Shown: one piece after another, positions 1 to 64,000 of the stretch
Position numbering within the stretch: the first letter of the stretch is position 1
How the letters are laid out: every line of letters starts with the position of its first letter
Assembly: GCA_963749915.1 (NCBI GenBank)
Contig: CAVVOP010000022.1
Span: 384,001 to 448,000 of the forward strand
Length of the DNA stretch: 64,000 bases
Reading direction: 5' to 3'
Source: an uncultured cyanobacterium
GTDB lineage: Bacteria; Cyanobacteriota; Cyanobacteriia; Cyanobacteriales; Cyanobacteriaceae
Position numbers and translations under genes: made by a program
The notes under the pieces: generated by a model
What the model saw: the letters and a program-made list of their open reading frames with translations, nothing else
Told to the model about the DNA's origin: nothing
Databases searched by the model: none

Positions 1-873
1 ACTCACATATCTTACAAATAACATTGCCAAGATAAATTGAAATTTTTGTTTAGGGATAATTAAGCGTTCATCAGACCATATTTGGAAAAAACTGCGGAAA
101 GGTGGAGTCAAGGCTAAAACCAAATCTTTTGTGAGAAACTTTAGTTTATCCTGGAAGGATGCTCCCACTTTCCGACGATCATGAAGTCCACCGTTAATGC
201 GGGTAACTCTTTTATAAAGTTGACTCCAAGAATACCTAGCTGGATGTTTTATGCAAGCACCTTCAGCATAAGCCTGTTGATAACCAGCCTCAAATACCCG
301 ATTTCCCCATTCCTTATCCCCGCCTGATTTGAGATTGGTGTTAAAAGTCCCAATTTTATCAACAACACTTCGATAGGTAAAAAGGTTAGCGGTTACCCCA
401 AAATGTTCAGTTTCTAAAAGTCTATCTTGAGGAAAATCTAACTCAATGCTTTCATAAACTTCAACGGTGGTAAGTTGTTTGGCATCCTTAAAAAATAGTT
501 CTATTTTACCAGCCACAAGACCGCAATTAGACGTACTCAATAGCTTATCAACCCCTGCTTCAATCCAACTAGGTTCAGGAAGACAATCAGCATCAGTGAA
601 AGCAAGAATTTCACCTTTAGCATGATCTATGCCCTTGTTACGGGCGGCGTAGGAACCAGGAGTTTCTTCAACATATATGGAAACGTTACAACCTGAGAAA
701 ACTATGTCCTTAAGATCTTCATCTGAACCATTATCAACAACAATGATTTCATATAATTCTGGCCAATAGCTTTGCTTACTGAGAGCTTCTAAACAAAGCT
801 CAAGCCTAGCTTTGTCATTGTAGACAGGGATTATAACTGATACAAATGGTTTTTTTGGGTTATCATTATTCAT
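1..873 (-). CDS. Glycosyltransferase family 2 (runs off the left edge of the window)
   Basis: Not in ORF track; manual translation from ATG at 873 gives MNNDNPKKPFVSVIIPVYND...EIIVVDNGS...GSYAARNKG...ILAFTDADC, the GT2 signature, open to position 1. Confidence 0.9.
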   Translation of the reverse strand, partial: MNNDNPKKPFVSVIIPVYNDKARLELCLEALSKQSYWPELYEIIVVDNGSDEDLKDIVFSGCNVSIYVEETPGSYAARNKGIDHAKGEILAFTDADCLPEPSWIEAGVDKLLSTSNCGLVAGKIELFFKDAKQLTTVEVYESIELDFPQDRLLETEHFGVTANLFTYRSVVDKIGTFNTNLKSGGDKEWGNRVFEAGYQQAYAEGACIKHPARYSWSQLYKRVTRINGGLHDRRKVGASFQDKLKFLTKDLVLALTPPFRSFFQIWSDERLIIPKQKFQFILAMLFVRYVS

Positions 874-966
874 ACAGTATAGTTACAATTAAATATAGTT
901 TTCAATTAGATTTGTAAGCGAACTACCCCCGACAAATCCTCAGCTTTTAAGAACAGGACTAAATTT

Positions 967-1794
967 TTAAAAGGCGATCGCAAAATCTGTCAAGACTTTC
1001 TCATAAAAATGTTTTTGCTCTTTACTAAGAACTTTTTTTTGCCAATTTCTCACACTAGTAGATTGGATCGTAAGCAGCCGGTTTTCTAACTCTGGCGAAG
1101 GCGACAAAGCAAGGAAATCGAGAATTTCATAGATTTTCTGTTGTGGAGCTTGACAGATTTCCTCGTAGTTAACTTCAAGATATCTTTGCGATGGGTGTGC
1201 TTTTCTGGTTGCCGTAACATAGACAGCCCAACGGAGAACGCCCCTCTTCCACAGACCTAAATGGGGCCATTGATCTTGATAGGCTTTAGGAAGAAGATCA
1301 AACCAAAATACTTCCACTTCTTCGTTTAGTTCCCGTGAAATCCAGCGATGTCCCAACATTGAGAAGGCAACATCACGACCATCTCTAACAATATGAATTA
1401 TACTTGCATCAGAAAAATAGCCTAACAAAGAATCTGCTATCAAGCTATGTCCTGGAGTTTTCTCAAGCAATCTTTGTTCTTTTCTCACGCCACTTAGTCT
1501 CACCAAGGTTGTTTCTAAATCGAGCAATTCATGTGGAATAGTGTCTGGGGACTTAACCATCCTCCACATTTTATGGCGAACAATGGGTTTTTCCCCAAAG
1601 TCAACAGTTTCAGGCAACGACGCGAGGATATTCACTAGCATCGTTGTTCCGGAGCGACTACTGCCAACAACAAAAATTGGTTGCTTTAGCTTGGTCCGAA
1701 TAGGCCAAGGTATATTTTTTCGTAAATGAGACTTTAGCAGTGATTTCTGCAAGCCAAAACTCAATCCCTGTAATTCTTGTAATACATTCAGCAT
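967..1794 (-). CDS. Sulfotransferase (Sulfotransfer_3-like)
   Basis: PIFVVGSSRSGTT (5'-PSB), LLEKTP, IHIVRDGRDVAFS (3'-PB), YEEI. Confidence 0.9.
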   Translation of the reverse strand: MLNVLQELQGLSFGLQKSLLKSHLRKNIPWPIRTKLKQPIFVVGSSRSGTTMLVNILASLPETVDFGEKPIVRHKMWRMVKSPDTIPHELLDLETTLVRLSGVRKEQRLLEKTPGHSLIADSLLGYFSDASIIHIVRDGRDVAFSMLGHRWISRELNEEVEVFWFDLLPKAYQDQWPHLGLWKRGVLRWAVYVTATRKAHPSQRYLEVNYEEICQAPQQKIYEILDFLALSPSPELENRLLTIQSTSVRNWQKKVLSKEQKHFYEKVLTDFAIAF

Positions 1795-1896
1795 AATTTC
1801 TAAGTTTCTTGTCTGATTTTTCCCTGGATTTATGTGGACTATAAATTAATGTCAATTAACTACTTCCTGCGTAACATCAGTTACATAATAGCAAAA

Positions 1897-2775
1897 TCAA
1901 TTATGCCTCAAAAGGCGATCGCGAATGTTTGAAGGAGCAAAATTCTTAACTGCGTAGTTGTAAACTTCCAGATCCGGCTCACAAATTTCTTCAATTTTTT
2001 TCTTCATCGATTCAGTAATATCTACTTGGACTTTGTCATTCTTGGGACGTTGATTGAGGTAACTTATGCTCAATCGTCTGCCAAAATGTTGACTAAACTC
2101 AGATTCAAAAGCCTCCATGTCTTCTAAGAAGCCAACTATGCGAAACCTGTGTAAGTTTTCTTTGGCAGTATCAACAACTTCTGAAGTCATGAAGTCGCCT
2201 TTCTCTGCTGGGCATCCCAAAAATTTGGCATATTCATATCCTTGGGATTTACCAAAATCAGACTCTACATACTCTTCAAAATCCATATCTAATCGGCGAT
2301 ATTGTTCAGGGTTTCTATATCTATTGAAAAGATAGCTTGACAACCATCGCTTGACTGGATTGCGCAAAATTGTTAAGTAGGAATACCTATCACCAAAACT
2401 TTTATAGGCCCTTTCACTAAATCTAAAATGACCACCGATGTAAGCGATATGTTCTTGAGACATGTAGTAAATAAGCAGTTCTTCACGAAGATTCATAACT
2501 GCCTGATCGTCCACTGTATCCGGAGGCAATGTTAAATCATTCAGGACTTGTGCCGTTTCCCAGGATGCGGGATGATTAAGGGAAAAGAAATTGGCAGTAT
2601 CCCCTAATGTCCACTTGTGGTAGCAAGCTTGAAGTGCCTTATTTATCGAAGTCCCACCACACTTTGGAATATGAAGGTAGAATATTCTGTCCTTTAGACA
2701 CCCACGAAAAAGATTGGCTGTTCGTTCTAAGGATAAGGAAGAAAAAAAAGAAAGTTTTTCAGAAATATTATTCAT
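1897..2775 (-). CDS. Sulfotransferase family 2-like
   Basis: FYLHIPKCGGTS and TILRNPVKRWLSSY motifs; C-terminal DLEVYNYA. Confidence 0.85.
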   Translation of the reverse strand: MNNISEKLSFFSSLSLERTANLFRGCLKDRIFYLHIPKCGGTSINKALQACYHKWTLGDTANFFSLNHPASWETAQVLNDLTLPPDTVDDQAVMNLREELLIYYMSQEHIAYIGGHFRFSERAYKSFGDRYSYLTILRNPVKRWLSSYLFNRYRNPEQYRRLDMDFEEYVESDFGKSQGYEYAKFLGCPAEKGDFMTSEVVDTAKENLHRFRIVGFLEDMEAFESEFSQHFGRRLSISYLNQRPKNDKVQVDITESMKKKIEEICEPDLEVYNYAVKNFAPSNIRDRLLRHN

Positions 2776-2795
2776 GGTGATTAATAGTAGTAATC

Positions 2796-3863
2796 TTAGA
2801 CATAAATTGTATTATAAACCCTAAAAGTTTGTTCGGCTATTCCTGACCATGCTAGTTTTTGGGCCAATTGTAGGTTATGCTCACCCATTTGTAATAACTC
2901 ATGTTTCTGAGTAACGGCCTTTTTTATAGCTTCCCCTAAGCCTTCTTGATTCTCCCCATCGTATAAAAATGACCCCATATCATCCAGCAGTTCGCCAATA
3001 CAGCCCTTACGGGGTGCAATACAAGCTTTAGCAAATGACATGGCCAAAATAATTGCCCCTGAAGTCAAAATATCTCGATATGGGAAGATAACTGCATCAC
3101 AGGCATTCATATAAATTTGAATTTGTTCATCAGGAATAAAATCGGGTATAAATTCAATATTTTTGGCCCCAGATATTTGTTTCTTGATGGAATTTTTCAT
3201 GGCCTCATCTACAGGTTTACCAGCTATGATCAATTGAGTCTCTGGTATATTTAGATCGGTAAATGATTCAATTAACTCAAAGACTCCCTTGTAAGGACGA
3301 ACCTTGCCCAAAAAAAGTATCACCAGCTTGTCATTATCAACCTTTAAACGGTGCCTTGCCTGTAAACGGTCTATCTTATTTTCATAGCAATCAAGATAAT
3401 GACCGTGGGGGATCACAAAAACTTTATCTTTGCTATTACGAAGACCTAGATTTTCAATAACGGCATCTTTTGCCACCTCACAGTGGGCGATAATACCATC
3501 GGCGAGTTTAGCAACTATCAAGTTACACATCTTATCTAGCTTGGGGTACGGGTTCTCATGATCTTTTAAGTTGTGAACAGTCCAAACAATTTTAATTGCG
3601 AATAACTTCAGAGTAACTAACTTTAGAACAAACAAAATTAGAGCCAGAAAAGATTTAAAACCATTATCTTTAATAAAAAAGAATGAAGGCCAATGAATAT
3701 GCAGGATGTCAGGTTTATGTTTGCTTATTAAGTGGTAAAGGTCAGCGTTGCTAAAATCAGTTCCCTCAACTTCACATCCCCATGGCTGTAAATTATCGGC
3801 TAATTGTCTTTGATAAGGATTGCGAGCAAATTGAGGGGTGAAAAAAACTCTTAAGCTACTCAT
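2796..3863 (-). CDS. Glycosyltransferase family 4
   Basis: ILHIHW, VWTVHN, FLGKVRPYKG, PYRDILTSGAIILAMSF. Confidence 0.9.
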   Translation of the reverse strand: MSSLRVFFTPQFARNPYQRQLADNLQPWGCEVEGTDFSNADLYHLISKHKPDILHIHWPSFFFIKDNGFKSFLALILFVLKLVTLKLFAIKIVWTVHNLKDHENPYPKLDKMCNLIVAKLADGIIAHCEVAKDAVIENLGLRNSKDKVFVIPHGHYLDCYENKIDRLQARHRLKVDNDKLVILFLGKVRPYKGVFELIESFTDLNIPETQLIIAGKPVDEAMKNSIKKQISGAKNIEFIPDFIPDEQIQIYMNACDAVIFPYRDILTSGAIILAMSFAKACIAPRKGCIGELLDDMGSFLYDGENQEGLGEAIKKAVTQKHELLQMGEHNLQLAQKLAWSGIAEQTFRVYNTIYV

Positions 3864-4744
3864 GGTGTCACCTCATTGACTAATTCACTGGGTAAATCCA
3901 CTAATTTGTCTAGTGTCTGCCAATCAAACTCTGCCAGCCTTTCAGTGATATATTCCCTCTGACTAGCACCAAAAACTTTTTGAAACTTACCATGGTTCCT
4001 ACTTTGAATTCCACTGTCCACAGATGCCTTCCAATACTCATTTTTTAAGCTGACTTGTTTGGCTGTTGTGCCATATTTTTCCAACATTTGCTCTTCAAAG
4101 GGAACACCTATGAAATGGCCAAGATCTTTAATTACCGAATTGGTGTAATTTACTAAATGCTCATATCTCACTAACTTGTGATTGGATTTATGACCATGGC
4201 TAAGGCTAATTTCTGCATCTTCTTTCCACCGATTTATACACTCATCAATATCCCGCGGGCCACCCCATAGTGATGGATGTTGCTGAGTTACCTCATACAT
4301 AGAAGCCACCACATCTTCCCCCCTGCGGATAATGTGGATGAACTTTGCTTCTGGTAAGTATGTCTCAATACAATTAATATGGTGTAAATGTCTCGGTGTT
4401 TTTTCCAGCCAGAAATATTTTCCTTGCTGGGTAGTTAAGGTATCAAGGATTTTCACAAAGGCACGCACATAGGGAGCCTTGAAAAATGCCAGTTTAGGGA
4501 TGTGATGCTGCATTTGTTCCTGTTCTAGTTCCTGAAGAAATTCTACCAGCCTTATTCTCGCTTCACCAGAAACCAGTCCTAGTTTACGTCGCCAGGGACT
4601 TCGATTAGCAGTTAAGTGCCAAAAGAAATGAGACTCGGGGAAAGAGGCAATTTGAGAGTGCGCTGCTAGGATACTCTGTAATAATGTTGTTCCAGAGCGA
4701 GGACAACCTACAAGGAAGATGGCATTATTTGTCAAAACTGTCAT
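3860..4744 (-). CDS. Sulfotransferase
   Basis: IFLVGCPRSGTTLL, FPESHFF, WLEKTP, HIIRRGEDVVASM; 4-nt overlap with downstream GT4. Confidence 0.9.
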   Translation of the reverse strand: MTVLTNNAIFLVGCPRSGTTLLQSILAAHSQIASFPESHFFWHLTANRSPWRRKLGLVSGEARIRLVEFLQELEQEQMQHHIPKLAFFKAPYVRAFVKILDTLTTQQGKYFWLEKTPRHLHHINCIETYLPEAKFIHIIRRGEDVVASMYEVTQQHPSLWGGPRDIDECINRWKEDAEISLSHGHKSNHKLVRYEHLVNYTNSVIKDLGHFIGVPFEEQMLEKYGTTAKQVSLKNEYWKASVDSGIQSRNHGKFQKVFGASQREYITERLAEFDWQTLDKLVDLPSELVNEVTP

Positions 4745-5681
4745 GCTTAACTCCTAGACTAAGATAACCTAATTTGTCCAATAAATCCCCCGCTTCCAGC
4801 TCAATTTCCCGCAGTTGTCCATCGGACAATTCTCTTTTCCAATTCCCCACTGAATTTGGATTAACCTTGGCTACAGCTTGATGAAATAAGTTGCCTGAAT
4901 TGGCATTGTCGATTTCCAAAAAAGCTAGTAAGCGATCAGCTTCACCGGCAGGATTACTGACTAAATCTTCATATTTCACTTCACAATACCTATTCCCAGG
5001 CAATGCCGATGTACTTTCTAAGGCACTTTCAGTAAAACGCCGCCATGCCCAGATACAGCGATGAATATCACTGGTTGTTTCAAACTTTTCAACTAAATCA
5101 GACTCCACCCAAAAGCGGGCATAGGGGCCGTAAGGATAGCCACCCGGTTCAGCTTTGCCTGATTTAGCTTGTGCCGCCTGTAACCACGGCTTCTTGCTAT
5201 AGGACAAGGCAGCATCTCTGCCATCCCTAATAATATGAATAAACTGGGAATCAGGAAAGGATTGAGATAAAAAGTTGACTAAAAAGCAATTGCGTGGTGT
5301 TTTTTCGGCAAACCGTAAGTCCCCATCTAAATGCTGTCTTAATAGCCAAGAATAAATTGTTTCATATACGCGTTTACTTTTATCTAGATCCCACAATCCT
5401 TCATAAACGTGTCGGGCAGCAAACTTTGTCCCCACCGGCTCAAAGTGATAGGAAACTTCTGGTAAAACTGATAAGCATGAACCTAGAAAAGTAGTACCAG
5501 AACGGGGTGCACCGATGATAAAAATTGCCTTGCGAAGATTCGGTTTCAACAGACAAAGTAATCGCTTGGCCGAGATTGGTCGCTCCTTTTTTTTGTAGGT
5601 GTGTTTATCAGCTTTTGCTGATCTAAGTACCAAATTAAAAGACTCGACGAGATCAAATGAACTTTTTAGTTGAGTTGGCAT
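4725..5681 (-). CDS. Sulfotransferase
   Basis: IFIIGAPRSGTTFL, FAEKTP, HIIRDGRDAALS, YEDLV, SVGNWK. Confidence 0.9.
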   Translation of the reverse strand: MPTQLKSSFDLVESFNLVLRSAKADKHTYKKKERPISAKRLLCLLKPNLRKAIFIIGAPRSGTTFLGSCLSVLPEVSYHFEPVGTKFAARHVYEGLWDLDKSKRVYETIYSWLLRQHLDGDLRFAEKTPRNCFLVNFLSQSFPDSQFIHIIRDGRDAALSYSKKPWLQAAQAKSGKAEPGGYPYGPYARFWVESDLVEKFETTSDIHRCIWAWRRFTESALESTSALPGNRYCEVKYEDLVSNPAGEADRLLAFLEIDNANSGNLFHQAVAKVNPNSVGNWKRELSDGQLREIELEAGDLLDKLGYLSLGVKHDSFDK

Positions 5682-5731
5682 AATATTACTTTTAGATAAA
5701 CCTTTAAATTCTTATCCTTGTAGTATGAATA

Positions 5732-6415
5732 TTAAAATTCATAGCCATATTTTGTAAGCTCTTCACGGAAGACATACTCGACAATTTTTCTGGATTTTTC
5801 GCTATAGTACTGGCGATAGGAAAATTGCTTTTCAGCTGTTTTATTAAACACCGGAATTGATACCTTTTTACTAATACCAATACGATCCTGTATAGCTTGA
5901 AAATCACTTTGAAGATTCTCAAACTTCATAATAGCATCAACTCCTTTTGTATACTTGCCATAAATTGTTTTTCTGCCACCACCTAAAATACGCTCCTTGT
6001 AACCGGGCTTATATTTTTGAATAACCCATTCATCGAAGGAATGATTTGTACAAAACTCCATATCCTTAACATAGTTCGGAAGTTTATAAACCCATGAGTT
6101 GGGTTCTGATAATAGGGGTTGATAGGTTTGCCTCAACTTTATATATAAAGAAACAAGACTATCGAAGGGATTCCTCACGGTCACAAATTTAAATAGGGAG
6201 TCAGCCTTACTGGGACTCAAAACATTACCACTAAGCAATTTTTCTAAAGTAGTATGTTTCTGTGGAATTCGCTTTTCAGGAATGTCATCATTGATAGTTT
6301 CCTCTGGCAACCATTCACCATTCAACTCTTCCAGTAAAACTTTTCCTGTAGCAGTACACGCAGTTCTCGGTGCCATGATAAATAATAAATTATATGAATG
6401 ACAAATTATAGCCAT
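5732..6415 (-). CDS. Sulfotransferase family 2-like, first gene of the operon
   Basis: LFIMAPRTACTA (variant of PKTAGTS), FKFVTVRNPFDSLVSLY, KFENL, YRQYY...YGYEF tail. Confidence 0.8.
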   Translation of the reverse strand: MAIICHSYNLLFIMAPRTACTATGKVLLEELNGEWLPEETINDDIPEKRIPQKHTTLEKLLSGNVLSPSKADSLFKFVTVRNPFDSLVSLYIKLRQTYQPLLSEPNSWVYKLPNYVKDMEFCTNHSFDEWVIQKYKPGYKERILGGGRKTIYGKYTKGVDAIMKFENLQSDFQAIQDRIGISKKVSIPVFNKTAEKQFSYRQYYSEKSRKIVEYVFREELTKYGYEF

Positions 6416-6498
6416 GTAAAATCATACTCCATTTATTTTTTTGTTTTTGGTACTCAAAAATATTTGAACCATCTTTACATTCTAAGTATTCTTCCTTA

Positions 6499-6600
6499 AA
6501 TGTAGATTTTTTTTGGAAAAAAAACTCGTTTTTTTTGGTATTTAATACAATCTTCACAAATGCCCAAACTTGACAAAATCTTTATATAAAGATTTTGTGA
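6499..6600 (-). promoter_or_regulatory. Shared glycan-gene promoter motif, copy 1 (upstream of sulfotransferase operon)
   Basis: Minus strand ATAAAGATTTTGTCAA (6585-6570), degenerate repeat 28 bp downstream, A-tracts, TACATT -10-like at 6504-6499; aligns with 18885-18996 and 52921-53031. Confidence 0.6.
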
Positions 6601-6626
6601 TATTTAACGAAGAACAGAAAATCTTC

Positions 6627-9600
6627 CTATTCTGTGTAAGTATTCGTCAAGAACGCCTCAATGCCAGCAAAGTTAACAGGAAGACCTGCTACCGTTGTTA
6701 AGTCAAGGTCCAGTGCCCCGTCCGTTACAGTAACGCCATTTAATGTAGCAGTTACCGCCGTTTTAGGTGCCGCATTAGCTCCTAACGCCACATACATGTC
6801 AAAATCGTCTAGTTTAAGCTCATTTTCAGCAAACACATCAAAAACACGGGTACCAACTTCCGCCGTGCTTCTTGGTTCCATCATGTGGAGAACCACATCA
6901 TAGGTGCCATTGACTAAGGGAATGTCGTAGGAAATATTTGTGCCATAACGCTTAGCGTAGAAGAGCTCATCATTATCTGTGTTGGCAATCCCTTGAACTT
7001 GATAATGGGTTGTGCCACCCTGGAAGCCATAGTCAGCAGACCAGACATTGCCATAAATATCCGTAAAGCCGTTCCCACCAACATCAATGCGAATTGTGCT
7101 ATCCCCTAGAGGAGCCGAACTCACCATCACTTCCACTTCAGATGTATCTGTGTCACCATTGATGTCGGTGAGGGTGTAGGAGAAGGTGTCTGTACCACTA
7201 AAATCCTGGGCAGGAGTGTAGCGAATAACATCATCAGTGGGATCGGTTGTGTCCCGGTCATCAATGGTGATATTACCACCATTATTGCTGGTGGTATTTG
7301 CACTCAACAATGCTAAACCATCACCAAAGCTAGTGTCGTTAGCCAGTACATCAATCTGATTACTGTTACTATTGTCAATAACCGTAACACTGTCTGAAAT
7401 TGCCGTCGGCATTGAATCAACCGAGAAAATTTCAATGCCTGCAAAGTTGACAGGGCGGCCTGCAACTTTAGAGAAGTCAAGGTCAAGAACACCATCAACG
7501 ACTGCTACATTGGAAATAATAGTGGTTACTGCTGTTTTCGGAGCCGCTTGAGTATTTAGGGCCACATACATATCAAAGTCATCCAGTCGCAGCTCATTTT
7601 CAGCATAGACATCGAAAACACGACTACCAACGATGGCACCGACATTTGGCTCCATCATGTGTAGAACTACGTTGTAGATGCCATTGCTCAAGTCAATATC
7701 ATAGGAGATATTGTCCCCATAGCGCCTCCCATAAAAGATTTCATCGTTGTTTGTATTAGCAATTTCTTGAACTCGGTAATAAGTTTCACCACCCTGAAAA
7801 CCATAATCCGCCGCCCACACATCGCCGTTGACTCCCGTAAAGCCGTTACCACCAACGTCAATGCGAATCGGGGGATGGACACTATTAAGGGTTATTAACC
7901 CACCATCTGAGGCAGTTATCTCCGAAGGAGCCAAGGTACCGACAGTATTATCCAGGCTGCCCGGGGCAATAATAGTACCGACATTTTTATAAAAGAGCTG
8001 GGAATCTTGATAGAAGAGCTCAAAATCTGACGAGGTAATCAAATTTTCCACGGGGGTGTTTGTTTGATAGCTCCAGGTTTCTCTGGGGGATAATAGACCA
8101 TCACCACCAACGTCGCTGGTGACATCCAAGTCGGGATTTCCCGAGCCATAGTCGGTGACAGTCACATCATTTGTATTGAAGTTTGTAGTACCATTATTGG
8201 TAACCTCATAGGTCCAGATTACTATTTCTCCAGGTCTCACTTGAACAGCGGCATCCCGATTATTCGTCTCGACTCCATTAACCAAAGTTTTGAGGTTTAG
8301 TACAGCAACGCTAATGGGGAAAGGACGTTCTGCCCCCAGTTCATAGGCTCCAATGTCTGGAGCTTCTCCTAGGAATGGTAAGCCGACTTCTGCACCGCGA
8401 TCAACCATCAGACTATCCGCCGTTGCTGGTGCGTAAAATGGCCAGGGGCGATCGCCATTTCCCCTGAATCCAGGTTCTACATCAAGATAATTTCCCCCCG
8501 GTACGTTAGTTACGTTAACAACAATATTATCTGTCGCCGTAATCTTATCACCCATACTAGTCCAAAATAAATTTCTAGGTTGGCTCTGTGGGGCAATAAA
8601 GATATTATTTCGAGCAACCCAATTATTGAGACTATCCCGGTTAGGGGCACTCAAGATGGCTCCTGGTCGGCTACCAGTATCGGCCAAAGTCACCGTATTA
8701 TTATAAACAGAAATCTCTTCAGCAAGTCCCCGGCCGATCCAAACCAGACCCCTATCGACATTCTCAATGACATTATGGTGGAGCCAAACAGGTCCGTTGT
8801 TAATTCCCCCATGCTGAGTGTAGACATTTCCCCCCGTTTCGTCAATGTGAACATAGTTATGGCTGAATCGCAGATGGTTTCTTGGCCCCTCAATAGTGTG
8901 GCTATCTGTTAAGAGATTATCATGAATCCAGAATGAGTAGTCATAACCTCTTTTACTGGGATCTGCTCCCTGTCCAACCTTAGGAATTGAGATGGTTTGA
9001 TTGATAAAGTTGTGGTCAATTTCGACACCATACTCGTTCTCATGGGCTGATTCAATAGCGAATCCAAAAGGAAGGTTGAAGATGTTATGATGAATTCGCA
9101 CATTCTCGTGACCGCCGCCTTTATAGCCAAAACCAGCTCCTTTTGTCTTAACAATATTATTGTGGTGAATTTCAGAGTGTTCAATCCAACGGGTGGTAAT
9201 AAGGCCGTTATTGTAGCCAAAATTCTCATAACTGGCGTTTTCTATGGAGTTATTGTAAATATCTAGCCCACTCGATAACTGAAGATGCAAACCCGCCCAA
9301 CGAAAGTCTCTGACTGTTAGGTCGTGAATAGATATATCTTCTGATCCACTAACATGAACGGCTCCGGTAATCTGGTGCCGGGACTCAGAACTCAACACCA
9401 GATCGCGGATGATGATATTATTGGCATTGTCAATGGCGATCAGATATTCACTTCGAACATCACTTGCTTGAAGCGGGTTCTCCGATAATTGCCAGTCCGT
9501 TGAGGCAATGATCTGAGTCCTATTGTCTCCTTGACGACCCATACCAGCAATGGTGACACCACTTTTAGGGCGAGCTGTCTCTGTTGCCACAAAGGTTCCA

Positions 9601-10295
9601 GCCCCAAGCTGGATCGTGTTAACACCCTCAGGCACCCTTTCACTGGCATAGGCAAGGGAGTTCCAAGCTGTTTCCCAAGATAAGCCGTCTCTATCTTCTG
9701 AATCTACACCAGTGGTGGAAACAAAATAGGTTGTACCCACCTCACCCACATTCTGTTCAATTTGAATGCTTTGACCATCCAAGTTAATATTGGCTGAATC
9801 ATTTTCCACTGTGACCCTTTGCCATTCAGCTTCACTGAAGGATTCACCACGTGCCAGTGCGGAGAAAATCTCACCCTCATCACCAAAAGTGTCTGAACCA
9901 TTAAGCCAAGCATCGACTCGGTGACCAGCTTCCTCCAGAAGAAGTCCTGTAATTGTTTCCACATTGTTAGCATTTGCTACCAAAAATTCGGATGATAGAT
10001 AAATTGTGTCTGTCTCCTGTGCGTAGGCTCCGAGGGAACCTTGGAGATCAGCACCAGAGATTATCCTGATATTAGCAAAAACACTAAAATTCTCAGTTAA
10101 CCAGTCATTCCGAACCTCACTTACATCAATATTTTCACCAAATGCCAATTTCATTTTGGTGACAAATTCTATATCAGAAGCAAACAAAGTTAACTGTTCT
10201 TGTGCTTGCAATAGGGCCTGGTTTAGGGAAGGTAGAACTTCTTGGTCTGTACCGATGAGTAAGTTATTCTCTATAATACTCAAGAATTCACTCAT
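6627..10295 (-). CDS. Large surface/secreted protein: N-terminal EExGH domain, right-handed beta-helix, Ig-like domain, malectin, Ig/cadherin-like, malectin
   Basis: LLEEAGHRVD...GDEGEIFS; IHHN/NNTV beta-helix rungs ending APDIGAYE; two IRIDVGG...W.ADYGF...RVFDV..E...LDDFD malectin domains; IDVLAND...YTP..F.GTDTFSYT module. Confidence 0.85.
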   Translation of the reverse strand: MSEFLSIIENNLLIGTDQEVLPSLNQALLQAQEQLTLFASDIEFVTKMKLAFGENIDVSEVRNDWLTENFSVFANIRIISGADLQGSLGAYAQETDTIYLSSEFLVANANNVETITGLLLEEAGHRVDAWLNGSDTFGDEGEIFSALARGESFSEAEWQRVTVENDSANINLDGQSIQIEQNVGEVGTTYFVSTTGVDSEDRDGLSWETAWNSLAYASERVPEGVNTIQLGAGTFVATETARPKSGVTIAGMGRQGDNRTQIIASTDWQLSENPLQASDVRSEYLIAIDNANNIIIRDLVLSSESRHQITGAVHVSGSEDISIHDLTVRDFRWAGLHLQLSSGLDIYNNSIENASYENFGYNNGLITTRWIEHSEIHHNNIVKTKGAGFGYKGGGHENVRIHHNIFNLPFGFAIESAHENEYGVEIDHNFINQTISIPKVGQGADPSKRGYDYSFWIHDNLLTDSHTIEGPRNHLRFSHNYVHIDETGGNVYTQHGGINNGPVWLHHNVIENVDRGLVWIGRGLAEEISVYNNTVTLADTGSRPGAILSAPNRDSLNNWVARNNIFIAPQSQPRNLFWTSMGDKITATDNIVVNVTNVPGGNYLDVEPGFRGNGDRPWPFYAPATADSLMVDRGAEVGLPFLGEAPDIGAYELGAERPFPISVAVLNLKTLVNGVETNNRDAAVQVRPGEIVIWTYEVTNNGTTNFNTNDVTVTDYGSGNPDLDVTSDVGGDGLLSPRETWSYQTNTPVENLITSSDFELFYQDSQLFYKNVGTIIAPGSLDNTVGTLAPSEITASDGGLITLNSVHPPIRIDVGGNGFTGVNGDVWAADYGFQGGETYYRVQEIANTNNDEIFYGRRYGDNISYDIDLSNGIYNVVLHMMEPNVGAIVGSRVFDVYAENELRLDDFDMYVALNTQAAPKTAVTTIISNVAVVDGVLDLDFSKVAGRPVNFAGIEIFSVDSMPTAISDSVTVIDNSNSNQIDVLANDTSFGDGLALLSANTTSNNGGNITIDDRDTTDPTDDVIRYTPAQDFSGTDTFSYTLTDINGDTDTSEVEVMVSSAPLGDSTIRIDVGGNGFTDIYGNVWSADYGFQGGTTHYQVQGIANTDNDELFYAKRYGTNISYDIPLVNGTYDVVLHMMEPRSTAEVGTRVFDVFAENELKLDDFDMYVALGANAAPKTAVTATLNGVTVTDGALDLDLTTVAGLPVNFAGIEAFLTNTYTE

Positions 10296-10397
10296 AATAC
10301 TTATTTGTCCTTATCAATCACTATAGACTTTGAAATTCTTTCAATTATAACTTTCTTTCTCGTTGATGATTGATGTCAAGAAGAACAAAAAACCTTG

Positions 10398-13300
10398 CTA
10401 TTCCGTGTAAGTCCCGGTCAAGAACGCCTCAATACCAGCAAAATTAACAGGAAGACCTGTCACCGTTGTCAAGTCAAGGTCCAGTGCTCCGTCAGTCACA
10501 GTAACACCTTTTAATGTAGCTGTTACCGCCGTTCCAGGTGCCGCACCAGCACCCAACGCCACAGACATGTGGAAGTCATCTAACCGTAGCTGATCCTCAG
10601 CAACCACATCAAAAACATGGCTACCAACGGTGGCATTTTTGTTGGGTTCCATCATGTGGAGAACCACATCATAGTTGCCATTGGCTAGGGGAATGTCGTA
10701 GGAAATATTTGTGCCATAACGCTTAGCGTAGAAGAGCTCATCATTATCTGTATTGCCAATCTCCTGAACAGCGTAATGAGTGCTGCCACCTTGGAATCCA
10801 TAATCTGCAGACCACTGGTTACCGTAGATGTCGGTAAAACTATCGCCGCCAACATTAATCCGAATGAGGGAATCCCCGGTTGCTGGTGCAGGATTCATTA
10901 GTACATCTACTGCGTTATTTAAACTATTTTCATCCGCGGATATGTTCTCTGCAAATCCATTGGGAGCCAGATTCTCCGCCCCGTTGGAGTCTAGGGAGTA
11001 GATATAAGCAGAACCGCTATTGTCACCATTGTCATCATCACGGAAGGCTCCAACGACAAGATTACTGCCGTCAGTGGAAATTGAATAGCCAAACCAATCA
11101 AGCTCAGCGGCATCAGGGGCCGTGATTTTTTTGGTCTGTATCCAGCTATTGTCATCTTGTTGATGGAAGATGTAGGCAGAACCACTGTCAATGCCACCAT
11201 CATCGTCATTGTAAGCACCAATAGCTAGGGTATTGCCTTTGAGAAAAAGGGAATAACCAAAGCGATCGCCTGCTGTTGCGTCTGCTGCGGTGAGTTTAGC
11301 TGTTTGTGTCCAACTTCCATCCCCCTGACGATTAAAGATGTAAGCCGCACCACTATCTTCACCGGTTTCGTCATTATGTTTAGCTCCCACAACAAGAATA
11401 TTACCATCAATGGAAACATTACGACCAAATTCGTCCCCGTCGGCCCCATCTGCTGGGGTAAGTTTAGCTGTCTCTAACCAATTACCATCCTCTTGGCGGG
11501 TGAAAATGTAAACAGAACCAGTACCATTGCCGTAGGCCCCCACCACAGCAGTATCCTCATTAATGCTAATAGAACGGCGACCCATGAAATCACGGCTAGC
11601 AGCACCAGAGCCGACCAGCTTGGCGGTTTCTGTCCAACTGCCATCCCCTTGACGGGTGAAGATGTAGGCAGAACCAGTATCTACTTTACCCCCATTATCA
11701 TCCCCAAAAGCTCCAATCAGTGCGGTATCGCCATCAATGGAGACAGAGTTACCAAATTCGTCCCCTTTTGCCCCATCAGCAGGGGTCAACATTGCTTTTT
11801 GTACCCAGCTATTGTCTGCTTGCCGAGTAAAGATATAGGCGGAACCTGAGTTATAACCAGGGGCACCGATGATCGCGGTATTACCATCAAGAGCAACATT
11901 ACGACCAAAGTCATCTCTCCCAGCCTTAAGTTTAGCTGTTTCTACCCAACTACCATCAGCCCCTTGTGAAAAAATATAGGCAGACCCAGCTCCATCTCGA
12001 AAAGAACCGATAATCGCGGTGTTTCCCTCTATATAGACAGAACTGCCAAACCAATCATTAGCACTCCCATCGGAGGCAGTAACTTTGGTGACCGTTGGGG
12101 GATTAATGTTAACAGCTAAAACATTTACGGTTACCATGGCGGAAGAACTATCACCATCAATATCGGTAATGGTGTAGTTAAAGGTATCAGTACCATCGAA
12201 ATCTGTGGCGGGGGTGTAGAGAATTTGGTTATTATCTACGGTGACAGTACCGCCGTTAGCACTGGTAGCATCTGCGGTTAAGGAGGCTAATCCATTGCCA
12301 AAGCTGGTATCATTAGCTAGGACATCAATAGTATTACTGCTGCTATTTTCATTGACTGTCCTACTATCTGCCACGGCGGAGGGGAACAAATCCACCGGGG
12401 TAATTGAGTTAACGGTGACGGTTACCATGGCGGAAGAACTATCACCATCAATATCGGTAATGGTGTAGTTAAAGGTATCAGTACCATCGAAATCTGTGGC
12501 GGGGGTGTAGAGAATTTGGTTATTATCTACGGTGACAGTACCGCCGTTAGCACTGGTAGCATCTGCGGTTAAGGAGGCTAATCCATTGCCAAAGCTGGTA
12601 TCATTAGCTAGGACATCAATAGTATTACTGCTGCTATTTTCATTGACTGTCCTACTATCTGCCACGGCGGAGGGGAACAAATCCACCGGGCTAATTGAGT
12701 TAACGGTGACGGTTACCATGGCGGAAGAACTATCACCATCAATATCGGTAATGGTGTAGTTAAAGGTATCAGTACCATCGAAATCTGTGGCGGGGGTGTA
12801 GAGAATTTGGTTATTATCTACGATGACAGTACCACCGTTAGCACTGGTAGCATCTGCGGTTAAGGAGGCTAATCCATTGCCAAAGCTGGTATCGTTAGCT
12901 AGGACGTCAATAGTATTACTGCTGCTATTTTCATTGACTGTCCTACTATCTGCCATCGCACTAGGTAGTAAATCAACGGGGGTACCGCTAGATGGGAGAA
13001 TTTCAATTCCGGCAATGTTGGGAGGGGTACCAGTTACCGTGGAGAAGTCTAAATTCAAAATGCCATCAATCACAGAAACATTGGCAATGGTTGCTGTCAG
13101 TGCTGTAAGGGGTGCCGCCCCAGATCCCAATGCTAGGAACATGTCGAAGTCGTCTAGCCGTACTGTTCCCTCTGCAGATACATCAAAAACACGGCTACCT
13201 ATCCGGGCATTTTTGTTGGGTTCCATCATGTAGAGAACCACATCATAAGTACCATTATCCAGGGCAATGTTGTAGGAAAAATCATCTCCATAACGCTTGC

Positions 13301-13442
13301 CGTAAAATAGCTGATCGTTATCAGTACCGGCAATCTCCAAAGCTTTATAATGGGTTGAACCACCCTGGAAGCCATAGTCAGCAGACCAAACATTGCCATA
13401 AATATCGGTAAAGCCGTTACCGCCAACGTCAATTCTAATCAT
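10398..13442 (-). CDS. Malectin, 3x Ig/cadherin-like, FG-GAP beta-propeller, malectin protein
   Basis: AGAGGA RBS-like site before ATG; malectin at both ends; three 97-aa repeats; about seven FG.SV.I.G.T..IGA...GSAYIF repeats. Confidence 0.85.
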   Translation of the reverse strand: MIRIDVGGNGFTDIYGNVWSADYGFQGGSTHYKALEIAGTDNDQLFYGKRYGDDFSYNIALDNGTYDVVLYMMEPNKNARIGSRVFDVSAEGTVRLDDFDMFLALGSGAAPLTALTATIANVSVIDGILNLDFSTVTGTPPNIAGIEILPSSGTPVDLLPSAMADSRTVNENSSSNTIDVLANDTSFGNGLASLTADATSANGGTVIVDNNQILYTPATDFDGTDTFNYTITDIDGDSSSAMVTVTVNSISPVDLFPSAVADSRTVNENSSSNTIDVLANDTSFGNGLASLTADATSANGGTVTVDNNQILYTPATDFDGTDTFNYTITDIDGDSSSAMVTVTVNSITPVDLFPSAVADSRTVNENSSSNTIDVLANDTSFGNGLASLTADATSANGGTVTVDNNQILYTPATDFDGTDTFNYTITDIDGDSSSAMVTVNVLAVNINPPTVTKVTASDGSANDWFGSSVYIEGNTAIIGSFRDGAGSAYIFSQGADGSWVETAKLKAGRDDFGRNVALDGNTAIIGAPGYNSGSAYIFTRQADNSWVQKAMLTPADGAKGDEFGNSVSIDGDTALIGAFGDDNGGKVDTGSAYIFTRQGDGSWTETAKLVGSGAASRDFMGRRSISINEDTAVVGAYGNGTGSVYIFTRQEDGNWLETAKLTPADGADGDEFGRNVSIDGNILVVGAKHNDETGEDSGAAYIFNRQGDGSWTQTAKLTAADATAGDRFGYSLFLKGNTLAIGAYNDDDGGIDSGSAYIFHQQDDNSWIQTKKITAPDAAELDWFGYSISTDGSNLVVGAFRDDDNGDNSGSAYIYSLDSNGAENLAPNGFAENISADENSLNNAVDVLMNPAPATGDSLIRINVGGDSFTDIYGNQWSADYGFQGGSTHYAVQEIGNTDNDELFYAKRYGTNISYDIPLANGNYDVVLHMMEPNKNATVGSHVFDVVAEDQLRLDDFHMSVALGAGAAPGTAVTATLKGVTVTDGALDLDLTTVTGLPVNFAGIEAFLTGTYTE
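12127..12954. repeat. Intragenic tandem repeat, 291-bp unit, ~2.85 copies
   Basis: ACGGTTACCATGGCGGAAGAAC recurs at 12127, 12418 and 12709; units nearly identical. Confidence 0.95.
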
Positions 13443-13568
13443 ATGAAATCAATCCTCTTAATTAATAATTATTGATAAATTTGGGAGATGGACATTTTAC
13501 TTTCTTAATCCTGAACATTGGGGCCAAGCTAAGGGCAATGCCTCACAATACTGCGAGGGATAGCGGTC

Positions 13569-13769
13569 AAACTTTATGAGATGAGAAGTGTGGGGAGTGT
13601 GGCTCACAGGTGTCGGTTTTTTACAAAAACATTCTGATGAGGGTGAAGACTTGCGAGGACAAGGGTGGAAAGTGGACAAGGAAGAGGGGAATCGTTTAAG
13701 GAACACTTTGTTACAAATAATACATAAATAGCTGAAAAGACCCTTTTTCGTTTGTACTATCTCCCTTGT
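13569..13769 (-). repeat. ~200-bp dispersed repeat, inverted relative to 20946-21146
   Basis: Reverse complement matches 20946-21146 with few mismatches; partial relatives at 13800-13900 and ~33716-33810. Confidence 0.9.
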
Positions 13770-13903
13770 CTGCTGTCCTTCGTTCCTTCCTTGTCTTGTC
13801 TCAACCCAAATGTAAAAAACCTACCCTTGTCAGGGGCACTGTGGGAAGTATGGGATTTTTCTTCCCCATCTTCCCCCTCTTCCAAGTCTCACCTTCGCCC
13901 AAA

Positions 13904-16900
13904 TCAGACGGAAAAGGCAAAAATCTCAATCCCAGAGATGTGGGGAGGACGACCGGCAACGGTGGCAAAATCCAAGTCGAGGTTGCCATCGACTACAGAA
14001 ACATCCGTGATTACTCCCGTCACCGCTGTTCTTGGAGCCGCATTGGTACCCAGTGCCACATACATGTCAAAATTATCCAACCCCAAAGCACCCTCAGCGG
14101 ACACATCAAAGACACGGCTACCAACTGTGGCATCATCTCTCGGCTCTGCCATATAGATAAATACATTGTAATTACCATTAGCCAGGGTAATGTTGTAGCC
14201 AAAATTGTCCCCATAACGTTTGCCGTTAAAGAGCTGATCATTATCAGTCCCCGCAATGGGTTGTGCACGGTAGCTGGTACTTCCTCCTTGGAAGCCATAG
14301 TCAGCAGACCAGACATTGCCATAAATGTCGGTAAAGCCGTTACCACCAACGTCAATGCGAATTAAACTATCCCCAGTGGGGGCAGCCGGATTGACTGTGA
14401 CGCTCACCTGGGCAGAAGCAGTATCTCCGTCGGTATCGGTAATGGTGTAGTTGAAGGTATCAGTACCATCGAAGTTAGCAGGAGGAGTATAGAGAACTCG
14501 GTCATCAGTGGGGTTAGCGTTGCCCTGGTCATCCACCGTGATGGTGCCGCCATTGGCACTAGTAGTAGTATTTAGCGTTAAGGAAGCTAGACCATCGCCA
14601 AAACTGCTGTCATTGGTTAGCACATCTACTATATTGTTAGTACTATTAGCATTTACCGTGGTGGTGTCAGCAGTAGCCTCAGGGAAGAGATCAGAAGGGG
14701 TTCCGGTTCCATCAGCCAAGAAAATCTCAATGCCGGCGATGTTAGCAGGACGACCGGCAACGGTGGCAAAATCCAAGTCGAGGTTGCCATCGACCACAGA
14801 AACATCCGTGATTACTCCCGTCACCGCTGTTCTTGGAGCCGCATTGGCACCTAGAGCCACATACATGTCAAAATTATCCAACCCCAAAGCACCCTCAGCG
14901 GACACATCAAAGACACGGCTGCCGACTGTGGCATCATCTCTCGGCTCCGTCATATGAATGACTACATCATAGTTGCCATCGGCTAAGGGAATGTCGTAAG
15001 AGAAGTTGTTCCCATAACGCTTGCCGTAATAAATCTCATCGTTATTAGTACCAGCAATGGGTCCTGCAAGGTAGCTGATACTTCCTCCTTGGAAGCCATA
15101 GTCAGCAGACCAGACATTACCATCAATATCAGTAAAGCCGCCACCGCCAACTTCAATGCGAGCGATCGCATCCCCCGCCGTAGGAGTCTTAACGATCACG
15201 CTCACCTGAGCAGAATCACTATCTCCGTCGGTATCCGTAATGGTGTAGTTGAAGATATCGGTGCCAGTGAAATTGGCGGGGGGAGTATAGAGAACTCGGT
15301 CATCAGTTTTCTCAGCCGTACCCCGGTCATCCACGGTGATGCTGCCATTGGTACTGGTGGTATTTAGGGTAAAGGAGGCTAGACCATTGCCAAAACTACT
15401 GTCATTGGCTAGCATCTCTACTACATTGTTACTGCTGTTGGCATTCACCGTGATAGTATCGTTAACTGCGTTGGGGAATAGGTCGGTAGGCAGATCAAGC
15501 AGAAACTGAGGAACATAAACATCAGGATAGTTAGCAGGATTAAAAATACCTAGATTGATACCTTTAGCTAAATCCCAGCGAGAATCTAGCTCTGCTACGA
15601 ATTTAACGATGTGCTTAGCGGCCGTAAAACGATCAGAAAATAGCTCTTCTAAAATTACGCCAAGAGAGCCGCTGGGCATGAGATGATAACCGACAGTTTC
15701 CAGGCGATGCTGAACAGCATCTTCCATCCAAACTAAAACATTGTTGTGATAATTGATAGGAATTGTGCCGATACTATCAGTCTTAGTTCCTTTGAGCAGG
15801 AGGACATGCCCTTCTTGCAAGGTTGGACGAACCGGATCCTCTGGAAGAGTGCCATACTTGATGTTCTTATTGTCAAGATCAATTTTTAATGAGCTGTCAT
15901 CAAATTCGATATCAAAGCGCCCAATTTGCAAATCGCTACTAGTTAAAATTTGGTCGTAGAGCGGATCATAGGTTGTGCCCATGAATTGAGGCAGTGCTGC
16001 TTGAGAAGCAGTGAAACCAGGATCAATCAGGAAATGGGCATGAGCATAGGGCAGAGGATTTTCTTCGCCATTAGCCAATGCTTCGCTAATAACAACGTAT
16101 GGATCTTTGAAGCCTTGTTGCCTAACGGTCCCAGTAGACCATTTCTTCCGTAGGTCATATTGTTGGTCAAATCCTATGACTTCTAAATTTGCCAACACTG
16201 TATCAACTTGAACCTGACGCCACAAGATACCATCATCAGTTTTTGCACTGGGATTTGTTGAGGCAATAAAGGTTGAGTCTTTAACGGTAAAACCTGGGTA
16301 GTATTGGCTACCTAAGCCAACATCACCTACTTCCCAAGCCGTAAAATCACTAATGACGCTACGCTCATCATTAGTTCGTCCGCCGCCAATACCAATCATT
16401 TCCAGGCCGCGAGTATCAGCGATGGACTGGTTGCCGACAAAAACATTAAGTCCTGGTGCAAAGGGGTGGATCCCATTGGGGCTATGGACAGATAACGGCT
16501 CTTCCAAAACTTCTGGATCAACATTGATTTGATCTGGAGCACGGAACATAAAAAAGTAACCGTCTAAACCAGAGTTGACCGAAATATTATCAATAGCATC
16601 AATGAGCTTACCTTGAAACCAAAAGCCATTGCCAAAATGCGCCATATCGTGGTTTTTCCATGACCCACGTTTTTCCAAGATCATGGTTAAGTCGGTGCTA
16701 TTATTCGTATAACGATAATCTCTGTTAGGGTCGAAGGTGGCGTCGTTATAATCAGCTCCGTAGGTATTTATGGCCATGTTACCGCTCCAAGTGCCGGTTT
16801 CGTTTCCAGTTTCAGCCATGAAGCCAGCACCTAGGACACCGTAAGTGACATTGTCAGAAAAATCAGCCCGACTATCGTGGCTAACGAAACCCCAGCCAGG

Positions 16901-18688
16901 GCCACCTGTGACCACAGAGCCTTCTATGAGGGCAGTGCTATCCATTTCTGAAGCACCGGCACGATGAAGGTGTACAGCATATCGACCCCGCATATTCGTA
17001 ATTTGGTTAGTCGGTGTTTTGACCCATTGGTCATTTTGTCTGATTCGTTCTGCATCTAGACCATCGAATCCTTTGCGTTGGAAGTCATCCAAAACGTCAT
17101 TCTTGTTAGTGCGTCCCAAATCATCAAAGGAAGCATAGCGTACTTGTACATCCTCGTTGTGCATGAACATGACATGCCCCATACTGGAGGCAATATCACC
17201 GACATCGTCAGCTTCGAGCACGCCTTCAATGGAGAGATCCGTGGCACTGTGGAACTCAATATTGCGAGTCAGGTTTGCCGCATAGGCCTTCAGATCGGAG
17301 CGAGGTGTATCGTGGTTGAAGTCAAGGGCACGGTCGAAGGTAACTGTCTTGCCGCTGATTTGAGTAACTGTACGAATTTCGTCCTGGGTACCTCGTGATT
17401 CTCCTGTTCCAGCCTCACGAGCCACGTAGCGTGTCCCCGTTATCACGATCTGGTCACCTATTTTCCAACCTGCGGGGACTTCGTCTAGCTCAATACTGCT
17501 ATCCCCGGCCATTGCAGTGGTGGCAATGGCTGATTTCGAAAGTTTTTGCTGGCCATTTATACGAGCGGCACCGTGAGTTATGACACCGATAGATAGCTGT
17601 TGAGGATCCCAGTTATATCTGCCAAGGACACCCGCACCATCGCTAACCGTCGTATAATTTGCCGAAGAGCGGGTTCCCGCTCCTGTGTCTGTGACAGTTG
17701 CACTGTCGCTGTAATAGGCGATCGCAGCCGCACTCCACCCTGAGGCCCCCCCTGCTTTATGGGCTTGAATATCAAAGGGACGGATTTCGATGTCAACCTT
17801 GCCATCAGTGGCAGCATCAGCGTCAATTCCAAGATAGCTGGTGGGGGTGGTAAATAATGTGTCGACAACGATCTTAGTATTTGCACCGTTTGTAGCAGTA
17901 AAAGTTAAGTTACCATCTACTCGTACGATAAAAAGGGGTGTGTTGGAGGACCCTTCATAGGTGACGTTGATATTCTCAGGAATATGAACGATTGCACCTG
18001 TTGTTGGAACCTGGCCACTCGCCCAAGTGCTTGAATCAAACCAGTTTCCACTAGCGATGGCAACATGAGTTGCCGTGTTCATCGGGCTTAAATTCATCAA
18101 GGCCTGATGTTCTGCGGCTTTGCCCGGATCATCTGGATGGGGATCCATATCTGCTTCTGCGGCAAAAGTTTGCCCCTCAATGACTAATTGAATGGCATCA
18201 TTTTCTTGGTGTAAAGCTTGCAACTGGGTCTGACTTAGCTCAACTCCCCGCACAATCGCTGAGAAGATAGCACCTTCATCACCCGCACTGTCTGTGTGAT
18301 TAATGCGAGCATCAATGGCATGACCTATCTCTTCCAAATATACTGCCACAACCTGTTCCCTTGGGGCAGTTTCCAGAAAGTCTCGTGACAAAAAAAGCCG
18401 ATCCAGTTCAGATATATAAGCCCCCCTTGCACCAGATAACTCTTCGGAAGTTCGGATTTCAATCTCCGGTAAGCTAGTAAAGTTGCCTTGGCCAAACTGA
18501 AGTAGCAATTGTTGTAATGCTCCGGTATTTACCTCTGTCCCAAATGCTGGTTCTAAAAGACTAGCGGCACCAGAGTCATTATTTTGGATAAAGGCTTGCA
18601 AAAAATCTTGGGAGATTCGCCGAATTTGTTGCAAATTTTCCCACAACTCGAATGGTAATAGTCCTGACTCAGTAGTATTTATGTTCAT
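13904..18688 (-). CDS. Large surface/secreted protein: EExGH domain, G8 domain, beta-helix, 2x (Ig/cadherin-like + malectin)
   Basis: YLEEIGHAID...GDEGAIFS; G8-type SGNWFDSSTWASGQVP...VHIP; GHVMFMH and GRYAVHLH motifs; two malectin domains nearly identical at DNA level. Confidence 0.85.
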   Translation of the reverse strand: MNINTTESGLLPFELWENLQQIRRISQDFLQAFIQNNDSGAASLLEPAFGTEVNTGALQQLLLQFGQGNFTSLPEIEIRTSEELSGARGAYISELDRLFLSRDFLETAPREQVVAVYLEEIGHAIDARINHTDSAGDEGAIFSAIVRGVELSQTQLQALHQENDAIQLVIEGQTFAAEADMDPHPDDPGKAAEHQALMNLSPMNTATHVAIASGNWFDSSTWASGQVPTTGAIVHIPENINVTYEGSSNTPLFIVRVDGNLTFTATNGANTKIVVDTLFTTPTSYLGIDADAATDGKVDIEIRPFDIQAHKAGGASGWSAAAIAYYSDSATVTDTGAGTRSSANYTTVSDGAGVLGRYNWDPQQLSIGVITHGAARINGQQKLSKSAIATTAMAGDSSIELDEVPAGWKIGDQIVITGTRYVAREAGTGESRGTQDEIRTVTQISGKTVTFDRALDFNHDTPRSDLKAYAANLTRNIEFHSATDLSIEGVLEADDVGDIASSMGHVMFMHNEDVQVRYASFDDLGRTNKNDVLDDFQRKGFDGLDAERIRQNDQWVKTPTNQITNMRGRYAVHLHRAGASEMDSTALIEGSVVTGGPGWGFVSHDSRADFSDNVTYGVLGAGFMAETGNETGTWSGNMAINTYGADYNDATFDPNRDYRYTNNSTDLTMILEKRGSWKNHDMAHFGNGFWFQGKLIDAIDNISVNSGLDGYFFMFRAPDQINVDPEVLEEPLSVHSPNGIHPFAPGLNVFVGNQSIADTRGLEMIGIGGGRTNDERSVISDFTAWEVGDVGLGSQYYPGFTVKDSTFIASTNPSAKTDDGILWRQVQVDTVLANLEVIGFDQQYDLRKKWSTGTVRQQGFKDPYVVISEALANGEENPLPYAHAHFLIDPGFTASQAALPQFMGTTYDPLYDQILTSSDLQIGRFDIEFDDSSLKIDLDNKNIKYGTLPEDPVRPTLQEGHVLLLKGTKTDSIGTIPINYHNNVLVWMEDAVQHRLETVGYHLMPSGSLGVILEELFSDRFTAAKHIVKFVAELDSRWDLAKGINLGIFNPANYPDVYVPQFLLDLPTDLFPNAVNDTITVNANSSNNVVEMLANDSSFGNGLASFTLNTTSTNGSITVDDRGTAEKTDDRVLYTPPANFTGTDIFNYTITDTDGDSDSAQVSVIVKTPTAGDAIARIEVGGGGFTDIDGNVWSADYGFQGGSISYLAGPIAGTNNDEIYYGKRYGNNFSYDIPLADGNYDVVIHMTEPRDDATVGSRVFDVSAEGALGLDNFDMYVALGANAAPRTAVTGVITDVSVVDGNLDLDFATVAGRPANIAGIEIFLADGTGTPSDLFPEATADTTTVNANSTNNIVDVLTNDSSFGDGLASLTLNTTTSANGGTITVDDQGNANPTDDRVLYTPPANFDGTDTFNYTITDTDGDTASAQVSVTVNPAAPTGDSLIRIDVGGNGFTDIYGNVWSADYGFQGGSTSYRAQPIAGTDNDQLFNGKRYGDNFGYNITLANGNYNVFIYMAEPRDDATVGSRVFDVSAEGALGLDNFDMYVALGTNAAPRTAVTGVITDVSVVDGNLDLDFATVAGRPPHISGIEIFAFSV

Positions 18689-18884
18689 TTCATTTAGATG
18701 CTTGCCGATCGTTAATAAATTTCAACTTGAGTCCCCGTAACTGAGACCCGTACTGGTACATAAGTCGTCAAGGGGCTTAGACATTTTTACCAGTAGGAGA
18801 TAAGCCCACCACTACGGGCTATTCCATGGCACTAGCAAAAATAAAAACTTGTTTAGTTCTACCTAAGTAATTGGTATTTCTTTC

Positions 18885-18996
18885 AGCTTAGAAGTTTTTT
18901 TTTGAAAATGACTAGTTTTTCCCGGTATTTTACAGAATCTTTAAAAATACCAAAACTTCACGAACCCTTTATATAAGGACTTTACAGAAACTTTAT
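18885..18996 (-). promoter_or_regulatory. Shared glycan-gene promoter motif, copy 2 (upstream of G8-malectin gene)
   Basis: Minus strand repeats ATAAAGTTTCTGTAAA (18996), ATAAAGGGTTCGTGAA (18972), TTAAAGATTCTGTAAA (18944); TAAGCT -10-like at 18890-18885. Confidence 0.65.
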
Positions 18997-19339
18997 AATT
19001 AGAAGTATTTTATACTTTAAACGTAGAGAAAGTACATAAATACTTCTGCATTAAACCCTATATTTCCAAGAAAACACCCTCTTTTGACGGGGTAAACACT
19101 TAACTAGAATTATTTAAATAAAATTACTTACTTATTGTTCGCTTAATTTTAAACAAGAAAAACTACCATCAGGCTAAAAGCTTTATTTCACAAAGTTTTC
19201 CAGAAAAATAGTGATTAGGTTTTAAAATGTGGCGATCTCGAAGAGGTCGGCGAAGCCGTGCCTTCAGCTGATCGCCTACAAAAATCTCCAAATCCTTATA
19301 CTTTCCTTGTCAGTGCGATCCCAGGAAGCGCACCACTCT

Positions 19340-20816
19340 TAGTAATATCAAATCCGGTTAGTTGCATATAGTAATCGTAGATCTAACAAAGTCCGAAAGA
19401 GCTGAACTCGAGCAGCTAACCAAGAAAGGAAAAATAGCAGCTTACAAAATGAACCATGCCAGAATACTATTGTTAGCGGATGTCAATCAACCAGAAGGCG
19501 GTTGGACAGATCTAAAAATCAGTGAAGCCTTAAATGTTAGTCAAGCAACAATTGAGAGAGTGCGGCAAAGATTTGTCGAATCAGGGATTGAATCGGCTTT
19601 AACTAGAAGAGAGCAAGAGAATCGTCGAAGCAAAATTATCGATGGTGAAAAAGAAGCTTATCTAATTGCAATTGCTTGTAGTGAAACCTCAATGGGACAA
19701 GCAAAATGGACACTTCAAATGCTGGCAGATAAAATGGTCGAACTTCAATATGTGGAAAAAGTATCGAGAGAAACTATTGGAAAAACATTAAAAAAAACGA
19801 ATTGAAACCATGGCTGAATGAATCATGGGTGATTCCGCCAAAGTCTAATGCTGAATTTGTCTGTTCCATGGAAGATGTCTTGGATATTTATCACAGAGAG
19901 TATGATTCTCAAAATCTATGGGTTTGTTTTGATGAAAGTTGTAAACAGTTAGTCAAAGAGGTCAAGAAAAAAATCGAAGCAGAGCCAGGAAAAAAAGAAC
20001 GTTATGACTATACAATATGAACGTAATGGTGTTGCCAATCTGTTTATGTTTTTTGAGCCATTACAAGGTTGGCGACATGTAGAAGTGACACAACAAAGAA
20101 CAGCATCGATTATGCACGCTCTTATGAAATATTTAGTCGATGAACGTTATCCTGATGCCGAAAAAATTAGAGTAATTCAAGACAACTTAAATACTCATGC
20201 AAAAGCCTCATTGTATAAAGCCTTTGAACCGAAAGAGGCGAAAAGAATTTTAGATAAACTCGAATTTCATTACACTCCCAAACATGGCAGCTGGTTAAAT
20301 ATGGCAGAAATTGAGTTGAGCGTTTTGAATCGTCAATGTCTCGAGCGTCGTATCCCAGACATGGATAGTTTAAAGCAAGAAATTGCAGCGTGGGAAGAGA
20401 AACGAAATGAAAAGTCAAATTCAGTCACGCTCTTATGAAATATTTAGTCGATGAACGTTATCCTGATGCCGAAAAAATTAGAGTAATTCAAGACAACTTA
20501 AATACTCATGCAAAAGCCTCATTGTATAAAGCCTTTGAACCGAAAGAGGCGAAAAGAATTTTAGATAAACTCGAATTTCATTACACTCCCAAACATGGCA
20601 GCTGGTTAAATATGGCAGAAATTGAGTTGAGCGTTTTGAATCGTCAATGTCTCGAGCGTCGTATCCCAGACATGGATAGTTTAAAGCAAGAAATTGCAGC
20701 GTGGGAAGAGAAACGAAATGAAAAGTCAAATTCAGTTGACTGGAGATTTACTACTGCTGATGCTCGTATTAAACTCAAGAAACTCTATCCCTCAATTCAA
20801 AGTTGACGGACTACTA
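19340..20816 (+). mobile_element. Degenerate IS630-family element (transposase pseudogene)
   Basis: HTH ORF 19362-19805 with A8 slippage site, DDE pieces (CFDES, QDNLNTH, YTPKHGSWLNMAEIE), additional frameshifts, right end TTGACGGACTAC followed by TA; left boundary approximate. Confidence 0.9.
20115..20736. repeat. 311-bp direct tandem duplication inside the IS630 transposase
   Basis: 20115-20425 repeated at 20426-20736 (CACGCTCTTATGAAA...AAATTCAGT). Confidence 0.95.
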
Positions 20817-20945
20817 GCAGAAGATTGGAGAAAACGCCGATATAAAGCAGCTTTTGTAGCTAAACTGAATGATTGTGAGGCAGAAGCGGCAAGAAACTCA
20901 AGTTTGGTTAAAGTTTGCCGTCTCATGTCAGTATCTCACGGTCGA

Positions 20946-21146
20946 ACAAGGAAGATAGTACAAACGAAAAAGGGTCTTTTCAGCTATTTATGTATTATTT
21001 GTAACAAAATGTTTCTTAAACGATTCCCCTCTTCCTTGTCCACTTTCCACCCTTGTCCCCGCAAGTCTTCACCCTCATCAGAATGTTTTTTACAAAAACC
21101 GACACCTGTGAGCCACACTCCCCACACTTCTCATTTGATCAAGTTT
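20946..21146 (+). repeat. ~200-bp dispersed repeat (partner of 13569-13769), followed by a solitary MITE end at 21152-21169
   Basis: Direct sequence comparison; CTTAACCGAGTAGTATTG differs by one base from the TIR at 34014-34031. Confidence 0.9.
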
Positions 21147-21276
21147 TTCAGCTTAACCGAGTAGTATTGACTCACACCTCCCATACCTCCCACACTCCCT
21201 TGTCTCATGACCTCAAGAAATATCCCGTGAAAAGTTAGCTTAAGCTAATCAATAAGTCCAAAAAACATTTTATTTC

Positions 21277-22463
21277 GGCTCTTCTACAGTGAGTATGACA
21301 AATTAAGTGCAAAAACTTTGAGGTGGTCAAAGCGACTGATTACCATTTTATTACTGACAACGAAATTTTAATTACATTATCGAATCAAACATCAGAGTCA
21401 ACTTGCCCTTATTGTCATACTATTACTAATAAAATACACCAAGTTCATTATTATCGAATTAGAGATATACCTTTGAGTGGTTATGATGTGTTTTTAAATA
21501 TTAACCGTCGTCAATTTCGATGCTCTAATTGCCATCTCATTTTTAGTGAAGAGCTAAATTTTGTCAAAAAAAGAAGAACTTATACAATTAGATTAGCAGA
21601 AAAAGTAGTGAAAGAAGTGCTAGAAAGTGATATTCTCAACACGGCAAAAAGAAATGGAATGACTCCCAGAGAAATAGAAACCTTATTAAAAGAAAAATCA
21701 GAGGATTTATTAGAAGAAAAACCAAAGGATTTAAAAAGATTAGGAATTGATGAAATAACTCAGTTAAAAGGAGGAAAGAATTACGCCGCAGTGTTAGTGG
21801 ATTTAGACAAAAAAAACCGATAGCAATTTTAGAAAACAGGAGTAAAGAGACAATGGGAAAATATTTGATAAGTCTAGGTTGTGAGGTGTTAAATCAAATT
21901 GAAGAAGTCAGTATAGATTTGTGGATAGGATATAAAACTTTGGCATTGGAGTTAATGCCAAATGCAAACGTAGTAGCAGATAGATTTCATGTAATGAAAC
22001 AAATAAATGAAGAATTAGATCTGATGCGAAAAAAGCAAAAAAGGGCAGCTTCAGAAATCAAAAATGAAGTAGAAAGGGAGGAAAAAATAGAGGGATTGAA
22101 AAATAGTAAATACCCGTTATTAAAAAAGAAAGAAAAGCTCAATGAAGTAGAAAAAGAGGCACGGAGGGATATATTTGAAAGTGAAATAACAGCAGAAGAA
22201 GCATTAGATAAAATAGCGGAATGGATGAAATCAGCACAGAAATATTTTCCCAAAAGTTATCAAACAATAAGAAGATGGCTAGATGAAATATTAGGCTATT
22301 TTGACAACAGAACAAGTCAAGGTATAGTAGAAGGAATTAACCAAAAAATTAAGCTGATTAAGAGAAGAGCTTATGGCATGACAAATTTTGATAATTTTAG
22401 GCGAAGAATCTTATTAAATTGGTCTGTATCTTAAAAATGTATCATAGCTACTGTAGAAGAACC
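21277..22463 (+). mobile_element. ISL3-family element, transposase split by a frameshift (21323-21823, 21853-22434)
   Basis: TIRs GGCTCTTCTACAGT / rc GGTTCTTCTACAGT; zinc-finger CPYC..CSNC, LGIDE, VSIDLW, DRFHV, EGINQKIKLIKRRAYG; frameshift in an A-run near 21810. Confidence 0.92.
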
Positions 22464-22906
22464 AAGAATGTCAATATTTCATTTCTTATAGAAAAATCTT
22501 GAGAGAATTTACTGTCAATTTCGGTGTCAAAAATCTTTGAATCACACTTGATAAAATCCAAAGTTTTATTCTTTTGTTCATCATTTTTTGAATTAGAATG
22601 ATTGTTTTCGAAGTTATTATTTTTCTCTATTAGCTCAATATTTATTGCATTTTCTGCGATGGGTTCGATGTTTATATTATTTTTTGATTCCAACTCTGGA
22701 AAAAGTTCGGATATTTTTTCTAATTCATCTTCATTTTTACTTTTATTTAATGTTTGTCCATAAAATACCACTCCTAAAACTGTTATGATCCCGGCAATTT
22801 TAACATAATTATATTTTAATAAAAACCCAATTAATAAAATTAATAAACCACTACTAATACCTAAGATAGAGATTTTTTTGCTAGAATTTTTACGATCATT
22901 ATTCAT
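22448..22906 (-). pseudogene. Membrane protein (2 N-terminal TM helices) truncated by the ISL3 right end
   Basis: Final residues VLLQ* are read from the ISL3 inverted repeat. Confidence 0.6.
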
Positions 22907-23106
22907 GACTAAATTTTATTGCTAAAAATTTTGAGACTTGGATATTGACTTATTTGAAGATTACCCAAATTTTTAAAAACTCTTCGGTAAATATACGTAA
23001 ATTTAAAATTAGTAATTATACACCCTCTTTTCTAAAATTTCTATAAAAAGCACTATCGTTATTTTTAAATTCCTCATTAGTAGTAAAAAAATTTGAGTTT
23101 TATCAT

Positions 23107-23922
23107 TCAAAAATGATCTTGCCAATTGTCTTTTCTGGGATGAGCGATATTTTTTAATTCTTCCGTAAGTTTATTATTAATTGCTAATTTCTGCTCGAGA
23201 TAACTGTACCAATTATTCATACCTTCTCCACTACGGGAAGAAACCTTAAAAATTTGAGCTTGGGGTGCAATTTTTTTGATATTGTCCAAAGCTAAATCTT
23301 CATTAAAACCTACGGCATTAGCAATATCTATTTTGTTAATAATTACCACATCAGCCGTTTTAAAAATAGTGGGATATTTTAATGGTTTATCTTCTCCTTC
23401 CGTCACCGATAATATAACTATCCTTTCATTTTCTCCTAAATCATAAGCGGCAGGACAAACTAAATTGCCAACATTTTCAATTATCAATAACTGAAAATTT
23501 TTTAAATCAATTTGTTTAAGAGAATCATTAATCATTTCTGCTTCCAAATGACAAACATCTCCGGTGGTTATTTGCATAACTTCCGCTTTACTTCTTCTTA
23601 ATCTTTGGGCATCATTATCTGTGGCTAAATCCCCAACTATAACAGCACTTTCATAGGTACCATACAGATCGGTTAATGTTTTTTCAATAAAAGTAGTTTT
23701 TCCTGAACCCGGAGAAGATAATACATTAAATACATAAATGTTTTCTGCTTGAAATAATTCCCGGTTATGGTGGGCTAAATGATCATTTTTTGCTAATATA
23801 GCCTGATGAATATTAATAGTTTTAGAGTTGTGATTGTGGTCATGATTATGATGTTGATGAGACTTACTATTATTAATTTGAATATTTTGAGGAGTAACGC
23901 TACAACCGCAATTAGTACACAT
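23107..23922 (-). CDS. hypB: Hydrogenase nickel incorporation GTPase HypB
   Basis: MCTNCGC start (ATG 23922, shorter than ORF-track call), His-rich linker, SSPGSGKTT, CHL, ENVGNLVCP, EGEDKPLKYP. Confidence 0.95.
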   Translation of the reverse strand: MCTNCGCSVTPQNIQINNSKSHQHHNHDHNHNSKTINIHQAILAKNDHLAHHNRELFQAENIYVFNVLSSPGSGKTTFIEKTLTDLYGTYESAVIVGDLATDNDAQRLRRSKAEVMQITTGDVCHLEAEMINDSLKQIDLKNFQLLIIENVGNLVCPAAYDLGENERIVILSVTEGEDKPLKYPTIFKTADVVIINKIDIANAVGFNEDLALDNIKKIAPQAQIFKVSSRSGEGMNNWYSYLEQKLAINNKLTEELKNIAHPRKDNWQDHF

Positions 23923-24001
23923 AGTTTTTATCTTAATTAATTTATAATAAACTTTTAAGTTAATTATCGGAAGAAATCCAAGAGAACAATGTATAAATGT
24001 T

Positions 24002-24343
24002 TTAACAAACTTCAAGAGATATTAATTTAATTTCTTTACCTTGAACAATGTTATTAGTAAATTGATGACAATTAGGACATTGGAAAAACCATTCATCAGG
24101 CTGAAATTTTTGCTGACAATGATCACAATAACAAATAATGGGTAGGGATTTTATTTTGAGAGCAGAATTTTCTGCAATTGTACCTTTTATGATCACATCA
24201 AAAGCAAATTTTAACGCCTCAGGTACAACTCCGGACATTTTACCGATACAAATAGTCATCTCTTTAATTTCTGTGGCATTTTCTCGGATAGCATAATCAA
24301 TCGCAATATTCAAAGTTTGCTCCATTATTCCGATTTCGTGCAT
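24002..24343 (-). CDS. hypA: Hydrogenase maturation metallochaperone HypA
   Basis: MHE start, CDHC and CPNC zinc motifs, GKEI. Confidence 0.95.
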   Translation of the reverse strand: MHEIGIMEQTLNIAIDYAIRENATEIKEMTICIGKMSGVVPEALKFAFDVIIKGTIAENSALKIKSLPIICYCDHCQQKFQPDEWFFQCPNCHQFTNNIVQGKEIKLISLEVC

Positions 24344-24357
24344 TTTTTTATAAACAA

Positions 24358-24822
24358 CTATTCTATTTTATTGATAATTTGTTTAACAATTTTTAAAGTT
24401 ATGGGAATGCCTTTTTTTGCTAATTCCGATAATTTTTCTCCTAAATCAAGATTATTAACAGGAATGGTAATTAGCCAACTTTTAGGAGATTTATGGTAAA
24501 TTAATTGAGTTAAGTATAGCAAATATTCTGGGATACAATAATGTCCATCATATTCATTTTTGTTATTAATTTTAAATCGCGGTAATAAAATAGCTCTTAC
24601 TTCATCATCATTATTCATACAAGCATCAATAAAAATAATATTTGGAAATATTGCTATTTTTTCTACCAACTCAGGAGTTAATTGATGTTGAGAAATACAT
24701 TTTACTCGAGGTGAAGTCCATGTTTTTATTTTTTCCACTACAATTTGCCCAACTCCATCATCACTTCGTAAAGTATTTCCATAGCCAATAATTAAAAATT
24801 TATTTTGTTTATTACTACTCAT
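24358..24822 (-). CDS. Hydrogenase maturation protease (HoxW-like)
   Basis: IIGYGNTLRSDDGVG, HQLTPEL, IFIDA. Confidence 0.88.
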   Translation of the reverse strand: MSSNKQNKFLIIGYGNTLRSDDGVGQIVVEKIKTWTSPRVKCISQHQLTPELVEKIAIFPNIIFIDACMNNDDEVRAILLPRFKINNKNEYDGHYCIPEYLLYLTQLIYHKSPKSWLITIPVNNLDLGEKLSELAKKGIPITLKIVKQIINKIE

Positions 24823-24889
24823 AAGCTGTTAGGAACCTAAATTTATTCACAAGGACAGAGGAGGAAGAGACAATAAGGAAGAAATTTAT

Positions 24890-25394
24890 GGTCCTGCATC
24901 AAACAACTGTGGGATAGGGTGGTTTATCTCAAAAGGAAGCACTCTTTGATAACCTCCCCAGCCATCAGTGTTCCAGTTCTTCGTGTCTGTCTTTCCCTAT
25001 TTCATCAGCACTAACTTCTTCTGTCTCTACTTGTTGAACTTCAGCATTATGTACCATTTGGGCTTTTTGGCTGGCATCTCTGATGAGAGAAACCACTGTG
25101 CCGTAAGCTAGCTTTGCCACTGATTCGACTCACTCCTCTCAGGCTACTTCCTTCGGCGTGAGATTGGAGAATAGTGTGAACTTCAGTCGGACTTAGATGG
25201 CGGTTATAGTAAAGAGTGTCAAAATGTTCAGGGAAAGTTTTACCACATTGAGGACATTTATAATGCTAGTGTCCTTTCTCAGTTTTTCCATGTTTGTGAG
25301 CTTTATGGTGACCGCACAGAAGACATTTCATAGAAAAAATCAGAATGCTACTTTTCTATCATACTCTCATCCCACAGATTTTTGTTTCACGACC
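24890..25394 (-). mobile_element. Internally deleted IS1-family element
   Basis: TIRs GGTCGTGAAACAAAAATCTGTGGGA (from 25394, minus) / GGTCCTGCATCAAACAACTGTGGGA (24890); ATG 25331 MKCLLCGHHKAHKHGK..GH*HYKCPQCGKTF..EGSSLRGVSRI, plus a WNTDGWGGYQRVL fragment. Confidence 0.85.
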
Positions 25395-25528
25395 AAAAAA
25401 ATTAAAATGATGATTGAGGAAATACAAAACAATGATCTTTAAGTTGTTATGTCGGTCATGAAAAATTCAGCTATCATGAGTACCAATGAACCCACAATAT
25501 TCAGCCAAAATTAAAATTTTAAAAAAAA

Positions 25529-27229
25529 ATGTCTAGTAAATCTAACCATCCCCTGATCCTTATAGGTCTTGATGCCGCTCAACCTCCACTGTTGGAAGAG
25601 TGGATATCCAAAGGATATTTACCCAATATATCTCGCCTCAAATCTGAGGGCGTTTATGGACACTTAGAGAATTTTCGGGATTCTAATGTCGAAACGGCTT
25701 GGACTACCGTAGCCACAGGTTGTTCCCCTCAAACCACCGGATATTGGGCTGCGATGGGTTTAAAGGAAGGCACTTACGAAACTGAAACTCGTGCCGCTTA
25801 CGATTTTCAGGAATATTCTCCCTTTTTCGCTCATTTAAAAGATTATCGCATCGCCACTTTTGATGTGCCACAATTGAGAATTAGAGATGATATTAACGGG
25901 CTACAAATCGGTGGTTGGGGTGCTCACTCTCCCCAAGTACCTAGTTCCTCAGTACCAGAATCTTTATGGCAAGAAATTATTTCTAAACATGGCAATCATC
26001 CGGGTTTACATCGTGATTATGCTGTTTCTTTAGACTTAGAAGGCACATTAGAAATAGAAAAAAGACTACTGACGGGTATAGATAGACGCATCAAAATTTG
26101 TAAAGACCTATTGAGTAGAGAGTCTTGGGATTTATTTTACATGGTATTTGGAGAAACCCACGGTGGTGGTCATCTTTTCTGGCATTTAAGTCAATCAGAT
26201 CATCCCCTTTATAACGTTTTTCAACCATTGATTGATCATGATCCCTTACTCAAAACCTATCAGGCCATTGATAAAGGCATTGGAGAAATACTAGAAGTTG
26301 CTCCCCCTGACGCTAACATTATCTTGTTTTCAGCCCATGGCATGGGTACGGCTCAAATTGATTTACCCAGCTTTATTTTCTTACCTGAATTACTTTATCG
26401 TTATAGCTTCCCGGGTAAATATGCTCTAGGTTATAGTGATCCCTTTGAACCAATACCACCAATGATTACCTCAATGAAATGGAATTACTGGGAGAGAAAT
26501 ATTTGGGGTACTAAATATGATGCTAATCCTTTACGCCGTTTTTTACGAAATGAACTTCCCACTAAACTTTTTAATCTCTTTCAACCATGGATTGATCCCA
26601 TCAGAGATGATGATTTGATTTTTGATACTCAGTTAAGAAAACAAGGGGAAAGAGTAGTTCCCTGGAATCCAGCACAATGGTATAAACCTTTATGGTCAAA
26701 AATGAAAGCCTTTGCTATTCCTAGCTTTGCCGAGGGTTATGTTCGCATAAATCTCAAAGGAAGAGAACCTCAAGGAATTGTTGATCCTTCTGAATATGAT
26801 ACGGTTTGTGAGGAAATTTCTGAACTACTTTACTCTCTCAAAGATGCTCGCAATGGTCTTCCCATGGTAACTCGCATTGTGCGTACCCGTAAAGATAGTA
26901 GCGATCGCAATCCCAAATTACCCGATGCCGATCTGATTGTGGTGTGGAGAGAGGAACATATGACGGATGTAGTCGAAAGTCATACTCAAGGAAGAATAGG
27001 ACCTTTTCCCTTTTACCGTTCGGCCAGTCATCGAGAAAAAGGTTTTATCTTAGCCTGTGGAGAAAATATACCAAAAGGTTTAGAATTGTCGGATGCTCAT
27101 GTCTTAGATCTTCCCCCGACCATTTTAAGTCTGATGGGAGCAAATATTCCCGAACACTTGGAGGGAAAAACTTTATTAAAACTTCAATTAAATGATCTGG
27201 TCATAAATCGTCCACCTGATTATAATTAA
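25529..27229 (+). CDS. Alkaline phosphatase superfamily protein (phosphodiesterase/nucleotide pyrophosphatase-like)
   Basis: LIGLDAA, LPNISRL, AWTTVATG, FGETHGGGHLFW, FSAHG, RINLKGREPQG, LDLPPTIL. Confidence 0.8.
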   Translation: MSSKSNHPLILIGLDAAQPPLLEEWISKGYLPNISRLKSEGVYGHLENFRDSNVETAWTTVATGCSPQTTGYWAAMGLKEGTYETETRAAYDFQEYSPFFAHLKDYRIATFDVPQLRIRDDINGLQIGGWGAHSPQVPSSSVPESLWQEIISKHGNHPGLHRDYAVSLDLEGTLEIEKRLLTGIDRRIKICKDLLSRESWDLFYMVFGETHGGGHLFWHLSQSDHPLYNVFQPLIDHDPLLKTYQAIDKGIGEILEVAPPDANIILFSAHGMGTAQIDLPSFIFLPELLYRYSFPGKYALGYSDPFEPIPPMITSMKWNYWERNIWGTKYDANPLRRFLRNELPTKLFNLFQPWIDPIRDDDLIFDTQLRKQGERVVPWNPAQWYKPLWSKMKAFAIPSFAEGYVRINLKGREPQGIVDPSEYDTVCEEISELLYSLKDARNGLPMVTRIVRTRKDSSDRNPKLPDADLIVVWREEHMTDVVESHTQGRIGPFPFYRSASHREKGFILACGENIPKGLELSDAHVLDLPPTILSLMGANIPEHLEGKTLLKLQLNDLVINRPPDYN

Positions 27230-27275
27230 TTGAACATCGAGAATATTGTCCTTATATTTTGAACAAATAAAGATC

Positions 27276-28146
27276 ATGAATATCCGCAAATTATTATTTT
27301 CGTCGGCCTCGCTTGTTACCACTATAGTATCCAGTAGTTTGATTGCCTCCCCAGCTGAGGCTTTAGTGATTGGAGGTAGTAATATTAGAGGGGGGACTTC
27401 ACTGGGGTCAACGAAAATAACAGATGCACCAAACAATAAGTGTAATGTAGTATCAGGGTTTGATCATATGTCCGTTAGGAGATATTACAGTCTTAAATCA
27501 AGCCCCATCACAAGTCTCCAACGATTCTGTAATTGTTGATGGTTCTTTGATTTCCACAGTAAAAATACTTGCTTTTGATGAGAAGCAAAACATTAGACTA
27601 GATCAAAACATTCAAATATGGGACGACTTTAATTTTGGTACGCCCTATGATCCAACAGTTGACCTTAGTTTTTATGCAAATAATCCTACTATTAACGTGT
27701 CTTCGGGTACTTTACTAAGTAGTCATTTAATCTTTTTAGATCCGATAGCTGAAGATGGAACAGCTCACCGGGCAAGATGGTCAGGACAAATAAATTTTGA
27801 TCAAGAAATCTTAGGAATTATTCCTATCAGTGGTGGTGCGTCATCTAATAATTTAATCGGATCAACTAATTTATTTGGTTTAGATACGACAATTTATAAT
27901 TTTAGAGGACGAACACTGGATTATGGTTTGCAAGATGTTGCCACTTTCAATGGTAATACTCTGTCTTTTGATCTTAATGCGTTTATTGGAATGGATCCTA
28001 TTCGTGTTATTACTAGAGGATCGGTTGAACCAGTACCTGAACCATTGACAATTATGGGTAGTGGTTTAGCCTTCGGTTTAGGATTGATGTTTAAACGTAA
28101 ATCATTGACAACTGAAAAGTCTCAAAAAGTTACAACAACTTCATGA
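27276..28146 (+). pseudogene. PEP-CTERM sorting-domain protein with a frameshift near 27465
   Basis: Signal peptide MNIRKLL...SPAEA in one frame; remainder ending VPEPLTIMGSGLAFGLGLMFKRK in another. Confidence 0.8.
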
Positions 28147-28420
28147 AAGTGATTATAAGGCTCTTTGGGACTTTAGGCTTAAGCCTACAGTTTCTAAACT
28201 CTGGGCTTCTTTTGGGATAAGCTTAAGTACCCGAAGCGGATCCCTGTGGATCGCAAACTAACAGAAATCAGGATTTTGAGTTTTTGTTAGAAAATAATGG
28301 GGCGATCGCTTCTATCAAAGAGTTCTACGATTCAGCAAGGACAAGTGTTTTCCTAGAGTCCTAGAAGAGCGATAATTAATCCGTTAATTTCTTTTGATTA
28401 AATAAAACTTTTTTATAGAT

Positions 28421-29233
28421 ATGAACAAAAAAGTTATTAAAAATCTTGTTTATCCCGTTATTAAATCACCTCCCGATTTTTTAATTATCGGAACTCAAAA
28501 AGGTGGAACAACTTCAATTGCTAGGTATTTAGAACAACATCCACAAATTATACCAAATAATAGTTGGAAAGAAGTTAGATACTACGATCTACCCGAAAAT
28601 TATGAGCAGGGTTGGGGATGGTATTTAGGTAATTTTCCTTTTAAATGGCAAAAAAAAGATCTTCTAACTTTTGATGCTTCTCCTAGTTACTTACATTTTC
28701 CCCATATACCAGCATTAATAAAAAAAGATTTGCCAAAAATAAAGATGATTGTTTTGTTAAGAAATCCAGTTACTAGGGCTTATTCTGGGTGGCGGATGTA
28801 TCATAGTTTCAGTAATAACCCCCATAAACATATGAAAAATATTACTGATTATCGAACTTTTGCAGAAGCGATACAAGAGGAATTAAACCCTGAATTCAAT
28901 ACGGCTAAATACCCTTATGATTATATTAATAGGGGTAAATATATTGAACAATTAGAAAATTATTATCAATATTTTAATCGAGATAATATTTTAATCTTAA
29001 ATTTTGATTTATTTAAAAATGACTTAGATTCTTTACTCAATAAAACTTGTGAATTCTTAGAAATTCAAAATTTTTCAGAGACAAAAATCAAGCAATTTAA
29101 AGAAGAAAAACATAATGTGGGTAAATATCAAAAAAGTTCTGAAGATGAAGAAACCTTAGAATTTTTAAAACACTATTTTAAACCTTTTAATGAAAGATTG
29201 TATCAGCTTTTAGATTATAATTATGACTGGTAA
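28421..29233 (+). CDS. Sulfotransferase, heparan-sulfate-ST-like (Sulfotransfer_1)
   Basis: PDFLIIGTQKGGTTS, KEVRYYD, DASPSY, LRNPVTRAYS, FKPFNERL. Confidence 0.9.
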   Translation: MNKKVIKNLVYPVIKSPPDFLIIGTQKGGTTSIARYLEQHPQIIPNNSWKEVRYYDLPENYEQGWGWYLGNFPFKWQKKDLLTFDASPSYLHFPHIPALIKKDLPKIKMIVLLRNPVTRAYSGWRMYHSFSNNPHKHMKNITDYRTFAEAIQEELNPEFNTAKYPYDYINRGKYIEQLENYYQYFNRDNILILNFDLFKNDLDSLLNKTCEFLEIQNFSETKIKQFKEEKHNVGKYQKSSEDEETLEFLKHYFKPFNERLYQLLDYNYDW

Positions 29234-29277
29234 ATGCAATTATAAAAACTTATTTAAAACCTTTGTAAATATCAGAT

Positions 29278-30414
29278 ATGTCAATTCGTGTTGGTTTTTT
29301 ATCTGCTCACAATTATTTCGATCGTAATTCTTGGTCGGGAACAATCTATAATATGTATCAGAATTTAAAAAGTCAAAATGTAAAACTTATTGATTTAGGC
29401 AATCCCATTAAGGCTTCTGTTTGGAGAACAATAATGAGTAAAATGGCGAAATTAGAATATAAACCTCCAGTAGCATCAGAGGATTATATTAAAAAATATC
29501 AAAACTTTGCCTATAACGTAAATGAACAACTAAAGAAAAATCCTTGTGATGTTATTTTTGCCTGTGTCGCTTCACAAGAAATATATTTTTTGGAAACAAA
29601 TATTCCCGTACTATATTCTTCAGATACTACTTTTAGATTGTATGATGGCTATTATAGGTCAGATTTTAGCAAAAAAGAATGGGAATGGCGAGAAACCGTA
29701 GAATCTATCGCCATCAACAAAGCCCATACATTAGTTTATCCTTCACAATGGGCGGCACAATCAGCGATTAATGATTATCAAGCAGATGTTAATAAAATAA
29801 AAATCATTCCCTATGGTGCAAATTTAGATAATCCTCCTAAGAGAGAAGAAGTTTTACAAAGAAGAAAATCTCTTTCTCCTTGTCGTTTACTATTCATTGG
29901 TAGAAATTGGCAAAGAAAAGGGGGTGATATTGCGGTAGAAACTCTAAAGATTTTGAATAATAGAAATATTGACACAGAGTTAGTCATGATAGGTAGTGTT
30001 CCCCCATCTCCCATTGATGATCCAAAATTGAAGATAATTCCCTTTTTAGATAAAAATTCCTCTCAACAAAGACGGAAATTTGAACAATTATTTTGGGAAT
30101 CCAATTTTTTACTGTTTCCCACTCGTGCGGATTGTTCACCTATTTCTATTTGCGAAGCCAACGCATTTGGTCTTCCCGTTATTAGTAGCAATGTGGGCGG
30201 TATTCCAGATATAATTACTGAAGGTAAAAATGGTTATTTGATGGATGTTTCTGCTACAGCAGAAGATTACGCTAATTCGATTCAACAATTGATCGATAAT
30301 CCTGATGATTATGAGGAATTAATGATCAATGCGAGAAATGAATATGAAACTCTTTTAAACTGGGATGTATGGGCAAAGGAAATATATTCAATTATGGAGG
30401 ATACTCTCAAGTGA
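29278..30414 (+). CDS. Glycosyltransferase family 4
   Basis: LLFIGRNWQRKGG, FPTRADCSPISICEANAFGLPVISSNVGGIP. Confidence 0.9.
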   Translation: MSIRVGFLSAHNYFDRNSWSGTIYNMYQNLKSQNVKLIDLGNPIKASVWRTIMSKMAKLEYKPPVASEDYIKKYQNFAYNVNEQLKKNPCDVIFACVASQEIYFLETNIPVLYSSDTTFRLYDGYYRSDFSKKEWEWRETVESIAINKAHTLVYPSQWAAQSAINDYQADVNKIKIIPYGANLDNPPKREEVLQRRKSLSPCRLLFIGRNWQRKGGDIAVETLKILNNRNIDTELVMIGSVPPSPIDDPKLKIIPFLDKNSSQQRRKFEQLFWESNFLLFPTRADCSPISICEANAFGLPVISSNVGGIPDIITEGKNGYLMDVSATAEDYANSIQQLIDNPDDYEELMINARNEYETLLNWDVWAKEIYSIMEDTLK

Positions 30415-30953
30415 ATATTGATCAATTGATGGCTAGTCGACAAAAATTAAATAAAAACCCCGAAATCTCAGCAACAGAAGCAGATTGGAGTCGAGAAAAA
30501 ATAGAAAAATGGTGGACTCCTTCTAAGCAACTACTAAAATCCATTCGTCAATATCAAAAATGGCAATTAAAATCTCATATATTTGCTAAAATTGTCCAGG
30601 GGTGCTGTGTTCTCCAACATCGTTTTTGGACTGTAGTAACTGGTGCGGATATTCCCTTGAACTGTCAACTCGGAGGAGGGTTGGTTTTGCCTCATCCTAA
30701 TGGTGTCGTCATTCATCCTAGTGCCCAAATTGGCCCCAATTGCACTATTTTTCAGCAAGTTACTATTGTTACTAAGGTTAAAATTGGAGGTCACGTAGAT
30801 ATTGGCGCAGGGGCCAAAATTCTCAAAAATGTCACCATTGGTAATCATACTAAAGTTGGGGCAAATGCGGTGCTGAAAAATATTGATATACCAGAAGGAG
30901 CCCTTGCGGTCGGTATTCCTGCTCGGGTCGTGAAACAAAAATCTGTGGGATGA
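30411..30953 (+). CDS. Hexapeptide-repeat (CysE/WcaB-like) acetyltransferase; last codons supplied by IS1 end
   Basis: GGAGG RBS then GTG 30411 overlapping the GT4 stop; LPHPNGVVIH, IGAGAKIL, VGANAV, GIPARVV. Confidence 0.85.
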   Translation: MNIDQLMASRQKLNKNPEISATEADWSREKIEKWWTPSKQLLKSIRQYQKWQLKSHIFAKIVQGCCVLQHRFWTVVTGADIPLNCQLGGGLVLPHPNGVVIHPSAQIGPNCTIFQQVTIVTKVKIGGHVDIGAGAKILKNVTIGNHTKVGANAVLKNIDIPEGALAVGIPARVVKQKSVG

Positions 30954-31129
30954 GAGTATGATAGAAAAGTAGCATAAGGACACCAGCGTTATAAATGTCC
31001 TCAATGTGGTAAAACTTTCCCTGAACATTTTGACACTCTTTACTATAACCGCCATCTCAGTCCGACTGAAGTTCACACTATTCTCCAATCTCACGCCGAA
31101 GGAAGTAGCCTGAGAGGAGTGAGTCGAAT
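30926..31129 (+). mobile_element. Partial IS1-family copy (left end plus transposase fragment), inverted relative to 24890-25394
   Basis: GGTCGTGAAACAAAAATCTGTGGGATGAGAGTATGATAG identical to the first copy; ends at GTGAGTCGAAT. Confidence 0.88.
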
Positions 31130-31511
31130 TTTAATAAAAGACAAATGGTTAATAACCCATGACCCTTATACTATTAGTTTTGGTGGAGTTAATATGGCAG
31201 TAGTGGATTTAGGGGCAGAGAAATTAATAGCCGCCATGAAAGATAACCAAAAAATTGCCGTGGAAATTAAGAGTTTTTTGGAGAACTCTTCAGCTATTTC
31301 CGAATTCCACACTGCTTTGGGACAATTTATTAATTATCGGGCAGTTTTAAAGCGAAAAGCGCCTGAAAGAATTTTATATTTAGCTATTCCTAGTTTTAGT
31401 TATGACACTTTTTTTTCTTTAGAGTTTCCTCAATTAATGATTAGAGAAAATCAATTAAAACTGATTATTTTTGAGCCAAGTGAAGAGGTAATATTAACGT
31501 GGATAAATTAA
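31119..31511 (+). pseudogene. xisH: XisH family protein, N-terminus replaced by IS1 sequence
   Basis: LIKDKWLITHDP, DLGAEK, IAVEIKSF, FHTALGQFINY; first codons (MSRI) are IS-derived. Confidence 0.8.
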
Positions 31512-31834
31512 CAAAATATTCTCAATTAATTAAAGATATTTTAATAGAATATAGTCAATATAAACCAGCCACTAATGACTTAGAAATCGAAGCTATTTTT
31601 GATGAACAAAGAGGACATTATCAGGTAGTTACCTTTGGTTGGGAAGGTAAAAAATATGTCCATTATTGTCTAATTCATATTGATTTAAAGTTGGATAAGA
31701 TTTGGATTCGGTGGAATATGACAGAAAAAGATATTGCCGAAGAATTAGTAGAATTAGGTGTCCCTAAACAAGATATTGTAATTGGTTTTCATCCTCCTTT
31801 AATGCGTAAGCTTACAGATTATGCGGTAGGATAA
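31499..31834 (+). CDS. xisI: XisI family protein
   Basis: MDKL..Y, IFDEQRGHY, GW, HIDL, KIWI, GVPKQDIVIGFHPP. Confidence 0.92.
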   Translation: MDKLTKYSQLIKDILIEYSQYKPATNDLEIEAIFDEQRGHYQVVTFGWEGKKYVHYCLIHIDLKLDKIWIRWNMTEKDIAEELVELGVPKQDIVIGFHPPLMRKLTDYAVG

Positions 31835-31865
31835 AAAAGATCATTGTTTTGTATTTCTTGAATCA

Positions 31866-32852
31866 TCATTTTAATTTTTTCTTAGTAATTTCATTGATTG
31901 TAAGTTTTACTTGTTTTTGCCATGATTTCAAACCTAGTTTACGAGAAATAAAGTCCGCTAAAAATAAAGATAAACCCAAACTTTTAACTCTAAATAGCAC
32001 TTTTAGCCACCAATTTTCTATTTGTAATTGTTTTTTCTGTAAACCATTAGGCTTAATAGATGGCAAACCACTTAACTCATAACCGCGATCAGTTAATAAA
32101 TCTCCCACTTTTGACTCTACCAACTGAATATCAACGTCTGACAGTTTTTTTCGCCACTGTTGTATTAATTTAGGATCAGGAGAGCTATAAGTGGTATTGT
32201 CATCATAGGTTAACATCAAAGGATCATAATCGACCCCCATAAATTCACAAATGGCGGTTAAAACGGTTACAGGATCACTGATCAGATTTTCGTAATTAAT
32301 TTCAATATACCGATCTGGCGAAATCTTGTTGTTTTTTAACTGATTCCATAAATGTTCAGCTTCTAACCAGCGATCTACGCCATACCATACATTACCTGCC
32401 CACCCCATACCGATACAAGAACGGGCTACATCCCTAGGGTCTCGGATAAGATGAATAAAACGAGCATCACCCCAAATATACAGTAGTCGATCAAAATGCC
32501 GATGTACTGTTGCACCAATCAAAGGTTTGCCACAGGAATTGACTTTCTGAGCTAGAAAACTATTCACCAGTTGAGGATAATTAAGATTTTTATCAATGGC
32601 AAAACCCATAGATTGAAAAATACGATCACTTTCCAACCATTCATAATAGTTATCCAGTGAAGGATATTGACCGTCATTGGCAACTAAATCCACTGAATAT
32701 TCAAATTCCTGTACCCAACCGACGGAAGAATGGTGATCTAACATTAGACGTAAGACGGTTGTGCCAGAACGTTCTGCACCTACAAGAAAAATCGGCTTGC
32801 CTATATCCACATAAAGTGCTATAAATAAGCCCCCCTGCTTTCTCCCAACCAT
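31866..32852 (-). CDS. Sulfotransferase with a foreign 5' end (start uncertain)
   Basis: PIFLVGAERSGTT, IHLIRDPRDVARS, YENL; sequence upstream of GKP is a copy of 34251-34397. Confidence 0.8.
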   Translation of the reverse strand: MVGRKQGGLFIALYVDIGKPIFLVGAERSGTTVLRLMLDHHSSVGWVQEFEYSVDLVANDGQYPSLDNYYEWLESDRIFQSMGFAIDKNLNYPQLVNSFLAQKVNSCGKPLIGATVHRHFDRLLYIWGDARFIHLIRDPRDVARSCIGMGWAGNVWYGVDRWLEAEHLWNQLKNNKISPDRYIEINYENLISDPVTVLTAICEFMGVDYDPLMLTYDDNTTYSSPDPKLIQQWRKKLSDVDIQLVESKVGDLLTDRGYELSGLPSIKPNGLQKKQLQIENWWLKVLFRVKSLGLSLFLADFISRKLGLKSWQKQVKLTINEITKKKLK

Positions 32853-32941
32853 TCAACAATTCTGTATATAAATCATACATTTCTGGTCGTCGATTTAACT
32901 CTATGAAAAAGTTATTTAGTTCTTCATTATTTTTAACTTTT
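32794..32941. repeat. ~150-bp direct repeat of the 3' part of the 34106-35890 gene (34251-34397)
   Basis: Direct alignment: four substitutions and three small indels. Confidence 0.92.
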
Positions 32942-32996
32942 AAAATGAAAAATAAAGGTGATCTAATATCAATTATCATAAATTAAATTGTAATTT

Positions 32997-33638
32997 TTAC
33001 CTAAGATTAATTTTTTCTCTCACCCATTGACGAAACATTTTGATTAAATCTAAATAATCAATTTCCTCTAATTTTTGCATAAAATTATTAATTTCTAATA
33101 AAGGTAAATTAGGAAAAATAACGCTATTTTCTTCTTTTATATATTGATTATTTTTTAGTTGTAAAATTTGTAAACCTTCACCATAAATCCAAACTTCTTT
33201 TACTCCCAAATCTCGATAAATTTCCAGACGATTATTCGACATACTGGTCAAATCAATTTCTAAAATTAAATCAGGAGCAATTTCTTCATTGGGTTTAAAT
33301 CTTTTAATATTTTTAATTGCATGAATATTGCTTACATAATAACATTTATCAGGTTCAGCACCTCCATAATTTAAACGTCTAAAAGTAGTTGAACCTAAAG
33401 GCAGAATTTTTATGTTTAATTCTTCCGCCAAAGTTTCTACAAAACGCCCAATAACTTCTTTGTAATATTCATGTTCAGGAGATGGAGACATAATTTCTAA
33501 ATTACCGTAGTAATAAGTTAATTTTAAACAACGATTATTACTTAAATCTTGCCAAAGATTAGTATAAGTTTCCCAACTAATACCATCAAGATTAAATATT
33601 TCGCCTGTTATAATAGGTTGTGTTAAAGTTGTTGTCAT
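32997..33638 (-). CDS. Uma2 family (DUF820) putative endonuclease
   Basis: ISWETY, LEIMSPSPEHE, LGSTTF, EPDKCYY, PDLILEID, GVKEVW. Confidence 0.9.
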   Translation of the reverse strand: MTTTLTQPIITGEIFNLDGISWETYTNLWQDLSNNRCLKLTYYYGNLEIMSPSPEHEYYKEVIGRFVETLAEELNIKILPLGSTTFRRLNYGGAEPDKCYYVSNIHAIKNIKRFKPNEEIAPDLILEIDLTSMSNNRLEIYRDLGVKEVWIYGEGLQILQLKNNQYIKEENSVIFPNLPLLEINNFMQKLEEIDYLDLIKMFRQWVREKINLR

Positions 33639-33810
33639 GAGTTTTATTAATCTCTTAAATTATGTTTGCTATTATAATCGATCCAACTACTCGTAATTAA
33701 ATGTTTCTTGGAGAATTTCCCTCTTCCTTGTCCACTTTCCTTCCCCATCCCCCAAGTCTCACCTTCACCAGAATTTAATTGTTAAAAACCTACCCTTGTG
33801 AGCCACACTC

Positions 33811-34031
33811 CAATACTGCTCGGTTAAGAGCGAAAAACTTACTGTGGGGGGAAAGTAATGAGTAATGAGTAATGAGTAATGAGTAATGAGTAATGAGTAA
33901 TGAGTAAGTAGCAGAGAAATATAGGTTTTAAAACGACCAATTTTCCGAGTTCAAGATTCGTAATAATTACAGAAGTAATTCGTAATTAATACCTTGAATA
34001 AAAATCATATTTCCTTAACCGAGCAGTATTG
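33811..34031. mobile_element. 221-bp MITE with perfect 18-bp TIRs
   Basis: CAATACTGCTCGGTTAAG (33811-33828) / CTTAACCGAGCAGTATTG (34014-34031); no ORF. Confidence 0.85.
33854..33907. repeat. Heptamer short tandem repeat (AGTAATG)7+
   Basis: Seven exact units plus a partial, inside the MITE. Confidence 0.95.
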
Positions 34032-34105
34032 CCCCACACTCCTCATCTCATCTTTTCTTCTTTTCTTCTTTCTTGTCCGGCCTTAAGTTGGTAGCCCATT
34101 TATTT

Positions 34106-35890
34106 TTAATTTGATTCTTTATCAACGTCAATAACACTTGACGGCGAATTATTGGATTCCTTATTTTTGATAAAATCAACCAAAGCATTATATTTAGGAG
34201 ATCCAGACTGCTCCAAATATTCTAAAGCTCCCCAACTACCGTGTTTACTGGGCTTGCCTATATCCACAAAGTGCATAAATAAGCCCCCCCCTGCTTTCTC
34301 CCAATCATTCAATAATTCTGTATATAAATCATACATTTCTGGTCGTCGATTTAACTCCATGAAAAAGTTATTTAGTTCTTCGTTATTTTTAACTTTTTTC
34401 ACTCCCACTATATGTTGTCCTCCTTCATAGGCAACTAGTTGTAAACCTCTTTCTTTAGCTACTTGCTGATGATAGATATATGTCTGATTTTTCTCCTTTA
34501 AACTACCTTGTCTTTCACCAGTTATTAACCCACCTATTCTCAATTGTTCAAAAGCTTTATTAAATCCCCCATCGGTTTCATTTAACCAGGACTGTACTAA
34601 TGCTTCGTTCTTTGGACTACCTAAACCCCCCCCTACATAACCGGTAATACCATAAGCGGAAATACCATGTTGATAGCAGGGTTTATTCCCTTCTTTTACC
34701 CACTCAGGGCAGTCTAAAGCGGCTTTTTCCAATCCTTGCCATGCTGTTTGAGTTGACATGACGCAAACAACCCGATCTTTGTCATCTGCAAATACCTGTT
34801 TCCAAAGATCACACATTTGAGCAGTCCGCATTCCATACCACTGCATATACGCGTCTCCCTTGTCTCCCCATCTAGCTTTACCCTCATTTAACGCATAATG
34901 AGATTGTTTAAATTGCCGATTCCAAACCTCATTGGAAAATTCGACATATATTTTGAGGTTAGGATCTAAACTATTTTTAACTAATTTAGCAAAATTGGTG
35001 ATATATTCATCCGTAGCCTGATGAGGCATATTAAACCAAAGATCTTTTTTGAGCTTATTGCCTAAGGCCGTCATTGTTTCAATGGAAACCCCCTTCAAAG
35101 CATAGGAGGAAGTTTTTGGAGTTGGTCTATTTTTCCATTCCTTTTGCTCGGAATTGTTGGTTTTCATCCAATCCATAAAGCGAAAAGTACTAAAGGGCTT
35201 GATTTTCTCTAAAAATAAGGGGTTAAAGATTTCCCCTTGATTAAATAATTGTTCGTGTTTAGCTTCGATAACTTTTATGTTGCGGATATAATCACCTGTC
35301 TTATTCGGATCAGTGGAGGTGATGGTCATTAATATCCCATTTTTTTTACCAGAATCTACGTTGATGACGTCTCTACCCTGTTTTGATTCTGAATCTAATT
35401 TTGTAGCTGACCAACTATAGTTTATCTTTCCTTCCCCTTCATATAGCACCACATACTTACCTTCGGGGAAATGATCACTAAGTCCAATAATGCTACTGAC
35501 ACGAGTAAATTGAACGGAATCTTCTGGCTTGGGCAGGGATTTAACCCATCCGTTTTCGTCTAAGTCTAATAATTCATTTTCTCCTGTACTCCATTTTTTT
35601 TCACAGTTAGGATCAGATCTAACACATTGAGGAATCCATGAACGGGCAGTTTTAAAATGATCTAGGAAAGGATATTGGGTTGACCAATCAGCGATACCAC
35701 CTAAGCCAATTCCTAGGGACATTTCTTGTGGAGGAGGATTATTTAACTGTTTATTTTCGGCAATAATAGAGGATATAGCCCTCTGATTCTGTGAAGGTTG
35801 ACAAGCTGACAATAAACCCCAGAGAGACAAAAAAGATAAAAGGCTGAGAATAGGTAAATTCATAATATAAATAGTAATTAAATTGATCAC
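34106..35890 (-). CDS. Lipoprotein of the 'cellulose-binding protein' type, putative glycoside hydrolase
   Basis: Lipobox GLLSAC (likely start M at 35863); RFMDW, WFNMPH, YVEFSNEVWN, AYEGGQH, GSWG motifs. Confidence 0.7.
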   Translation of the reverse strand: MINLITIYIMNLPILSLLSFLSLWGLLSACQPSQNQRAISSIIAENKQLNNPPPQEMSLGIGLGGIADWSTQYPFLDHFKTARSWIPQCVRSDPNCEKKWSTGENELLDLDENGWVKSLPKPEDSVQFTRVSSIIGLSDHFPEGKYVVLYEGEGKINYSWSATKLDSESKQGRDVINVDSGKKNGILMTITSTDPNKTGDYIRNIKVIEAKHEQLFNQGEIFNPLFLEKIKPFSTFRFMDWMKTNNSEQKEWKNRPTPKTSSYALKGVSIETMTALGNKLKKDLWFNMPHQATDEYITNFAKLVKNSLDPNLKIYVEFSNEVWNRQFKQSHYALNEGKARWGDKGDAYMQWYGMRTAQMCDLWKQVFADDKDRVVCVMSTQTAWQGLEKAALDCPEWVKEGNKPCYQHGISAYGITGYVGGGLGSPKNEALVQSWLNETDGGFNKAFEQLRIGGLITGERQGSLKEKNQTYIYHQQVAKERGLQLVAYEGGQHIVGVKKVKNNEELNNFFMELNRRPEMYDLYTELLNDWEKAGGGLFMHFVDIGKPSKHGSWGALEYLEQSGSPKYNALVDFIKNKESNNSPSSVIDVDKESN

Positions 35891-35893
35891 AAG

Positions 35894-37294
35894 TCAAAGG
35901 TTAACTTTTTGACGTTTCAACGGCTGTGGTTTTTTTGTAACCTTGATTTTTCTCATTCTCAATTCCTGGGTAGAAAAATCATTTCTCACCAACCCTGATA
36001 ATCCCCCAGCAATTAAAGGAAAAATCGGATTAAACATAGAGTTGAGGAGGGAATCCACAACAAATAAAATTAAGCAAACTCCTAAAACCGCCGCCGACGC
36101 TATTTGAGGATGAAACCAGGTTTTTACTAGATAACGCCATTGGGAAAAGTAAAGTACCGGGAAGAGAAAAGAAGTAAACACAGTCACTAAACCCATTAAG
36201 CCATTTGTGCCAAAAACAATAATCCAGAAGCTATCAGGTGTAGAAATATCGACAAATTCCCCCGCAAAATTTTCTTCCAATACTCGATTTCTCCCCCATC
36301 CGCCCCAACCAAACAAGATCTTTTCTCTGGCTCGATCCCCTAATATTTCTTCATTATCAAGTCTAAACTCCAAGGATTGTGCCCTTTCTGGACTGATATT
36401 GTCACTTGCGAAAGAGACCAAATTTTCTCCGTTAAAGTTGCCACTGACAGCGATGGCCAAATAAGCAACAATAGCGAACATAAGTAAAAGTAAGGGCAAA
36501 CTAGTACGAATACTTTTAGCACAAAACAGAATAATTAAACCAGCCAACATCAAAACATAAGCACCAGTGGATTTAAGCAGAATAAAAGTAATTAAGAGAA
36601 TAATGGATACCCATTCGATGGGAATACGCCAAATTTTTTCCACTACTTTTGCCTGCCATAACCAAATGGCTATGAGAGTCGCCGTCATCATAAACAATCC
36701 CACCATTAAGCCATGTTGCATAAAAACCTGTGGTCTCCAACCACCCAACCTTATGGTTTGTCCAAAGGAATGGGGGAAATAACCATAAACCATGGTGTGC
36801 AATTGAGGACTCATCCTTACTTCATATAAGCACAAAGGGGTATATAGTAGTCCGGCCTTAACAATACTAATGGACAAATCTCTTAACCCAATAAAATTAT
36901 TGAGATAAAGTCGCCCTAAAAAATAAGGCATTCCCCATTCAAAAGTTCGATCGAGACATGCATTGAAACCATCATAAAAACCCAGTTCGTTAGTAAGGGA
37001 AGAAAAAATAGGACTAATCCCAAATAAAATTATGGGAAGATCAATCCATTTCAGTTTAAATTTACTGAATATTTGGGCATCGTAAATAAGAATACCGATA
37101 AAAATTCCGTAACAGGTAGCAACCATTCCTCCATAATCAGGAATCAAAGGCAAAGCAAAACCAGCCCTTCGGGGTAGGAATAAGACACCACCTAAAAAAG
37201 CCATAATTACAGCCTTTCTTGGTGGAAATTTTGCAAATAAGTATAAAATTATCGGTAGCCATAAGATCATGGCAAGTTGGGCTTGAGCAGACAT
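35894..37294 (-). CDS. Wzy/O-antigen ligase-like polysaccharide polymerase
   Basis: Many TM helices; YEVRMSPQLH, RPQVFMQHGL, RAQSLEFR, FGWGGWGR. Confidence 0.75.
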   Translation of the reverse strand: MSAQAQLAMILWLPIILYLFAKFPPRKAVIMAFLGGVLFLPRRAGFALPLIPDYGGMVATCYGIFIGILIYDAQIFSKFKLKWIDLPIILFGISPIFSSLTNELGFYDGFNACLDRTFEWGMPYFLGRLYLNNFIGLRDLSISIVKAGLLYTPLCLYEVRMSPQLHTMVYGYFPHSFGQTIRLGGWRPQVFMQHGLMVGLFMMTATLIAIWLWQAKVVEKIWRIPIEWVSIILLITFILLKSTGAYVLMLAGLIILFCAKSIRTSLPLLLLMFAIVAYLAIAVSGNFNGENLVSFASDNISPERAQSLEFRLDNEEILGDRAREKILFGWGGWGRNRVLEENFAGEFVDISTPDSFWIIVFGTNGLMGLVTVFTSFLFPVLYFSQWRYLVKTWFHPQIASAAVLGVCLILFVVDSLLNSMFNPIFPLIAGGLSGLVRNDFSTQELRMRKIKVTKKPQPLKRQKVNL

Positions 37295-37460
37295 ATTATG
37301 ATATGAAACTTAGTATTGTTCAGACAAGGTTTGTTTTTCCGTTCATTATAGATCACCATAAACACTTGCAATTTATAAATTTTGGAACTATTGTCTATCA
37401 GGCGATCGCCTTGTTATTTCATAATATAAAATAAAAAATATCTTAATTGGCTAGTACAAT

Positions 37461-38978
37461 TTATCCCAATTTAGAATCATCATTCATTGCTTCGTGATAA
37501 ATCTTTTCATTAGTTTTGACTGACTTGAAAAAATCTACTATTGGGGGGGGATAATCTACACCTAATCTTACCCCGAAACCTTTCTGTTGTTCTGTCGTTA
37601 ACTGCCAAGGTTGATGAATTTTGTCACCAGGAATAGAAACAAGTTCTGGTAGCCAATGTTTAATATATTTTCCTTGAGAGTCATAATCCCTGGACTGTTT
37701 GGGAATATTAAAATAACGAAACCCACGAGCATCATTACCTACTCCTGCCGTATAGTTCCAATTGCCCCAATTACTACAAACGTCGTAATCAATTAGCAAC
37801 GATTCAAACCACTCGGCCCCCATAATCCAATTAATTCCTAAGTTTTTGGTCAGGAAACTAGCCACGTTTTGTCGTCCTCGATTAGACATAAAACCTGTAG
37901 CGGCTAACTCTCGCATATTGGCATCTACAAAAGGATATCCTGTTTTTCCTTCTTGCCAGAGTCTAAACATTTGCCAGTCTTCTTGCCAAGGAATCGGAAT
38001 ACCTTGTAACCCTGATGGACGAAAAATGCGGTCGCCGAAGGTACAGCTACCCTGAGCTCCATGTTTAGCACAAATGAAACGGAAGAAATCCCGCCACAGT
38101 AATTCAAACACCAACCAATAAGTTGAATCATTTTTGATTCTTTGCACTTCATATTCTTTCACCTGTTCATAGATAAAACGAGGCGAAAGACAACCATTAG
38201 CTAACCAAGGAGAAAATTTAGACGAGTAATCACTTCCTAAGAGTCCATTGCGAGTCTGTTTATAGTTCTTCAGACAATTTTGTTGCCAAAAATAATGATC
38301 TAATCGAGCTAAGGCTTTTGTTTCACCCCCCTTAAATTGTAAAACAGCTCTATTATCATAGACTGGTGACTCAAGTCCCAAATCAGACAATTGAGGCAGT
38401 TTACCCACATCTATATTAGGTAGAGGAGGCAATTTTTTAGGGGTTGGAAAAGTGGTAGACACGGAGGATCTTTTTTCCACCGCTTTGCGGAAGTTAGTAA
38501 ACAGTTCAGGGAGTTGAGCAATCTCGAAAGGTAAATTCTCTGGATGATAGAGAGTCGTTCCCCAAAAGCGATGCGCGGGAACGTTGACTTGAGATAGAGC
38601 TTTTGTCAGGGCTTTTTCTACTGCCAACTCTTCGGCAGTAACTTCCCCTTGATAGTAAACCGCAGAAATTTCCATTTGGTCAACCAGTGAAGGAATTATT
38701 ACTTCTGGTAAACCTTTTCTTACTACTAAATTGCTACCTAATTGACGGAGAGAATTGCGTAAATCCTCTACACTTTCCCATAAAAATTTACCCCGAAATG
38801 CACCTGTTTTGGGAAAACCAAAGGAAGTTGTGGTAAAGTGCCGTTCATCAAAGCAGTAAAAGGGAATTACTTGAGCTTTTTGAAGCAGTGCTTGATACAT
38901 AGGTTCATGGTCATGTAGACGTAAGTCGTTGCGATGCCAGATTATAATTCGTTTTGGTTTCATCGTCGAATAACTCAA
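37461..38978 (-). CDS. Cryptochrome DASH
   Basis: WHRNDLRLHD, FKGGET, YKQTRNGL, SKFSPWLA, ELLWRDFF, MSNRGRQNVASFL, GNWNYTAGVGND. Confidence 0.92.
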   Translation of the reverse strand: MSYSTMKPKRIIIWHRNDLRLHDHEPMYQALLQKAQVIPFYCFDERHFTTTSFGFPKTGAFRGKFLWESVEDLRNSLRQLGSNLVVRKGLPEVIIPSLVDQMEISAVYYQGEVTAEELAVEKALTKALSQVNVPAHRFWGTTLYHPENLPFEIAQLPELFTNFRKAVEKRSSVSTTFPTPKKLPPLPNIDVGKLPQLSDLGLESPVYDNRAVLQFKGGETKALARLDHYFWQQNCLKNYKQTRNGLLGSDYSSKFSPWLANGCLSPRFIYEQVKEYEVQRIKNDSTYWLVFELLWRDFFRFICAKHGAQGSCTFGDRIFRPSGLQGIPIPWQEDWQMFRLWQEGKTGYPFVDANMRELAATGFMSNRGRQNVASFLTKNLGINWIMGAEWFESLLIDYDVCSNWGNWNYTAGVGNDARGFRYFNIPKQSRDYDSQGKYIKHWLPELVSIPGDKIHQPWQLTTEQQKGFGVRLGVDYPPPIVDFFKSVKTNEKIYHEAMNDDSKLG

Positions 38979-39221
38979 ATTGTTGACGTTACTGAATTAA
39001 GCTATGAACGATAGGGAACAGACACATCATCCTGGTGAAGATATAGTTCTGTTTTCCTTGTCGGTTGATTCCATTTTTGCCGATACCACGTACTCCGTGC
39101 AAGCACTTTTCCCTGCAACCAGAACGTCCGATGGTTGAAACACTGAAACTTGGGGGATGTCAAATTGCAAAAATAGATTTCTCGGTTAGGTAATTTTGTA
39201 TTTTGGATTATCCAAGCCTTT

Positions 39222-39263
<42 letters not shown>

Positions 39264-39389
39264 CTCTGACGACCAGATTTTTTGACTTTTGCAAGAGGTC
39301 TATTGGATGGAGCGTTAAGATATACACAACACAGGAGGCTTACTCAAATTCCTCAATGTTTAAGGGTCAAAAAACTATAAAATATTCTC

Positions 39390-39662
39390 ATGAAACAGGT
39401 AAAACTAACAGTATCAGGAAAGGTACAAGGTGTTTTTTTTAGGCATTATACTTGTAAACAAGCTCTAAAATTAGGGCTTCGTGGATATGTGAAAAATTTA
39501 GTTAACTCGGATGTGGAAATTGTCGCCCAAGGTGAAGCCCCACAAGTAGATCAGCTAATTGAATGGGCTAAATCTGGTTCTCCTGAGGCCGAAGTTAGCA
39601 ATCTCAAGTTAGAAATTATGCCTAACGAGGATGAATTTCCAGACTTTGTAATTCGTTATTAA
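39390..39662 (+). CDS. acyP: Acylphosphatase
   Basis: VSGKVQGVFFR, GYVKN. Confidence 0.92.
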   Translation: MKQVKLTVSGKVQGVFFRHYTCKQALKLGLRGYVKNLVNSDVEIVAQGEAPQVDQLIEWAKSGSPEAEVSNLKLEIMPNEDEFPDFVIRY

Positions 39663-39945
39663 AATGACATCGGTTTGAGAGAGGGATACCATAGAGATCA
39701 GAAAAATTAACTGGTAGTGACCGAGGACAATTCACGGCACAATTAGTTAAACAATGGGGCAAAGGTTGATTAGGATTGTAAACACAATTCTTACAGTAAT
39801 CGCTCATCTTACTTGATTATGAGACTTTTAATGATTTTAAATTGGCGATCACGAATTGGGAAAATACTTCGTTAATTGTTATCGCTTTTTTAGGACTCTG
39901 GGTTAGTTATAATTAAGAAAAAAGCTTGAAATCGGGAGGTGAGTT

Positions 39946-40017
39946 ATGGTTAAGCCACGTCCAGCTCACAAAACAATCAAATTCATTGATCAATACTGCG
40001 AAATCTATCGAGATTAG
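39946..40017 (+). pseudogene. IS701-family transposase N-terminal remnant
   Basis: GGAGG RBS then MVKPRPAHKTIKFIDQYCEIYRD*, resembling cyanobacterial IS701 N-termini (from memory). Confidence 0.55.
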
Positions 40018-40319
40018 ATCATCACTCTGGGTAAAGTTCGCGTTTGGCTCTCGCGAACGAAACTCCCATTTCTAAAAAAAAAGAATACTCTGCAAATGGG
40101 GGGAGTGAACGGTTACGTCAAACCCCAAGTGCTACCCGTTATAAAACAAAATAAATTGAATATTAGCTAAGAGCGATCACCTCGTGCCGTGTCGAAGACA
40201 CGATCGCCAAAAGTAACTTTCTCTCTAAGAGACTTCTGACTCTAACCAATTTAGAATAGCACTGATTAACTATTCTCACTATAAAATAAAGGAATAATCA
40301 AAGCAGTGGGATTAAATAT

Positions 40320-40721
40320 ATGCCAAAAATCAAGTTAGAAGCCCAACTATCAAAGGAAGATTTGTTAACAGCCGTAGAACAACTAAGTAATTCTGAAATA
40401 GAAGAATTTATGCAAAATCTTATTGCATTTAGGGCTAAAAAAATTACTTCAAATTTATCAGAAAAAGAAGCAGAATTACTATTAAACATAAATCATATTC
40501 TAAATCAAGACATTCAAAAATGTTATCAATTACTCATTAAAAAAAGACAAAATGAAGAATTAACTAATAATGAATACGAGGAGTTATTAAATTTAACTGA
40601 ATTAGTAGAAAAACATCAAGCTCTACGTTTAAAATGTTTAGTGGAATTAGCTAACTTAAGAGGATGTTCTCTAGAAAAATTGATGAGTGATTTAGAAATC
40701 AAACCTAGCAATAATGAGTGA
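40320..40721 (+). CDS. Small helical hypothetical protein coupled to HNH gene
   Basis: 133-aa ORF overlapping the HNH start by 8 nt. Confidence 0.65.
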   Translation: MPKIKLEAQLSKEDLLTAVEQLSNSEIEEFMQNLIAFRAKKITSNLSEKEAELLLNINHILNQDIQKCYQLLIKKRQNEELTNNEYEELLNLTELVEKHQALRLKCLVELANLRGCSLEKLMSDLEIKPSNNE

Positions 40722-41142
40722 TTATAAACTCACAGAAGAATTAAAAAATATAGTTCGATTAAGGGCGAAAAACTGTTGTGAATATTGTTTATCTCAAGAG
40801 CAATTTGCTACTCAAAGATTTTCTATTGAACATATTTTTCCTGTAAGTAAAGGCGGTAAAACAACTGTTGATAATTTAGCTTTAGCTTGTCAAGGTTGCA
40901 ATAATTATAAATATAATAAAACAGAAGAATATGACGAATTAAGTGGTCAAACTGTTACTTTATTTAACCCTCGTCAAGACAGTTGGCAAGATCACTTTCA
41001 ATGGAATAATAATTATGATTTAATCATTGGCATAACGGGAAAAGGCAGAGTTTCAGTAAAAGTTTTACGTTTAAATAGAGAAGGTTTAGTTAATTTACGT
41101 CAAATTTTATATCCGATAGGAAAACATCCGCCTAACATCTAA
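40714..41142 (+). CDS. HNH endonuclease
   Basis: CCEYC, IEHIFPVSKGG, NLALACQGCNNYK, LFNPR...W..HF. Confidence 0.9.
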   Translation: MSDYKLTEELKNIVRLRAKNCCEYCLSQEQFATQRFSIEHIFPVSKGGKTTVDNLALACQGCNNYKYNKTEEYDELSGQTVTLFNPRQDSWQDHFQWNNNYDLIIGITGKGRVSVKVLRLNREGLVNLRQILYPIGKHPPNI

Positions 41143-41371
41143 TTTTTGTATGTGAATTTATTTTTTCTAGTTTATTTTTATCATTTGAGTTACTTAAACA
41201 TATTCTGCAGGTCTTCTCAACAGAATAAAAGGATTACCTGCTTTAATATTATGATTTGAATATTCTAGGGCGTGTTTTAAAACTATAACCACATAATGAA
41301 AGAGGCTATAGTCAACATGGTGAGGTAGTTCTCAGAATTTTTTTCGTACCGACTGGCAATACGACGATGCC

Positions 41372-42745
41372 CTAATAGTGTTGTTTCACGGCGTATAAAT
41401 CGGGTGCATATCCTAAGGCAAAACGCCAAGAATTAGTTATATCTTTGTTAGAAAAAACCGTGAAAATTATCAGTGCTATTATTGCCATTACTGCCGTCAT
41501 CGCAAACAGAAAACGATACCCTAAGTCTAGTAATAAACTACCTAAAATAGGACCTCCTAATGCTATTCCTATATCAAAACCACTAGAACAAACGGCGAAT
41601 ACTTTACCCCTTTCGGTGGCACTACATCTATCGGAAATTAAGGCTAGGGTAATCGGCACTAACATCCCCGATCCTGTGCCCTCTAATATGGCTGATAATA
41701 ATAAAACGTTATTACTCTGGACAAATGTCAATAAAATCATCGACAAGAGATAACAAATGATACTGATACTAATAAAAATACCTCTACCATGTTTATCGGA
41801 TGCTTGTCCTGAAATAAATCTCACGACAAAAGAGGCGATCGCTGCGGCAGTATAAAATAAACCTACGTTAAAATTAAGGGCAATATAGCGTATATAAAGG
41901 GGCAAAAATGTCACCAGTGTACCGAACAAACTACCGATTAACAATAGGATGATGGTAGGTACAAGAAAAGAAGCATTGGAAACTATTTGTTTAAAAGTAC
42001 GATCCTTCGATTTATCCTGTTTAAGAGAAATAACATCAGAGAAAGTTTTATTTTTAAGGGATGACTCAAATTCTTGGATTTGAGTAGCTAAGATTAAAGC
42101 CAAAATACCGCAACTAGCAGAGATGGTAAATAAGAATTGATAGCTAGTATATTCTTGTAGGAAACCTCCAACGGCTGGTCCTACAGCCATGCCAATGGGT
42201 ACAGCTAAACTCATATAACCGATTAACTCTCCTTTTTGTTTTGGGGGCGACAGGTCAACTACTAAGGCACTATAACCCGTGGTAAAAGCGGCGATGCTTA
42301 TACCGTGAAAAGCACGAATTGCCATCAATTCTGTAATGGAGTCTAACAATAAATATCCAATGGGAGCAAGAGTTGCTACTAATGTACCAATGATAATTAC
42401 TATTTTACGGCTAGGATAATCAACTGATTTACCAATAAATTTGCGTAAAACACGGATAAAAAAGTTAGTTATCCCTGAATTTAACCTTATGTCTTTAACT
42501 AACTCTATCAATCCGTTATCTGTTAATTTTCCTAACCAGACACGAGATAATAATAAACCAATAGCAAAGCATCCCATCACATAACCCACTTGTTTAGCCG
42601 TTGCACCAATATCTTCAATATAAGCGGGTAAAATAGGTAATAAACAGGTGATACTTGTCCAAAAAAATAAGGCACATATAAAGAGAATGAGCAAATTAAT
42701 CAACTTGCTTTTTTCTATACCCTGAAAATTTTTTAGGAAATTCAC
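41372..42745 (-). CDS. MFS transporter
   Basis: About 12 TM segments; GQASDKHGR motif, RAFHG, AVGPAVGG. Confidence 0.9.
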   Translation of the reverse strand: MNFLKNFQGIEKSKLINLLILFICALFFWTSITCLLPILPAYIEDIGATAKQVGYVMGCFAIGLLLSRVWLGKLTDNGLIELVKDIRLNSGITNFFIRVLRKFIGKSVDYPSRKIVIIIGTLVATLAPIGYLLLDSITELMAIRAFHGISIAAFTTGYSALVVDLSPPKQKGELIGYMSLAVPIGMAVGPAVGGFLQEYTSYQFLFTISASCGILALILATQIQEFESSLKNKTFSDVISLKQDKSKDRTFKQIVSNASFLVPTIILLLIGSLFGTLVTFLPLYIRYIALNFNVGLFYTAAAIASFVVRFISGQASDKHGRGIFISISIICYLLSMILLTFVQSNNVLLLSAILEGTGSGMLVPITLALISDRCSATERGKVFAVCSSGFDIGIALGGPILGSLLLDLGYRFLFAMTAVMAIIALIIFTVFSNKDITNSWRFALGYAPDLYAVKQHY

Positions 42746-43025
42746 GCTTTTGTCTAAGGGATTTTGTTACAAAACTTTATGTTCCATTCTACAGATAAAA
42801 AAGGGTTTTAACAATTAATCTAAAAATAAACGATTTTGATAAAACCTTTTATCTATAAATAGTGGATTCCATATTTTCATCAATCAAAAAGTCAGTTAGG
42901 TATTTACGTTTGTGGGCAAAATCCCATATTAAGTTAAGAAAAATGAAGCAGTGCCAATAATTCTTGAAAATGTTTATTAAGATGAACCATAAAGATTCTT
43001 TATCTATCTTCTTAATTTTTAATTT

Positions 43026-45278
43026 ATGGTTCACCCCCTCTACGTTGCATTTATCTGGCATCAACATCAGCCACTTTATAAATCTCGTCTCTCTAGTAAT
43101 GATTTCGGTGGTCAATATCGTTTGCCCTGGGTAAGATTACATGGCATCAAAGACTATTTAGATTTAGTTTTAATTCTCGAAAAATATCCTTTATTACATC
43201 AAACTGTCAATCTTGTTCCTTCTTTGATTTTACAGTTAGAGGAATATGCTAATGGAAGTGCCATCGATCCTTACTTAGCCTTAACTCTTACCCCCGTAAG
43301 TCAACTAACAAGAGAACAAAAAAAATATGTCATTGAATATTTTTTTGACGCTCATCATTATCATCTTATTCGCCCCCATGCTCGTTATGAAGAACTTTAT
43401 CAGGAACGTCATGCAAACGGAAAACAATGGTGTTTTGGGCATTGGCATAATCAAGATTATAGCGATTTATTGGCATGGCACAATTTGGCATGGTTTGACC
43501 CTCTTTTTTGGGATGATCCCGAAATTGCCCCATGGTTGGAAAAAGGTCAAAATTTTAATTTGAGCGATCGCCGGAATATTTGTGCCAAACAACGAGAAAT
43601 TATTGCCCGTATCATTCCGCAACATAAAAAAATGCAGGAAACAGGACAATTAGAAGTCACCACTACTCCTTACACTCATCCGATTTTGCCTTTATTAGCG
43701 GATACTAACGCCTGTCGGGTCGCTATTCCCAACATGACTTTACCTAACAGTCGTTTTCGCTGGGAAGAAGATATACCCCGTCATCTTAATAAAGCATGGG
43801 ATATGTATGAGGAGCGTTTTGGACGATCGCCGAGGGGATTATGGCCCAGTGAACAGTCCGTCAGCCCTGCCATTTTGCCCCATGTAGCCAAAAGGGGGTT
43901 TAAGTGGTTATGTTCTGATGAAGCGGTATTAGGATGGAGTCTGAATCACTTTTTCCATCGGGATGAAACGGGCAATTTATATGAACCAGAATACTTATAC
44001 CGTCCTTATCGGCTAGAAACCCCTGAAGGGGATTTAAACATCGTTTTCCGAGATCACCGTTTATCGGACTTAATCGGATTTACTTACGGGGCGATGGGTG
44101 CCAATCAAGCGGCAGGAGACTTAATCGGACATTTAGAAGCTATTTCCCGACAACTAAAACAAAGACAATGGGAAAATGAAAGTACCCTAGAAAAACCCTG
44201 GTTAGTGACGATCGCCCTAGACGGTGAAAATTGTTGGGAATTTTACGAACAAGACGGCAAATTATTCTTAGAATCCCTTTATAGTCGGCTATCCCAACAA
44301 TCACAAATCAAATTAGTTACCGTTTCTGAATTTATCGAACAATTTCCCCCCACTGATACCCTCAATAGTGGCAGTTTACATAGTGGTTCATGGGTTGATG
44401 GTAGCTTTAATACCTGGATTGGAGATCCTGCTAAAAATCGGGCTTGGGAATATCTCAAAGCCGCCCGTGAAACCCTTGCTAAACATCCCGAAGCCACAGA
44501 AGAAAAGAACCCCGAAGTATGGGAAGCACTTTTCGCCGCCGAGGGTTCCGATTGGTTTTGGTGGTTTGGCGATCCTCACCATTCCAACCATGATGCCATG
44601 TTTGATCAATTGTTCAGAGAACATTTGATTGCACTATATCAGGCTTTAGATGAAACTCCGCCAGAGTATTTATATCAACCTGTTGCCGAAGTAGAAACCA
44701 AATTAGCCAACGATTATTTACCGGCCAGTTTCATTCATCCCGTCATAGACGGTAGAGGAGACGAGGAAAATTGGGATAAGGCTGGAAAAATCAAAATTGG
44801 TGGAGCAAGGGGGACAATGCACCGTGCAAGTACCATTCCTGCGATCTTTTACGGTTGGGATCACCTTAACTTTTATCTGCGTTTTGACTTAAAACCCGGA
44901 GTTAAACCAGGACAAGATTTACCCTCAGAATTACACTTAACTTGGTTTTACCCAGGTAGATTAACTCATAATAATCATATTTCTTTAGGCAACTTACCTG
45001 ATGAAGCTCCCCTTAATTATTACTATCATCATCATCTCGTTATTAACTTAGTAACTCAAACTTACTGGTTACAAGAGGCTGGAGAAGATTTAAATTGGCA
45101 TTCTCGTTATTGCAGTGCCAAAATTGCCTTAGATACCTGTGTAGAAGTTTCTGTGCCTTGGAAAGATTTAGATATCGACCCCGATGCTGAAATCAACTTA
45201 GTAGCCATATTAGCAGAAAATGGTCAATATAAGGAATATTTGCCCGAAAACACCTTAATTCGTCTACAAGCACCGTAA
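43026..45278 (+). CDS. Glycoside hydrolase family 57 protein
   Basis: WHQHQP, HPILPL, GLWPSE, LDGENCW, AEGSDWFWW. Confidence 0.92.
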   Translation: MVHPLYVAFIWHQHQPLYKSRLSSNDFGGQYRLPWVRLHGIKDYLDLVLILEKYPLLHQTVNLVPSLILQLEEYANGSAIDPYLALTLTPVSQLTREQKKYVIEYFFDAHHYHLIRPHARYEELYQERHANGKQWCFGHWHNQDYSDLLAWHNLAWFDPLFWDDPEIAPWLEKGQNFNLSDRRNICAKQREIIARIIPQHKKMQETGQLEVTTTPYTHPILPLLADTNACRVAIPNMTLPNSRFRWEEDIPRHLNKAWDMYEERFGRSPRGLWPSEQSVSPAILPHVAKRGFKWLCSDEAVLGWSLNHFFHRDETGNLYEPEYLYRPYRLETPEGDLNIVFRDHRLSDLIGFTYGAMGANQAAGDLIGHLEAISRQLKQRQWENESTLEKPWLVTIALDGENCWEFYEQDGKLFLESLYSRLSQQSQIKLVTVSEFIEQFPPTDTLNSGSLHSGSWVDGSFNTWIGDPAKNRAWEYLKAARETLAKHPEATEEKNPEVWEALFAAEGSDWFWWFGDPHHSNHDAMFDQLFREHLIALYQALDETPPEYLYQPVAEVETKLANDYLPASFIHPVIDGRGDEENWDKAGKIKIGGARGTMHRASTIPAIFYGWDHLNFYLRFDLKPGVKPGQDLPSELHLTWFYPGRLTHNNHISLGNLPDEAPLNYYYHHHLVINLVTQTYWLQEAGEDLNWHSRYCSAKIALDTCVEVSVPWKDLDIDPDAEINLVAILAENGQYKEYLPENTLIRLQAP

Positions 45279-45509
45279 TCCTGAGATCTTGCGCCTCTGC
45301 TAAAAGCTCTAAAAATTTAGGTTTGAGGTTTGAGGTTTTAGGTTAAGAAAAAAGAAGTAAATTCGAGTTATTGTGGGAAAAGTCCCCTTAATTCCTGTCT
45401 CAACTTTTAAAAATAGCTAAAAAATCCCTAACCTAACACCCAACCCAATACTGGGAGGGATTTGAATCCTTAGAGAGAAAATTTGAACTTTGTATTACAT
45501 AACAAGCGA

Positions 45510-47876
45510 CTACTCCCTTGTCTTCAACACAGCAACCAAATCTAAACCATCGATTTGACGACGAATAATTGAACCTGAAACTAATCCAGCGATCGCCACT
45601 ATGATAAAAGTAAAAGCATAATTAGATTTGGTAATTATTAAAGGTAAACGATATAATTCGGAGTTGTATGCAGAAGACATTAATGCGGCTAAACCGTAGC
45701 CGATTAAATAACCTACGGGAATTGCTAATAAAATTAAAATTGCTTGTTCTCCCAGTAAAATAAAGGCAACTTCAGCCTTAGTAAAGCCGATAATTCGCAG
45801 ACTGGCTAGTTCTCTTCCCCTTTCCGAAAGGGCGATACGGGCAGAATTATAAACAACGCTAAAGGTAATAATACAAGCAAAAATCACTAGCCAAGTAGTC
45901 ATTATATTGAGATTTTCCCCACTAATTTCTTGAAAACTATTTAAACTAGCTTTACGAGTAGATATTCCTGTCACTGCCGGGATTTGTTTTAATTCTGTAT
46001 AAAGTTGATTTGCCATAGGGAAATCGACAGAAAGATAAGCCCCAGAAATAGTTGCCCCTTCACGCATCAAGCGATTGAGGGCGTGAATATCAATATATAC
46101 TTGTATTCCTAACAGTTCATCGACTAATCCAGCTACTGTAATTTGACGCACAGGACGACTTCCTTCCAACACTTGTACGGTAAGAATATCTCCGGGTTTA
46201 ACCCCTAATATTTCGGCTAGTTTGGTCGTTATGACTACTCCATTACTAGGGAGATAAATTGAGTGTAAATTCTTATCTAGTAAACGACGCAATTGTCCTT
46301 GGGCTTGAATGCCAGTTAAAACCGCACGATAGTTGTGATGTTCAAAACGCAGTCGTACAGGAACTAAGCGAAATACTTCAGAATCAATTACTCCAGGTAA
46401 ATTAGCCACCTCATAACGAGTGCGAGAAGGGTGGGGTTCATTAAATATAATAGTCATGTCTTCTCTTTGTACCTGACGGAATTGAAAATCCATCAAATAG
46501 TTAATCCCATCTTTCAGATAATTCCCCGTAATTAGAATTGCTACTGCTAAGGAAATTCCCAGAATTGATAAACTAGCCTGAACCGGTTTGCGTTCTAAAT
46601 TCCTTAAAATAATTCTTCCTGTCACAGAAAAAAAACGCTGTAACCCTAGTCTTTCAATTATGGTGGCCTTAAACTGGGCGGGAGGTTCAGGGTGCATTCC
46701 TTGAGCTGGAGGTAAGGAAACAGCTTTATTCACGGCCATAAATGCTCCGATGGCAGCGGCAGAATAACTGACGATAATGGCAGTGGCCAACACTTTAGGA
46801 GTAAAATCATAACGCAGCAAGGGAAACTTATAAAACTGGGCGTAAAGTTGTGTAAGACCTCTTCCCAACCATAAACCGCCTAAAATACCTAAGATTGAGC
46901 CAAAAGTAACAATAATTAGCACAAATTTTAAATAGTGCCCACCAATGGTCAAATTATCATAACCAAAAGCCTTCAAGACAGCTATCTGTTCCCTTTGTGT
47001 ACCTACCAAACGGGATAAAACCACGTGCAGCAGAAAAGCCGCAATACCCAAGAAAATTGAAGGTAGTAGGGTTGCCATAATTTCTAAACCCTTAATCTCG
47101 TCAGAGAGAATGGAATGGGAAATTTGGTCCTCTCTTCCGTAAGCACCTAAACCGCCATAACGGGCTAACAATTTATCCAATTGGCTAATAACCTCAATCT
47201 CCTTGGCCCCAGGACTCAAAAAGAGGGTAAGATTGTTAAAGGCACCATCAAGATCATAGGCTTTCCCCAAGGCATCTCGACCCATCCAAATAATGCCAAA
47301 CCGTTTATTATCAGGATACAATTCTCCTGCCCCTCTTACCTCATAGACATATTCAGGAGAAAGGGCAGTACCGACAATCTGTAGCCTTTCCCATTTCCCA
47401 TTAATAATTGCCCCAATGCTATCTCCCAAGTGTAATTGATTTGATTTAGCAAATACTTCGCTAATCAATACTTCATCTCCTCTCCCTGGTTCGATATAAC
47501 GTCCCTGACGGATAAAAATATCGTTTAGCATCGAAACTTGTTGTTCGGGGATAGAAATCAATCTCCCTGTAGCCGGTTCAGGTAAATTAGGAATATCTAA
47601 GGTAACATCCACGACAATGCGGGTTTGAGTTTGGGCTACCCCCGGTATATCGGCAATTTGTTCTTTAAGGGTTTCAGGGGCACGTTTGAGAGAGGTAAAA
47701 ACTTGGGCAAAATGATATTCGTTATAGTAAGTATTTTGAGTTAAAGTTAGGGATGTATAAGCACTCCTCGCCATGACAAAACTAGCAATGCCACAGGCAA
47801 CTACTAATGCGATCGCCATTAATTGTCCCCGTGCGTACCATAAGTCTCGAAATAATTTGCGATCGAGGGAGGTCAT
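45510..47876 (-). CDS. ABC transporter permease (FtsX/MacB-type, duplicated)
   Basis: LDRKLFRDL, QREQIAVLKAFG, ERGRELASLRIIG, DLVAVLKTRE. Confidence 0.9.
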   Translation of the reverse strand: MTSLDRKLFRDLWYARGQLMAIALVVACGIASFVMARSAYTSLTLTQNTYYNEYHFAQVFTSLKRAPETLKEQIADIPGVAQTQTRIVVDVTLDIPNLPEPATGRLISIPEQQVSMLNDIFIRQGRYIEPGRGDEVLISEVFAKSNQLHLGDSIGAIINGKWERLQIVGTALSPEYVYEVRGAGELYPDNKRFGIIWMGRDALGKAYDLDGAFNNLTLFLSPGAKEIEVISQLDKLLARYGGLGAYGREDQISHSILSDEIKGLEIMATLLPSIFLGIAAFLLHVVLSRLVGTQREQIAVLKAFGYDNLTIGGHYLKFVLIIVTFGSILGILGGLWLGRGLTQLYAQFYKFPLLRYDFTPKVLATAIIVSYSAAAIGAFMAVNKAVSLPPAQGMHPEPPAQFKATIIERLGLQRFFSVTGRIILRNLERKPVQASLSILGISLAVAILITGNYLKDGINYLMDFQFRQVQREDMTIIFNEPHPSRTRYEVANLPGVIDSEVFRLVPVRLRFEHHNYRAVLTGIQAQGQLRRLLDKNLHSIYLPSNGVVITTKLAEILGVKPGDILTVQVLEGSRPVRQITVAGLVDELLGIQVYIDIHALNRLMREGATISGAYLSVDFPMANQLYTELKQIPAVTGISTRKASLNSFQEISGENLNIMTTWLVIFACIITFSVVYNSARIALSERGRELASLRIIGFTKAEVAFILLGEQAILILLAIPVGYLIGYGLAALMSSAYNSELYRLPLIITKSNYAFTFIIVAIAGLVSGSIIRRQIDGLDLVAVLKTRE

Positions 47877-47992
47877 ATACTAAATGGGAATGAATTGATG
47901 GTAATTATATCGCTCCAAGGATCGGTTAATCAATTATACTCTAACTGACTAATCACGGGAGCAACATTTTTATGATCTTGAGCAACATAAAT

Positions 47993-48667
47993 TCACCAAG
48001 GTAAAATTTCTCCGTTGGCATGCCAGAAGGTTCCTGTGTTTTCTAGATTTAATTCCTCAATTCTAGACAATAGTCCTTCTACCGATTGTTTGGGAGTAAT
48101 ACCAGAATTGGTAAACCCGGTCATGCGTGTTTTCACTAAGCCTGGATGAAGAATAGCCACCGCAATACCTTTGGGTTTTAGGTCTATGGATAGTGATTTC
48201 CCTGCCATCGATACGGCTACCTTCGACATACGATAGCCGTAATATCCTCCTGATGTATTGTCTTCAATTGATCCCATACGACTAGTCATCACAATGATTT
48301 TTGAGCCTTCTTTGAGATTAGGTAGTAAGGCCTTGGTTAAACGTAGGGTTCCTATGGCATTGACTTCGAATTGCTTACGAATGCCATCGAAATCCAGATT
48401 TTCTAGACTTGTGGACTCTAATATGCCAGCATTATTAATCAAAACGTCAATTGGTTTGCCCTTTAGCTTTTTGACTAGCTTAGCAACCGATTCGTCAGAA
48501 GTAATATCTACTCCTGGCTCTATAGATACACCGAGATTATTCAACTCCTCTGAAGTGCCTCGACAAACAGCAATTACTTGATGTTCTTTTTCTTTTAGTT
48601 GACGACAATATTCTAAACCAATACCTCGATTAGCTCCGGTGACTAAATAAGTACCCATTTCTAGCAT
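47993..48667 (-). CDS. Short-chain dehydrogenase/reductase (CsgA/C-factor-like)
   Basis: TGANRGIG, LINNAG, YRMSK, HPGLVKT. Confidence 0.92.
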   Translation of the reverse strand: MLEMGTYLVTGANRGIGLEYCRQLKEKEHQVIAVCRGTSEELNNLGVSIEPGVDITSDESVAKLVKKLKGKPIDVLINNAGILESTSLENLDFDGIRKQFEVNAIGTLRLTKALLPNLKEGSKIIVMTSRMGSIEDNTSGGYYGYRMSKVAVSMAGKSLSIDLKPKGIAVAILHPGLVKTRMTGFTNSGITPKQSVEGLLSRIEELNLENTGTFWHANGEILPW

Positions 48668-48826
48668 ACCTTTGAATATTTATACTTGATCAATTGCCTA
48701 AAATATTATACTAACTCATTGTTATTTAATCGCAATATCACTAAGAGAAGGAAATTGAAAGGTAACTTACCATGACGAAACACCTATTCCTTGGCATTTG
48801 GGTAATAAAGAAGACTTACAAGCAAT

Positions 48827-51010
48827 TTATCTACGGCATTTGGGATTAGGATTATTTAAACACGTCCAATTATCTAAACGGGAAGGATTAGAAGTTGAGT
48901 CCGATTGAATAGAAGTTGAGTCAGACTTAATAGAAATTGAACGGGAGAGATTAGAAGTTGAGTTAGACTTAGTAGAAATTGAACGGGGGGGACTAGAAGT
49001 TGCATTAGACTTAGTAGAATTTGACCTTAAGCGACTAGTGCTTGAGCGAGAACGACGTGTTGATCTGGAAGGAGAAGAGGCTGAAGGAGAGGGAGGGATT
49101 GATCTGGGACGGGCCTGATATCTTTTCCTAGATGTAGCAGCAGCTTGAGCACTTGCAATTCCGGCTTTTGCCTTTTGGATAATTAGTTCCCTTTGCTTTT
49201 GCCAGTAGTCATTATCGCTGATTTTCTGGGCTGCATTAATAGCATCTTGCCAGCGACCCCCATTTATTGCCTGTTGAGCGGCTTGCAGATGAGTTTGATT
49301 CTCATTCCATTCTTGATTCCACTGTTGAATTGTTTCCTGTGCCTTTTGAACCCAAGGACCAAAATTGGGAATAGCTCTGGCGATCGCTATTGCTTCCTTG
49401 AGATTTCCTCCTTGGTATTTGTTGGTGGCGATTTGGAACATTTCTTCACACCAGCGAGATATAAGTTGCTGTGCTTCTAAATAAAAATTAGTATCCGTAG
49501 GAACTTGGGTCGCCAAGACGATCGCCTCTTTTAATCTGCTCTGTTCAGCCAGCTTTCTTGCCTGATCCAGTTGTTTTTTCAGCTGTCCTTGTTGGCAATC
49601 AGACTGAAGACTTTGTGCTTCAGTGTTTAATTGCGAATCAGTGTTTAATTGTGAATAAGTTTGGGAGAATCCTTGCACTTGTTGTAGACATTCTTGGTAT
49701 TTTTCCGCTTCCTTAAGTGCCTCGATTTGTCCTAAAGCTTCCTGAGCCTTTAAATAAGCCTGCTTGTAGGTGATGTAACTATAACCAGCAAATATACTTG
49801 CAAACACAGAGATAATTCCTGCTCCCATCAGCAGTAGAGACTTGTTGAGAGGAACCAACATAGGAGTAAGGCGGCTAGACTTTAAGTCTTCCGATGGCAC
49901 TAATAAATCTACAGGAGGAACTAAATTCTTCCTCTGTTCTCCATCAGAGGTTATTATGGGATTTATCCGGCTCCTGCCCATAGTTAGTGGAAGCAGACGT
50001 TTGTGATTGACTAGTGGCTTAGGTTTTCGCACTACTTCAGTAATTCGGATAGGCCCTAAATCTTGTGCTGTTGCTAATGAATCCAGGGGAGAAATTAAAC
50101 TTTTCCTCTTTTCTCCTTGAGGATCTAATTTTTGACTTACTTTACTGCCGTCTGAAGTTGTTGAGATAATTAGTGGGATTTGCTCGTTATTGGTTAGTGG
50201 TTGAAGTTCTTGTAGAACTTCGGTAGCCGACTGATAGCGATTTTGAAAATGGTAGCGAACCATCTTACTAAGGATAACAGCTAGCTCATCACTAACCTCC
50301 GCAAAACCTTGCCAGATAACCTCACCATTCTTATCTTCACGTAGGCGAAGGGGGGGGACGCCTGTAAGGGCTTGAATACAAGTTATTCCTAAGGCATAAA
50401 TATCACTGTTAAAGCGTGGTTTACCTCGTAACTGCTCCATAGGTATGTATCCTTGGGTGCCAATAGAGATAGTCGTTTGAGTCAGCGGTGCATTAGTAAA
50501 CATGTTGGGAGAACGAATTTGCTTGACGGCACCAAAGTCAATCAAGACTAATCGACCATCTTTCCGTCGCCTAATCAAATTATTGGGTTTGATATCGCGG
50601 TGAATAACCTCATAACTATGAACAAATTCTAGAATCGGTAAGACATCTTGTAACATTTCGATGACTTGGTTTTCAGTCCAGGGAGTGCCAGTTTTTATTT
50701 GCATACTGAGGGTTTCACCCTCGATTAACTCTTGTACTAAGTAAAATTCTTGGTTTTCTTCAAAGTAAGCCAACAGTCGAGGAATCTGGTTATGCTGACC
50801 AAGTTTTTCTAATATTTCTGCTTCTTGGTGAAATAGACGCCTGGCACTTGGCAAAAAACTAGGATCATTATCCATAGGCTTGAGGAATTTGACGGCACAC
50901 CTAGGGTGACCAGGTCGGTGAAGGTCTTCCGCAATATACGTTTTAGCTAATCCCCCTTTTCCCAAGTTTTGAACGATTCGGTAGTGTCCGCCTAATATTT
51001 GATTTAACAT
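48827..51010 (-). CDS. Hanks-type Ser/Thr protein kinase with TM helix and Ser-rich tail
   Basis: LGKGG, AVK, HRDIKPNN, DFG, SDIYALG. Confidence 0.93.
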   Translation of the reverse strand: MLNQILGGHYRIVQNLGKGGLAKTYIAEDLHRPGHPRCAVKFLKPMDNDPSFLPSARRLFHQEAEILEKLGQHNQIPRLLAYFEENQEFYLVQELIEGETLSMQIKTGTPWTENQVIEMLQDVLPILEFVHSYEVIHRDIKPNNLIRRRKDGRLVLIDFGAVKQIRSPNMFTNAPLTQTTISIGTQGYIPMEQLRGKPRFNSDIYALGITCIQALTGVPPLRLREDKNGEVIWQGFAEVSDELAVILSKMVRYHFQNRYQSATEVLQELQPLTNNEQIPLIISTTSDGSKVSQKLDPQGEKRKSLISPLDSLATAQDLGPIRITEVVRKPKPLVNHKRLLPLTMGRSRINPIITSDGEQRKNLVPPVDLLVPSEDLKSSRLTPMLVPLNKSLLLMGAGIISVFASIFAGYSYITYKQAYLKAQEALGQIEALKEAEKYQECLQQVQGFSQTYSQLNTDSQLNTEAQSLQSDCQQGQLKKQLDQARKLAEQSRLKEAIVLATQVPTDTNFYLEAQQLISRWCEEMFQIATNKYQGGNLKEAIAIARAIPNFGPWVQKAQETIQQWNQEWNENQTHLQAAQQAINGGRWQDAINAAQKISDNDYWQKQRELIIQKAKAGIASAQAAATSRKRYQARPRSIPPSPSASSPSRSTRRSRSSTSRLRSNSTKSNATSSPPRSISTKSNSTSNLSRSISIKSDSTSIQSDSTSNPSRLDNWTCLNNPNPKCRR

Positions 51011-51337
51011 TGCCTAATGTCCCTGGGTCTCAACAAAATCATTACATGTAATCTGATTTAACTAGGGCTTGCTGAAGATGTCAATCAGTCATCTTGATAT
51101 TTCCTAGCTAGATTTGCATTATAGTCTATCACCCGCTTTCTCCGTTGCCGCGATCACGGAGTGGCAGGAGAAGGGTAATCGCCCCAAAACTCAGTTTTTC
51201 ACTTTCATTTGCGGAGCATAATTTTACCTTCTGCCTCCCGCCTCCTGACTTGAAAGTGCCAACTTTCATCTCTGATGGTGAAAATTTTTTTTCATGGGGA
51301 CTGCCTTCTGCCTTCGCTCCGTTAGGAACTTATTATT

Positions 51338-52504
51338 TTAATGATGGTGGTGATGGTGATGATCTCCATGATTGTGATTATGATCATGATGATGTCCACG
51401 GGTGTGACTACCAGTGGCTAGGCTAGGATTAATCACCATTGCAGTTTCTGTGAGTAAAGATTCAATGAGAGGATTCGCCCATTCTGCGGCGATCGCACAA
51501 AATTCATCGTTATCGTTAACGCACTCCATCTGTACATAATTGACAGTAGGATATTTTCTTTGTAAGGTTTCGATAATATGCTCAACATCTAACAAAGTTT
51601 CATGATTTTCCGTAGCGAAGCCAATGGGCATAAAGACTAAGGCTTTTGCCCCTAACTCGATAAGATTTCTACCGGCTAATTCGGCGTTGGGTTGAGTCCA
51701 TTTTATCAACGGTGTCTGATGATTTAACCAACCAACGGAAATCATAGGGAAACGATTGATAAGTTTTTCTCTCACTAAGTCATATAATTTTTGACTTTCA
51801 TCAATGCCAGAAGTGAATCCTTTGGCTTCATGAGGACAACCGTGATTCATTAAAACAATCCCGATTTCTGAGGGTAAATAGGCTGAACTTAAACGATTAC
51901 TTATTTCTTTTTCCACCATTTTAGCCAACAAATCGATGTATTTCGGTTCATTATAAAAAGAAGGTAGATAACGCATGGATTTAATCCAATGTTCTTCTAA
52001 ATTCGTCGGTTTTGCCAAGGCTTGGTTGACTTGTTCTACGGCTATACCACTGGTGAAAATTGAATCTACTACTAACAAGGGATAGATCAATATTTTATCA
52101 AAGCCTTCGGCTTGGATTTCCGCCAACACCTGATGAGGTAAATTCGGAGCACAAAAATTGAAAGCCTTAAATACCTTAACTCGATCCCCCCATGTATGTC
52201 TAAGATGATGTTCTATGTTATGCCGTTGACGCTCAAAAATGGCGTTATGGGGGGAGATAAAATTACCATGCTGATGACTCCACTCGTGTAAGTCAAACAT
52301 AGCCAATAATTTAGCGATGGGGGGATATATCCATGTTGGCACAGGGGCGAATTTTGCTGTCAAAAGATTCAACGCCTGTTCGTTATAGTTAGCAAAGTCA
52401 TCATAACTTTCTACTTCGCCGTATCCCATTAATAACACCGCTACTTTATCCTGAGAATTTACTGGGGAGTTGGTGTCGATAATTCTTTCTGGAGTTGCAA
52501 CCAC
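51338..52504 (-). CDS. Ferrochelatase-family chelatase with His-rich C-terminus
   Basis: VAVLLMGYG, LIYPL, MNHG, WTQP, FATENHETLLDV; tail HHHDHNHNHGDHHHHHHH. Confidence 0.8.
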   Translation of the reverse strand: MVATPERIIDTNSPVNSQDKVAVLLMGYGEVESYDDFANYNEQALNLLTAKFAPVPTWIYPPIAKLLAMFDLHEWSHQHGNFISPHNAIFERQRHNIEHHLRHTWGDRVKVFKAFNFCAPNLPHQVLAEIQAEGFDKILIYPLLVVDSIFTSGIAVEQVNQALAKPTNLEEHWIKSMRYLPSFYNEPKYIDLLAKMVEKEISNRLSSAYLPSEIGIVLMNHGCPHEAKGFTSGIDESQKLYDLVREKLINRFPMISVGWLNHQTPLIKWTQPNAELAGRNLIELGAKALVFMPIGFATENHETLLDVEHIIETLQRKYPTVNYVQMECVNDNDEFCAIAAEWANPLIESLLTETAMVINPSLATGSHTRGHHHDHNHNHGDHHHHHHH

Positions 52505-52736
52505 AATTGTTTCCCTAACTAACTAAGTGTTTTTATCCATTATAGGGGGATATTTGTAAATTTATAGGGGGATATTTTTAAATAATGAATTAATGAAAAA
52601 AAGAGGAGAAAAGGAAGACATCAGGTATGTATAAATGGGGAAGAATGGATAAATAATTTAAACGAAGAGAGGGAAAAAACCATTTCCATCCAAGTCAGCC
52701 GCCTAGAAACTTGACCTAGTAAATCATACGTAAGTA

Positions 52737-52863
52737 GGGCTTGCTGAATAAAATACTAAAATTTTCATCTGTAATAAGAATTTGACACTAACATAAGCTC
52801 TACTTGTTTTTTCTTTAATCTTTCATAGATTGAATAAAGGTTTAAATTTTTATCGGCAAGCCC
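52737..52863. mobile_element. ~127-bp MITE flanked by TA
   Basis: TA-GGGCTTGCTGAATAAAA ... TTTTATCGGCAAGCCC-TA; solitary matching end at 51063-51076. Confidence 0.7.
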
Positions 52864-52920
52864 TAATTATATTTACTAGTATTTAAAATATGTATAACTT
52901 GTTTCAAAAAAGCCCTGATT

Positions 52921-53031
52921 ATAAAGTTTTCGTAAAGCTTTTATATAAAGATTATGTGAAATGTTCGCATTTATAATGATTATGTAAAATGCAAAAAAAA
53001 AACAGTTATTTTCAAAAAAACTGTTTATACT
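52921..53031 (+). promoter_or_regulatory. Shared glycan-gene promoter motif, copy 3 (upstream of WecB/TagA gene)
   Basis: ATAAAGTTTTCGTAAA (52921), ATAAAGATTATGTGAA (52945), ATAATGATTATGTAAA (52973); TATACT at 53026. Confidence 0.65.
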
Positions 53032-53125
53032 TAAATAAATAAACGGTCTTTACTTAAATAAATAGGTTTAAGTGCGCAAGATAATTTATTAGAAAAAAAG
53101 TGAATGCCAGAGGTGTCTAGCATAT

Positions 53126-54356
53126 ATGAATAATCAATCTTTAATCCCTGTAAAATACCTGCTCAATTCTCCCATTACCTCCTTGCCCTTTGAGGAACAG
53201 ATTTTCTTAATCTTAAAATGGGCAAGAATGCGTCTGAGTAAAACCGTTTGTCTAGCAAATGTTCACATGGTGATGGAATCCTACTGGCATCAAGAATTTG
53301 CTAAAGTCCTGGAAGCCGCCGATATAGTTGCCCCAGATGGGATGCCTTTGGTTTGGATGCTCAAAAAAATGGGAGTGTATAGCCAAGATCGTGTTGCAGG
53401 TATGGATGTCTTTCTGCGTTTATGCCATCTCAGTGCCCTTTCTCAAATCAGTGTTTTTTTTGTAGGATCTGAAAGAGAAGTTCTCGAACAGATGAGGAAA
53501 AGATTAGAGGCTGAATTTCCTCATTTGCAGATTGCTGGCATGGAACCTTTGCCTTTTCGTCCAACGACTCCTGCCGAAGAAGAAAACTTGATCAACCAGA
53601 TTAACAGCAGTGGTGCTGGGTTAGTTTTTGTGTGTTTGGGATGTCCGAAACAGGAATACTGGATGGCTAAGCACCAAAATAAAATCCAATCAGTTATGCT
53701 TGGTATAGGAGCCGTTTTTTCTATATATGCTGGCATTCAAAAGAGAGCTCCTCGCCTCATTAGGAATATAGGTTTGGAATGGTTATACCGTTTAATGCAA
53801 GAACCTTTCAGACTCTGGAATCGTTACAGTCAGACGATTCCGCCTTTTATCTGGTTAGCCTTACGACAACTCAAAAGAAGGCAAGTCAAACCTCCCTATA
53901 CAAAGGAATTAGCCCTCGCCTTCAATCCTATTCTTGAAGATCATTCTCTTGACAGTGATACGTTTGATTGCTTCCCGGAGAATTTCAAACCATCGAAAAT
54001 TGGTGAAATTTTGCTAAGGCAAAATTTGGTATCTGAAACTTCTTTGTCCATAGCCCTAGAAAAACAGCATATTAAAAATGAAAAATTAGGTGAAATTTTA
54101 GTGAATCAAGAGGATATTTCTCAAGCTGAACTCGAATACCATCTGAAAAATCAAAGAATAAAGTTGGGCGAGCTTTTAGTTGAGAAGAAGAATCGTTTCT
54201 CAATCCCAATTAAACCGATGGCTAAAGATTCAAAAATCGGTTAACAAGAAGTTGGGAGAGATTATAGTTGAACAAAAAATTCTTTCCCATGAGCAGCTCA
54301 AGCAGTTTTTGATTGAGCAATATTGTCGCAAACAAGGTCTGTGGCTAACAATATAA
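53126..54356 (+). CDS. WecB/TagA/CpsF glycosyltransferase with C-terminal MshEN-like repeats; frameshift near 54190
   Basis: ANVH, PDGMPLVW, RVAGMD, LGCPKQE, GLEWLYRL..EP.RLW.RY; C-terminal K(I/L)GE(I/L)(L/I)...L...L..Q repeats continue in the +1 frame to TAA 54356. Confidence 0.85.
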
Positions 54357-54458
54357 TTAATTGGGGTTTGGTGAACTACCTACAATGTAATCTCTGATTG
54401 AGTGTAGGTAGTTCACTTTATCATAACAACTGTGGAAGAACCTATATTTTAACTTACC

Positions 54459-56228
54459 TTACATTCCTGTTTGCACCCGCCATAAACTTTCATAAATACC
54501 TTGTTGTGCCACTAATTTTTCATGTGTGCCTTGTTCAACAATTTTTCCTTTTTCTAACACGTATACACAATCCGCGTGACGAATGGTAGAAAGACGGTGA
54601 GCTATCATAATAGTTGTACGGTTTTCTGTAATATGTTTTAAAGATCTGGCGATCGCCGCTTCCGTTTCATTATCCACCGCTGAAGTTGCCTCGTCGAGAA
54701 TAAGAATAGGAGGATTTTTAAGAATTGCCCTTGCAATAGAAAGCCTTTGCCGTTGCCCCCCAGAAAGTTTTTGCCCTCTTTCGCCGACAATGGTATCATA
54801 ACCTTGGGGCAACTCAACGATAAATTCGTGGGCTTCTGCCATTTGAGCCGCGTTAATAATATCTTCATCTCTGGCGTTAGGGCTACCATAGGCAATATTC
54901 TCCCTCACACTGCCATGAAACAAAAACACATCTTGACTCACTAAACCAATGGCACGGCGTAAATCATATAAAACAATATCTTTAAGGTTGATACCATCAA
55001 GGATGATATTGCCCGATTGAATTTCGTAAAAACGCAATAATAACTTAACTATAGTACTTTTTCCCGAACCTGTCGAACCCACAATTGCAATGGTAGAAGT
55101 GGCAGGAATCGTCAAGTTAAAATTTTTGATGACTGGTTCTCTTTCGTGGTAGGCAAAGGTTATATTATTAAATTGGATTTCGCCTTTGACAGAGTTGATA
55201 GGTAAGGGTAAATCTCCAGAATGAATCGTCATGGGAGTGTCTAAAACATTCATCACCCTTGAAGTGGAAGCCATTGCCCGTTGATATAAGTCGAGGGTTT
55301 GCCCTAAACGAGTCAAGGGCCAAAGTAACCGTTGTGTCATGAAAACCAAAACACTGTAAGTACCAACAGTTAAGTTCCCTTTTTCGACTTCTAAGCCACC
55401 GAAAAGTAAAATGCTCGTGAATCCTGCCAAAATAATAAACCGAATTAATGGTACAAAGGCGGCACTCAATATAATCGCTTTTTGATTACTTTGTAAGTAC
55501 GCTTCACTATCTTTTCTTACCCGTTCAATTTCATATTGTTCCGTGGTAAAACTTTTAATAGTCGTGATACCCGACAAATTATTAGCTAAACGACTATTAA
55601 GCAGACTTACTTTTTCTCTGACTGCCATGTAACGAGGGGCTAAAAATTTTTGAAAAGTAACGGCACCCCAGATGATAACGGGAATAGGAATAATAGTCAT
55701 CCATGCGGTGTTAGGGGTTAAGAAGAAAAAAGCAGCACTAATCACCACCACAGTGGTTAAAACCTGTAAAATTTCATTAGCACCAACATCCAAAAACCTC
55801 TCTAATTGATTAATGTCATCATTAAGAATCGCTAAAAGTCCCCCAGTGCTATTATTCTCAAAATACTCTAACTCTAAATTCTGAATATGACCATAAGCAT
55901 CAAGCCGTAAATCATGTTGAATATTTTGGGCAAGAGTACGCCATAAACGCTCATATGCGTACTCAAAAACTGATTCTAAAGTCCAAATAAGTACCGATAA
56001 TAAGGTTAAAACCACTAATTGATGAAAAACATCCTTTACCCCGAAATGAGCAATGAAAGAGTCTTCCCGTTGGACTACTACATCCACCGCCGCCCCAATC
56101 AATACCGGTGGTGCTAAATCAAATAACTTATTTAAAACTGAACAAGTTACAGCCTGATAAATTGTAGTTTGATATTTATGAGAATATTTGAGTAAACGGG
56201 ATAGAGGATGAGCACTGGAATTATTCAT
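54459..56228 (-). CDS. ABC transporter permease/ATP-binding protein (MsbA-like)
   Basis: TM domain, [28 protein letters not shown]. Confidence 0.93.
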
Positions 56229-56395
56229 TTTACCGCTAGGATTAGTTGGTAGGGAAGGATCTCACTAGTGAGAAAATGCGTAAATGAAACAGGGGTTTAA
56301 AATTCGTATAAGTACTGATAAGTACTGAAAATAAACGGTTTTTCATTCCGCATTCTGCATTCTTAATTCTGCATTCAACCACTAGTGTAGATTAT

Positions 56396-56737
56396 TTACT
56401 TATCAAAAAATTGGCTCAAGAAACCAGATACAATAGATACAAGAATTGAGCCAAAAAGTGCGTCAAAAAAACCTTTAACTTCAAATCCAGGAGTAAAATA
56501 GGCTACTAACCAAAAACAAAGGGCGTTAACCACGAATAAGAATAAACCAAGACTGAGAATTGTCGCGGGAAGAGTGAATAAAATTAAAATTGGTTTGACA
56601 ATCCCATTTACTATCCCAAAAACAAACGCCCCTACCAAGGCAGCAGAAGTGCTACTGATAACGATCCCCGGAATAATATAGGCAGTAACAACCATAGAGA
56701 TTGCCGTAACTATTAAAGTTATAATAAATTCTGTCAT
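56396..56737 (-). CDS. YvlD/DUF360 (phage holin family 4-like) membrane protein
   Basis: VNGIVKPILILFTLP..ILSLGLFLFVVNA. Confidence 0.85.
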   Translation of the reverse strand: MTEFIITLIVTAISMVVTAYIIPGIVISSTSAALVGAFVFGIVNGIVKPILILFTLPATILSLGLFLFVVNALCFWLVAYFTPGFEVKGFFDALFGSILVSIVSGFLSQFFDK

Positions 56738-56843
56738 AACTATATTTTTTCCTAAAACTAGAAGTTATAGTTATTAAATTAGCAGAAATCAGATTTAAGT
56801 GAGTAACAAAAGAAATAAAATCCTTAGGGAAATAGAAAAAGAA

Positions 56844-57704
56844 TCATTGGCTTATATAGCTTTGATATGTATTTTGTAGCAACATCGCCACTGTCATAGG
56901 TCCTACCCCTCCAGGTACGGGAGTAATATAACTAGCAATTTCTTTGACTTCATTATAAGCAACATCTCCCACTAAACGTCCTTTTCCATCCAACCTTTGA
57001 AGGCGATTAATGCCCACGTCAATGACGACCGCGTTGGGTTTGACCATGTCGGCGGTGATCACTTCCGGTTTTCCGACGGCGGCGATTAATATATCCGCTT
57101 CCCTAGTTACATCCCCTAAGTTAGTAGTTTTTGAATGGGAGATCGTTACGGTGGCATTTTCCTCTAATAACATTAAGGCTAGGGGTTTTCCCACTAAGAT
57201 GCTTCTACCGACAACCACAGCTCTTTTTCCAGTTAATCCGATATTATATTCTTTGAATATCTCCATGACTCCAGTGGGGGTACAACTTCTTAACCCCTTT
57301 TCCCCTCTGACCAATTTGCCTAGGTTGTTAGGGTGAAGTCCATCGGCGTCTTTTTCGGGGATGATTTTATGTAACAAAGCAACGGAATCGAAATGATCAG
57401 GTAATGGTAATTGTACTAAAATGCCGTCAACTTTGGGATCATGGTTTAATTCCTCGATGACGGCTTCTAATTCCCGCTGGCTAATATTAGCGGGAAAATG
57501 TTTCCCAAAGGATGCCATGCCGATTTTTTGACAAGACTTTTCTTTATTTTTAACATAAACCTCACTGGCAGGATTATCTCCTACCATTAACACAGCTAAT
57601 CCGGGGGGTCTTTTTTTTTCGGTAATTTTTTCTTGAATAGCGACTTGCAAATGAGATTGAATTTTTTTTGCTAAATTTTTACCGTCTAAAATCTTAGCTA
57701 CCAT
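56844..57704 (-). CDS. folD: Bifunctional methylenetetrahydrofolate dehydrogenase/cyclohydrolase
   Basis: [48 protein letters not shown]. Confidence 0.96.
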
Positions 57705-57798
57705 GTTACTATTAATTATCAAAAATAAAATTTGACACATACTTCAAACGATTATAAAAGCAAGTAGTAAGAAAATTTTCTTTATTCAATTAATTTTT

Positions 57799-58188
57799 AT
57801 GAAGTTAGCACTCAAGTCTCTTAGTTTACTTTCACTGTCTTTTTTTTTTGTAATTACTGGTTGTAGCAATTTAATTAAGTTTGGCTTGGCTTCCCCGAAA
57901 TTTATCGAGATTGGTGAGGTTAAAAATCAAAATTATTCGGGTAAAATTATCAAGGTGGAAGGTACTGTACAAAAAGTTATACCTCTACTTGATCTCAAGG
58001 GATTTGAAATTAAAGATCAAACAGACTCTATTTGGGTTGTGACCCAAGATAATATTCCCAGGGTTGGCGATCGCATTTCCATAGGGGGAAAATTAAAATA
58101 TAAAGAGATTGTCATTGGCGAGGAAAAATTTAACGAGTTTTACTTAGATAGTATAGAATCAGCATCCAGTGACAATATCCCAGATTAA
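57799..58188 (+). CDS. Putative lipoprotein with OB-fold
   Basis: Lipobox-like ITGC; VEGTV...IKDQTDSIWV...VGDRISIGG. Confidence 0.65.
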   Translation: MKLALKSLSLLSLSFFFVITGCSNLIKFGLASPKFIEIGEVKNQNYSGKIIKVEGTVQKVIPLLDLKGFEIKDQTDSIWVVTQDNIPRVGDRISIGGKLKYKEIVIGEEKFNEFYLDSIESASSDNIPD

Positions 58189-58269
58189 AAGCATTACATC
58201 ATGACCGGATGATTTTTAAAAGAAACCCGTCCCCCACAATGGGGAAATCTGAACCCATCTGTAGATTAT

Positions 58270-58311
58270 GTATTAATAGCTACAAAATTAAAATAAATCT
58301 ATCCTTAGCAT
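58270..58311 (+). promoter_or_regulatory. NtcA-activated promoter of glnA
   Basis: GTA-TTAATAGC-TAC (58270-58283), 22 nt, TAGCAT (58306-58311): exact GTA-N8-TAC-N22-TAN3T consensus. Confidence 0.9.
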
Positions 58312-58363
58312 TAACAGTTTAAGCACCTAAATAAAGTAAGTAAACTTAAAGGAGAAATAGTTA

Positions 58364-59785
58364 ATGCCCGGAACTCCCCAAGAAGTCTTGAAAATGATTC
58401 AAGATAATAATATTAAAATTATCGACCTCAAATTTATCGATATGCCCGGTACTTGGCAACACTGTTCTTTCTATTATGACCAAATAGATGAGAATTCTTT
58501 TACCGAAGGTGTAGCCTTTGATGGTTCTAGTATTCGCGGTTGGAAAGCTATCAACGATTCGGATATGGCTATGGTTCCTGATCCTAGCACCGCATGGATC
58601 GATCCTTTCTATGCTGAACCCACTTTGAGCATGATTTGTCGTATTAAAGAACCTCGTACCGGTGAATGGTATTCAAGAGATCCTCGTAGTATTGCCGCCA
58701 AGGCAGTAGAATATTTAGCTTCCTGCGGTATAGGTGATACCGCCTATTTTGGTCCTGAAGCCGAATTTTTCATTTTTGATGACGTACGCTTCGATCAAAC
58801 TGAAAATAAAGGTTATTATTATGTCGATAGTATTGAAGGACGTTGGAATTCCGGGCAGTTAGAAGAAGGTGGGAACTTAGGTTATAAACCCGGTTACAAA
58901 CAAGGGTATTTTCCCGTCGCACCTATCGATACAATGCAGGACATACGTACGGAAATGTTATTAACCATGGAAAAATGTGGTGTACCCATCGAAAAACATC
59001 ACCATGAAGTAGCAACCGGTGGTCAAAATGAGTTAGGGATTAAATTCGCGACCCTAGTGGAGGCGGCAGACTATTTAATGACTTATAAATATGTCGTCAA
59101 AAACGTATCCAAAAAATACGGTAAAACCAGTACTTTCATGCCTAAGCCTTTATTTAATGATAATGGTTCCGGGATGCACACTCACCAATCTGTCTGGGAT
59201 AAGGGTGTACCTTTATTTGCGGGAGATAAATATGCTGGTTTAAGTCAAATAGCATTGTATTATATTGGTGGTATTATTAAACACGCTCCCGCCCTTTTAG
59301 CCTTAACTAATCCTACTACAAACTCTTACAAGCGTCTTGTACCGGGTTTTGAAGCTCCTGTAAACTTAGCTTACTCTCAAGGTAACCGTTCAGCTTCTAT
59401 TCGTATTCCCTTATCGGGTGCTAATCCCAAAGCAAAACGTTTAGAGTTTCGTTGTCCTGATGCCACCAGCAACCCTTATTTAGCATTTGCGGCGATGTTA
59501 TGTGCAGGCATTGACGGTATTAAGAGTAAAATCGATCCAGGGGAACCTCTTGATGTAGATATTTATGATCTGTCTCCTGAAGAATTAAGCAAAATCCCTT
59601 CCACTCCAGGATCATTAGAGGCCGCTTTAGAAGCCCTAGAAAAAGATCACGCATTCTTAACTGATACGGGTGTATTTACTGTCGATTTTATCGAAAACTG
59701 GATCGAGTACAAGCTAGATAACGAAGTTAACCCCATGCGCCTCCGTCCTCACCCTTATGAGTTCTCTCTATACTATGACGTTTAG
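58364..59785 (+). CDS. glnA: Glutamine synthetase type I
   Basis: [25 protein letters not shown]...[30 protein letters not shown]. Confidence 0.98.
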
Positions 59786-59844
59786 TCGGCTAGTTCGCAT
59801 CTAGGGTCAGGGAGGCACGCAAAAATAAAGTGCCAATTTAAAAG

Positions 59845-59878
59845 ATTATCTCCTATTACCAAAGTAATGGGAGATAAT
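59845..59878 (+). terminator. Stem-loop downstream of glnA
   Basis: ATTATCTCCTATTAC-CAAA-GTAATGGGAGATAAT; no strong U-tract. Confidence 0.5.
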
Positions 59879-59961
59879 ACTCTGTTGGCGATTATCTCTA
59901 CCACAATAACCTGCAATAATAAATTAGAATTTAGAATTAATCAACAATTAAATAATTTTTT

Positions 59962-60699
59962 ATGGTAGCTTCTTCCTCTGACTTAAAAATTCGTTTACAT
60001 CCCCTTATCAATCAATTGGCAGAAATCATTATTACGACCTGGCAAGAAAATCTCCCTTTATGTATCTATGAATTACCTGAAGGTTTAGGGTATGTAGAAG
60101 GAAAATTAGAGGGTGAAAAATTAACTATTCAAAACTATTGTTATCAGACAAGTCAATTTCGGAAAATGCATCTTGAATTGGCAAAAGTAGGTAATAATTT
60201 AGATATTCTTCACTGCGTCATTTTTCCTCATTGTCAATATCCTTTACCAATGTTTGGTTGTGATATTGTGGCGGGAAAGGCCGGTATTAGTGCCGCTATC
60301 GTTGACTTATCGCCGATTGATGAGCAAAAAATCTTATCTGCCGATTATGAACAACAATTATCGAATTTAGATGAGGCCATTTTCACTGATAAACGGGATT
60401 TACCAACTTGGGGTGATATTTTTTCCCCTTTTTGCCTATTTATTCGCCCGGCTAACAATGAAGAAGAAAAGTTATTTTTAAAAAGAGTAAAAGATTTTTT
60501 AACGATTCATTGTCAAATAGCAAATAAATCTAATCCTGTTTCTGATAATGAAAAATTAGTCTATTTTGAAGGACAAAAAAACTATTGTTTGCAGCAACAG
60601 AAAAATGATAAAACCCGCCGAGTTTTAGAGAAGGCTTTTGGGGTTGAATGGGCAGAAAATTATATGAATTCTGTTTTATTTGATTTACCATCCCTATAA
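59962..60699 (+). CDS. pcyA: Phycocyanobilin:ferredoxin oxidoreductase
   Basis: [45 protein letters not shown]. Confidence 0.96.
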
Positions 60700-60767
60700 A
60701 GTGATTAATAATCAACAGTTGACGGTGAATATTATTTCCTAGTTATCTAGGTTATAAAAATAATTAT

Positions 60768-61403
60768 TTATTTTAGGGTGAAAATTGTGCGATAAACTTT
60801 TTGTCCCTTGTTTAGAGTGGCGATTTCCCTTTCAGTCATCACTTCTAAAGGGTTTTCTATTAACCAAATTTCTGGTTTTAAGGGTTTAAATTGAGGATTT
60901 TCCAAAAAGCGACGGCACATTTCTTCGGCTACTTCTTGAATGTCTGATTGTAAAAATACTTGTCCTTTTTTATTTAAAAATTGTGCTAAAATTTCTACAA
61001 TTTCTGGTTGGACAACTCTTCTTTTTTGATGCTTTTTCTTAAACCAAGGATCGGGAAATTGTATTGTTACTAACTCTAAACTATTCGGCGGTAAAGATCC
61101 TAATAATTCTGGTAAAAAATGATTAATATTTCCATATAAATAGTGGAGATTAGTTAAATTATATTCATCTTTAATTTCCTTGGCTTCGGTTACTAATGCT
61201 TCTCTTATTTCTATGCCTAAATAATTTCTTTGAGGATTTTTTTGTGCCATGTGTAACAAAAAACGCCCCCGCGCACAACCTAAATCGAGATGAAAAGGCA
61301 GAGATAGATTAGAATATACTTGACTCCAATCTGGTATAGAGATTGATTGTTGATACTTGTTACTTAGTGGGTTGACGTGTTGACGCACTCTAACTCTAAC
61401 CAA
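60768..61403 (-). CDS. trmB: tRNA (guanine-N7)-methyltransferase
   Basis: RVRQHVNPL, LDLGCARG, GIEIR, QFPDPWFKKKH, TERE. Confidence 0.95.
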   Translation of the reverse strand: MVRVRVRQHVNPLSNKYQQSISIPDWSQVYSNLSLPFHLDLGCARGRFLLHMAQKNPQRNYLGIEIREALVTEAKEIKDEYNLTNLHYLYGNINHFLPELLGSLPPNSLELVTIQFPDPWFKKKHQKRRVVQPEIVEILAQFLNKKGQVFLQSDIQEVAEEMCRRFLENPQFKPLKPEIWLIENPLEVMTEREIATLNKGQKVYRTIFTLK

Positions 61404-61449
61404 TATATTTATCCTCCTTATCTTTCTTATCTTTATCTTTGCTTATAGG

Positions 61450-62544
61450 TTGATTAGAATTATGAATGTACGTTTTGCCATCGCCAGTGATTTACATATA
61501 GCTTTACCTGAAACCATTGATTCTAATGCCAATCGTTTTCACTTAACCAAATTTAGCATACCAGCCTTAGAAGTCGTTTTACAACACTTAAACACCCTTG
61601 ACCTTGATTTTCTCTTGTTGCCGGGAGATTTAACCCAAGATGGCGAAAAAGTTAATCATCTTTGGTTGCAAGCAAAATTGGCCACTTTACCCTATCCTGT
61701 TTATGTGATTCCGGGTAATCATGATGTGCCTAGTTTAAAAGGAAATGACACTACCATAGCCTTTTCCGAATTTACCCATTATTACCAACAATTTGGCTAT
61801 GAAGACACCACAAATTTAGACTATACCTGTGAAATCGCCAAGGGATTACAATTAGTCGCCCTTAATTCCAATCAATTTAACTTGGAAGGAAAGCAGTTAG
61901 GCCGTCTGACAGAAAATCAGTTTATTTGGTTAGAAGAAACTCTCTCAAAACTCGGTGATAAACTAGTTTTCTTGATGATTCATCATAACGTAATCGAACA
62001 CCTACCCCAACAATCTGATCATATTTTAGGGCAACGATATATGTTAGATAATGCACCTGGTTTATTATCAATACTAGAAAAATATCAAATTAAATTTATT
62101 TTTACAGGACACTTACATATACAAGATATCGCTACTTATAACGGCATTTATGAAATTACCACTGGTTCATTAATTACCTATCCTCATCCCTACCGCATCT
62201 TGGAATTGAAAGATAATCAGTTAACCATCGAATCTCATCGTATCACCCAACTACCGGAAATGGAAAACTTAGCCTATTTTTCGCAAAAATGGACTAGCGA
62301 TCGCTCATTTCCCTTTATGATGAAGATACTAACATCACCGCCTCTAAACTTACCCTTGACAGAAGCTCAAAAATATGCACCACTATTAAAGCATTTTTGG
62401 GCAGATATTGCCCATGGTGATAAACTCTTCCACTTTCCCCAATTACCTGCTGATATTAATCAATATTTTCGGCAATTTGGTGCCATTGATAGCAACGGAC
62501 AACCAAGATTAATTGATAATAATACTAAAATAAACCTACACTAA
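61450..62544 (+). CDS. Calcineurin-like metallophosphoesterase
   Basis: SDLH, PGDL, PGNHD, HH, GHLH. Confidence 0.9.
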   Translation: MIRIMNVRFAIASDLHIALPETIDSNANRFHLTKFSIPALEVVLQHLNTLDLDFLLLPGDLTQDGEKVNHLWLQAKLATLPYPVYVIPGNHDVPSLKGNDTTIAFSEFTHYYQQFGYEDTTNLDYTCEIAKGLQLVALNSNQFNLEGKQLGRLTENQFIWLEETLSKLGDKLVFLMIHHNVIEHLPQQSDHILGQRYMLDNAPGLLSILEKYQIKFIFTGHLHIQDIATYNGIYEITTGSLITYPHPYRILELKDNQLTIESHRITQLPEMENLAYFSQKWTSDRSFPFMMKILTSPPLNLPLTEAQKYAPLLKHFWADIAHGDKLFHFPQLPADINQYFRQFGAIDSNGQPRLIDNNTKINLH

Positions 62545-62729
62545 TAATCACTTTTGCGTCAAGATTAAACAGCCAAAAATCAAAAAAATCTTAAGCTAAA
62601 AATCGATTCAATCTTTAGAAAAGATTACAGTTTTCCCAAAATGAGACAAATAAAGACATCATAGATAGTAGTAGGTATCCCTAAGTAGTTGAGCTAGAAA
62701 AACTAGCTGTCTCTTGAAAATTCTAATTA

Positions 62730-64000
62730 ATGTTTATCCCTAGTCAATCTCTCATTAGCAGAATTATTCCCTATGAAATGTTCACTAAAATCAGCCACCT
62801 TTGGCAAGACTTAGTAAACAAAAATGGACATGAAGGGATATATCTCAGTGAGGATAATTTAATGTCCTCTGCAAACAAACAAATAAATAAACAAAAATTC
62901 CACAGTTTTCAATTATTTGTGTCAGAAAAAATACGGGCTTTACTATTAGTCGAAAAACAGATTGACAAATTATACTATCAAATAACTATCACTTTTGATC
63001 ATCAAGAAATAGCTGATTTTTTAGAATTAACTGAAGATCATATTGTTATATCAGAACAACAATTAACGAAACTAAATACTATTTTATCTCAACGTCAACA
63101 TCAAGATTTTTCTAATCAGAATTTCATTGTTGCTTTACTGAAAATACTTACCGAACCTTTATCTTTTCAGGAAGGATACTTGAACGACTATTATCAAAAT
63201 CAATCCATAGAAGTTATTTTAAAAAATAGAATTGAACAAGAGAGAATTTTACATCAAGTAACTCAACAAATACAGCAAGATTTAGATCTACTAATTATTA
63301 TCAAAATGACCATAGAACAAGTACAAACCTTGTTAGAGGTAGATCGTATTTTAATATATCAAATAAAAGTGCCAATTAAACAAGAATTTTCAGAGGAAAG
63401 TAAGTTTATTGATACAGTTACCTATGAAGCAAAGGCATCGAGTATTATTTCTTCGGTCTTAAATTTTCAAGAAGAAACTTGTTTCCATAACATTAAAAAC
63501 TGTGAAGAAAAATACCTCAACGGATTTCATTTAGCTGTAGAAGATATCGATAATTGCCATCTCAATAATTGTCTCAAAGAATCAATGCAAAAATTAGGAA
63601 TAAAGGCCAAAATAGTTATTCCGATTATTGTTCAAAATAAGTTATGGGGTTTATTAATTGCTCATCAATGTTCTACTCCCAGAAAATGGAAAAGTAATGA
63701 AGTTAATTTTCTAAAAAATATTGCTGAATATTTAGCTGTTGCTATCTATCAATATAACTCCTATCAAAAGCTAGAAGAACAAAAAAAATTACTAGAAAAA
63801 CAAATAGAAAAAAAAGCAAAACAATTACAAGATGCCCTAATTGCTGCCCAAATAGCTAATCAGTCTAAAACGGAGTTTTTAGGTAGTATTAGCCATGAAT
63901 TAAGGACTCCTTTAACTTGTGTTATTGGCTTGTCAAGTACTTTATTACATTGGTCAAAAGATCCCAAAAATAGTTTATCCAGTGATCAACAAATAAGATA
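62730..64000 (+). CDS. cikA: CikA-like GAF sensor histidine kinase (partial, runs off right edge)
   Basis: Not in ORF track; manual translation gives EQERILHQVT, VDRILIYQ, VTYEA, LWGLLIAHQC, ANQSKTEFLGSISHELRTPLTCVIGLS. Confidence 0.85.
   Translation, partial: MFIPSQSLISRIIPYEMFTKISHLWQDLVNKNGHEGIYLSEDNLMSSANKQINKQKFHSFQLFVSEKIRALLLVEKQIDKLYYQITITFDHQEIADFLELTEDHIVISEQQLTKLNTILSQRQHQDFSNQNFIVALLKILTEPLSFQEGYLNDYYQNQSIEVILKNRIEQERILHQVTQQIQQDLDLLIIIKMTIEQVQTLLEVDRILIYQIKVPIKQEFSEESKFIDTVTYEAKASSIISSVLNFQEETCFHNIKNCEEKYLNGFHLAVEDIDNCHLNNCLKESMQKLGIKAKIVIPIIVQNKLWGLLIAHQCSTPRKWKSNEVNFLKNIAEYLAVAIYQYNSYQKLEEQKKLLEKQIEKKAKQLQDALIAAQIANQSKTEFLGSISHELRTPLTCVIGLSSTLLHWSKDPKNSLSSDQQIR

Follow-up and report, generated by a model that had tools for sequence, protein, structure and literature searches.

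Does a 37-kb stretch in which sulfotransferases, glycosyltransferases (GTs) and giant malectin proteins lie together encode one sulfated extracellular matrix? A preliminary description of the window, the whole 64,000-nt stretch of an uncultured cyanobacterium analyzed here, had proposed that positions 1 to 37,294 form a single system in which a heavily sulfated polymer is made together with dedicated lectin, cross-linker and depolymerase proteins. Its inventory of genes is confirmed by family searches (Table 1). Pfam finds seven sulfotransferases in 1-37294 (four of PF13469, two of PF03567 and one of PF00685), and the GT2 gene, the two GT4 genes, the Wzy-like protein, the acetyltransferase, the AP-superfamily enzyme and the PEP-CTERM gene are all present, as are three co-oriented malectin proteins directly upstream of the sulfotransferase operon. 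For the proposed lipoprotein glycanase, the lipobox is present, but there is no Pfam match of any kind. Four of the five strongest PF13469 matches of the whole genome fall inside the window, so the concentration of sulfotransferases is beyond chance. The genes of the flagged region are real, but they make up two units, a left island and a right part, and not one system.

Two units in the flagged region

The left island is 29 kb long and comprises 18 genes on one strand; it starts at 18,688 and reaches 10 kb beyond the left edge of the window. Between it and the right part (25.5-37.3 kb), the interval of 19.4-24.8 kb holds IS630 and ISL3 remnants plus hypB, hypA and a hydrogenase protease gene, and the right part is interrupted by XisH/XisI and Uma2 genes. 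In G001, a genome of the same genus, counterparts of the right-hand genes are found at three separate loci: the lipoprotein counterpart lies inside an xss-like cluster, and the AP gene and the PEP-CTERM/sulfotransferase/GT4 group lie at two other loci. The right-hand genes have native GC3 and 63-83% orthologues at separate loci in the genus, and they carry no copy of the promoter-like element described below. The right part forms a synechan-type gene set of its own that is native and fragmented. XssA, B, I, M, N, O and P are matched at 51-63% on other contigs of the genome, no XssH (Wzx flippase) match was found among the genome ORFs at E 1e-5, and PCP genes lie elsewhere in the genome; of the regulators XssQ, XssR and XssS, no full XssQ and nothing beyond one HTH-level hit (40% identity across 74 aa, C21:163296) was found in the genome. 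In the lipoprotein family, N-E and Y-E motifs are invariant in 20 aligned sequences, and these motifs would fit clan GH-A; a PDB sequence search returned nothing of note, and the clusters obtained from the ESM Atlas were all either unnamed or 'cellulose-binding'. Published work on synechan notes that EPS clusters of cyanobacteria commonly include sulfotransferase genes and are frequently incomplete (PMC8205485; PMC13125312).

In the version first described, the giants would build a single protein-glycan matrix together with the lipoprotein, the AP enzyme, the PEP-CTERM protein and every one of the seven sulfotransferases of the window; this is highly improbable. Physical closeness and the surface-glycan type of all these genes favor it, but the IS and hyp genes between the parts, the native right-hand genes without the element and the partners of the XssE and XssF orthologues on other contigs speak against it. 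The proposal of one locus is not confirmed either: the left operon overruns the window, and the right-hand genes are scattered in G001.

Table 1. Features of the window and of the adjoining part of the operon (positions in the window unless a contig is given)
Feature	Position	Strand	Basis and remarks
Operon far end: putative polymerase, 468 aa, then beta-helix protein, 455 aa	G000:C22:373968
Operon after element copy 3: GT2, 352 aa; GT4, 372 aa; GT4, 425 aa; sulfotransferase, 352 aa	to G000:C22:373968
Element copy 3	C22:381717-381829		nhmmer; inside operon beyond window
Operon beyond window, before element copy 3: GT4, 381 aa; sulfotransferase, 306 aa	to G000:C22:373968
GT2, 307 aa	1..873	-	Pfam; overruns window edge
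Sulfotransferase (Sulfotransfer_3, PF13469), 275 aa	967..1794	-	Pfam
Sulfotransferase (Sulfotransfer_2, PF03567), 292 aa	1897..2775	-	Pfam; 49% in G428 cluster
GT4 glycosyltransferase, 355 aa	2796..3863	-	Pfam
Sulfotransferase (Sulfotransfer_3, PF13469), 294 aa	3860..4744	-	Pfam; 41-44% in G424 and G425 clusters
Sulfotransferase (Sulfotransfer_3, PF13469), 318 aa	4725..5681	-	Pfam; 64% to gene of orthologous G425 cluster
Sulfotransferase (Sulfotransfer_2, PF03567), 227 aa	5732..6415	-	Pfam
Element copy 2	6499..6602	-	nhmmer, E 5e-20; 84 bp upstream of first sulfotransferase
1222-aa giant	6627..10295	-	Pfam; N-terminal domain, BH470 (8330-9740), Ig-like domain, malectin, Big_9, malectin
1014-aa giant	10398..13442	-	Pfam; malectin, 3 Big_9, 7 FG-GAP repeats (propeller), malectin
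Multi-copy dispersed repeat in gap that separates giants 1 and 2	13546..13834	.	61 blastn matches of gap in genome
1594-aa giant	13904..18688	-	Pfam; N-terminal domain also in 1222-aa protein, G8/CEMIP-type core, 2 Big_9, 2 malectin
Element copy 1	18884..18998	-	nhmmer, E 1e-24; 196 bp upstream of 1594-aa giant
IS630 and ISL3 transposase remnants	19362..22434	+	Pfam; right boundary of island
AP-superfamily, PEP-CTERM, sulfotransferase, GT4, acetyltransferase block	25529..30953	+	Pfam/NCBIfam; native, unrelated to island
AP-superfamily enzyme	25529-27229	+
PEP-CTERM gene	27460-28146	+	TIGR04155 above cut-off
Sulfotransferase (PF00685)	28421-29233	+	Pfam
GT4	29278-30414	+	Pfam
Acetyltransferase, hexapeptide type	30369-30953	+
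XssE sulfotransferase orthologue (PF13469)	31866..32852	-	54% over 312 aa; 75% in G001
Lipobox protein, candidate glycanase	34106..35890	-	Family named 'cellulose-binding protein' in databases, uncharacterised
XssF (synechan Wzy) orthologue, Wzy_C	35894..37294	-	52% over 465 aa; 63-68% in G001, G002, G004
Element copy 4	52920..53032	+	nhmmer, E 1e-20; 94 bp upstream of WecG gene
WecG/TagA glycosyltransferase with c-di-GMP-binding motif	53126..54244	+	Pfam/NCBIfam

Gene content and shared element of the left island

The island comprises the three malectin giants, seven sulfotransferases, six GTs, a putative polymerase with multiple TM segments and two beta-helix proteins, and its 17 gaps measure -20 to 211 bp, save one of 461 bp. 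The operon outside the window contributes two of these sulfotransferases, four GTs, the putative polymerase and the second beta-helix protein (BH455), which is the product of the last gene, is N-terminally anchored and is 30% identical to BH470, the beta-helix core of the 1222-aa giant. The 468-aa membrane protein has no Pfam or NCBIfam match, so the term polymerase is only inferred. No flippase, PCP or OPX gene lies within the island. The GC3 of 15 of the 18 genes is at or above the 75th percentile of the genome, only short or distant matches to the island DNA are among the matches listed from 40 relatives, and malectin occurs in none of 19 same-family genomes. The island was likely acquired horizontally.

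That the island is a decaying import whose polymer is no longer made is very unlikely. The IS remnants, the lack of an internal flippase, PCP or OPX gene, an apparently split giant gene and the replacement of two conserved Tyr residues in BH470 are what decay would leave, but none of the 18 reading frames is interrupted or truncated relative to its orthologues, and near-identical stretches turned up in sediment data from two studies, in four runs of which one may come from the source sample itself. The architectures of giants 1 and 2 are joined in one chain in P0124 (2376 aa), and the dispersed repeat between them likely marks the split point of an ancestral fused giant gene.

A 115-bp element, made of two to three direct-repeat boxes at a 28-bp period and a -10-like hexamer, heads both the giants and the operon and also precedes the WecG gene. 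It was found by nhmmer at 11 sites in this genome and at none in the locally shuffled genome. At ten of the 11 sites the element points to a gene on its own strand no more than 300 bp away (null 0.32, P ~8e-5), and at six of the eight non-seed sites the gene it points to is a glycan gene or encodes a secreted repeat protein. Unrelated SdrD-repeat and RTX genes have the element ahead of them as well. We infer a promoter role from these features, and the common element suggests that the giants, the operon and the likely displaced WecG gene would be switched on together. This WecG gene is the best genome match (50-59%) to the WecG genes that end the orthologous clusters in G424, G425, G426 and G428, it was not found by DNA in five genus relatives, and it probably belongs to the cluster of the island, from which it would have been displaced. 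A pattern search with at most three mismatches, which diverged versions could escape, found the element to be absent from 40 relatives, 400 phylum genomes and nine BH470 genomes. An identity with the XssQ box was rejected, as the two are only loosely similar and the XssQ consensus is absent from the three seed copies. With respect to a MITE or an RNA, no Rfam match was found in the window, and the terminal-repeat test for a MITE is uninformative in AT-rich DNA. Sigma-70 and terminator scans gave chance-level results.

Beta-helix cores, malectin and the sulfotransferase operon

All six malectin domains (PF11721) of the genome sit in the three giants and score 68-78 bits against a curated cut-off of 23. 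The giants probably act as secreted proteins of the matrix. None of them shows an export signal: the 1594-aa giant shows no signal peptide and no TM segment by hydropathy, and the 1014-aa giant begins with malectin from its very start. No type I secretion adaptor of the genome scores above the cut-off, and all HlyD-like genes fall below it. The preliminary description had expected malectin genes to be linked to sulfotransferase clusters in other genomes, and the survey largely contradicts this: in an unbiased sample, malectin lies within ~20 kb of a sulfotransferase at 0 of 14 loci in 10 genomes, where one locus survives only as a broken piece, the contigs of three others are short or cut, and the phylum sample (n=400) holds only ~180 genomes of the same class. 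On this sample we reject a general malectin-sulfotransferase linkage. Four of the 14 loci lie near an EPS export cluster, two of the four being from one genus.

Orthologous operons are present in distant cyanobacteria, and in G424-G428 the identities are 56-70% for the polymerase, 62-78% for the 425-aa GT4, 63-76% for the 352-aa GT2 and 43-61% for the 372-aa GT4. In G424 and G427, unrelated malectin giants immediately precede the operon, and in G132 one lies inside it; G425 and G426 have the operon and lack malectin altogether. In the neighborhoods of the polymerase family (21 of 26 unbiased ones), BH470 occurs in 0, a sulfotransferase in 2 and malectin in 1, and Pfam revealed no missed sulfotransferases among 74 unlabelled ORFs. 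BH470 adjoins the orthologous sulfotransferase-rich operon in five of the nine other cyanobacterial genomes that hold it. Four of these five have 3-4 distinct sulfotransferases, and G431 has partly broken ones; four of the five are probably close kin, leaving ~3 independent lineages including this genome. The conserved partner of the sulfotransferase operon is the BH470 core, not malectin.

BH470 is a right-handed beta-helix (AF2 pLDDT 97.1). Its best structural match is AlgE6 (Z 30.9, rmsd 2.2, 323 aligned), and it also matches RbmB (Z 27.8, rmsd 2.5, 295 aligned). We found 190 homologues; in the family, K207 is kept in 105 of 109 sequences and H211 and E230 in 109 of 109. In the BH470 of the window, residues 204 and 281 are Phe and His, positions at which Tyr occurs in 102 and 103 of the 109 sequences, respectively; judging by these residues it may be altered or inactive. 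The core of the 1594-aa giant (residues 181-1066; AF2 pLDDT 74.5) scores below the Pfam cut-offs for G8 and CEMIP, and both families appear in most of its distant homologues. Its top Foldseek match is TMEM2 (E 2e-14; Z 24.4, rmsd 3.5, 511 aligned). Fold likeness by itself is no proof of function for either core. A close G8 clade is also found as stand-alone proteins, and no close G8 homologue was found in 28 genomes of one family.

These counts bear on the possibility that the giants are passengers, that is, general adhesins or foraging glycanases in a surface-variation island that act on other glycans such as foreign polymers or substrate surfaces. We regard this as unlikely. It would account for the malectin loci without sulfotransferases and for the element ahead of unrelated SdrD-repeat and RTX genes. 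It would also account for the G8-core homologues, nearly all distant (28-35%), which have a sulfotransferase nearby at 1 of 45 metagenome loci (>=8 kb) and 0 of 18 cyanobacterial loci, and for BH470 being common in heterotrophs: it is widespread as a stand-alone protein in Planctomycetes and Verrucomicrobia, with no conserved neighborhood. BH470 lies beside sulfatases at 3 of 21 heterotroph loci, a count without a control sample to which we give no weight. The placement of BH470 beside the orthologous operon in five of nine genomes, the second paralogue held by the operon itself and the single element type heading both giants and operon argue against passengers.

Another possibility is that the sulfated glycan ends up linked to lipid or to proteins of the cell surface (LPS, PEP-CTERM proteins or the giants) and that the 468-aa protein, whose family has no family match, is a ligase or oligosaccharyltransferase. 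In its favor, the clusters of G424, G425, G426 and G428 encode an exosortase and small secreted-type proteins in arrays, and their exporter is a full-length ABC protein instead of Wzx, but PCP and OPX genes in those of G425, G426 and G428 point to polymer export, and the exosortase of this type has no match in this genome, which makes attachment distinctly unlikely. The ABC transporter of these clusters has only 30-34% matches in this genome.

Proposed pathway and comparison with known systems

On balance, we favor reading the left part as a horizontally acquired cassette for a sulfated EPS that brings along an adhesin and lectin-tethered enzymes for remodelling the polymer, and the right part as separate and native. 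The GTs and the displaced WecG would assemble a lipid-linked repeat, which the sulfotransferases would decorate and the 468-aa membrane protein would polymerise, with flippase, PCP and OPX borrowed from elsewhere in the genome. An activator binding the 28-bp-period boxes would switch on the set together. The giants would bind, remodel and release the polymer. BH470 is likely a lysine-base lyase or epimerase specific for the sulfated form, and the G8/CEMIP core would be a further depolymerase; the FG-GAP propeller would act as an adhesin that binds the polymer, and the malectin/Ig stalks would serve as tethers. Elsewhere BH470 stands alone with a C-terminal membrane anchor, and the strain appears to have grafted cores that are stand-alone elsewhere onto malectin scaffolds. 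The earlier idea of a sulfated polymer made with dedicated secreted-type proteins thus survives as the best reading for the left island only, where the shared element, the conservation of BH470 and the lyase/epimerase-like and TMEM2-like folds support it, and does not extend to the right part.

A wider scheme is tentative and less likely than not. A polymerase-centered family of EPS clusters might switch from methyl/pyruvyl to sulfate decoration, its sulfated form might travel with BH470 as a mobile matrix kit, and heterotrophic Planctomycetes and Verrucomicrobia might eat the product by means of BH470; here BH470, a TMEM2-like depolymerase and a propeller adhesin would sit on malectin stalks, and a strain-specific element would recruit scattered surface genes into one matrix regulon. 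Three candidates emerge from the island: a family of beta-helix enzymes that would be new and that goes with the sulfated form of a common cluster, a TMEM2-like protein from a bacterium, and a promoter-like element whose sharing predicts a regulon. Enzymes able to cleave the sulfated polysaccharides of cyanobacteria would help to solve the structures of these polymers and would connect producers with degraders. In the literature, synechan is the only sulfated EPS with genetically defined genes that we found, and we found no cyanobacterial cluster with its own matrix proteins or polymer-cutting enzyme, although the supplementary lists of Maeda 2021 may include a similar cluster.

Like the xss/synechan cluster, the island groups cyanobacterial GTs and sulfotransferases, with predicted polymerisation of the Wzy type, and the right-hand XssF and XssE are true orthologues. 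However, the likeness of the island's GTs and sulfotransferases to Xss proteins is only 22-34%, the 468-aa membrane protein has no XssF match, and the xss cluster has no giant malectin or beta-helix genes. TMEM2 and CEMIP are G8-domain proteins that degrade hyaluronan. The 1594-aa core may share with TMEM2/CEMIP (PDB 8c6i) a G8 and a CEMIP-type beta-helix, whereas the island protein is bacterial, lacks a membrane anchor, has a malectin/Ig tail and stays below the Pfam cut-off.

BH470 also has the right-handed beta-helix fold of the A-module of Azotobacter AlgE, at 13% identity. The R-modules of AlgE carry RTX, while no giant has an RTX family match in Pfam. The AlgE proteins are mannuronan C-5 epimerases/lyases, modular beta-helix enzymes that are secreted and act on the polymer of the cell that makes them (PMC7385640). 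The BH470 family motif Y204-G-Y-K207-G-G-G-H211 with E230 resembles the spacing of Tyr149, Asp152, His154 and Asp178, in a register set from sequence alone. BH470 differs in having Lys in place of Asp152 and His two residues further, and the window copy in having Phe for Tyr.

The Vibrio cholerae vps/rbm cluster likewise places polysaccharide genes beside a beta-helix protein, the lyase RbmB, in which a Lys base is helped by a Glu 26 residues further, and RbmC/Bap1 resemble the island's propeller protein in carrying separate sugar-binding domains; these adhesins have eight blades and a beta-prism, in contrast to the seven FG-GAP repeats and malectin here (PMC11637428; PMC12993940; PMC10102183). 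The BH470 family has a conserved K207 and invariant E230 and E236, but a PDB sequence search with the BH470 profile found nothing at the sequence level, the island polymer is predicted to be sulfated, and the enzyme core is fused into a giant. The island may work like vps/rbm, as an analogy of design and not of membership.

Two gene sets in the window

ORF calling with Pfam/NCBIfam scans recovered all gene classes named in the preliminary description, but its reading of 1-37294 as a single locus is not confirmed, because IS630/ISL3 remnants and hyp genes intervene and the left operon exceeds the window by 10 kb; its observation is borne out in part and its interpretation is likewise supported in part. 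In the 4.69-Mb, 100%-complete source genome (G000), where the window spans C22:384001-448000, the left part comprises 18 minus-strand genes with intergenic gaps of -20 to 211 bp and a single exception of 461 bp, and 15 of them reach at least the 75th percentile of GC3 among long ORFs, a reference set that contains some spurious ORFs. A profile search of the genome finds six malectin domains, every one inside the three giant proteins of 1594, 1014 and 1222 aa, and malectin was found in none of 19 same-family genomes searched. A DNA search of 40 relatives with the island's left 11 kb alone gave, among the matches listed, only short or distant ones. The left island is probably a horizontal import. 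Near-identical island pieces occur in four sediment metagenome runs from two studies; one contig covers the giant/sulfotransferase junction, and its run may be the source sample. A 311-bp tandem duplication within the IS630 remnant is missing from one contig of metagenome run X3.

Features and their positions (window positions unless a contig or locus of origin is given)
Feature	Position	Remark
Left part	C22:373968-402688	
Junction on metagenome contig	4386-6720	
IS630 + ISL3 remnants	19.4-24.8 kb	with hypB/hypA/hydrogenase-protease genes (Pfam/NCBIfam)
311-bp duplication	20115-20725	
Inverted multi-copy repeat	25123-25440	vs 30926-31129, 31836-31880
XssE match	31866-32852	54% identity
XssF match (Synechocystis)	35894-37294	52% identity
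XssG match	C25:5226-5753	
112-bp lipoprotein-gene piece	34286-34397	copy at 32830-32941
115-bp element, window	18884-18998; 6499-6602; 52920-53032	
115-bp element, further sites	C8:837646; C21:2533; C32:97963; C22:381717; C22:460149; C5:147194; C20:212424; C20:34154	
WecG gene	53126-54244	
XssQ-like HTH protein	C21:163296	
SdrD-repeat run (L285)	C32:85863-103221	
2802-aa protein	C22:589133-597541	
2101-aa protein	L327:3237-9542 (G463:C181)	

The right part (25.5-37.3 kb) encodes XssF and XssE counterparts; for XssA, B, I, M, N, O and P the genome's best matches are found on contigs C8, C5 and C30. In the same-genus relative G001, a single cluster unites counterparts of XssF, XssH, XssO, XssI, the lipoprotein, XssE, XssB and XssA, with the AP enzyme at one separate locus and a PEP-CTERM/sulfotransferase/GT4 group at another, which argues that the right part is a native synechan-type set, broken up; the set may be incomplete. 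Because the XssG match is short (175 aa vs 362 aa full length) and a genome-wide search returned zero XssH matches, the native pathway may be decaying. The XssE orthologue carries at its 5' end a duplicate (96%) of a 112-bp lipoprotein-gene piece, with Uma2 between them; since the two genes are adjacent in G001, the duplication marks a recent rearrangement. An inverted multi-copy repeat brackets the AP/PEP-CTERM/sulfotransferase/GT4/acetyltransferase block.

Genomic partners of the sulfated operon

Malectin is present in 9 of 400 phylum genomes. The proposed malectin-sulfotransferase linkage is not general: across 14 malectin loci in 10 genomes (those nine and G038), none has a sulfotransferase within ~20 kb. 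An EPS export cluster lies beside 4 of the 14, vs 0.4% of random 40-kb windows in a null drawn from G000 alone. In the biased set of genomes holding BH470, the beta-helix core of the 1222-aa giant, 5/7 malectin loci lie by EPS clusters and 3/7 by sulfotransferases. In G424 and G427 the operon has a malectin giant immediately before it on its own strand, the G424 giant differing in architecture from those of the window; no malectin was found in G425 or G426, though both hold the operon. Because of these counts and the operons without malectin, malectin giants are a recurring, optional, non-orthologous add-on to EPS clusters.

The core of the island belongs to a cluster family that is widespread: relatives of its putative polymerase, a 468-aa multi-TM protein with zero Pfam/NCBIfam family hits, occur in 26 of the 400 phylum genomes. 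In the 21 neighbourhoods surveyed out of these 26 (20-40 kb each), GTs occur in 20, frequently accompanied by PCP or Wzx; sulfotransferases were found in two, malectin in one and the BH470 beta-helix in none. Pfam scans of 74 of the 88 unlabelled ORFs, taken from these neighbourhoods and from malectin loci linked to EPS clusters, yielded methyl-, pyruvyl- and acyltransferases but not one sulfotransferase. A sulfotransferase domain is also embedded in a 2802-aa protein of G000, which we take to be possibly a CurM-like PKS module.

Ten of 42 BH470 loci are cyanobacterial, in nine genomes. BH470 adjoins an operon closely orthologous to the island's in five of the nine (G424, G425, G426, G428 and G431), with 3-4 distinct sulfotransferases in four genomes and partly broken genes in G431; the raw counts of this survey include overlapping loci twice. 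In G427 the sulfated cluster sits on a different contig; G430 has a 42% relative, G432 a weak match and G429 no match. Four of the five genomes are probably close kin, leaving about three lineages including G000. BH470, and not malectin, is the sulfated operon's conserved partner.

Architecture of the three giants

Neither a signal peptide nor a TM segment was found in any giant. The 1594-aa core has a predicted TMEM2-like fold (Z 24.4), and the 1014-aa protein carries an N-terminal malectin domain at its start and seven FG-GAP repeats. Since the single chain P0124 fuses both architectures and a multi-copy repeat separates the two genes, they are likely a split of one ancestor. A G8 relative adjoins BH470 in G429 and G431. 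A 2101-aa protein elsewhere joins a G8 core to a 'cellulose-binding' lipoprotein-family domain (39% to 34106-35890). In the 1222-aa gene, the 3' malectin (6700) is joined on one low-depth X3 contig to the 1014-aa gene's 3' end (10470), reflecting either recombination among malectin repeats or misassembly.

BH470 (residues 186-655 of the 1222-aa protein) has 190 homologues, mainly stand-alone and of ~500 aa, in cyanobacteria, Planctomycetes, Verrucomicrobia and others; six cyanobacterial copies have a hydrophobic C-terminal tail. Stand-alone orthologues at three loci (L025, L026, L028; ~4-13 kb) show no evident signal peptide and a hydrophobic tail at the end, and lie among an exosortase gene and small genes of secreted type. 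The predicted structure is a confident beta-helix (pLDDT 97.1), nearest to AlgE epimerases (Z 30.9) and the RbmB lyase (Z 27.8). Foldseek ranks GH136 and PL9 enzymes first, and therefore the fold alone leaves the chemistry unfixed. G205, Y206, H211, F227, E230, E236, E284 and R287 are invariant in the family, and K207 is kept in 105 of 109 sequences. The AlgE active site (PMC7385640) and the RbmB Lys/Glu pair (PMC12993940) resemble this set by spacing only. In the window copy, Phe204 and His281 replace near-invariant tyrosines; the 455-aa paralogue that closes the operon retains a Tyr-Gly-Phe-Lys motif.

A shared upstream element and comparison with known systems

A non-coding 115-bp element is found at 11 sites in G000 (E < 1e-14; mean pairwise identity 0.68) and at none in a locally shuffled genome; it combines a -10-like hexamer with direct repeats, two or three boxes spaced at a 28-bp period. 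A same-strand gene lies at most 300 bp downstream at 10 of the 11 sites, vs a null of 0.32. The three island copies precede the first giant, the sulfotransferase operon and the left-half GT2. Of the eight copies outside the island, six face a WecG GT, a GT2 belonging to a Wzm/Wzt cluster, an operon with GT-like, PhyH and sulfotransferase genes, a giant with SdrD repeats, an RTX protein and an oxidoreductase weakly like UDP-galactopyranose mutase; of the other two, one lies back to back with a second WecG and one is located before unknown genes. The pattern was found in none of 40 relatives, 400 phylum genomes and 9 BH470 genomes. The element appears strain-specific and promoter-like, mostly before surface-glycan and secreted-protein genes, and is sequence evidence for, not proof of, co-regulation; the XssQ-like HTH protein is a candidate regulator. 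The WecG at the window's right is the genome's best match (50-59%) to the terminal WecG of orthologous clusters in four genomes and was not found in five genus relatives searched, and for these reasons is likely a displaced island piece. In L285, where several high-GC3 giants with SdrD repeats/DUF7467 follow one another, the element precedes one protein, and an animal haem peroxidase domain is present in one.

Among the entries listed by literature searches on malectin and cyanobacteria with sulfotransferase or exopolysaccharide, on the G8 domain in bacteria, and on sulfated EPS clusters with lyases, there were reviews or unrelated papers only. The island would most likely direct Wzy-type synthesis of a sulfated polymer and rely on export components encoded elsewhere; by analogy, the giants would most likely bind, remodel and release the polymer. 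Partial, sulfotransferase-rich EPS clusters are described as common in cyanobacteria (PMC8205485). The island is not a member of the xss system, from which it differs in flippase and regulator features, nor a homologue of Vibrio rbm. The Vibrio model for the proposed role of the giants is the RbmB lyase together with RbmC/Bap1, propeller adhesins that bind VPS (PMC11637428, PMC10102183).

Follow-up and report, generated by a model that had tools for sequence, protein, structure and literature searches.

Lineage-specific expansion of a probable promoter block built on a cyanobacterial glycan and PEP-CTERM box

Copies of the block in the window and the genes behind them

Within the window (the whole 64-kb stretch of DNA analysed, from the Cyanobacteriaceae genome G000), three copies of a block of about 120 bases lie before a run of sulfotransferase and glycosyltransferase genes (copy A), three tandem malectin genes (copy B) and a wecG-type gene (copy C; Table 1). 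The layout given in the original prediction, i.e. three direct repeats (boxes) at 24- and 28-bp spacing followed by A-tracts and a TAnnnT hexamer, was present at the positions it listed, with 1, 3 and 1 mismatches to the 16-mer consensus in copy B, 2, 0 and 1 in copy C, and 1 and 4 in copy A. Gapless pairwise identities over 98 nt were 65, 66 and 74. Copy A retains box 2 and a degenerate box 3, as had been described; in addition, an inverted copy of repeat 2 stands in for its repeat 1. All three copies have TACTTA behind the -10, as described, but at a distance that varies: counted from the start of repeat 3, the ACTTA core begins at 70, 76 and 79 nt. The G8 domain attributed to the copy B gene scored 19.6 bits, below the Pfam cut-off of 22.9.

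Table 1. Features of the three window copies and their target genes.
Feature	Position	Strand	Remark
Copy C, box 1	52921..52938	+	sequence
Copy C, box 2	52945..52962	+	22.3 bits; 24 nt after box 1
Copy C, box 3	52973..52990	+	20.0 bits; 28 nt after box 2; predicted at about -65 to -48
Copy C, predicted core promoter	53003..53031	+	CAGTTA-17 nt-TATACT; prediction only
Copy C, downstream TACTTA	53051..53056	+	sequence
Copy C, target	53126..54244	+	WecG/TagA/CpsF glycosyltransferase with C-terminal MshE-related c-di-GMP-binding domain
Copy B, box 1	18979..18996	-	20.8 bits
Copy B, box 2	18955..18972	-	14.9 bits
Copy B, box 3	18927..18944	-	21.9 bits
Copy B, predicted core promoter	18885..18913	-	TAGTCA-17 nt-TAAGCT; prediction only
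Copy B, downstream TACTTA	18864..18869	-	sequence
Copy B, target	13904..18688	-	1594-aa beta-helix/Ig/malectin protein; leads three malectin genes in tandem
Copy A, perfect 26-bp palindrome (box 2 together with an inverted box), replacing box 1	6573..6598		inverted box 14.6 bits
Copy A, box 2	6568..6585	-	21.3 bits
Copy A, box 3, degenerate	6540..6557	-	17.9 bits
Copy A, predicted core promoter	6499..6527	-	poor -35, GAGTTT-17 nt-TACATT; prediction only
Copy A, downstream TACTTA	6483..6488	-	sequence
Copy A, target	1..6415	-	row of genes for five sulfotransferases, a GT4 and a GT2; continues past window edge

The three window targets lack close homologues in the family. Neither the copy C glycosyltransferase (at E<=1e-60) nor the N-terminal 1063 aa of the copy B protein (at E<=1e-40) had a match in 19 family genomes. 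Of 200 order genomes, just 2, both outside the family, had a match to the first gene of the copy A run at E<=1e-30. The malectin genes have a GC content of 45-48%, compared to 37.5% for the genome. A further copy of the block lies at G000:C22:381830, beyond the window edge where the copy A run continues. Concerning expression, one RNA run (0.13 word share) gave two 151-nt records, at depth 2, inside or just before wecG, which cannot place the transcription start.

Copies across the genome and the ancestral locus

The matrix scan of the genome that had been proposed with the original prediction bore out the shared motif: when each window site was left out in turn, it ranked 7th, 4th and 5th of 9,379,790 positions, outranked only by the two training sites and by further copies. 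A two-box scan separated 11 loci from the rest of the genome by a gap between 44.6 and 10.6 bits, three within the window and eight beyond it, spread over six contigs. All 11 copies lie between called ORFs, ten of them in sense orientation before a gene start and one facing no gene. The genes behind the ten encode glycosyl- and sulfotransferases, adhesin-like proteins, a pilin and an oxidoreductase, with glycosyl- or sulfotransferase units as targets of five. The original prediction had taken the repeats for the binding array of one activator of an exopolysaccharide regulon that joins the distant WecB gene to a local island. These positions support a shared array for a glycan and surface regulon, one that is genome-wide rather than an island plus WecB; the earlier reading is also incomplete in missing the likely copying and the wider cyanobacterial single-box motif tied to PEP-CTERM and sugar-transferase genes.

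A TAnnnT hexamer follows the last box (box 3) by 51-57 nt in 11/11 copies (background in AT-rich DNA for the 51-56 window, 25%), with a weak -35 located 17-18 nt upstream of the -10 in most of them. Identity was 73% in the spacers and 62% in the 30 nt preceding the -10, compared to 27-28% in the flanks, and the neighbouring coding sequences downstream belong to different families. The spacers are conserved as well as the boxes, which points to copying. Since homology extends over the whole length of the block, copying is more likely than assembly one site at a time. Over 90 nt the G000 copies are 56-82% identical to each other; identity reached at least 80% over 50 nt in 21 of the 55 copy pairs, the three window pairs attaining only 76-78%. 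No copying mechanism was visible in the comparison of copies.

Judged from synteny and sequence, a recognisable ancestor of the cassette is found at the wecG/PEP-CTERM locus of two relatives (G001 and G010). In G001, a box, TAGTCA, 17 nt, TATACT and CACTTAAGT precede a TIGR04155 PEP-CTERM gene divergent from a gene for a 407-aa WecG; this pair of genes is also found in G010, where the boxes keep the 24/28 register. These two copies are 46-61% identical to the G000 copies over 90 nt. One G000 copy (C5:147305) sits at the same place. The PEP-CTERM gene has been lost there, and what follows the copy is some 200 nt of non-coding sequence and the end of a gene in convergent orientation; the copy is intact nonetheless, and closer to the other G000 copies (56-76%) than to its G001 orthologue (51%). 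In G015 the two ancestral genes are kept but stand only about 75 nt apart, which implies that the cassette was lost, and G004 showed no cassette in its truncated upstream sequence.

The two-box module was found in 0/40 relatives and 0/400 phylum genomes, and exact matches to the two-box pattern were absent from genome and metagenome contig collections, from which G000 records may themselves be missing. The proximal pattern matched five times in G000, once in G001, and not at all in G004, G005 and G010. The cassette beside hemH was absent in 5/5 congeners, and the orthologues of the C8 oxidoreductase gene in four congeners also lacked it. Overall, the copies are a lineage-specific expansion of a probable promoter, built on a cyanobacterial glycan/PEP-CTERM box.

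The single box and its candidate regulators

The single box, TAAAG-WTTNTG-TAAAG, is an 11-bp direct repeat widespread in cyanobacteria; literature searches did not return it as a motif. It occurred in 28 of 40 relatives, with 63 matches compared to 7 for the reversed control. Among 24 PEP-CTERM genes of relatives chosen by family alone (one box-less entry was mis-parsed, and the positive L236 was already known), seven had a box upstream, all in sense, where 0.13 were expected, and 1 of 32 control genes did. The 17 others, like 5 of the 6 scored in G000, had none, which counts against the reading favoured below. A box also preceded 6 of 60 WecG homologues (0.23 expected), the 54 without it including the three closest. 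In other families the box stands before related gene classes without the rest of the cassette, and many single boxes in relatives are directed away from the nearest glycan or pilin-like gene. One rfbF-like operon with a box has an OmpR gene 8 kb away, which does not belong to it. In G026 (L056), the box is followed by TTGACA at +31 and TATAAT at +53, i.e. the geometry of the cassette with consensus elements. Additional boxes in relatives recur at 11, 22, 31-32 and 42 nt, and a -10 lay at offset 53-55 in 14 of 66 cases (mean 6.8, sd 2.9), a modest excess given that windows at 23 and 41 also reach 14. The box thus also stands before surface-protein genes of other cyanobacteria, and it likely marks a regulator.

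The reader is most likely an OmpR-type activator, although a factor outside that family is quite possible. G000 encodes ten full-length OmpR-type regulators, among them an RpaB paralogue (G000:C5:117039-117773) and RpaA (C8:483563-484294). RpaB/HLR1 and RpaA sites, as described in PMC13421787 and PMC12916501, are likewise OmpR-type tandem half-sites. The RpaA site shares the 11-bp period of the box, but known RpaA targets in G000 lack the box, whereas HLR1 has a 10-bp period. The best HLR1 matches (KTTACAWW-N2-KTTACAWW) carried 3 mismatches in 3/11 copies and 4 in 7/11, and the remaining copy had no match. Neither this site nor that of XssQ, the two named for comparison in the original prediction, fits. 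NtcA, CRP and sigma-54 patterns occurred in 1, 1 and 0 of 11 copies respectively, the last as a -24/-12 element. For RpaB, activating sites span -66 to -45 and repressing sites -38 to +23 (PMC13421787); box 3, at about -65 to -48, would fall within the activating window if the predicted -10 is real.

Among 160 class genomes, box matches numbered 101 compared to 34 for the control in the 103 genomes with an RpaB paralogue, and 23 compared to 24 in the 57 without; five genomes of the latter group gave no orthologue-level match to the paralogue. Box enrichment thus weakly tracks the RpaB paralogue, in a pattern that involves few clades, is open to phylogenetic confounding and may only reflect where target genes exist. 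A box lay upstream of only 1 of 27 paralogue orthologues, so that autoregulation is unsupported. The paralogue, probably SrrA, is a tentative candidate for the reader, another OmpR-type protein a slightly less probable one, and RpaA itself a doubtful one.

Proposed origin and alternative explanations

On balance, the block is probably an activator-dependent sigma-70-type promoter that was copied within the lineage from an ancestral PEP-CTERM promoter, uniting probably imported glycan and surface genes under one regulator. A head-to-tail dimer of an OmpR-family response regulator would occupy each 11-bp direct repeat (TAAAG-N6-TAAAG), the proximal dimer recruiting RNA polymerase through the alpha C-terminal domain from about -65 to -48, possibly assisted by the A-tract adjoining the weak -35. 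The upstream boxes may provide cooperativity or looping, boxes 1 and 3 being 52 nt, or five turns, apart, and a second factor may use TACTTA, close to the start, as its half-site. Against this reading, the -35 of copy A is poor and the strict consensus promoter scan did not list the core promoter of copy C.

The targets might instead have been imported with the cassette already attached, its earlier spread having taken place in an unsampled cyanobacterium. This would suit the lack of close family homologues for the three window targets, the GC content of the malectin genes and the divergence of the copies to 56-82%. It is improbable, as a box is missing upstream of the nearest wecG homologues (65-66%, L121-L123) and likewise of those nearest to the first sulfotransferase (47%, L243 and L244), the copies lie on six contigs, the copy at the vertically inherited locus is nearer to its G000 counterparts than to the G001 orthologue, and the contig collections gave no exact two-box match. 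About as improbable is that the box is an RpaA site, through which expression of the glycan genes would be circadian with a dusk phase. According to PMC12916501, RpaA recognises TAAA-N7-TTAA in head-to-tail arrangement. The regulator is encoded in G000, TAAA-N7-TAAA occurs in 8/11 copies, and by eye 13 of the 17 box positions agree with the published PpurF site and 11 with the PkaiBC site; exact TAAA-N7-TTAA was seen in one box (on C5) and once outside a box. Orthologues of known targets, however, rank low among 3245 upstream regions (rpaA 508, kaiC 536, hup 1150, purF 1330); a loose repeat, which 570 of the 3245 regions carry as background, stands before rpaA and purF but is missing before kaiA and kaiB; and the kaiBC site begins 37 nt before its -10 by our own count, compared to 53 in the cassette. 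Nor was the box enriched in the 57 paralogue-less genomes, which should all encode RpaA.

A constitutive promoter whose boxes bind a repressor or a nucleoid-associated silencer is very unlikely. AT-rich imported genes are often silenced, the -35 and -10 are both present at 17-18 nt spacing, and TACTTA overlaps the -10 or start region, but the boxes lie at a fixed distance upstream of a weak -35, and for RpaB upstream sites (-66 to -45) go with activation (PMC13421787). Less probable still is the decayed MITE/REP raised in the original prediction, or a small RNA, despite the dispersed, lineage-specific copies of 56-82% identity, the perfect palindrome of copy A and the copy that faces no gene. 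Ten of the 11 copies are in sense before a gene start, shared terminal repeats and target duplications are lacking (the 6-9 nt matches seen are unshared), 12 loci gave no Rfam match, no consensus structure emerged, and the box stands alone before related gene classes in other families. The remaining reading, as the XssQ regulon of sulfated exopolysaccharide synthesis, is largely refuted and extremely improbable. According to PMC8205485, the Synechocystis PCC 6803 regulon likewise has one activator, sulfotransferase and WecB/TagA targets, and single or tandem upstream sites, and the xssA promoter, one of five tested, scored 11.3 bits with the box matrix. Its site differs, AAGTTnnAC being found in 5/5 regulated xss promoters on pSYSM and in 0/11 copies; the only match to XssQ in G000 covers 74 aa of the HTH and none of the NACHT part, the box-rich G026, G005 and G010 likewise lack an XssQ match, and the targets here are on six contigs instead of one plasmid cluster.

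Copying from an ancestral promoter recalls the putative mobile promoters of Nijveen et al. (2012; PMC3575422), in which homologous upstream regions also precede unrelated genes. Those are mostly pairs of about 92% identity and no known function, whereas the 11 copies here are older and belong to a single functional class, and their promoter anatomy can be read and their ancestral locus traced. The proteobacterial PrsR/sigma-54 motif (PMC1569441) is, as here, a sometimes repeated motif upstream of PEP-CTERM and exopolysaccharide genes, and its 3' hexamer TTTACA also occurs in the reverse strand of the cassette box; it precedes sigma-54 promoters in Proteobacteria only, while the cassette core is sigma-70-like. 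The same text considers that other motifs and regulators are still to be discovered. In Haft et al. (2006), the PEP-CTERM regulatory motif was found in Proteobacteria only, and the cyanobacterial one was left open.

The box is a concrete 16-18 bp candidate for that cyanobacterial motif and could be used as pull-down bait. As a more speculative possibility, TAAAG-WTTNTG-TAAAG might be the missing cis-element of a cyanobacterial PEP-CTERM/exopolysaccharide regulon, read by SrrA, which would tie the cell coat and ftsZ/sepF to stress sensing by NblS; one lineage would then have copied a single three-box promoter about ten times, each time before imported genes for sulfated glycans and adhesins. 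Control of sulfated exopolysaccharide without XssQ would be relevant to biofilms, blooms and polysaccharide production, and the cassette would show with unusual clarity how a regulon can grow when a promoter is copied, from an ancestral locus to ten derived copies that share one functional theme.

Anatomy and recurrence of the block

A shared promoter layout, with repeated boxes at fixed spacing ahead of a TAnnnT element, had been proposed for three glycan-related units of the window (copies A, B and C). Re-reading of the sequence bore this out, the three regions sharing 65, 66 and 74 bases pairwise over 98 ungapped positions. When the genome under study (G000; 34 contigs, 4.69 Mb, 37.5% GC) was scanned with a fixed-spacing matrix from any two regions, the third ranked within the top 7 of 9,379,790 positions. 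A matrix of boxes 2 and 3 returned 11 loci (12 placements, 64.6 to 44.6 bits), below which no score exceeded 10.6 bits; it was trained on these same loci, and the untrained discovery is that of the two-region matrices. The shared block is real, far beyond chance.

The boxes are direct repeats with an 11-bp period (TAAAG-WTTNTG-TAAAG). After box 3 come an A-tract and a weak predicted -35 element (TAGTCA, CAGTTA, TAGCTA, TAGCCA or TGGTCA in most copies), 17-18 nt ahead of the TAnnnT, which ends in CT in 10 of 11 copies; ACTTA occurs 68-79 nt past box 3 in 9 of 11. If the predicted -10 is real, box 3 would lie at about -65 to -48. Conservation outside the boxes reached 73% in the box 2-box 3 spacer and 62% over the 30 nt before the -10, compared to 27-28% in the flanks. 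Neither an Rfam match nor a consensus fold was found for the block. In box flanks (loci L026-L073; also G000:C8:326140-327834), a second palindrome, GTA-N4-TAC within YMMGTA....TACKKA, occurred 15 times (4.7 expected) and GTA-N8-TAC 12 times (4.3 expected); the TACTTA of the cassette (the whole block) may be a half-site of the former.

Copies of the block in G000 and associated features (window positions unless a contig or locus is named)
Feature	Position	Target or content
Copy A		sulfotransferase/GT run
Copy B		malectin protein
Copy C		WecG
Outside copy	2.2 kb left of window	GT2-GT4-GT4-sulfotransferase run
Outside copy		double GT2; ABC-2 permease three genes further on
Outside copy		weakly GT-like gene, with PhyH and sulfotransferase
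Outside copy		SdrD-repeat protein; three ACTTA repeats after the copy, 13-nt spacing
Outside copy		RTX-repeat protein
Outside copy	near G000:C22 460000	frameshifted type IV pilin (L006:8273-8830), N-methylation motif present
Outside copy		FAD oxidoreductase, weak UDP-galactopyranose-mutase similarity
Eleventh copy	C5:147305	no gene faced
Box pair	G000:C22:308942-308996	18 nt apart, facing IS-like gene
Lone boxes	G000:C11:22638; L033; G000:C20:248094	5' of ftsZ (two congeners) and a sepF-like gene (G000)
HTH protein	G000:C21:163296-164603	435 aa
WecG	53126-54244	MshE-related c-di-GMP-binding domain, residues 291-343
Malectin/Ig proteins	6627-18688	three in tandem (1222, 1014, 1594 aa), 45-48% GC
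IS remnants	19362-22434	next after malectin/Ig genes
Second glycan unit	25529-30953	phosphodiesterase, PEP-CTERM protein (27460-28146), sulfotransferase, GT4, acetyltransferase

The upstream leader of the pilin is out of frame over a run of ten T, possibly through phase variation or assembly error, and the box pair is possibly a disrupted cassette-family member. The C-terminal WecG domain (NF053729, 45.8 bits, cut-off 38), also carried by the L058 and L206 WecG enzymes, suggests that the enzyme may be controlled by c-di-GMP.

Candidate reader of the box

The block is distinct from the XssQ, HLR1 and MITE cases. The two regulator sites put forward for comparison do not fit: the XssQ consensus, from the available part of PMC8205485, was in 0 of 11 copies and the XssQ protein is absent from G000, while HLR1 has a 10-bp period and at least three mismatches to the copies. 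Shared terminal repeats and target duplications were absent around the copies.

The RpaA site (PMC12916501) has the same 11-bp period as the box. G000 is cyanobacterial by its kai genes, bilin reductase and RpaA/RpaB-type regulators. Its orthologues of RpaA targets listed in PMC10805033 (supplement file 3) ranked low for the box (508-1330 of 3245 upstream regions), in a test that is not neutral because the matrix recognises this particular box. One RpaB paralogue, whose top NCBIfam hit is RpaB at 207 bits (cut-off 330), is probably SrrA, an assignment that goes by the description in PMC13421787 rather than by sequence. Among 160 class genomes, box matches against reversed controls were 101 v 34 in the 103 with this paralogue and 23 v 24 in the 57 without; the nominal Fisher p of 0.002 for this co-occurrence is an overstatement, because related genomes do not count as independent cases. 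At offsets of 53-55, TAnnnT was modestly enriched in relatives (14/66, mean 6.8), as it was at other offsets. We read the box reader as a candidate OmpR-type class I activator. A further candidate regulator is the 435-aa protein, whose N-terminal HTH resembles that of XssQ (40% over 74 aa) and whose remaining domain has no match to the XssQ NACHT region.

Spread of the box and origin of the copies

The two-box pattern (boxes 2-3, up to three mismatches) occurred in 0/40 relatives and 0/400 phylum genomes (overlapping sets), and exact versions had no match in genome and metagenome contig collections. The single box gave 63 matches (7 in the control) and was present in 28/40 relatives, with 124 matches against 58 across the 160 class genomes. 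Its neighbours, in both orientations, included PEP-CTERM, priming sugar transferase, WecG, pilin-like, ftsZ, SigF and HetP-family genes. Lone boxes in G000 precede a PEP-CTERM/sugar-transferase pair, ftsZ, and what, judged by sequence, we take to be an rfbF-like operon, a galE-like pair and sepF. PEP-CTERM genes picked by family alone had a box of at least 12 bits in 7/24 cases (0.13 expected; control genes 1/32), and most lacked it, including 5/6 scored in G000. G026, from another family, has 11 exact boxes, mostly before PEP-CTERM or sugar-transferase genes (L056-L075). None of the 70 highest-scoring upstream boxes belonged to the second glycan unit. As text, the box had a single, unrelated literature match (Francisella), and no title or abstract on cyanobacterial PEP-CTERM upstream motifs described it; it is undescribed within the literature searched, and a description may exist in figure logos, in further supplements or in the subscription papers, most of which lay outside the search.

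The gene-less copy adjoins a 409-aa WecG. In two other cyanobacterial genomes, G001 and G010, the WecG orthologue and a PEP-CTERM gene are divergently oriented, with the same architecture between them: G001 retains box 3, TAGTCA, 17 nt, TATACT and CACTTAAGT, and G010 retains box 1 and, 24 nt on, box 2, with box 3 decayed. The proximal pattern matched five times in G000 and once in G001. We infer that the block was copied within the G000 lineage, because G000 copies are mutually closer (56-82% identity, against 46-61% to the G001/G010 orthologous copies), none of the three window targets has a close homologue in the family, and for two of these targets the nearest homologues found have no box upstream. 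Against this stands G015, which has both genes and has lost the interval, and no copying mechanism is visible in the sequence; arrival of the cassette from an unsampled donor would be a less probable alternative. The block shows the sequence features of a putative mobile promoter family, as set out in the available text of PMC3575422, and would likely represent a shared, activator-dependent promoter.
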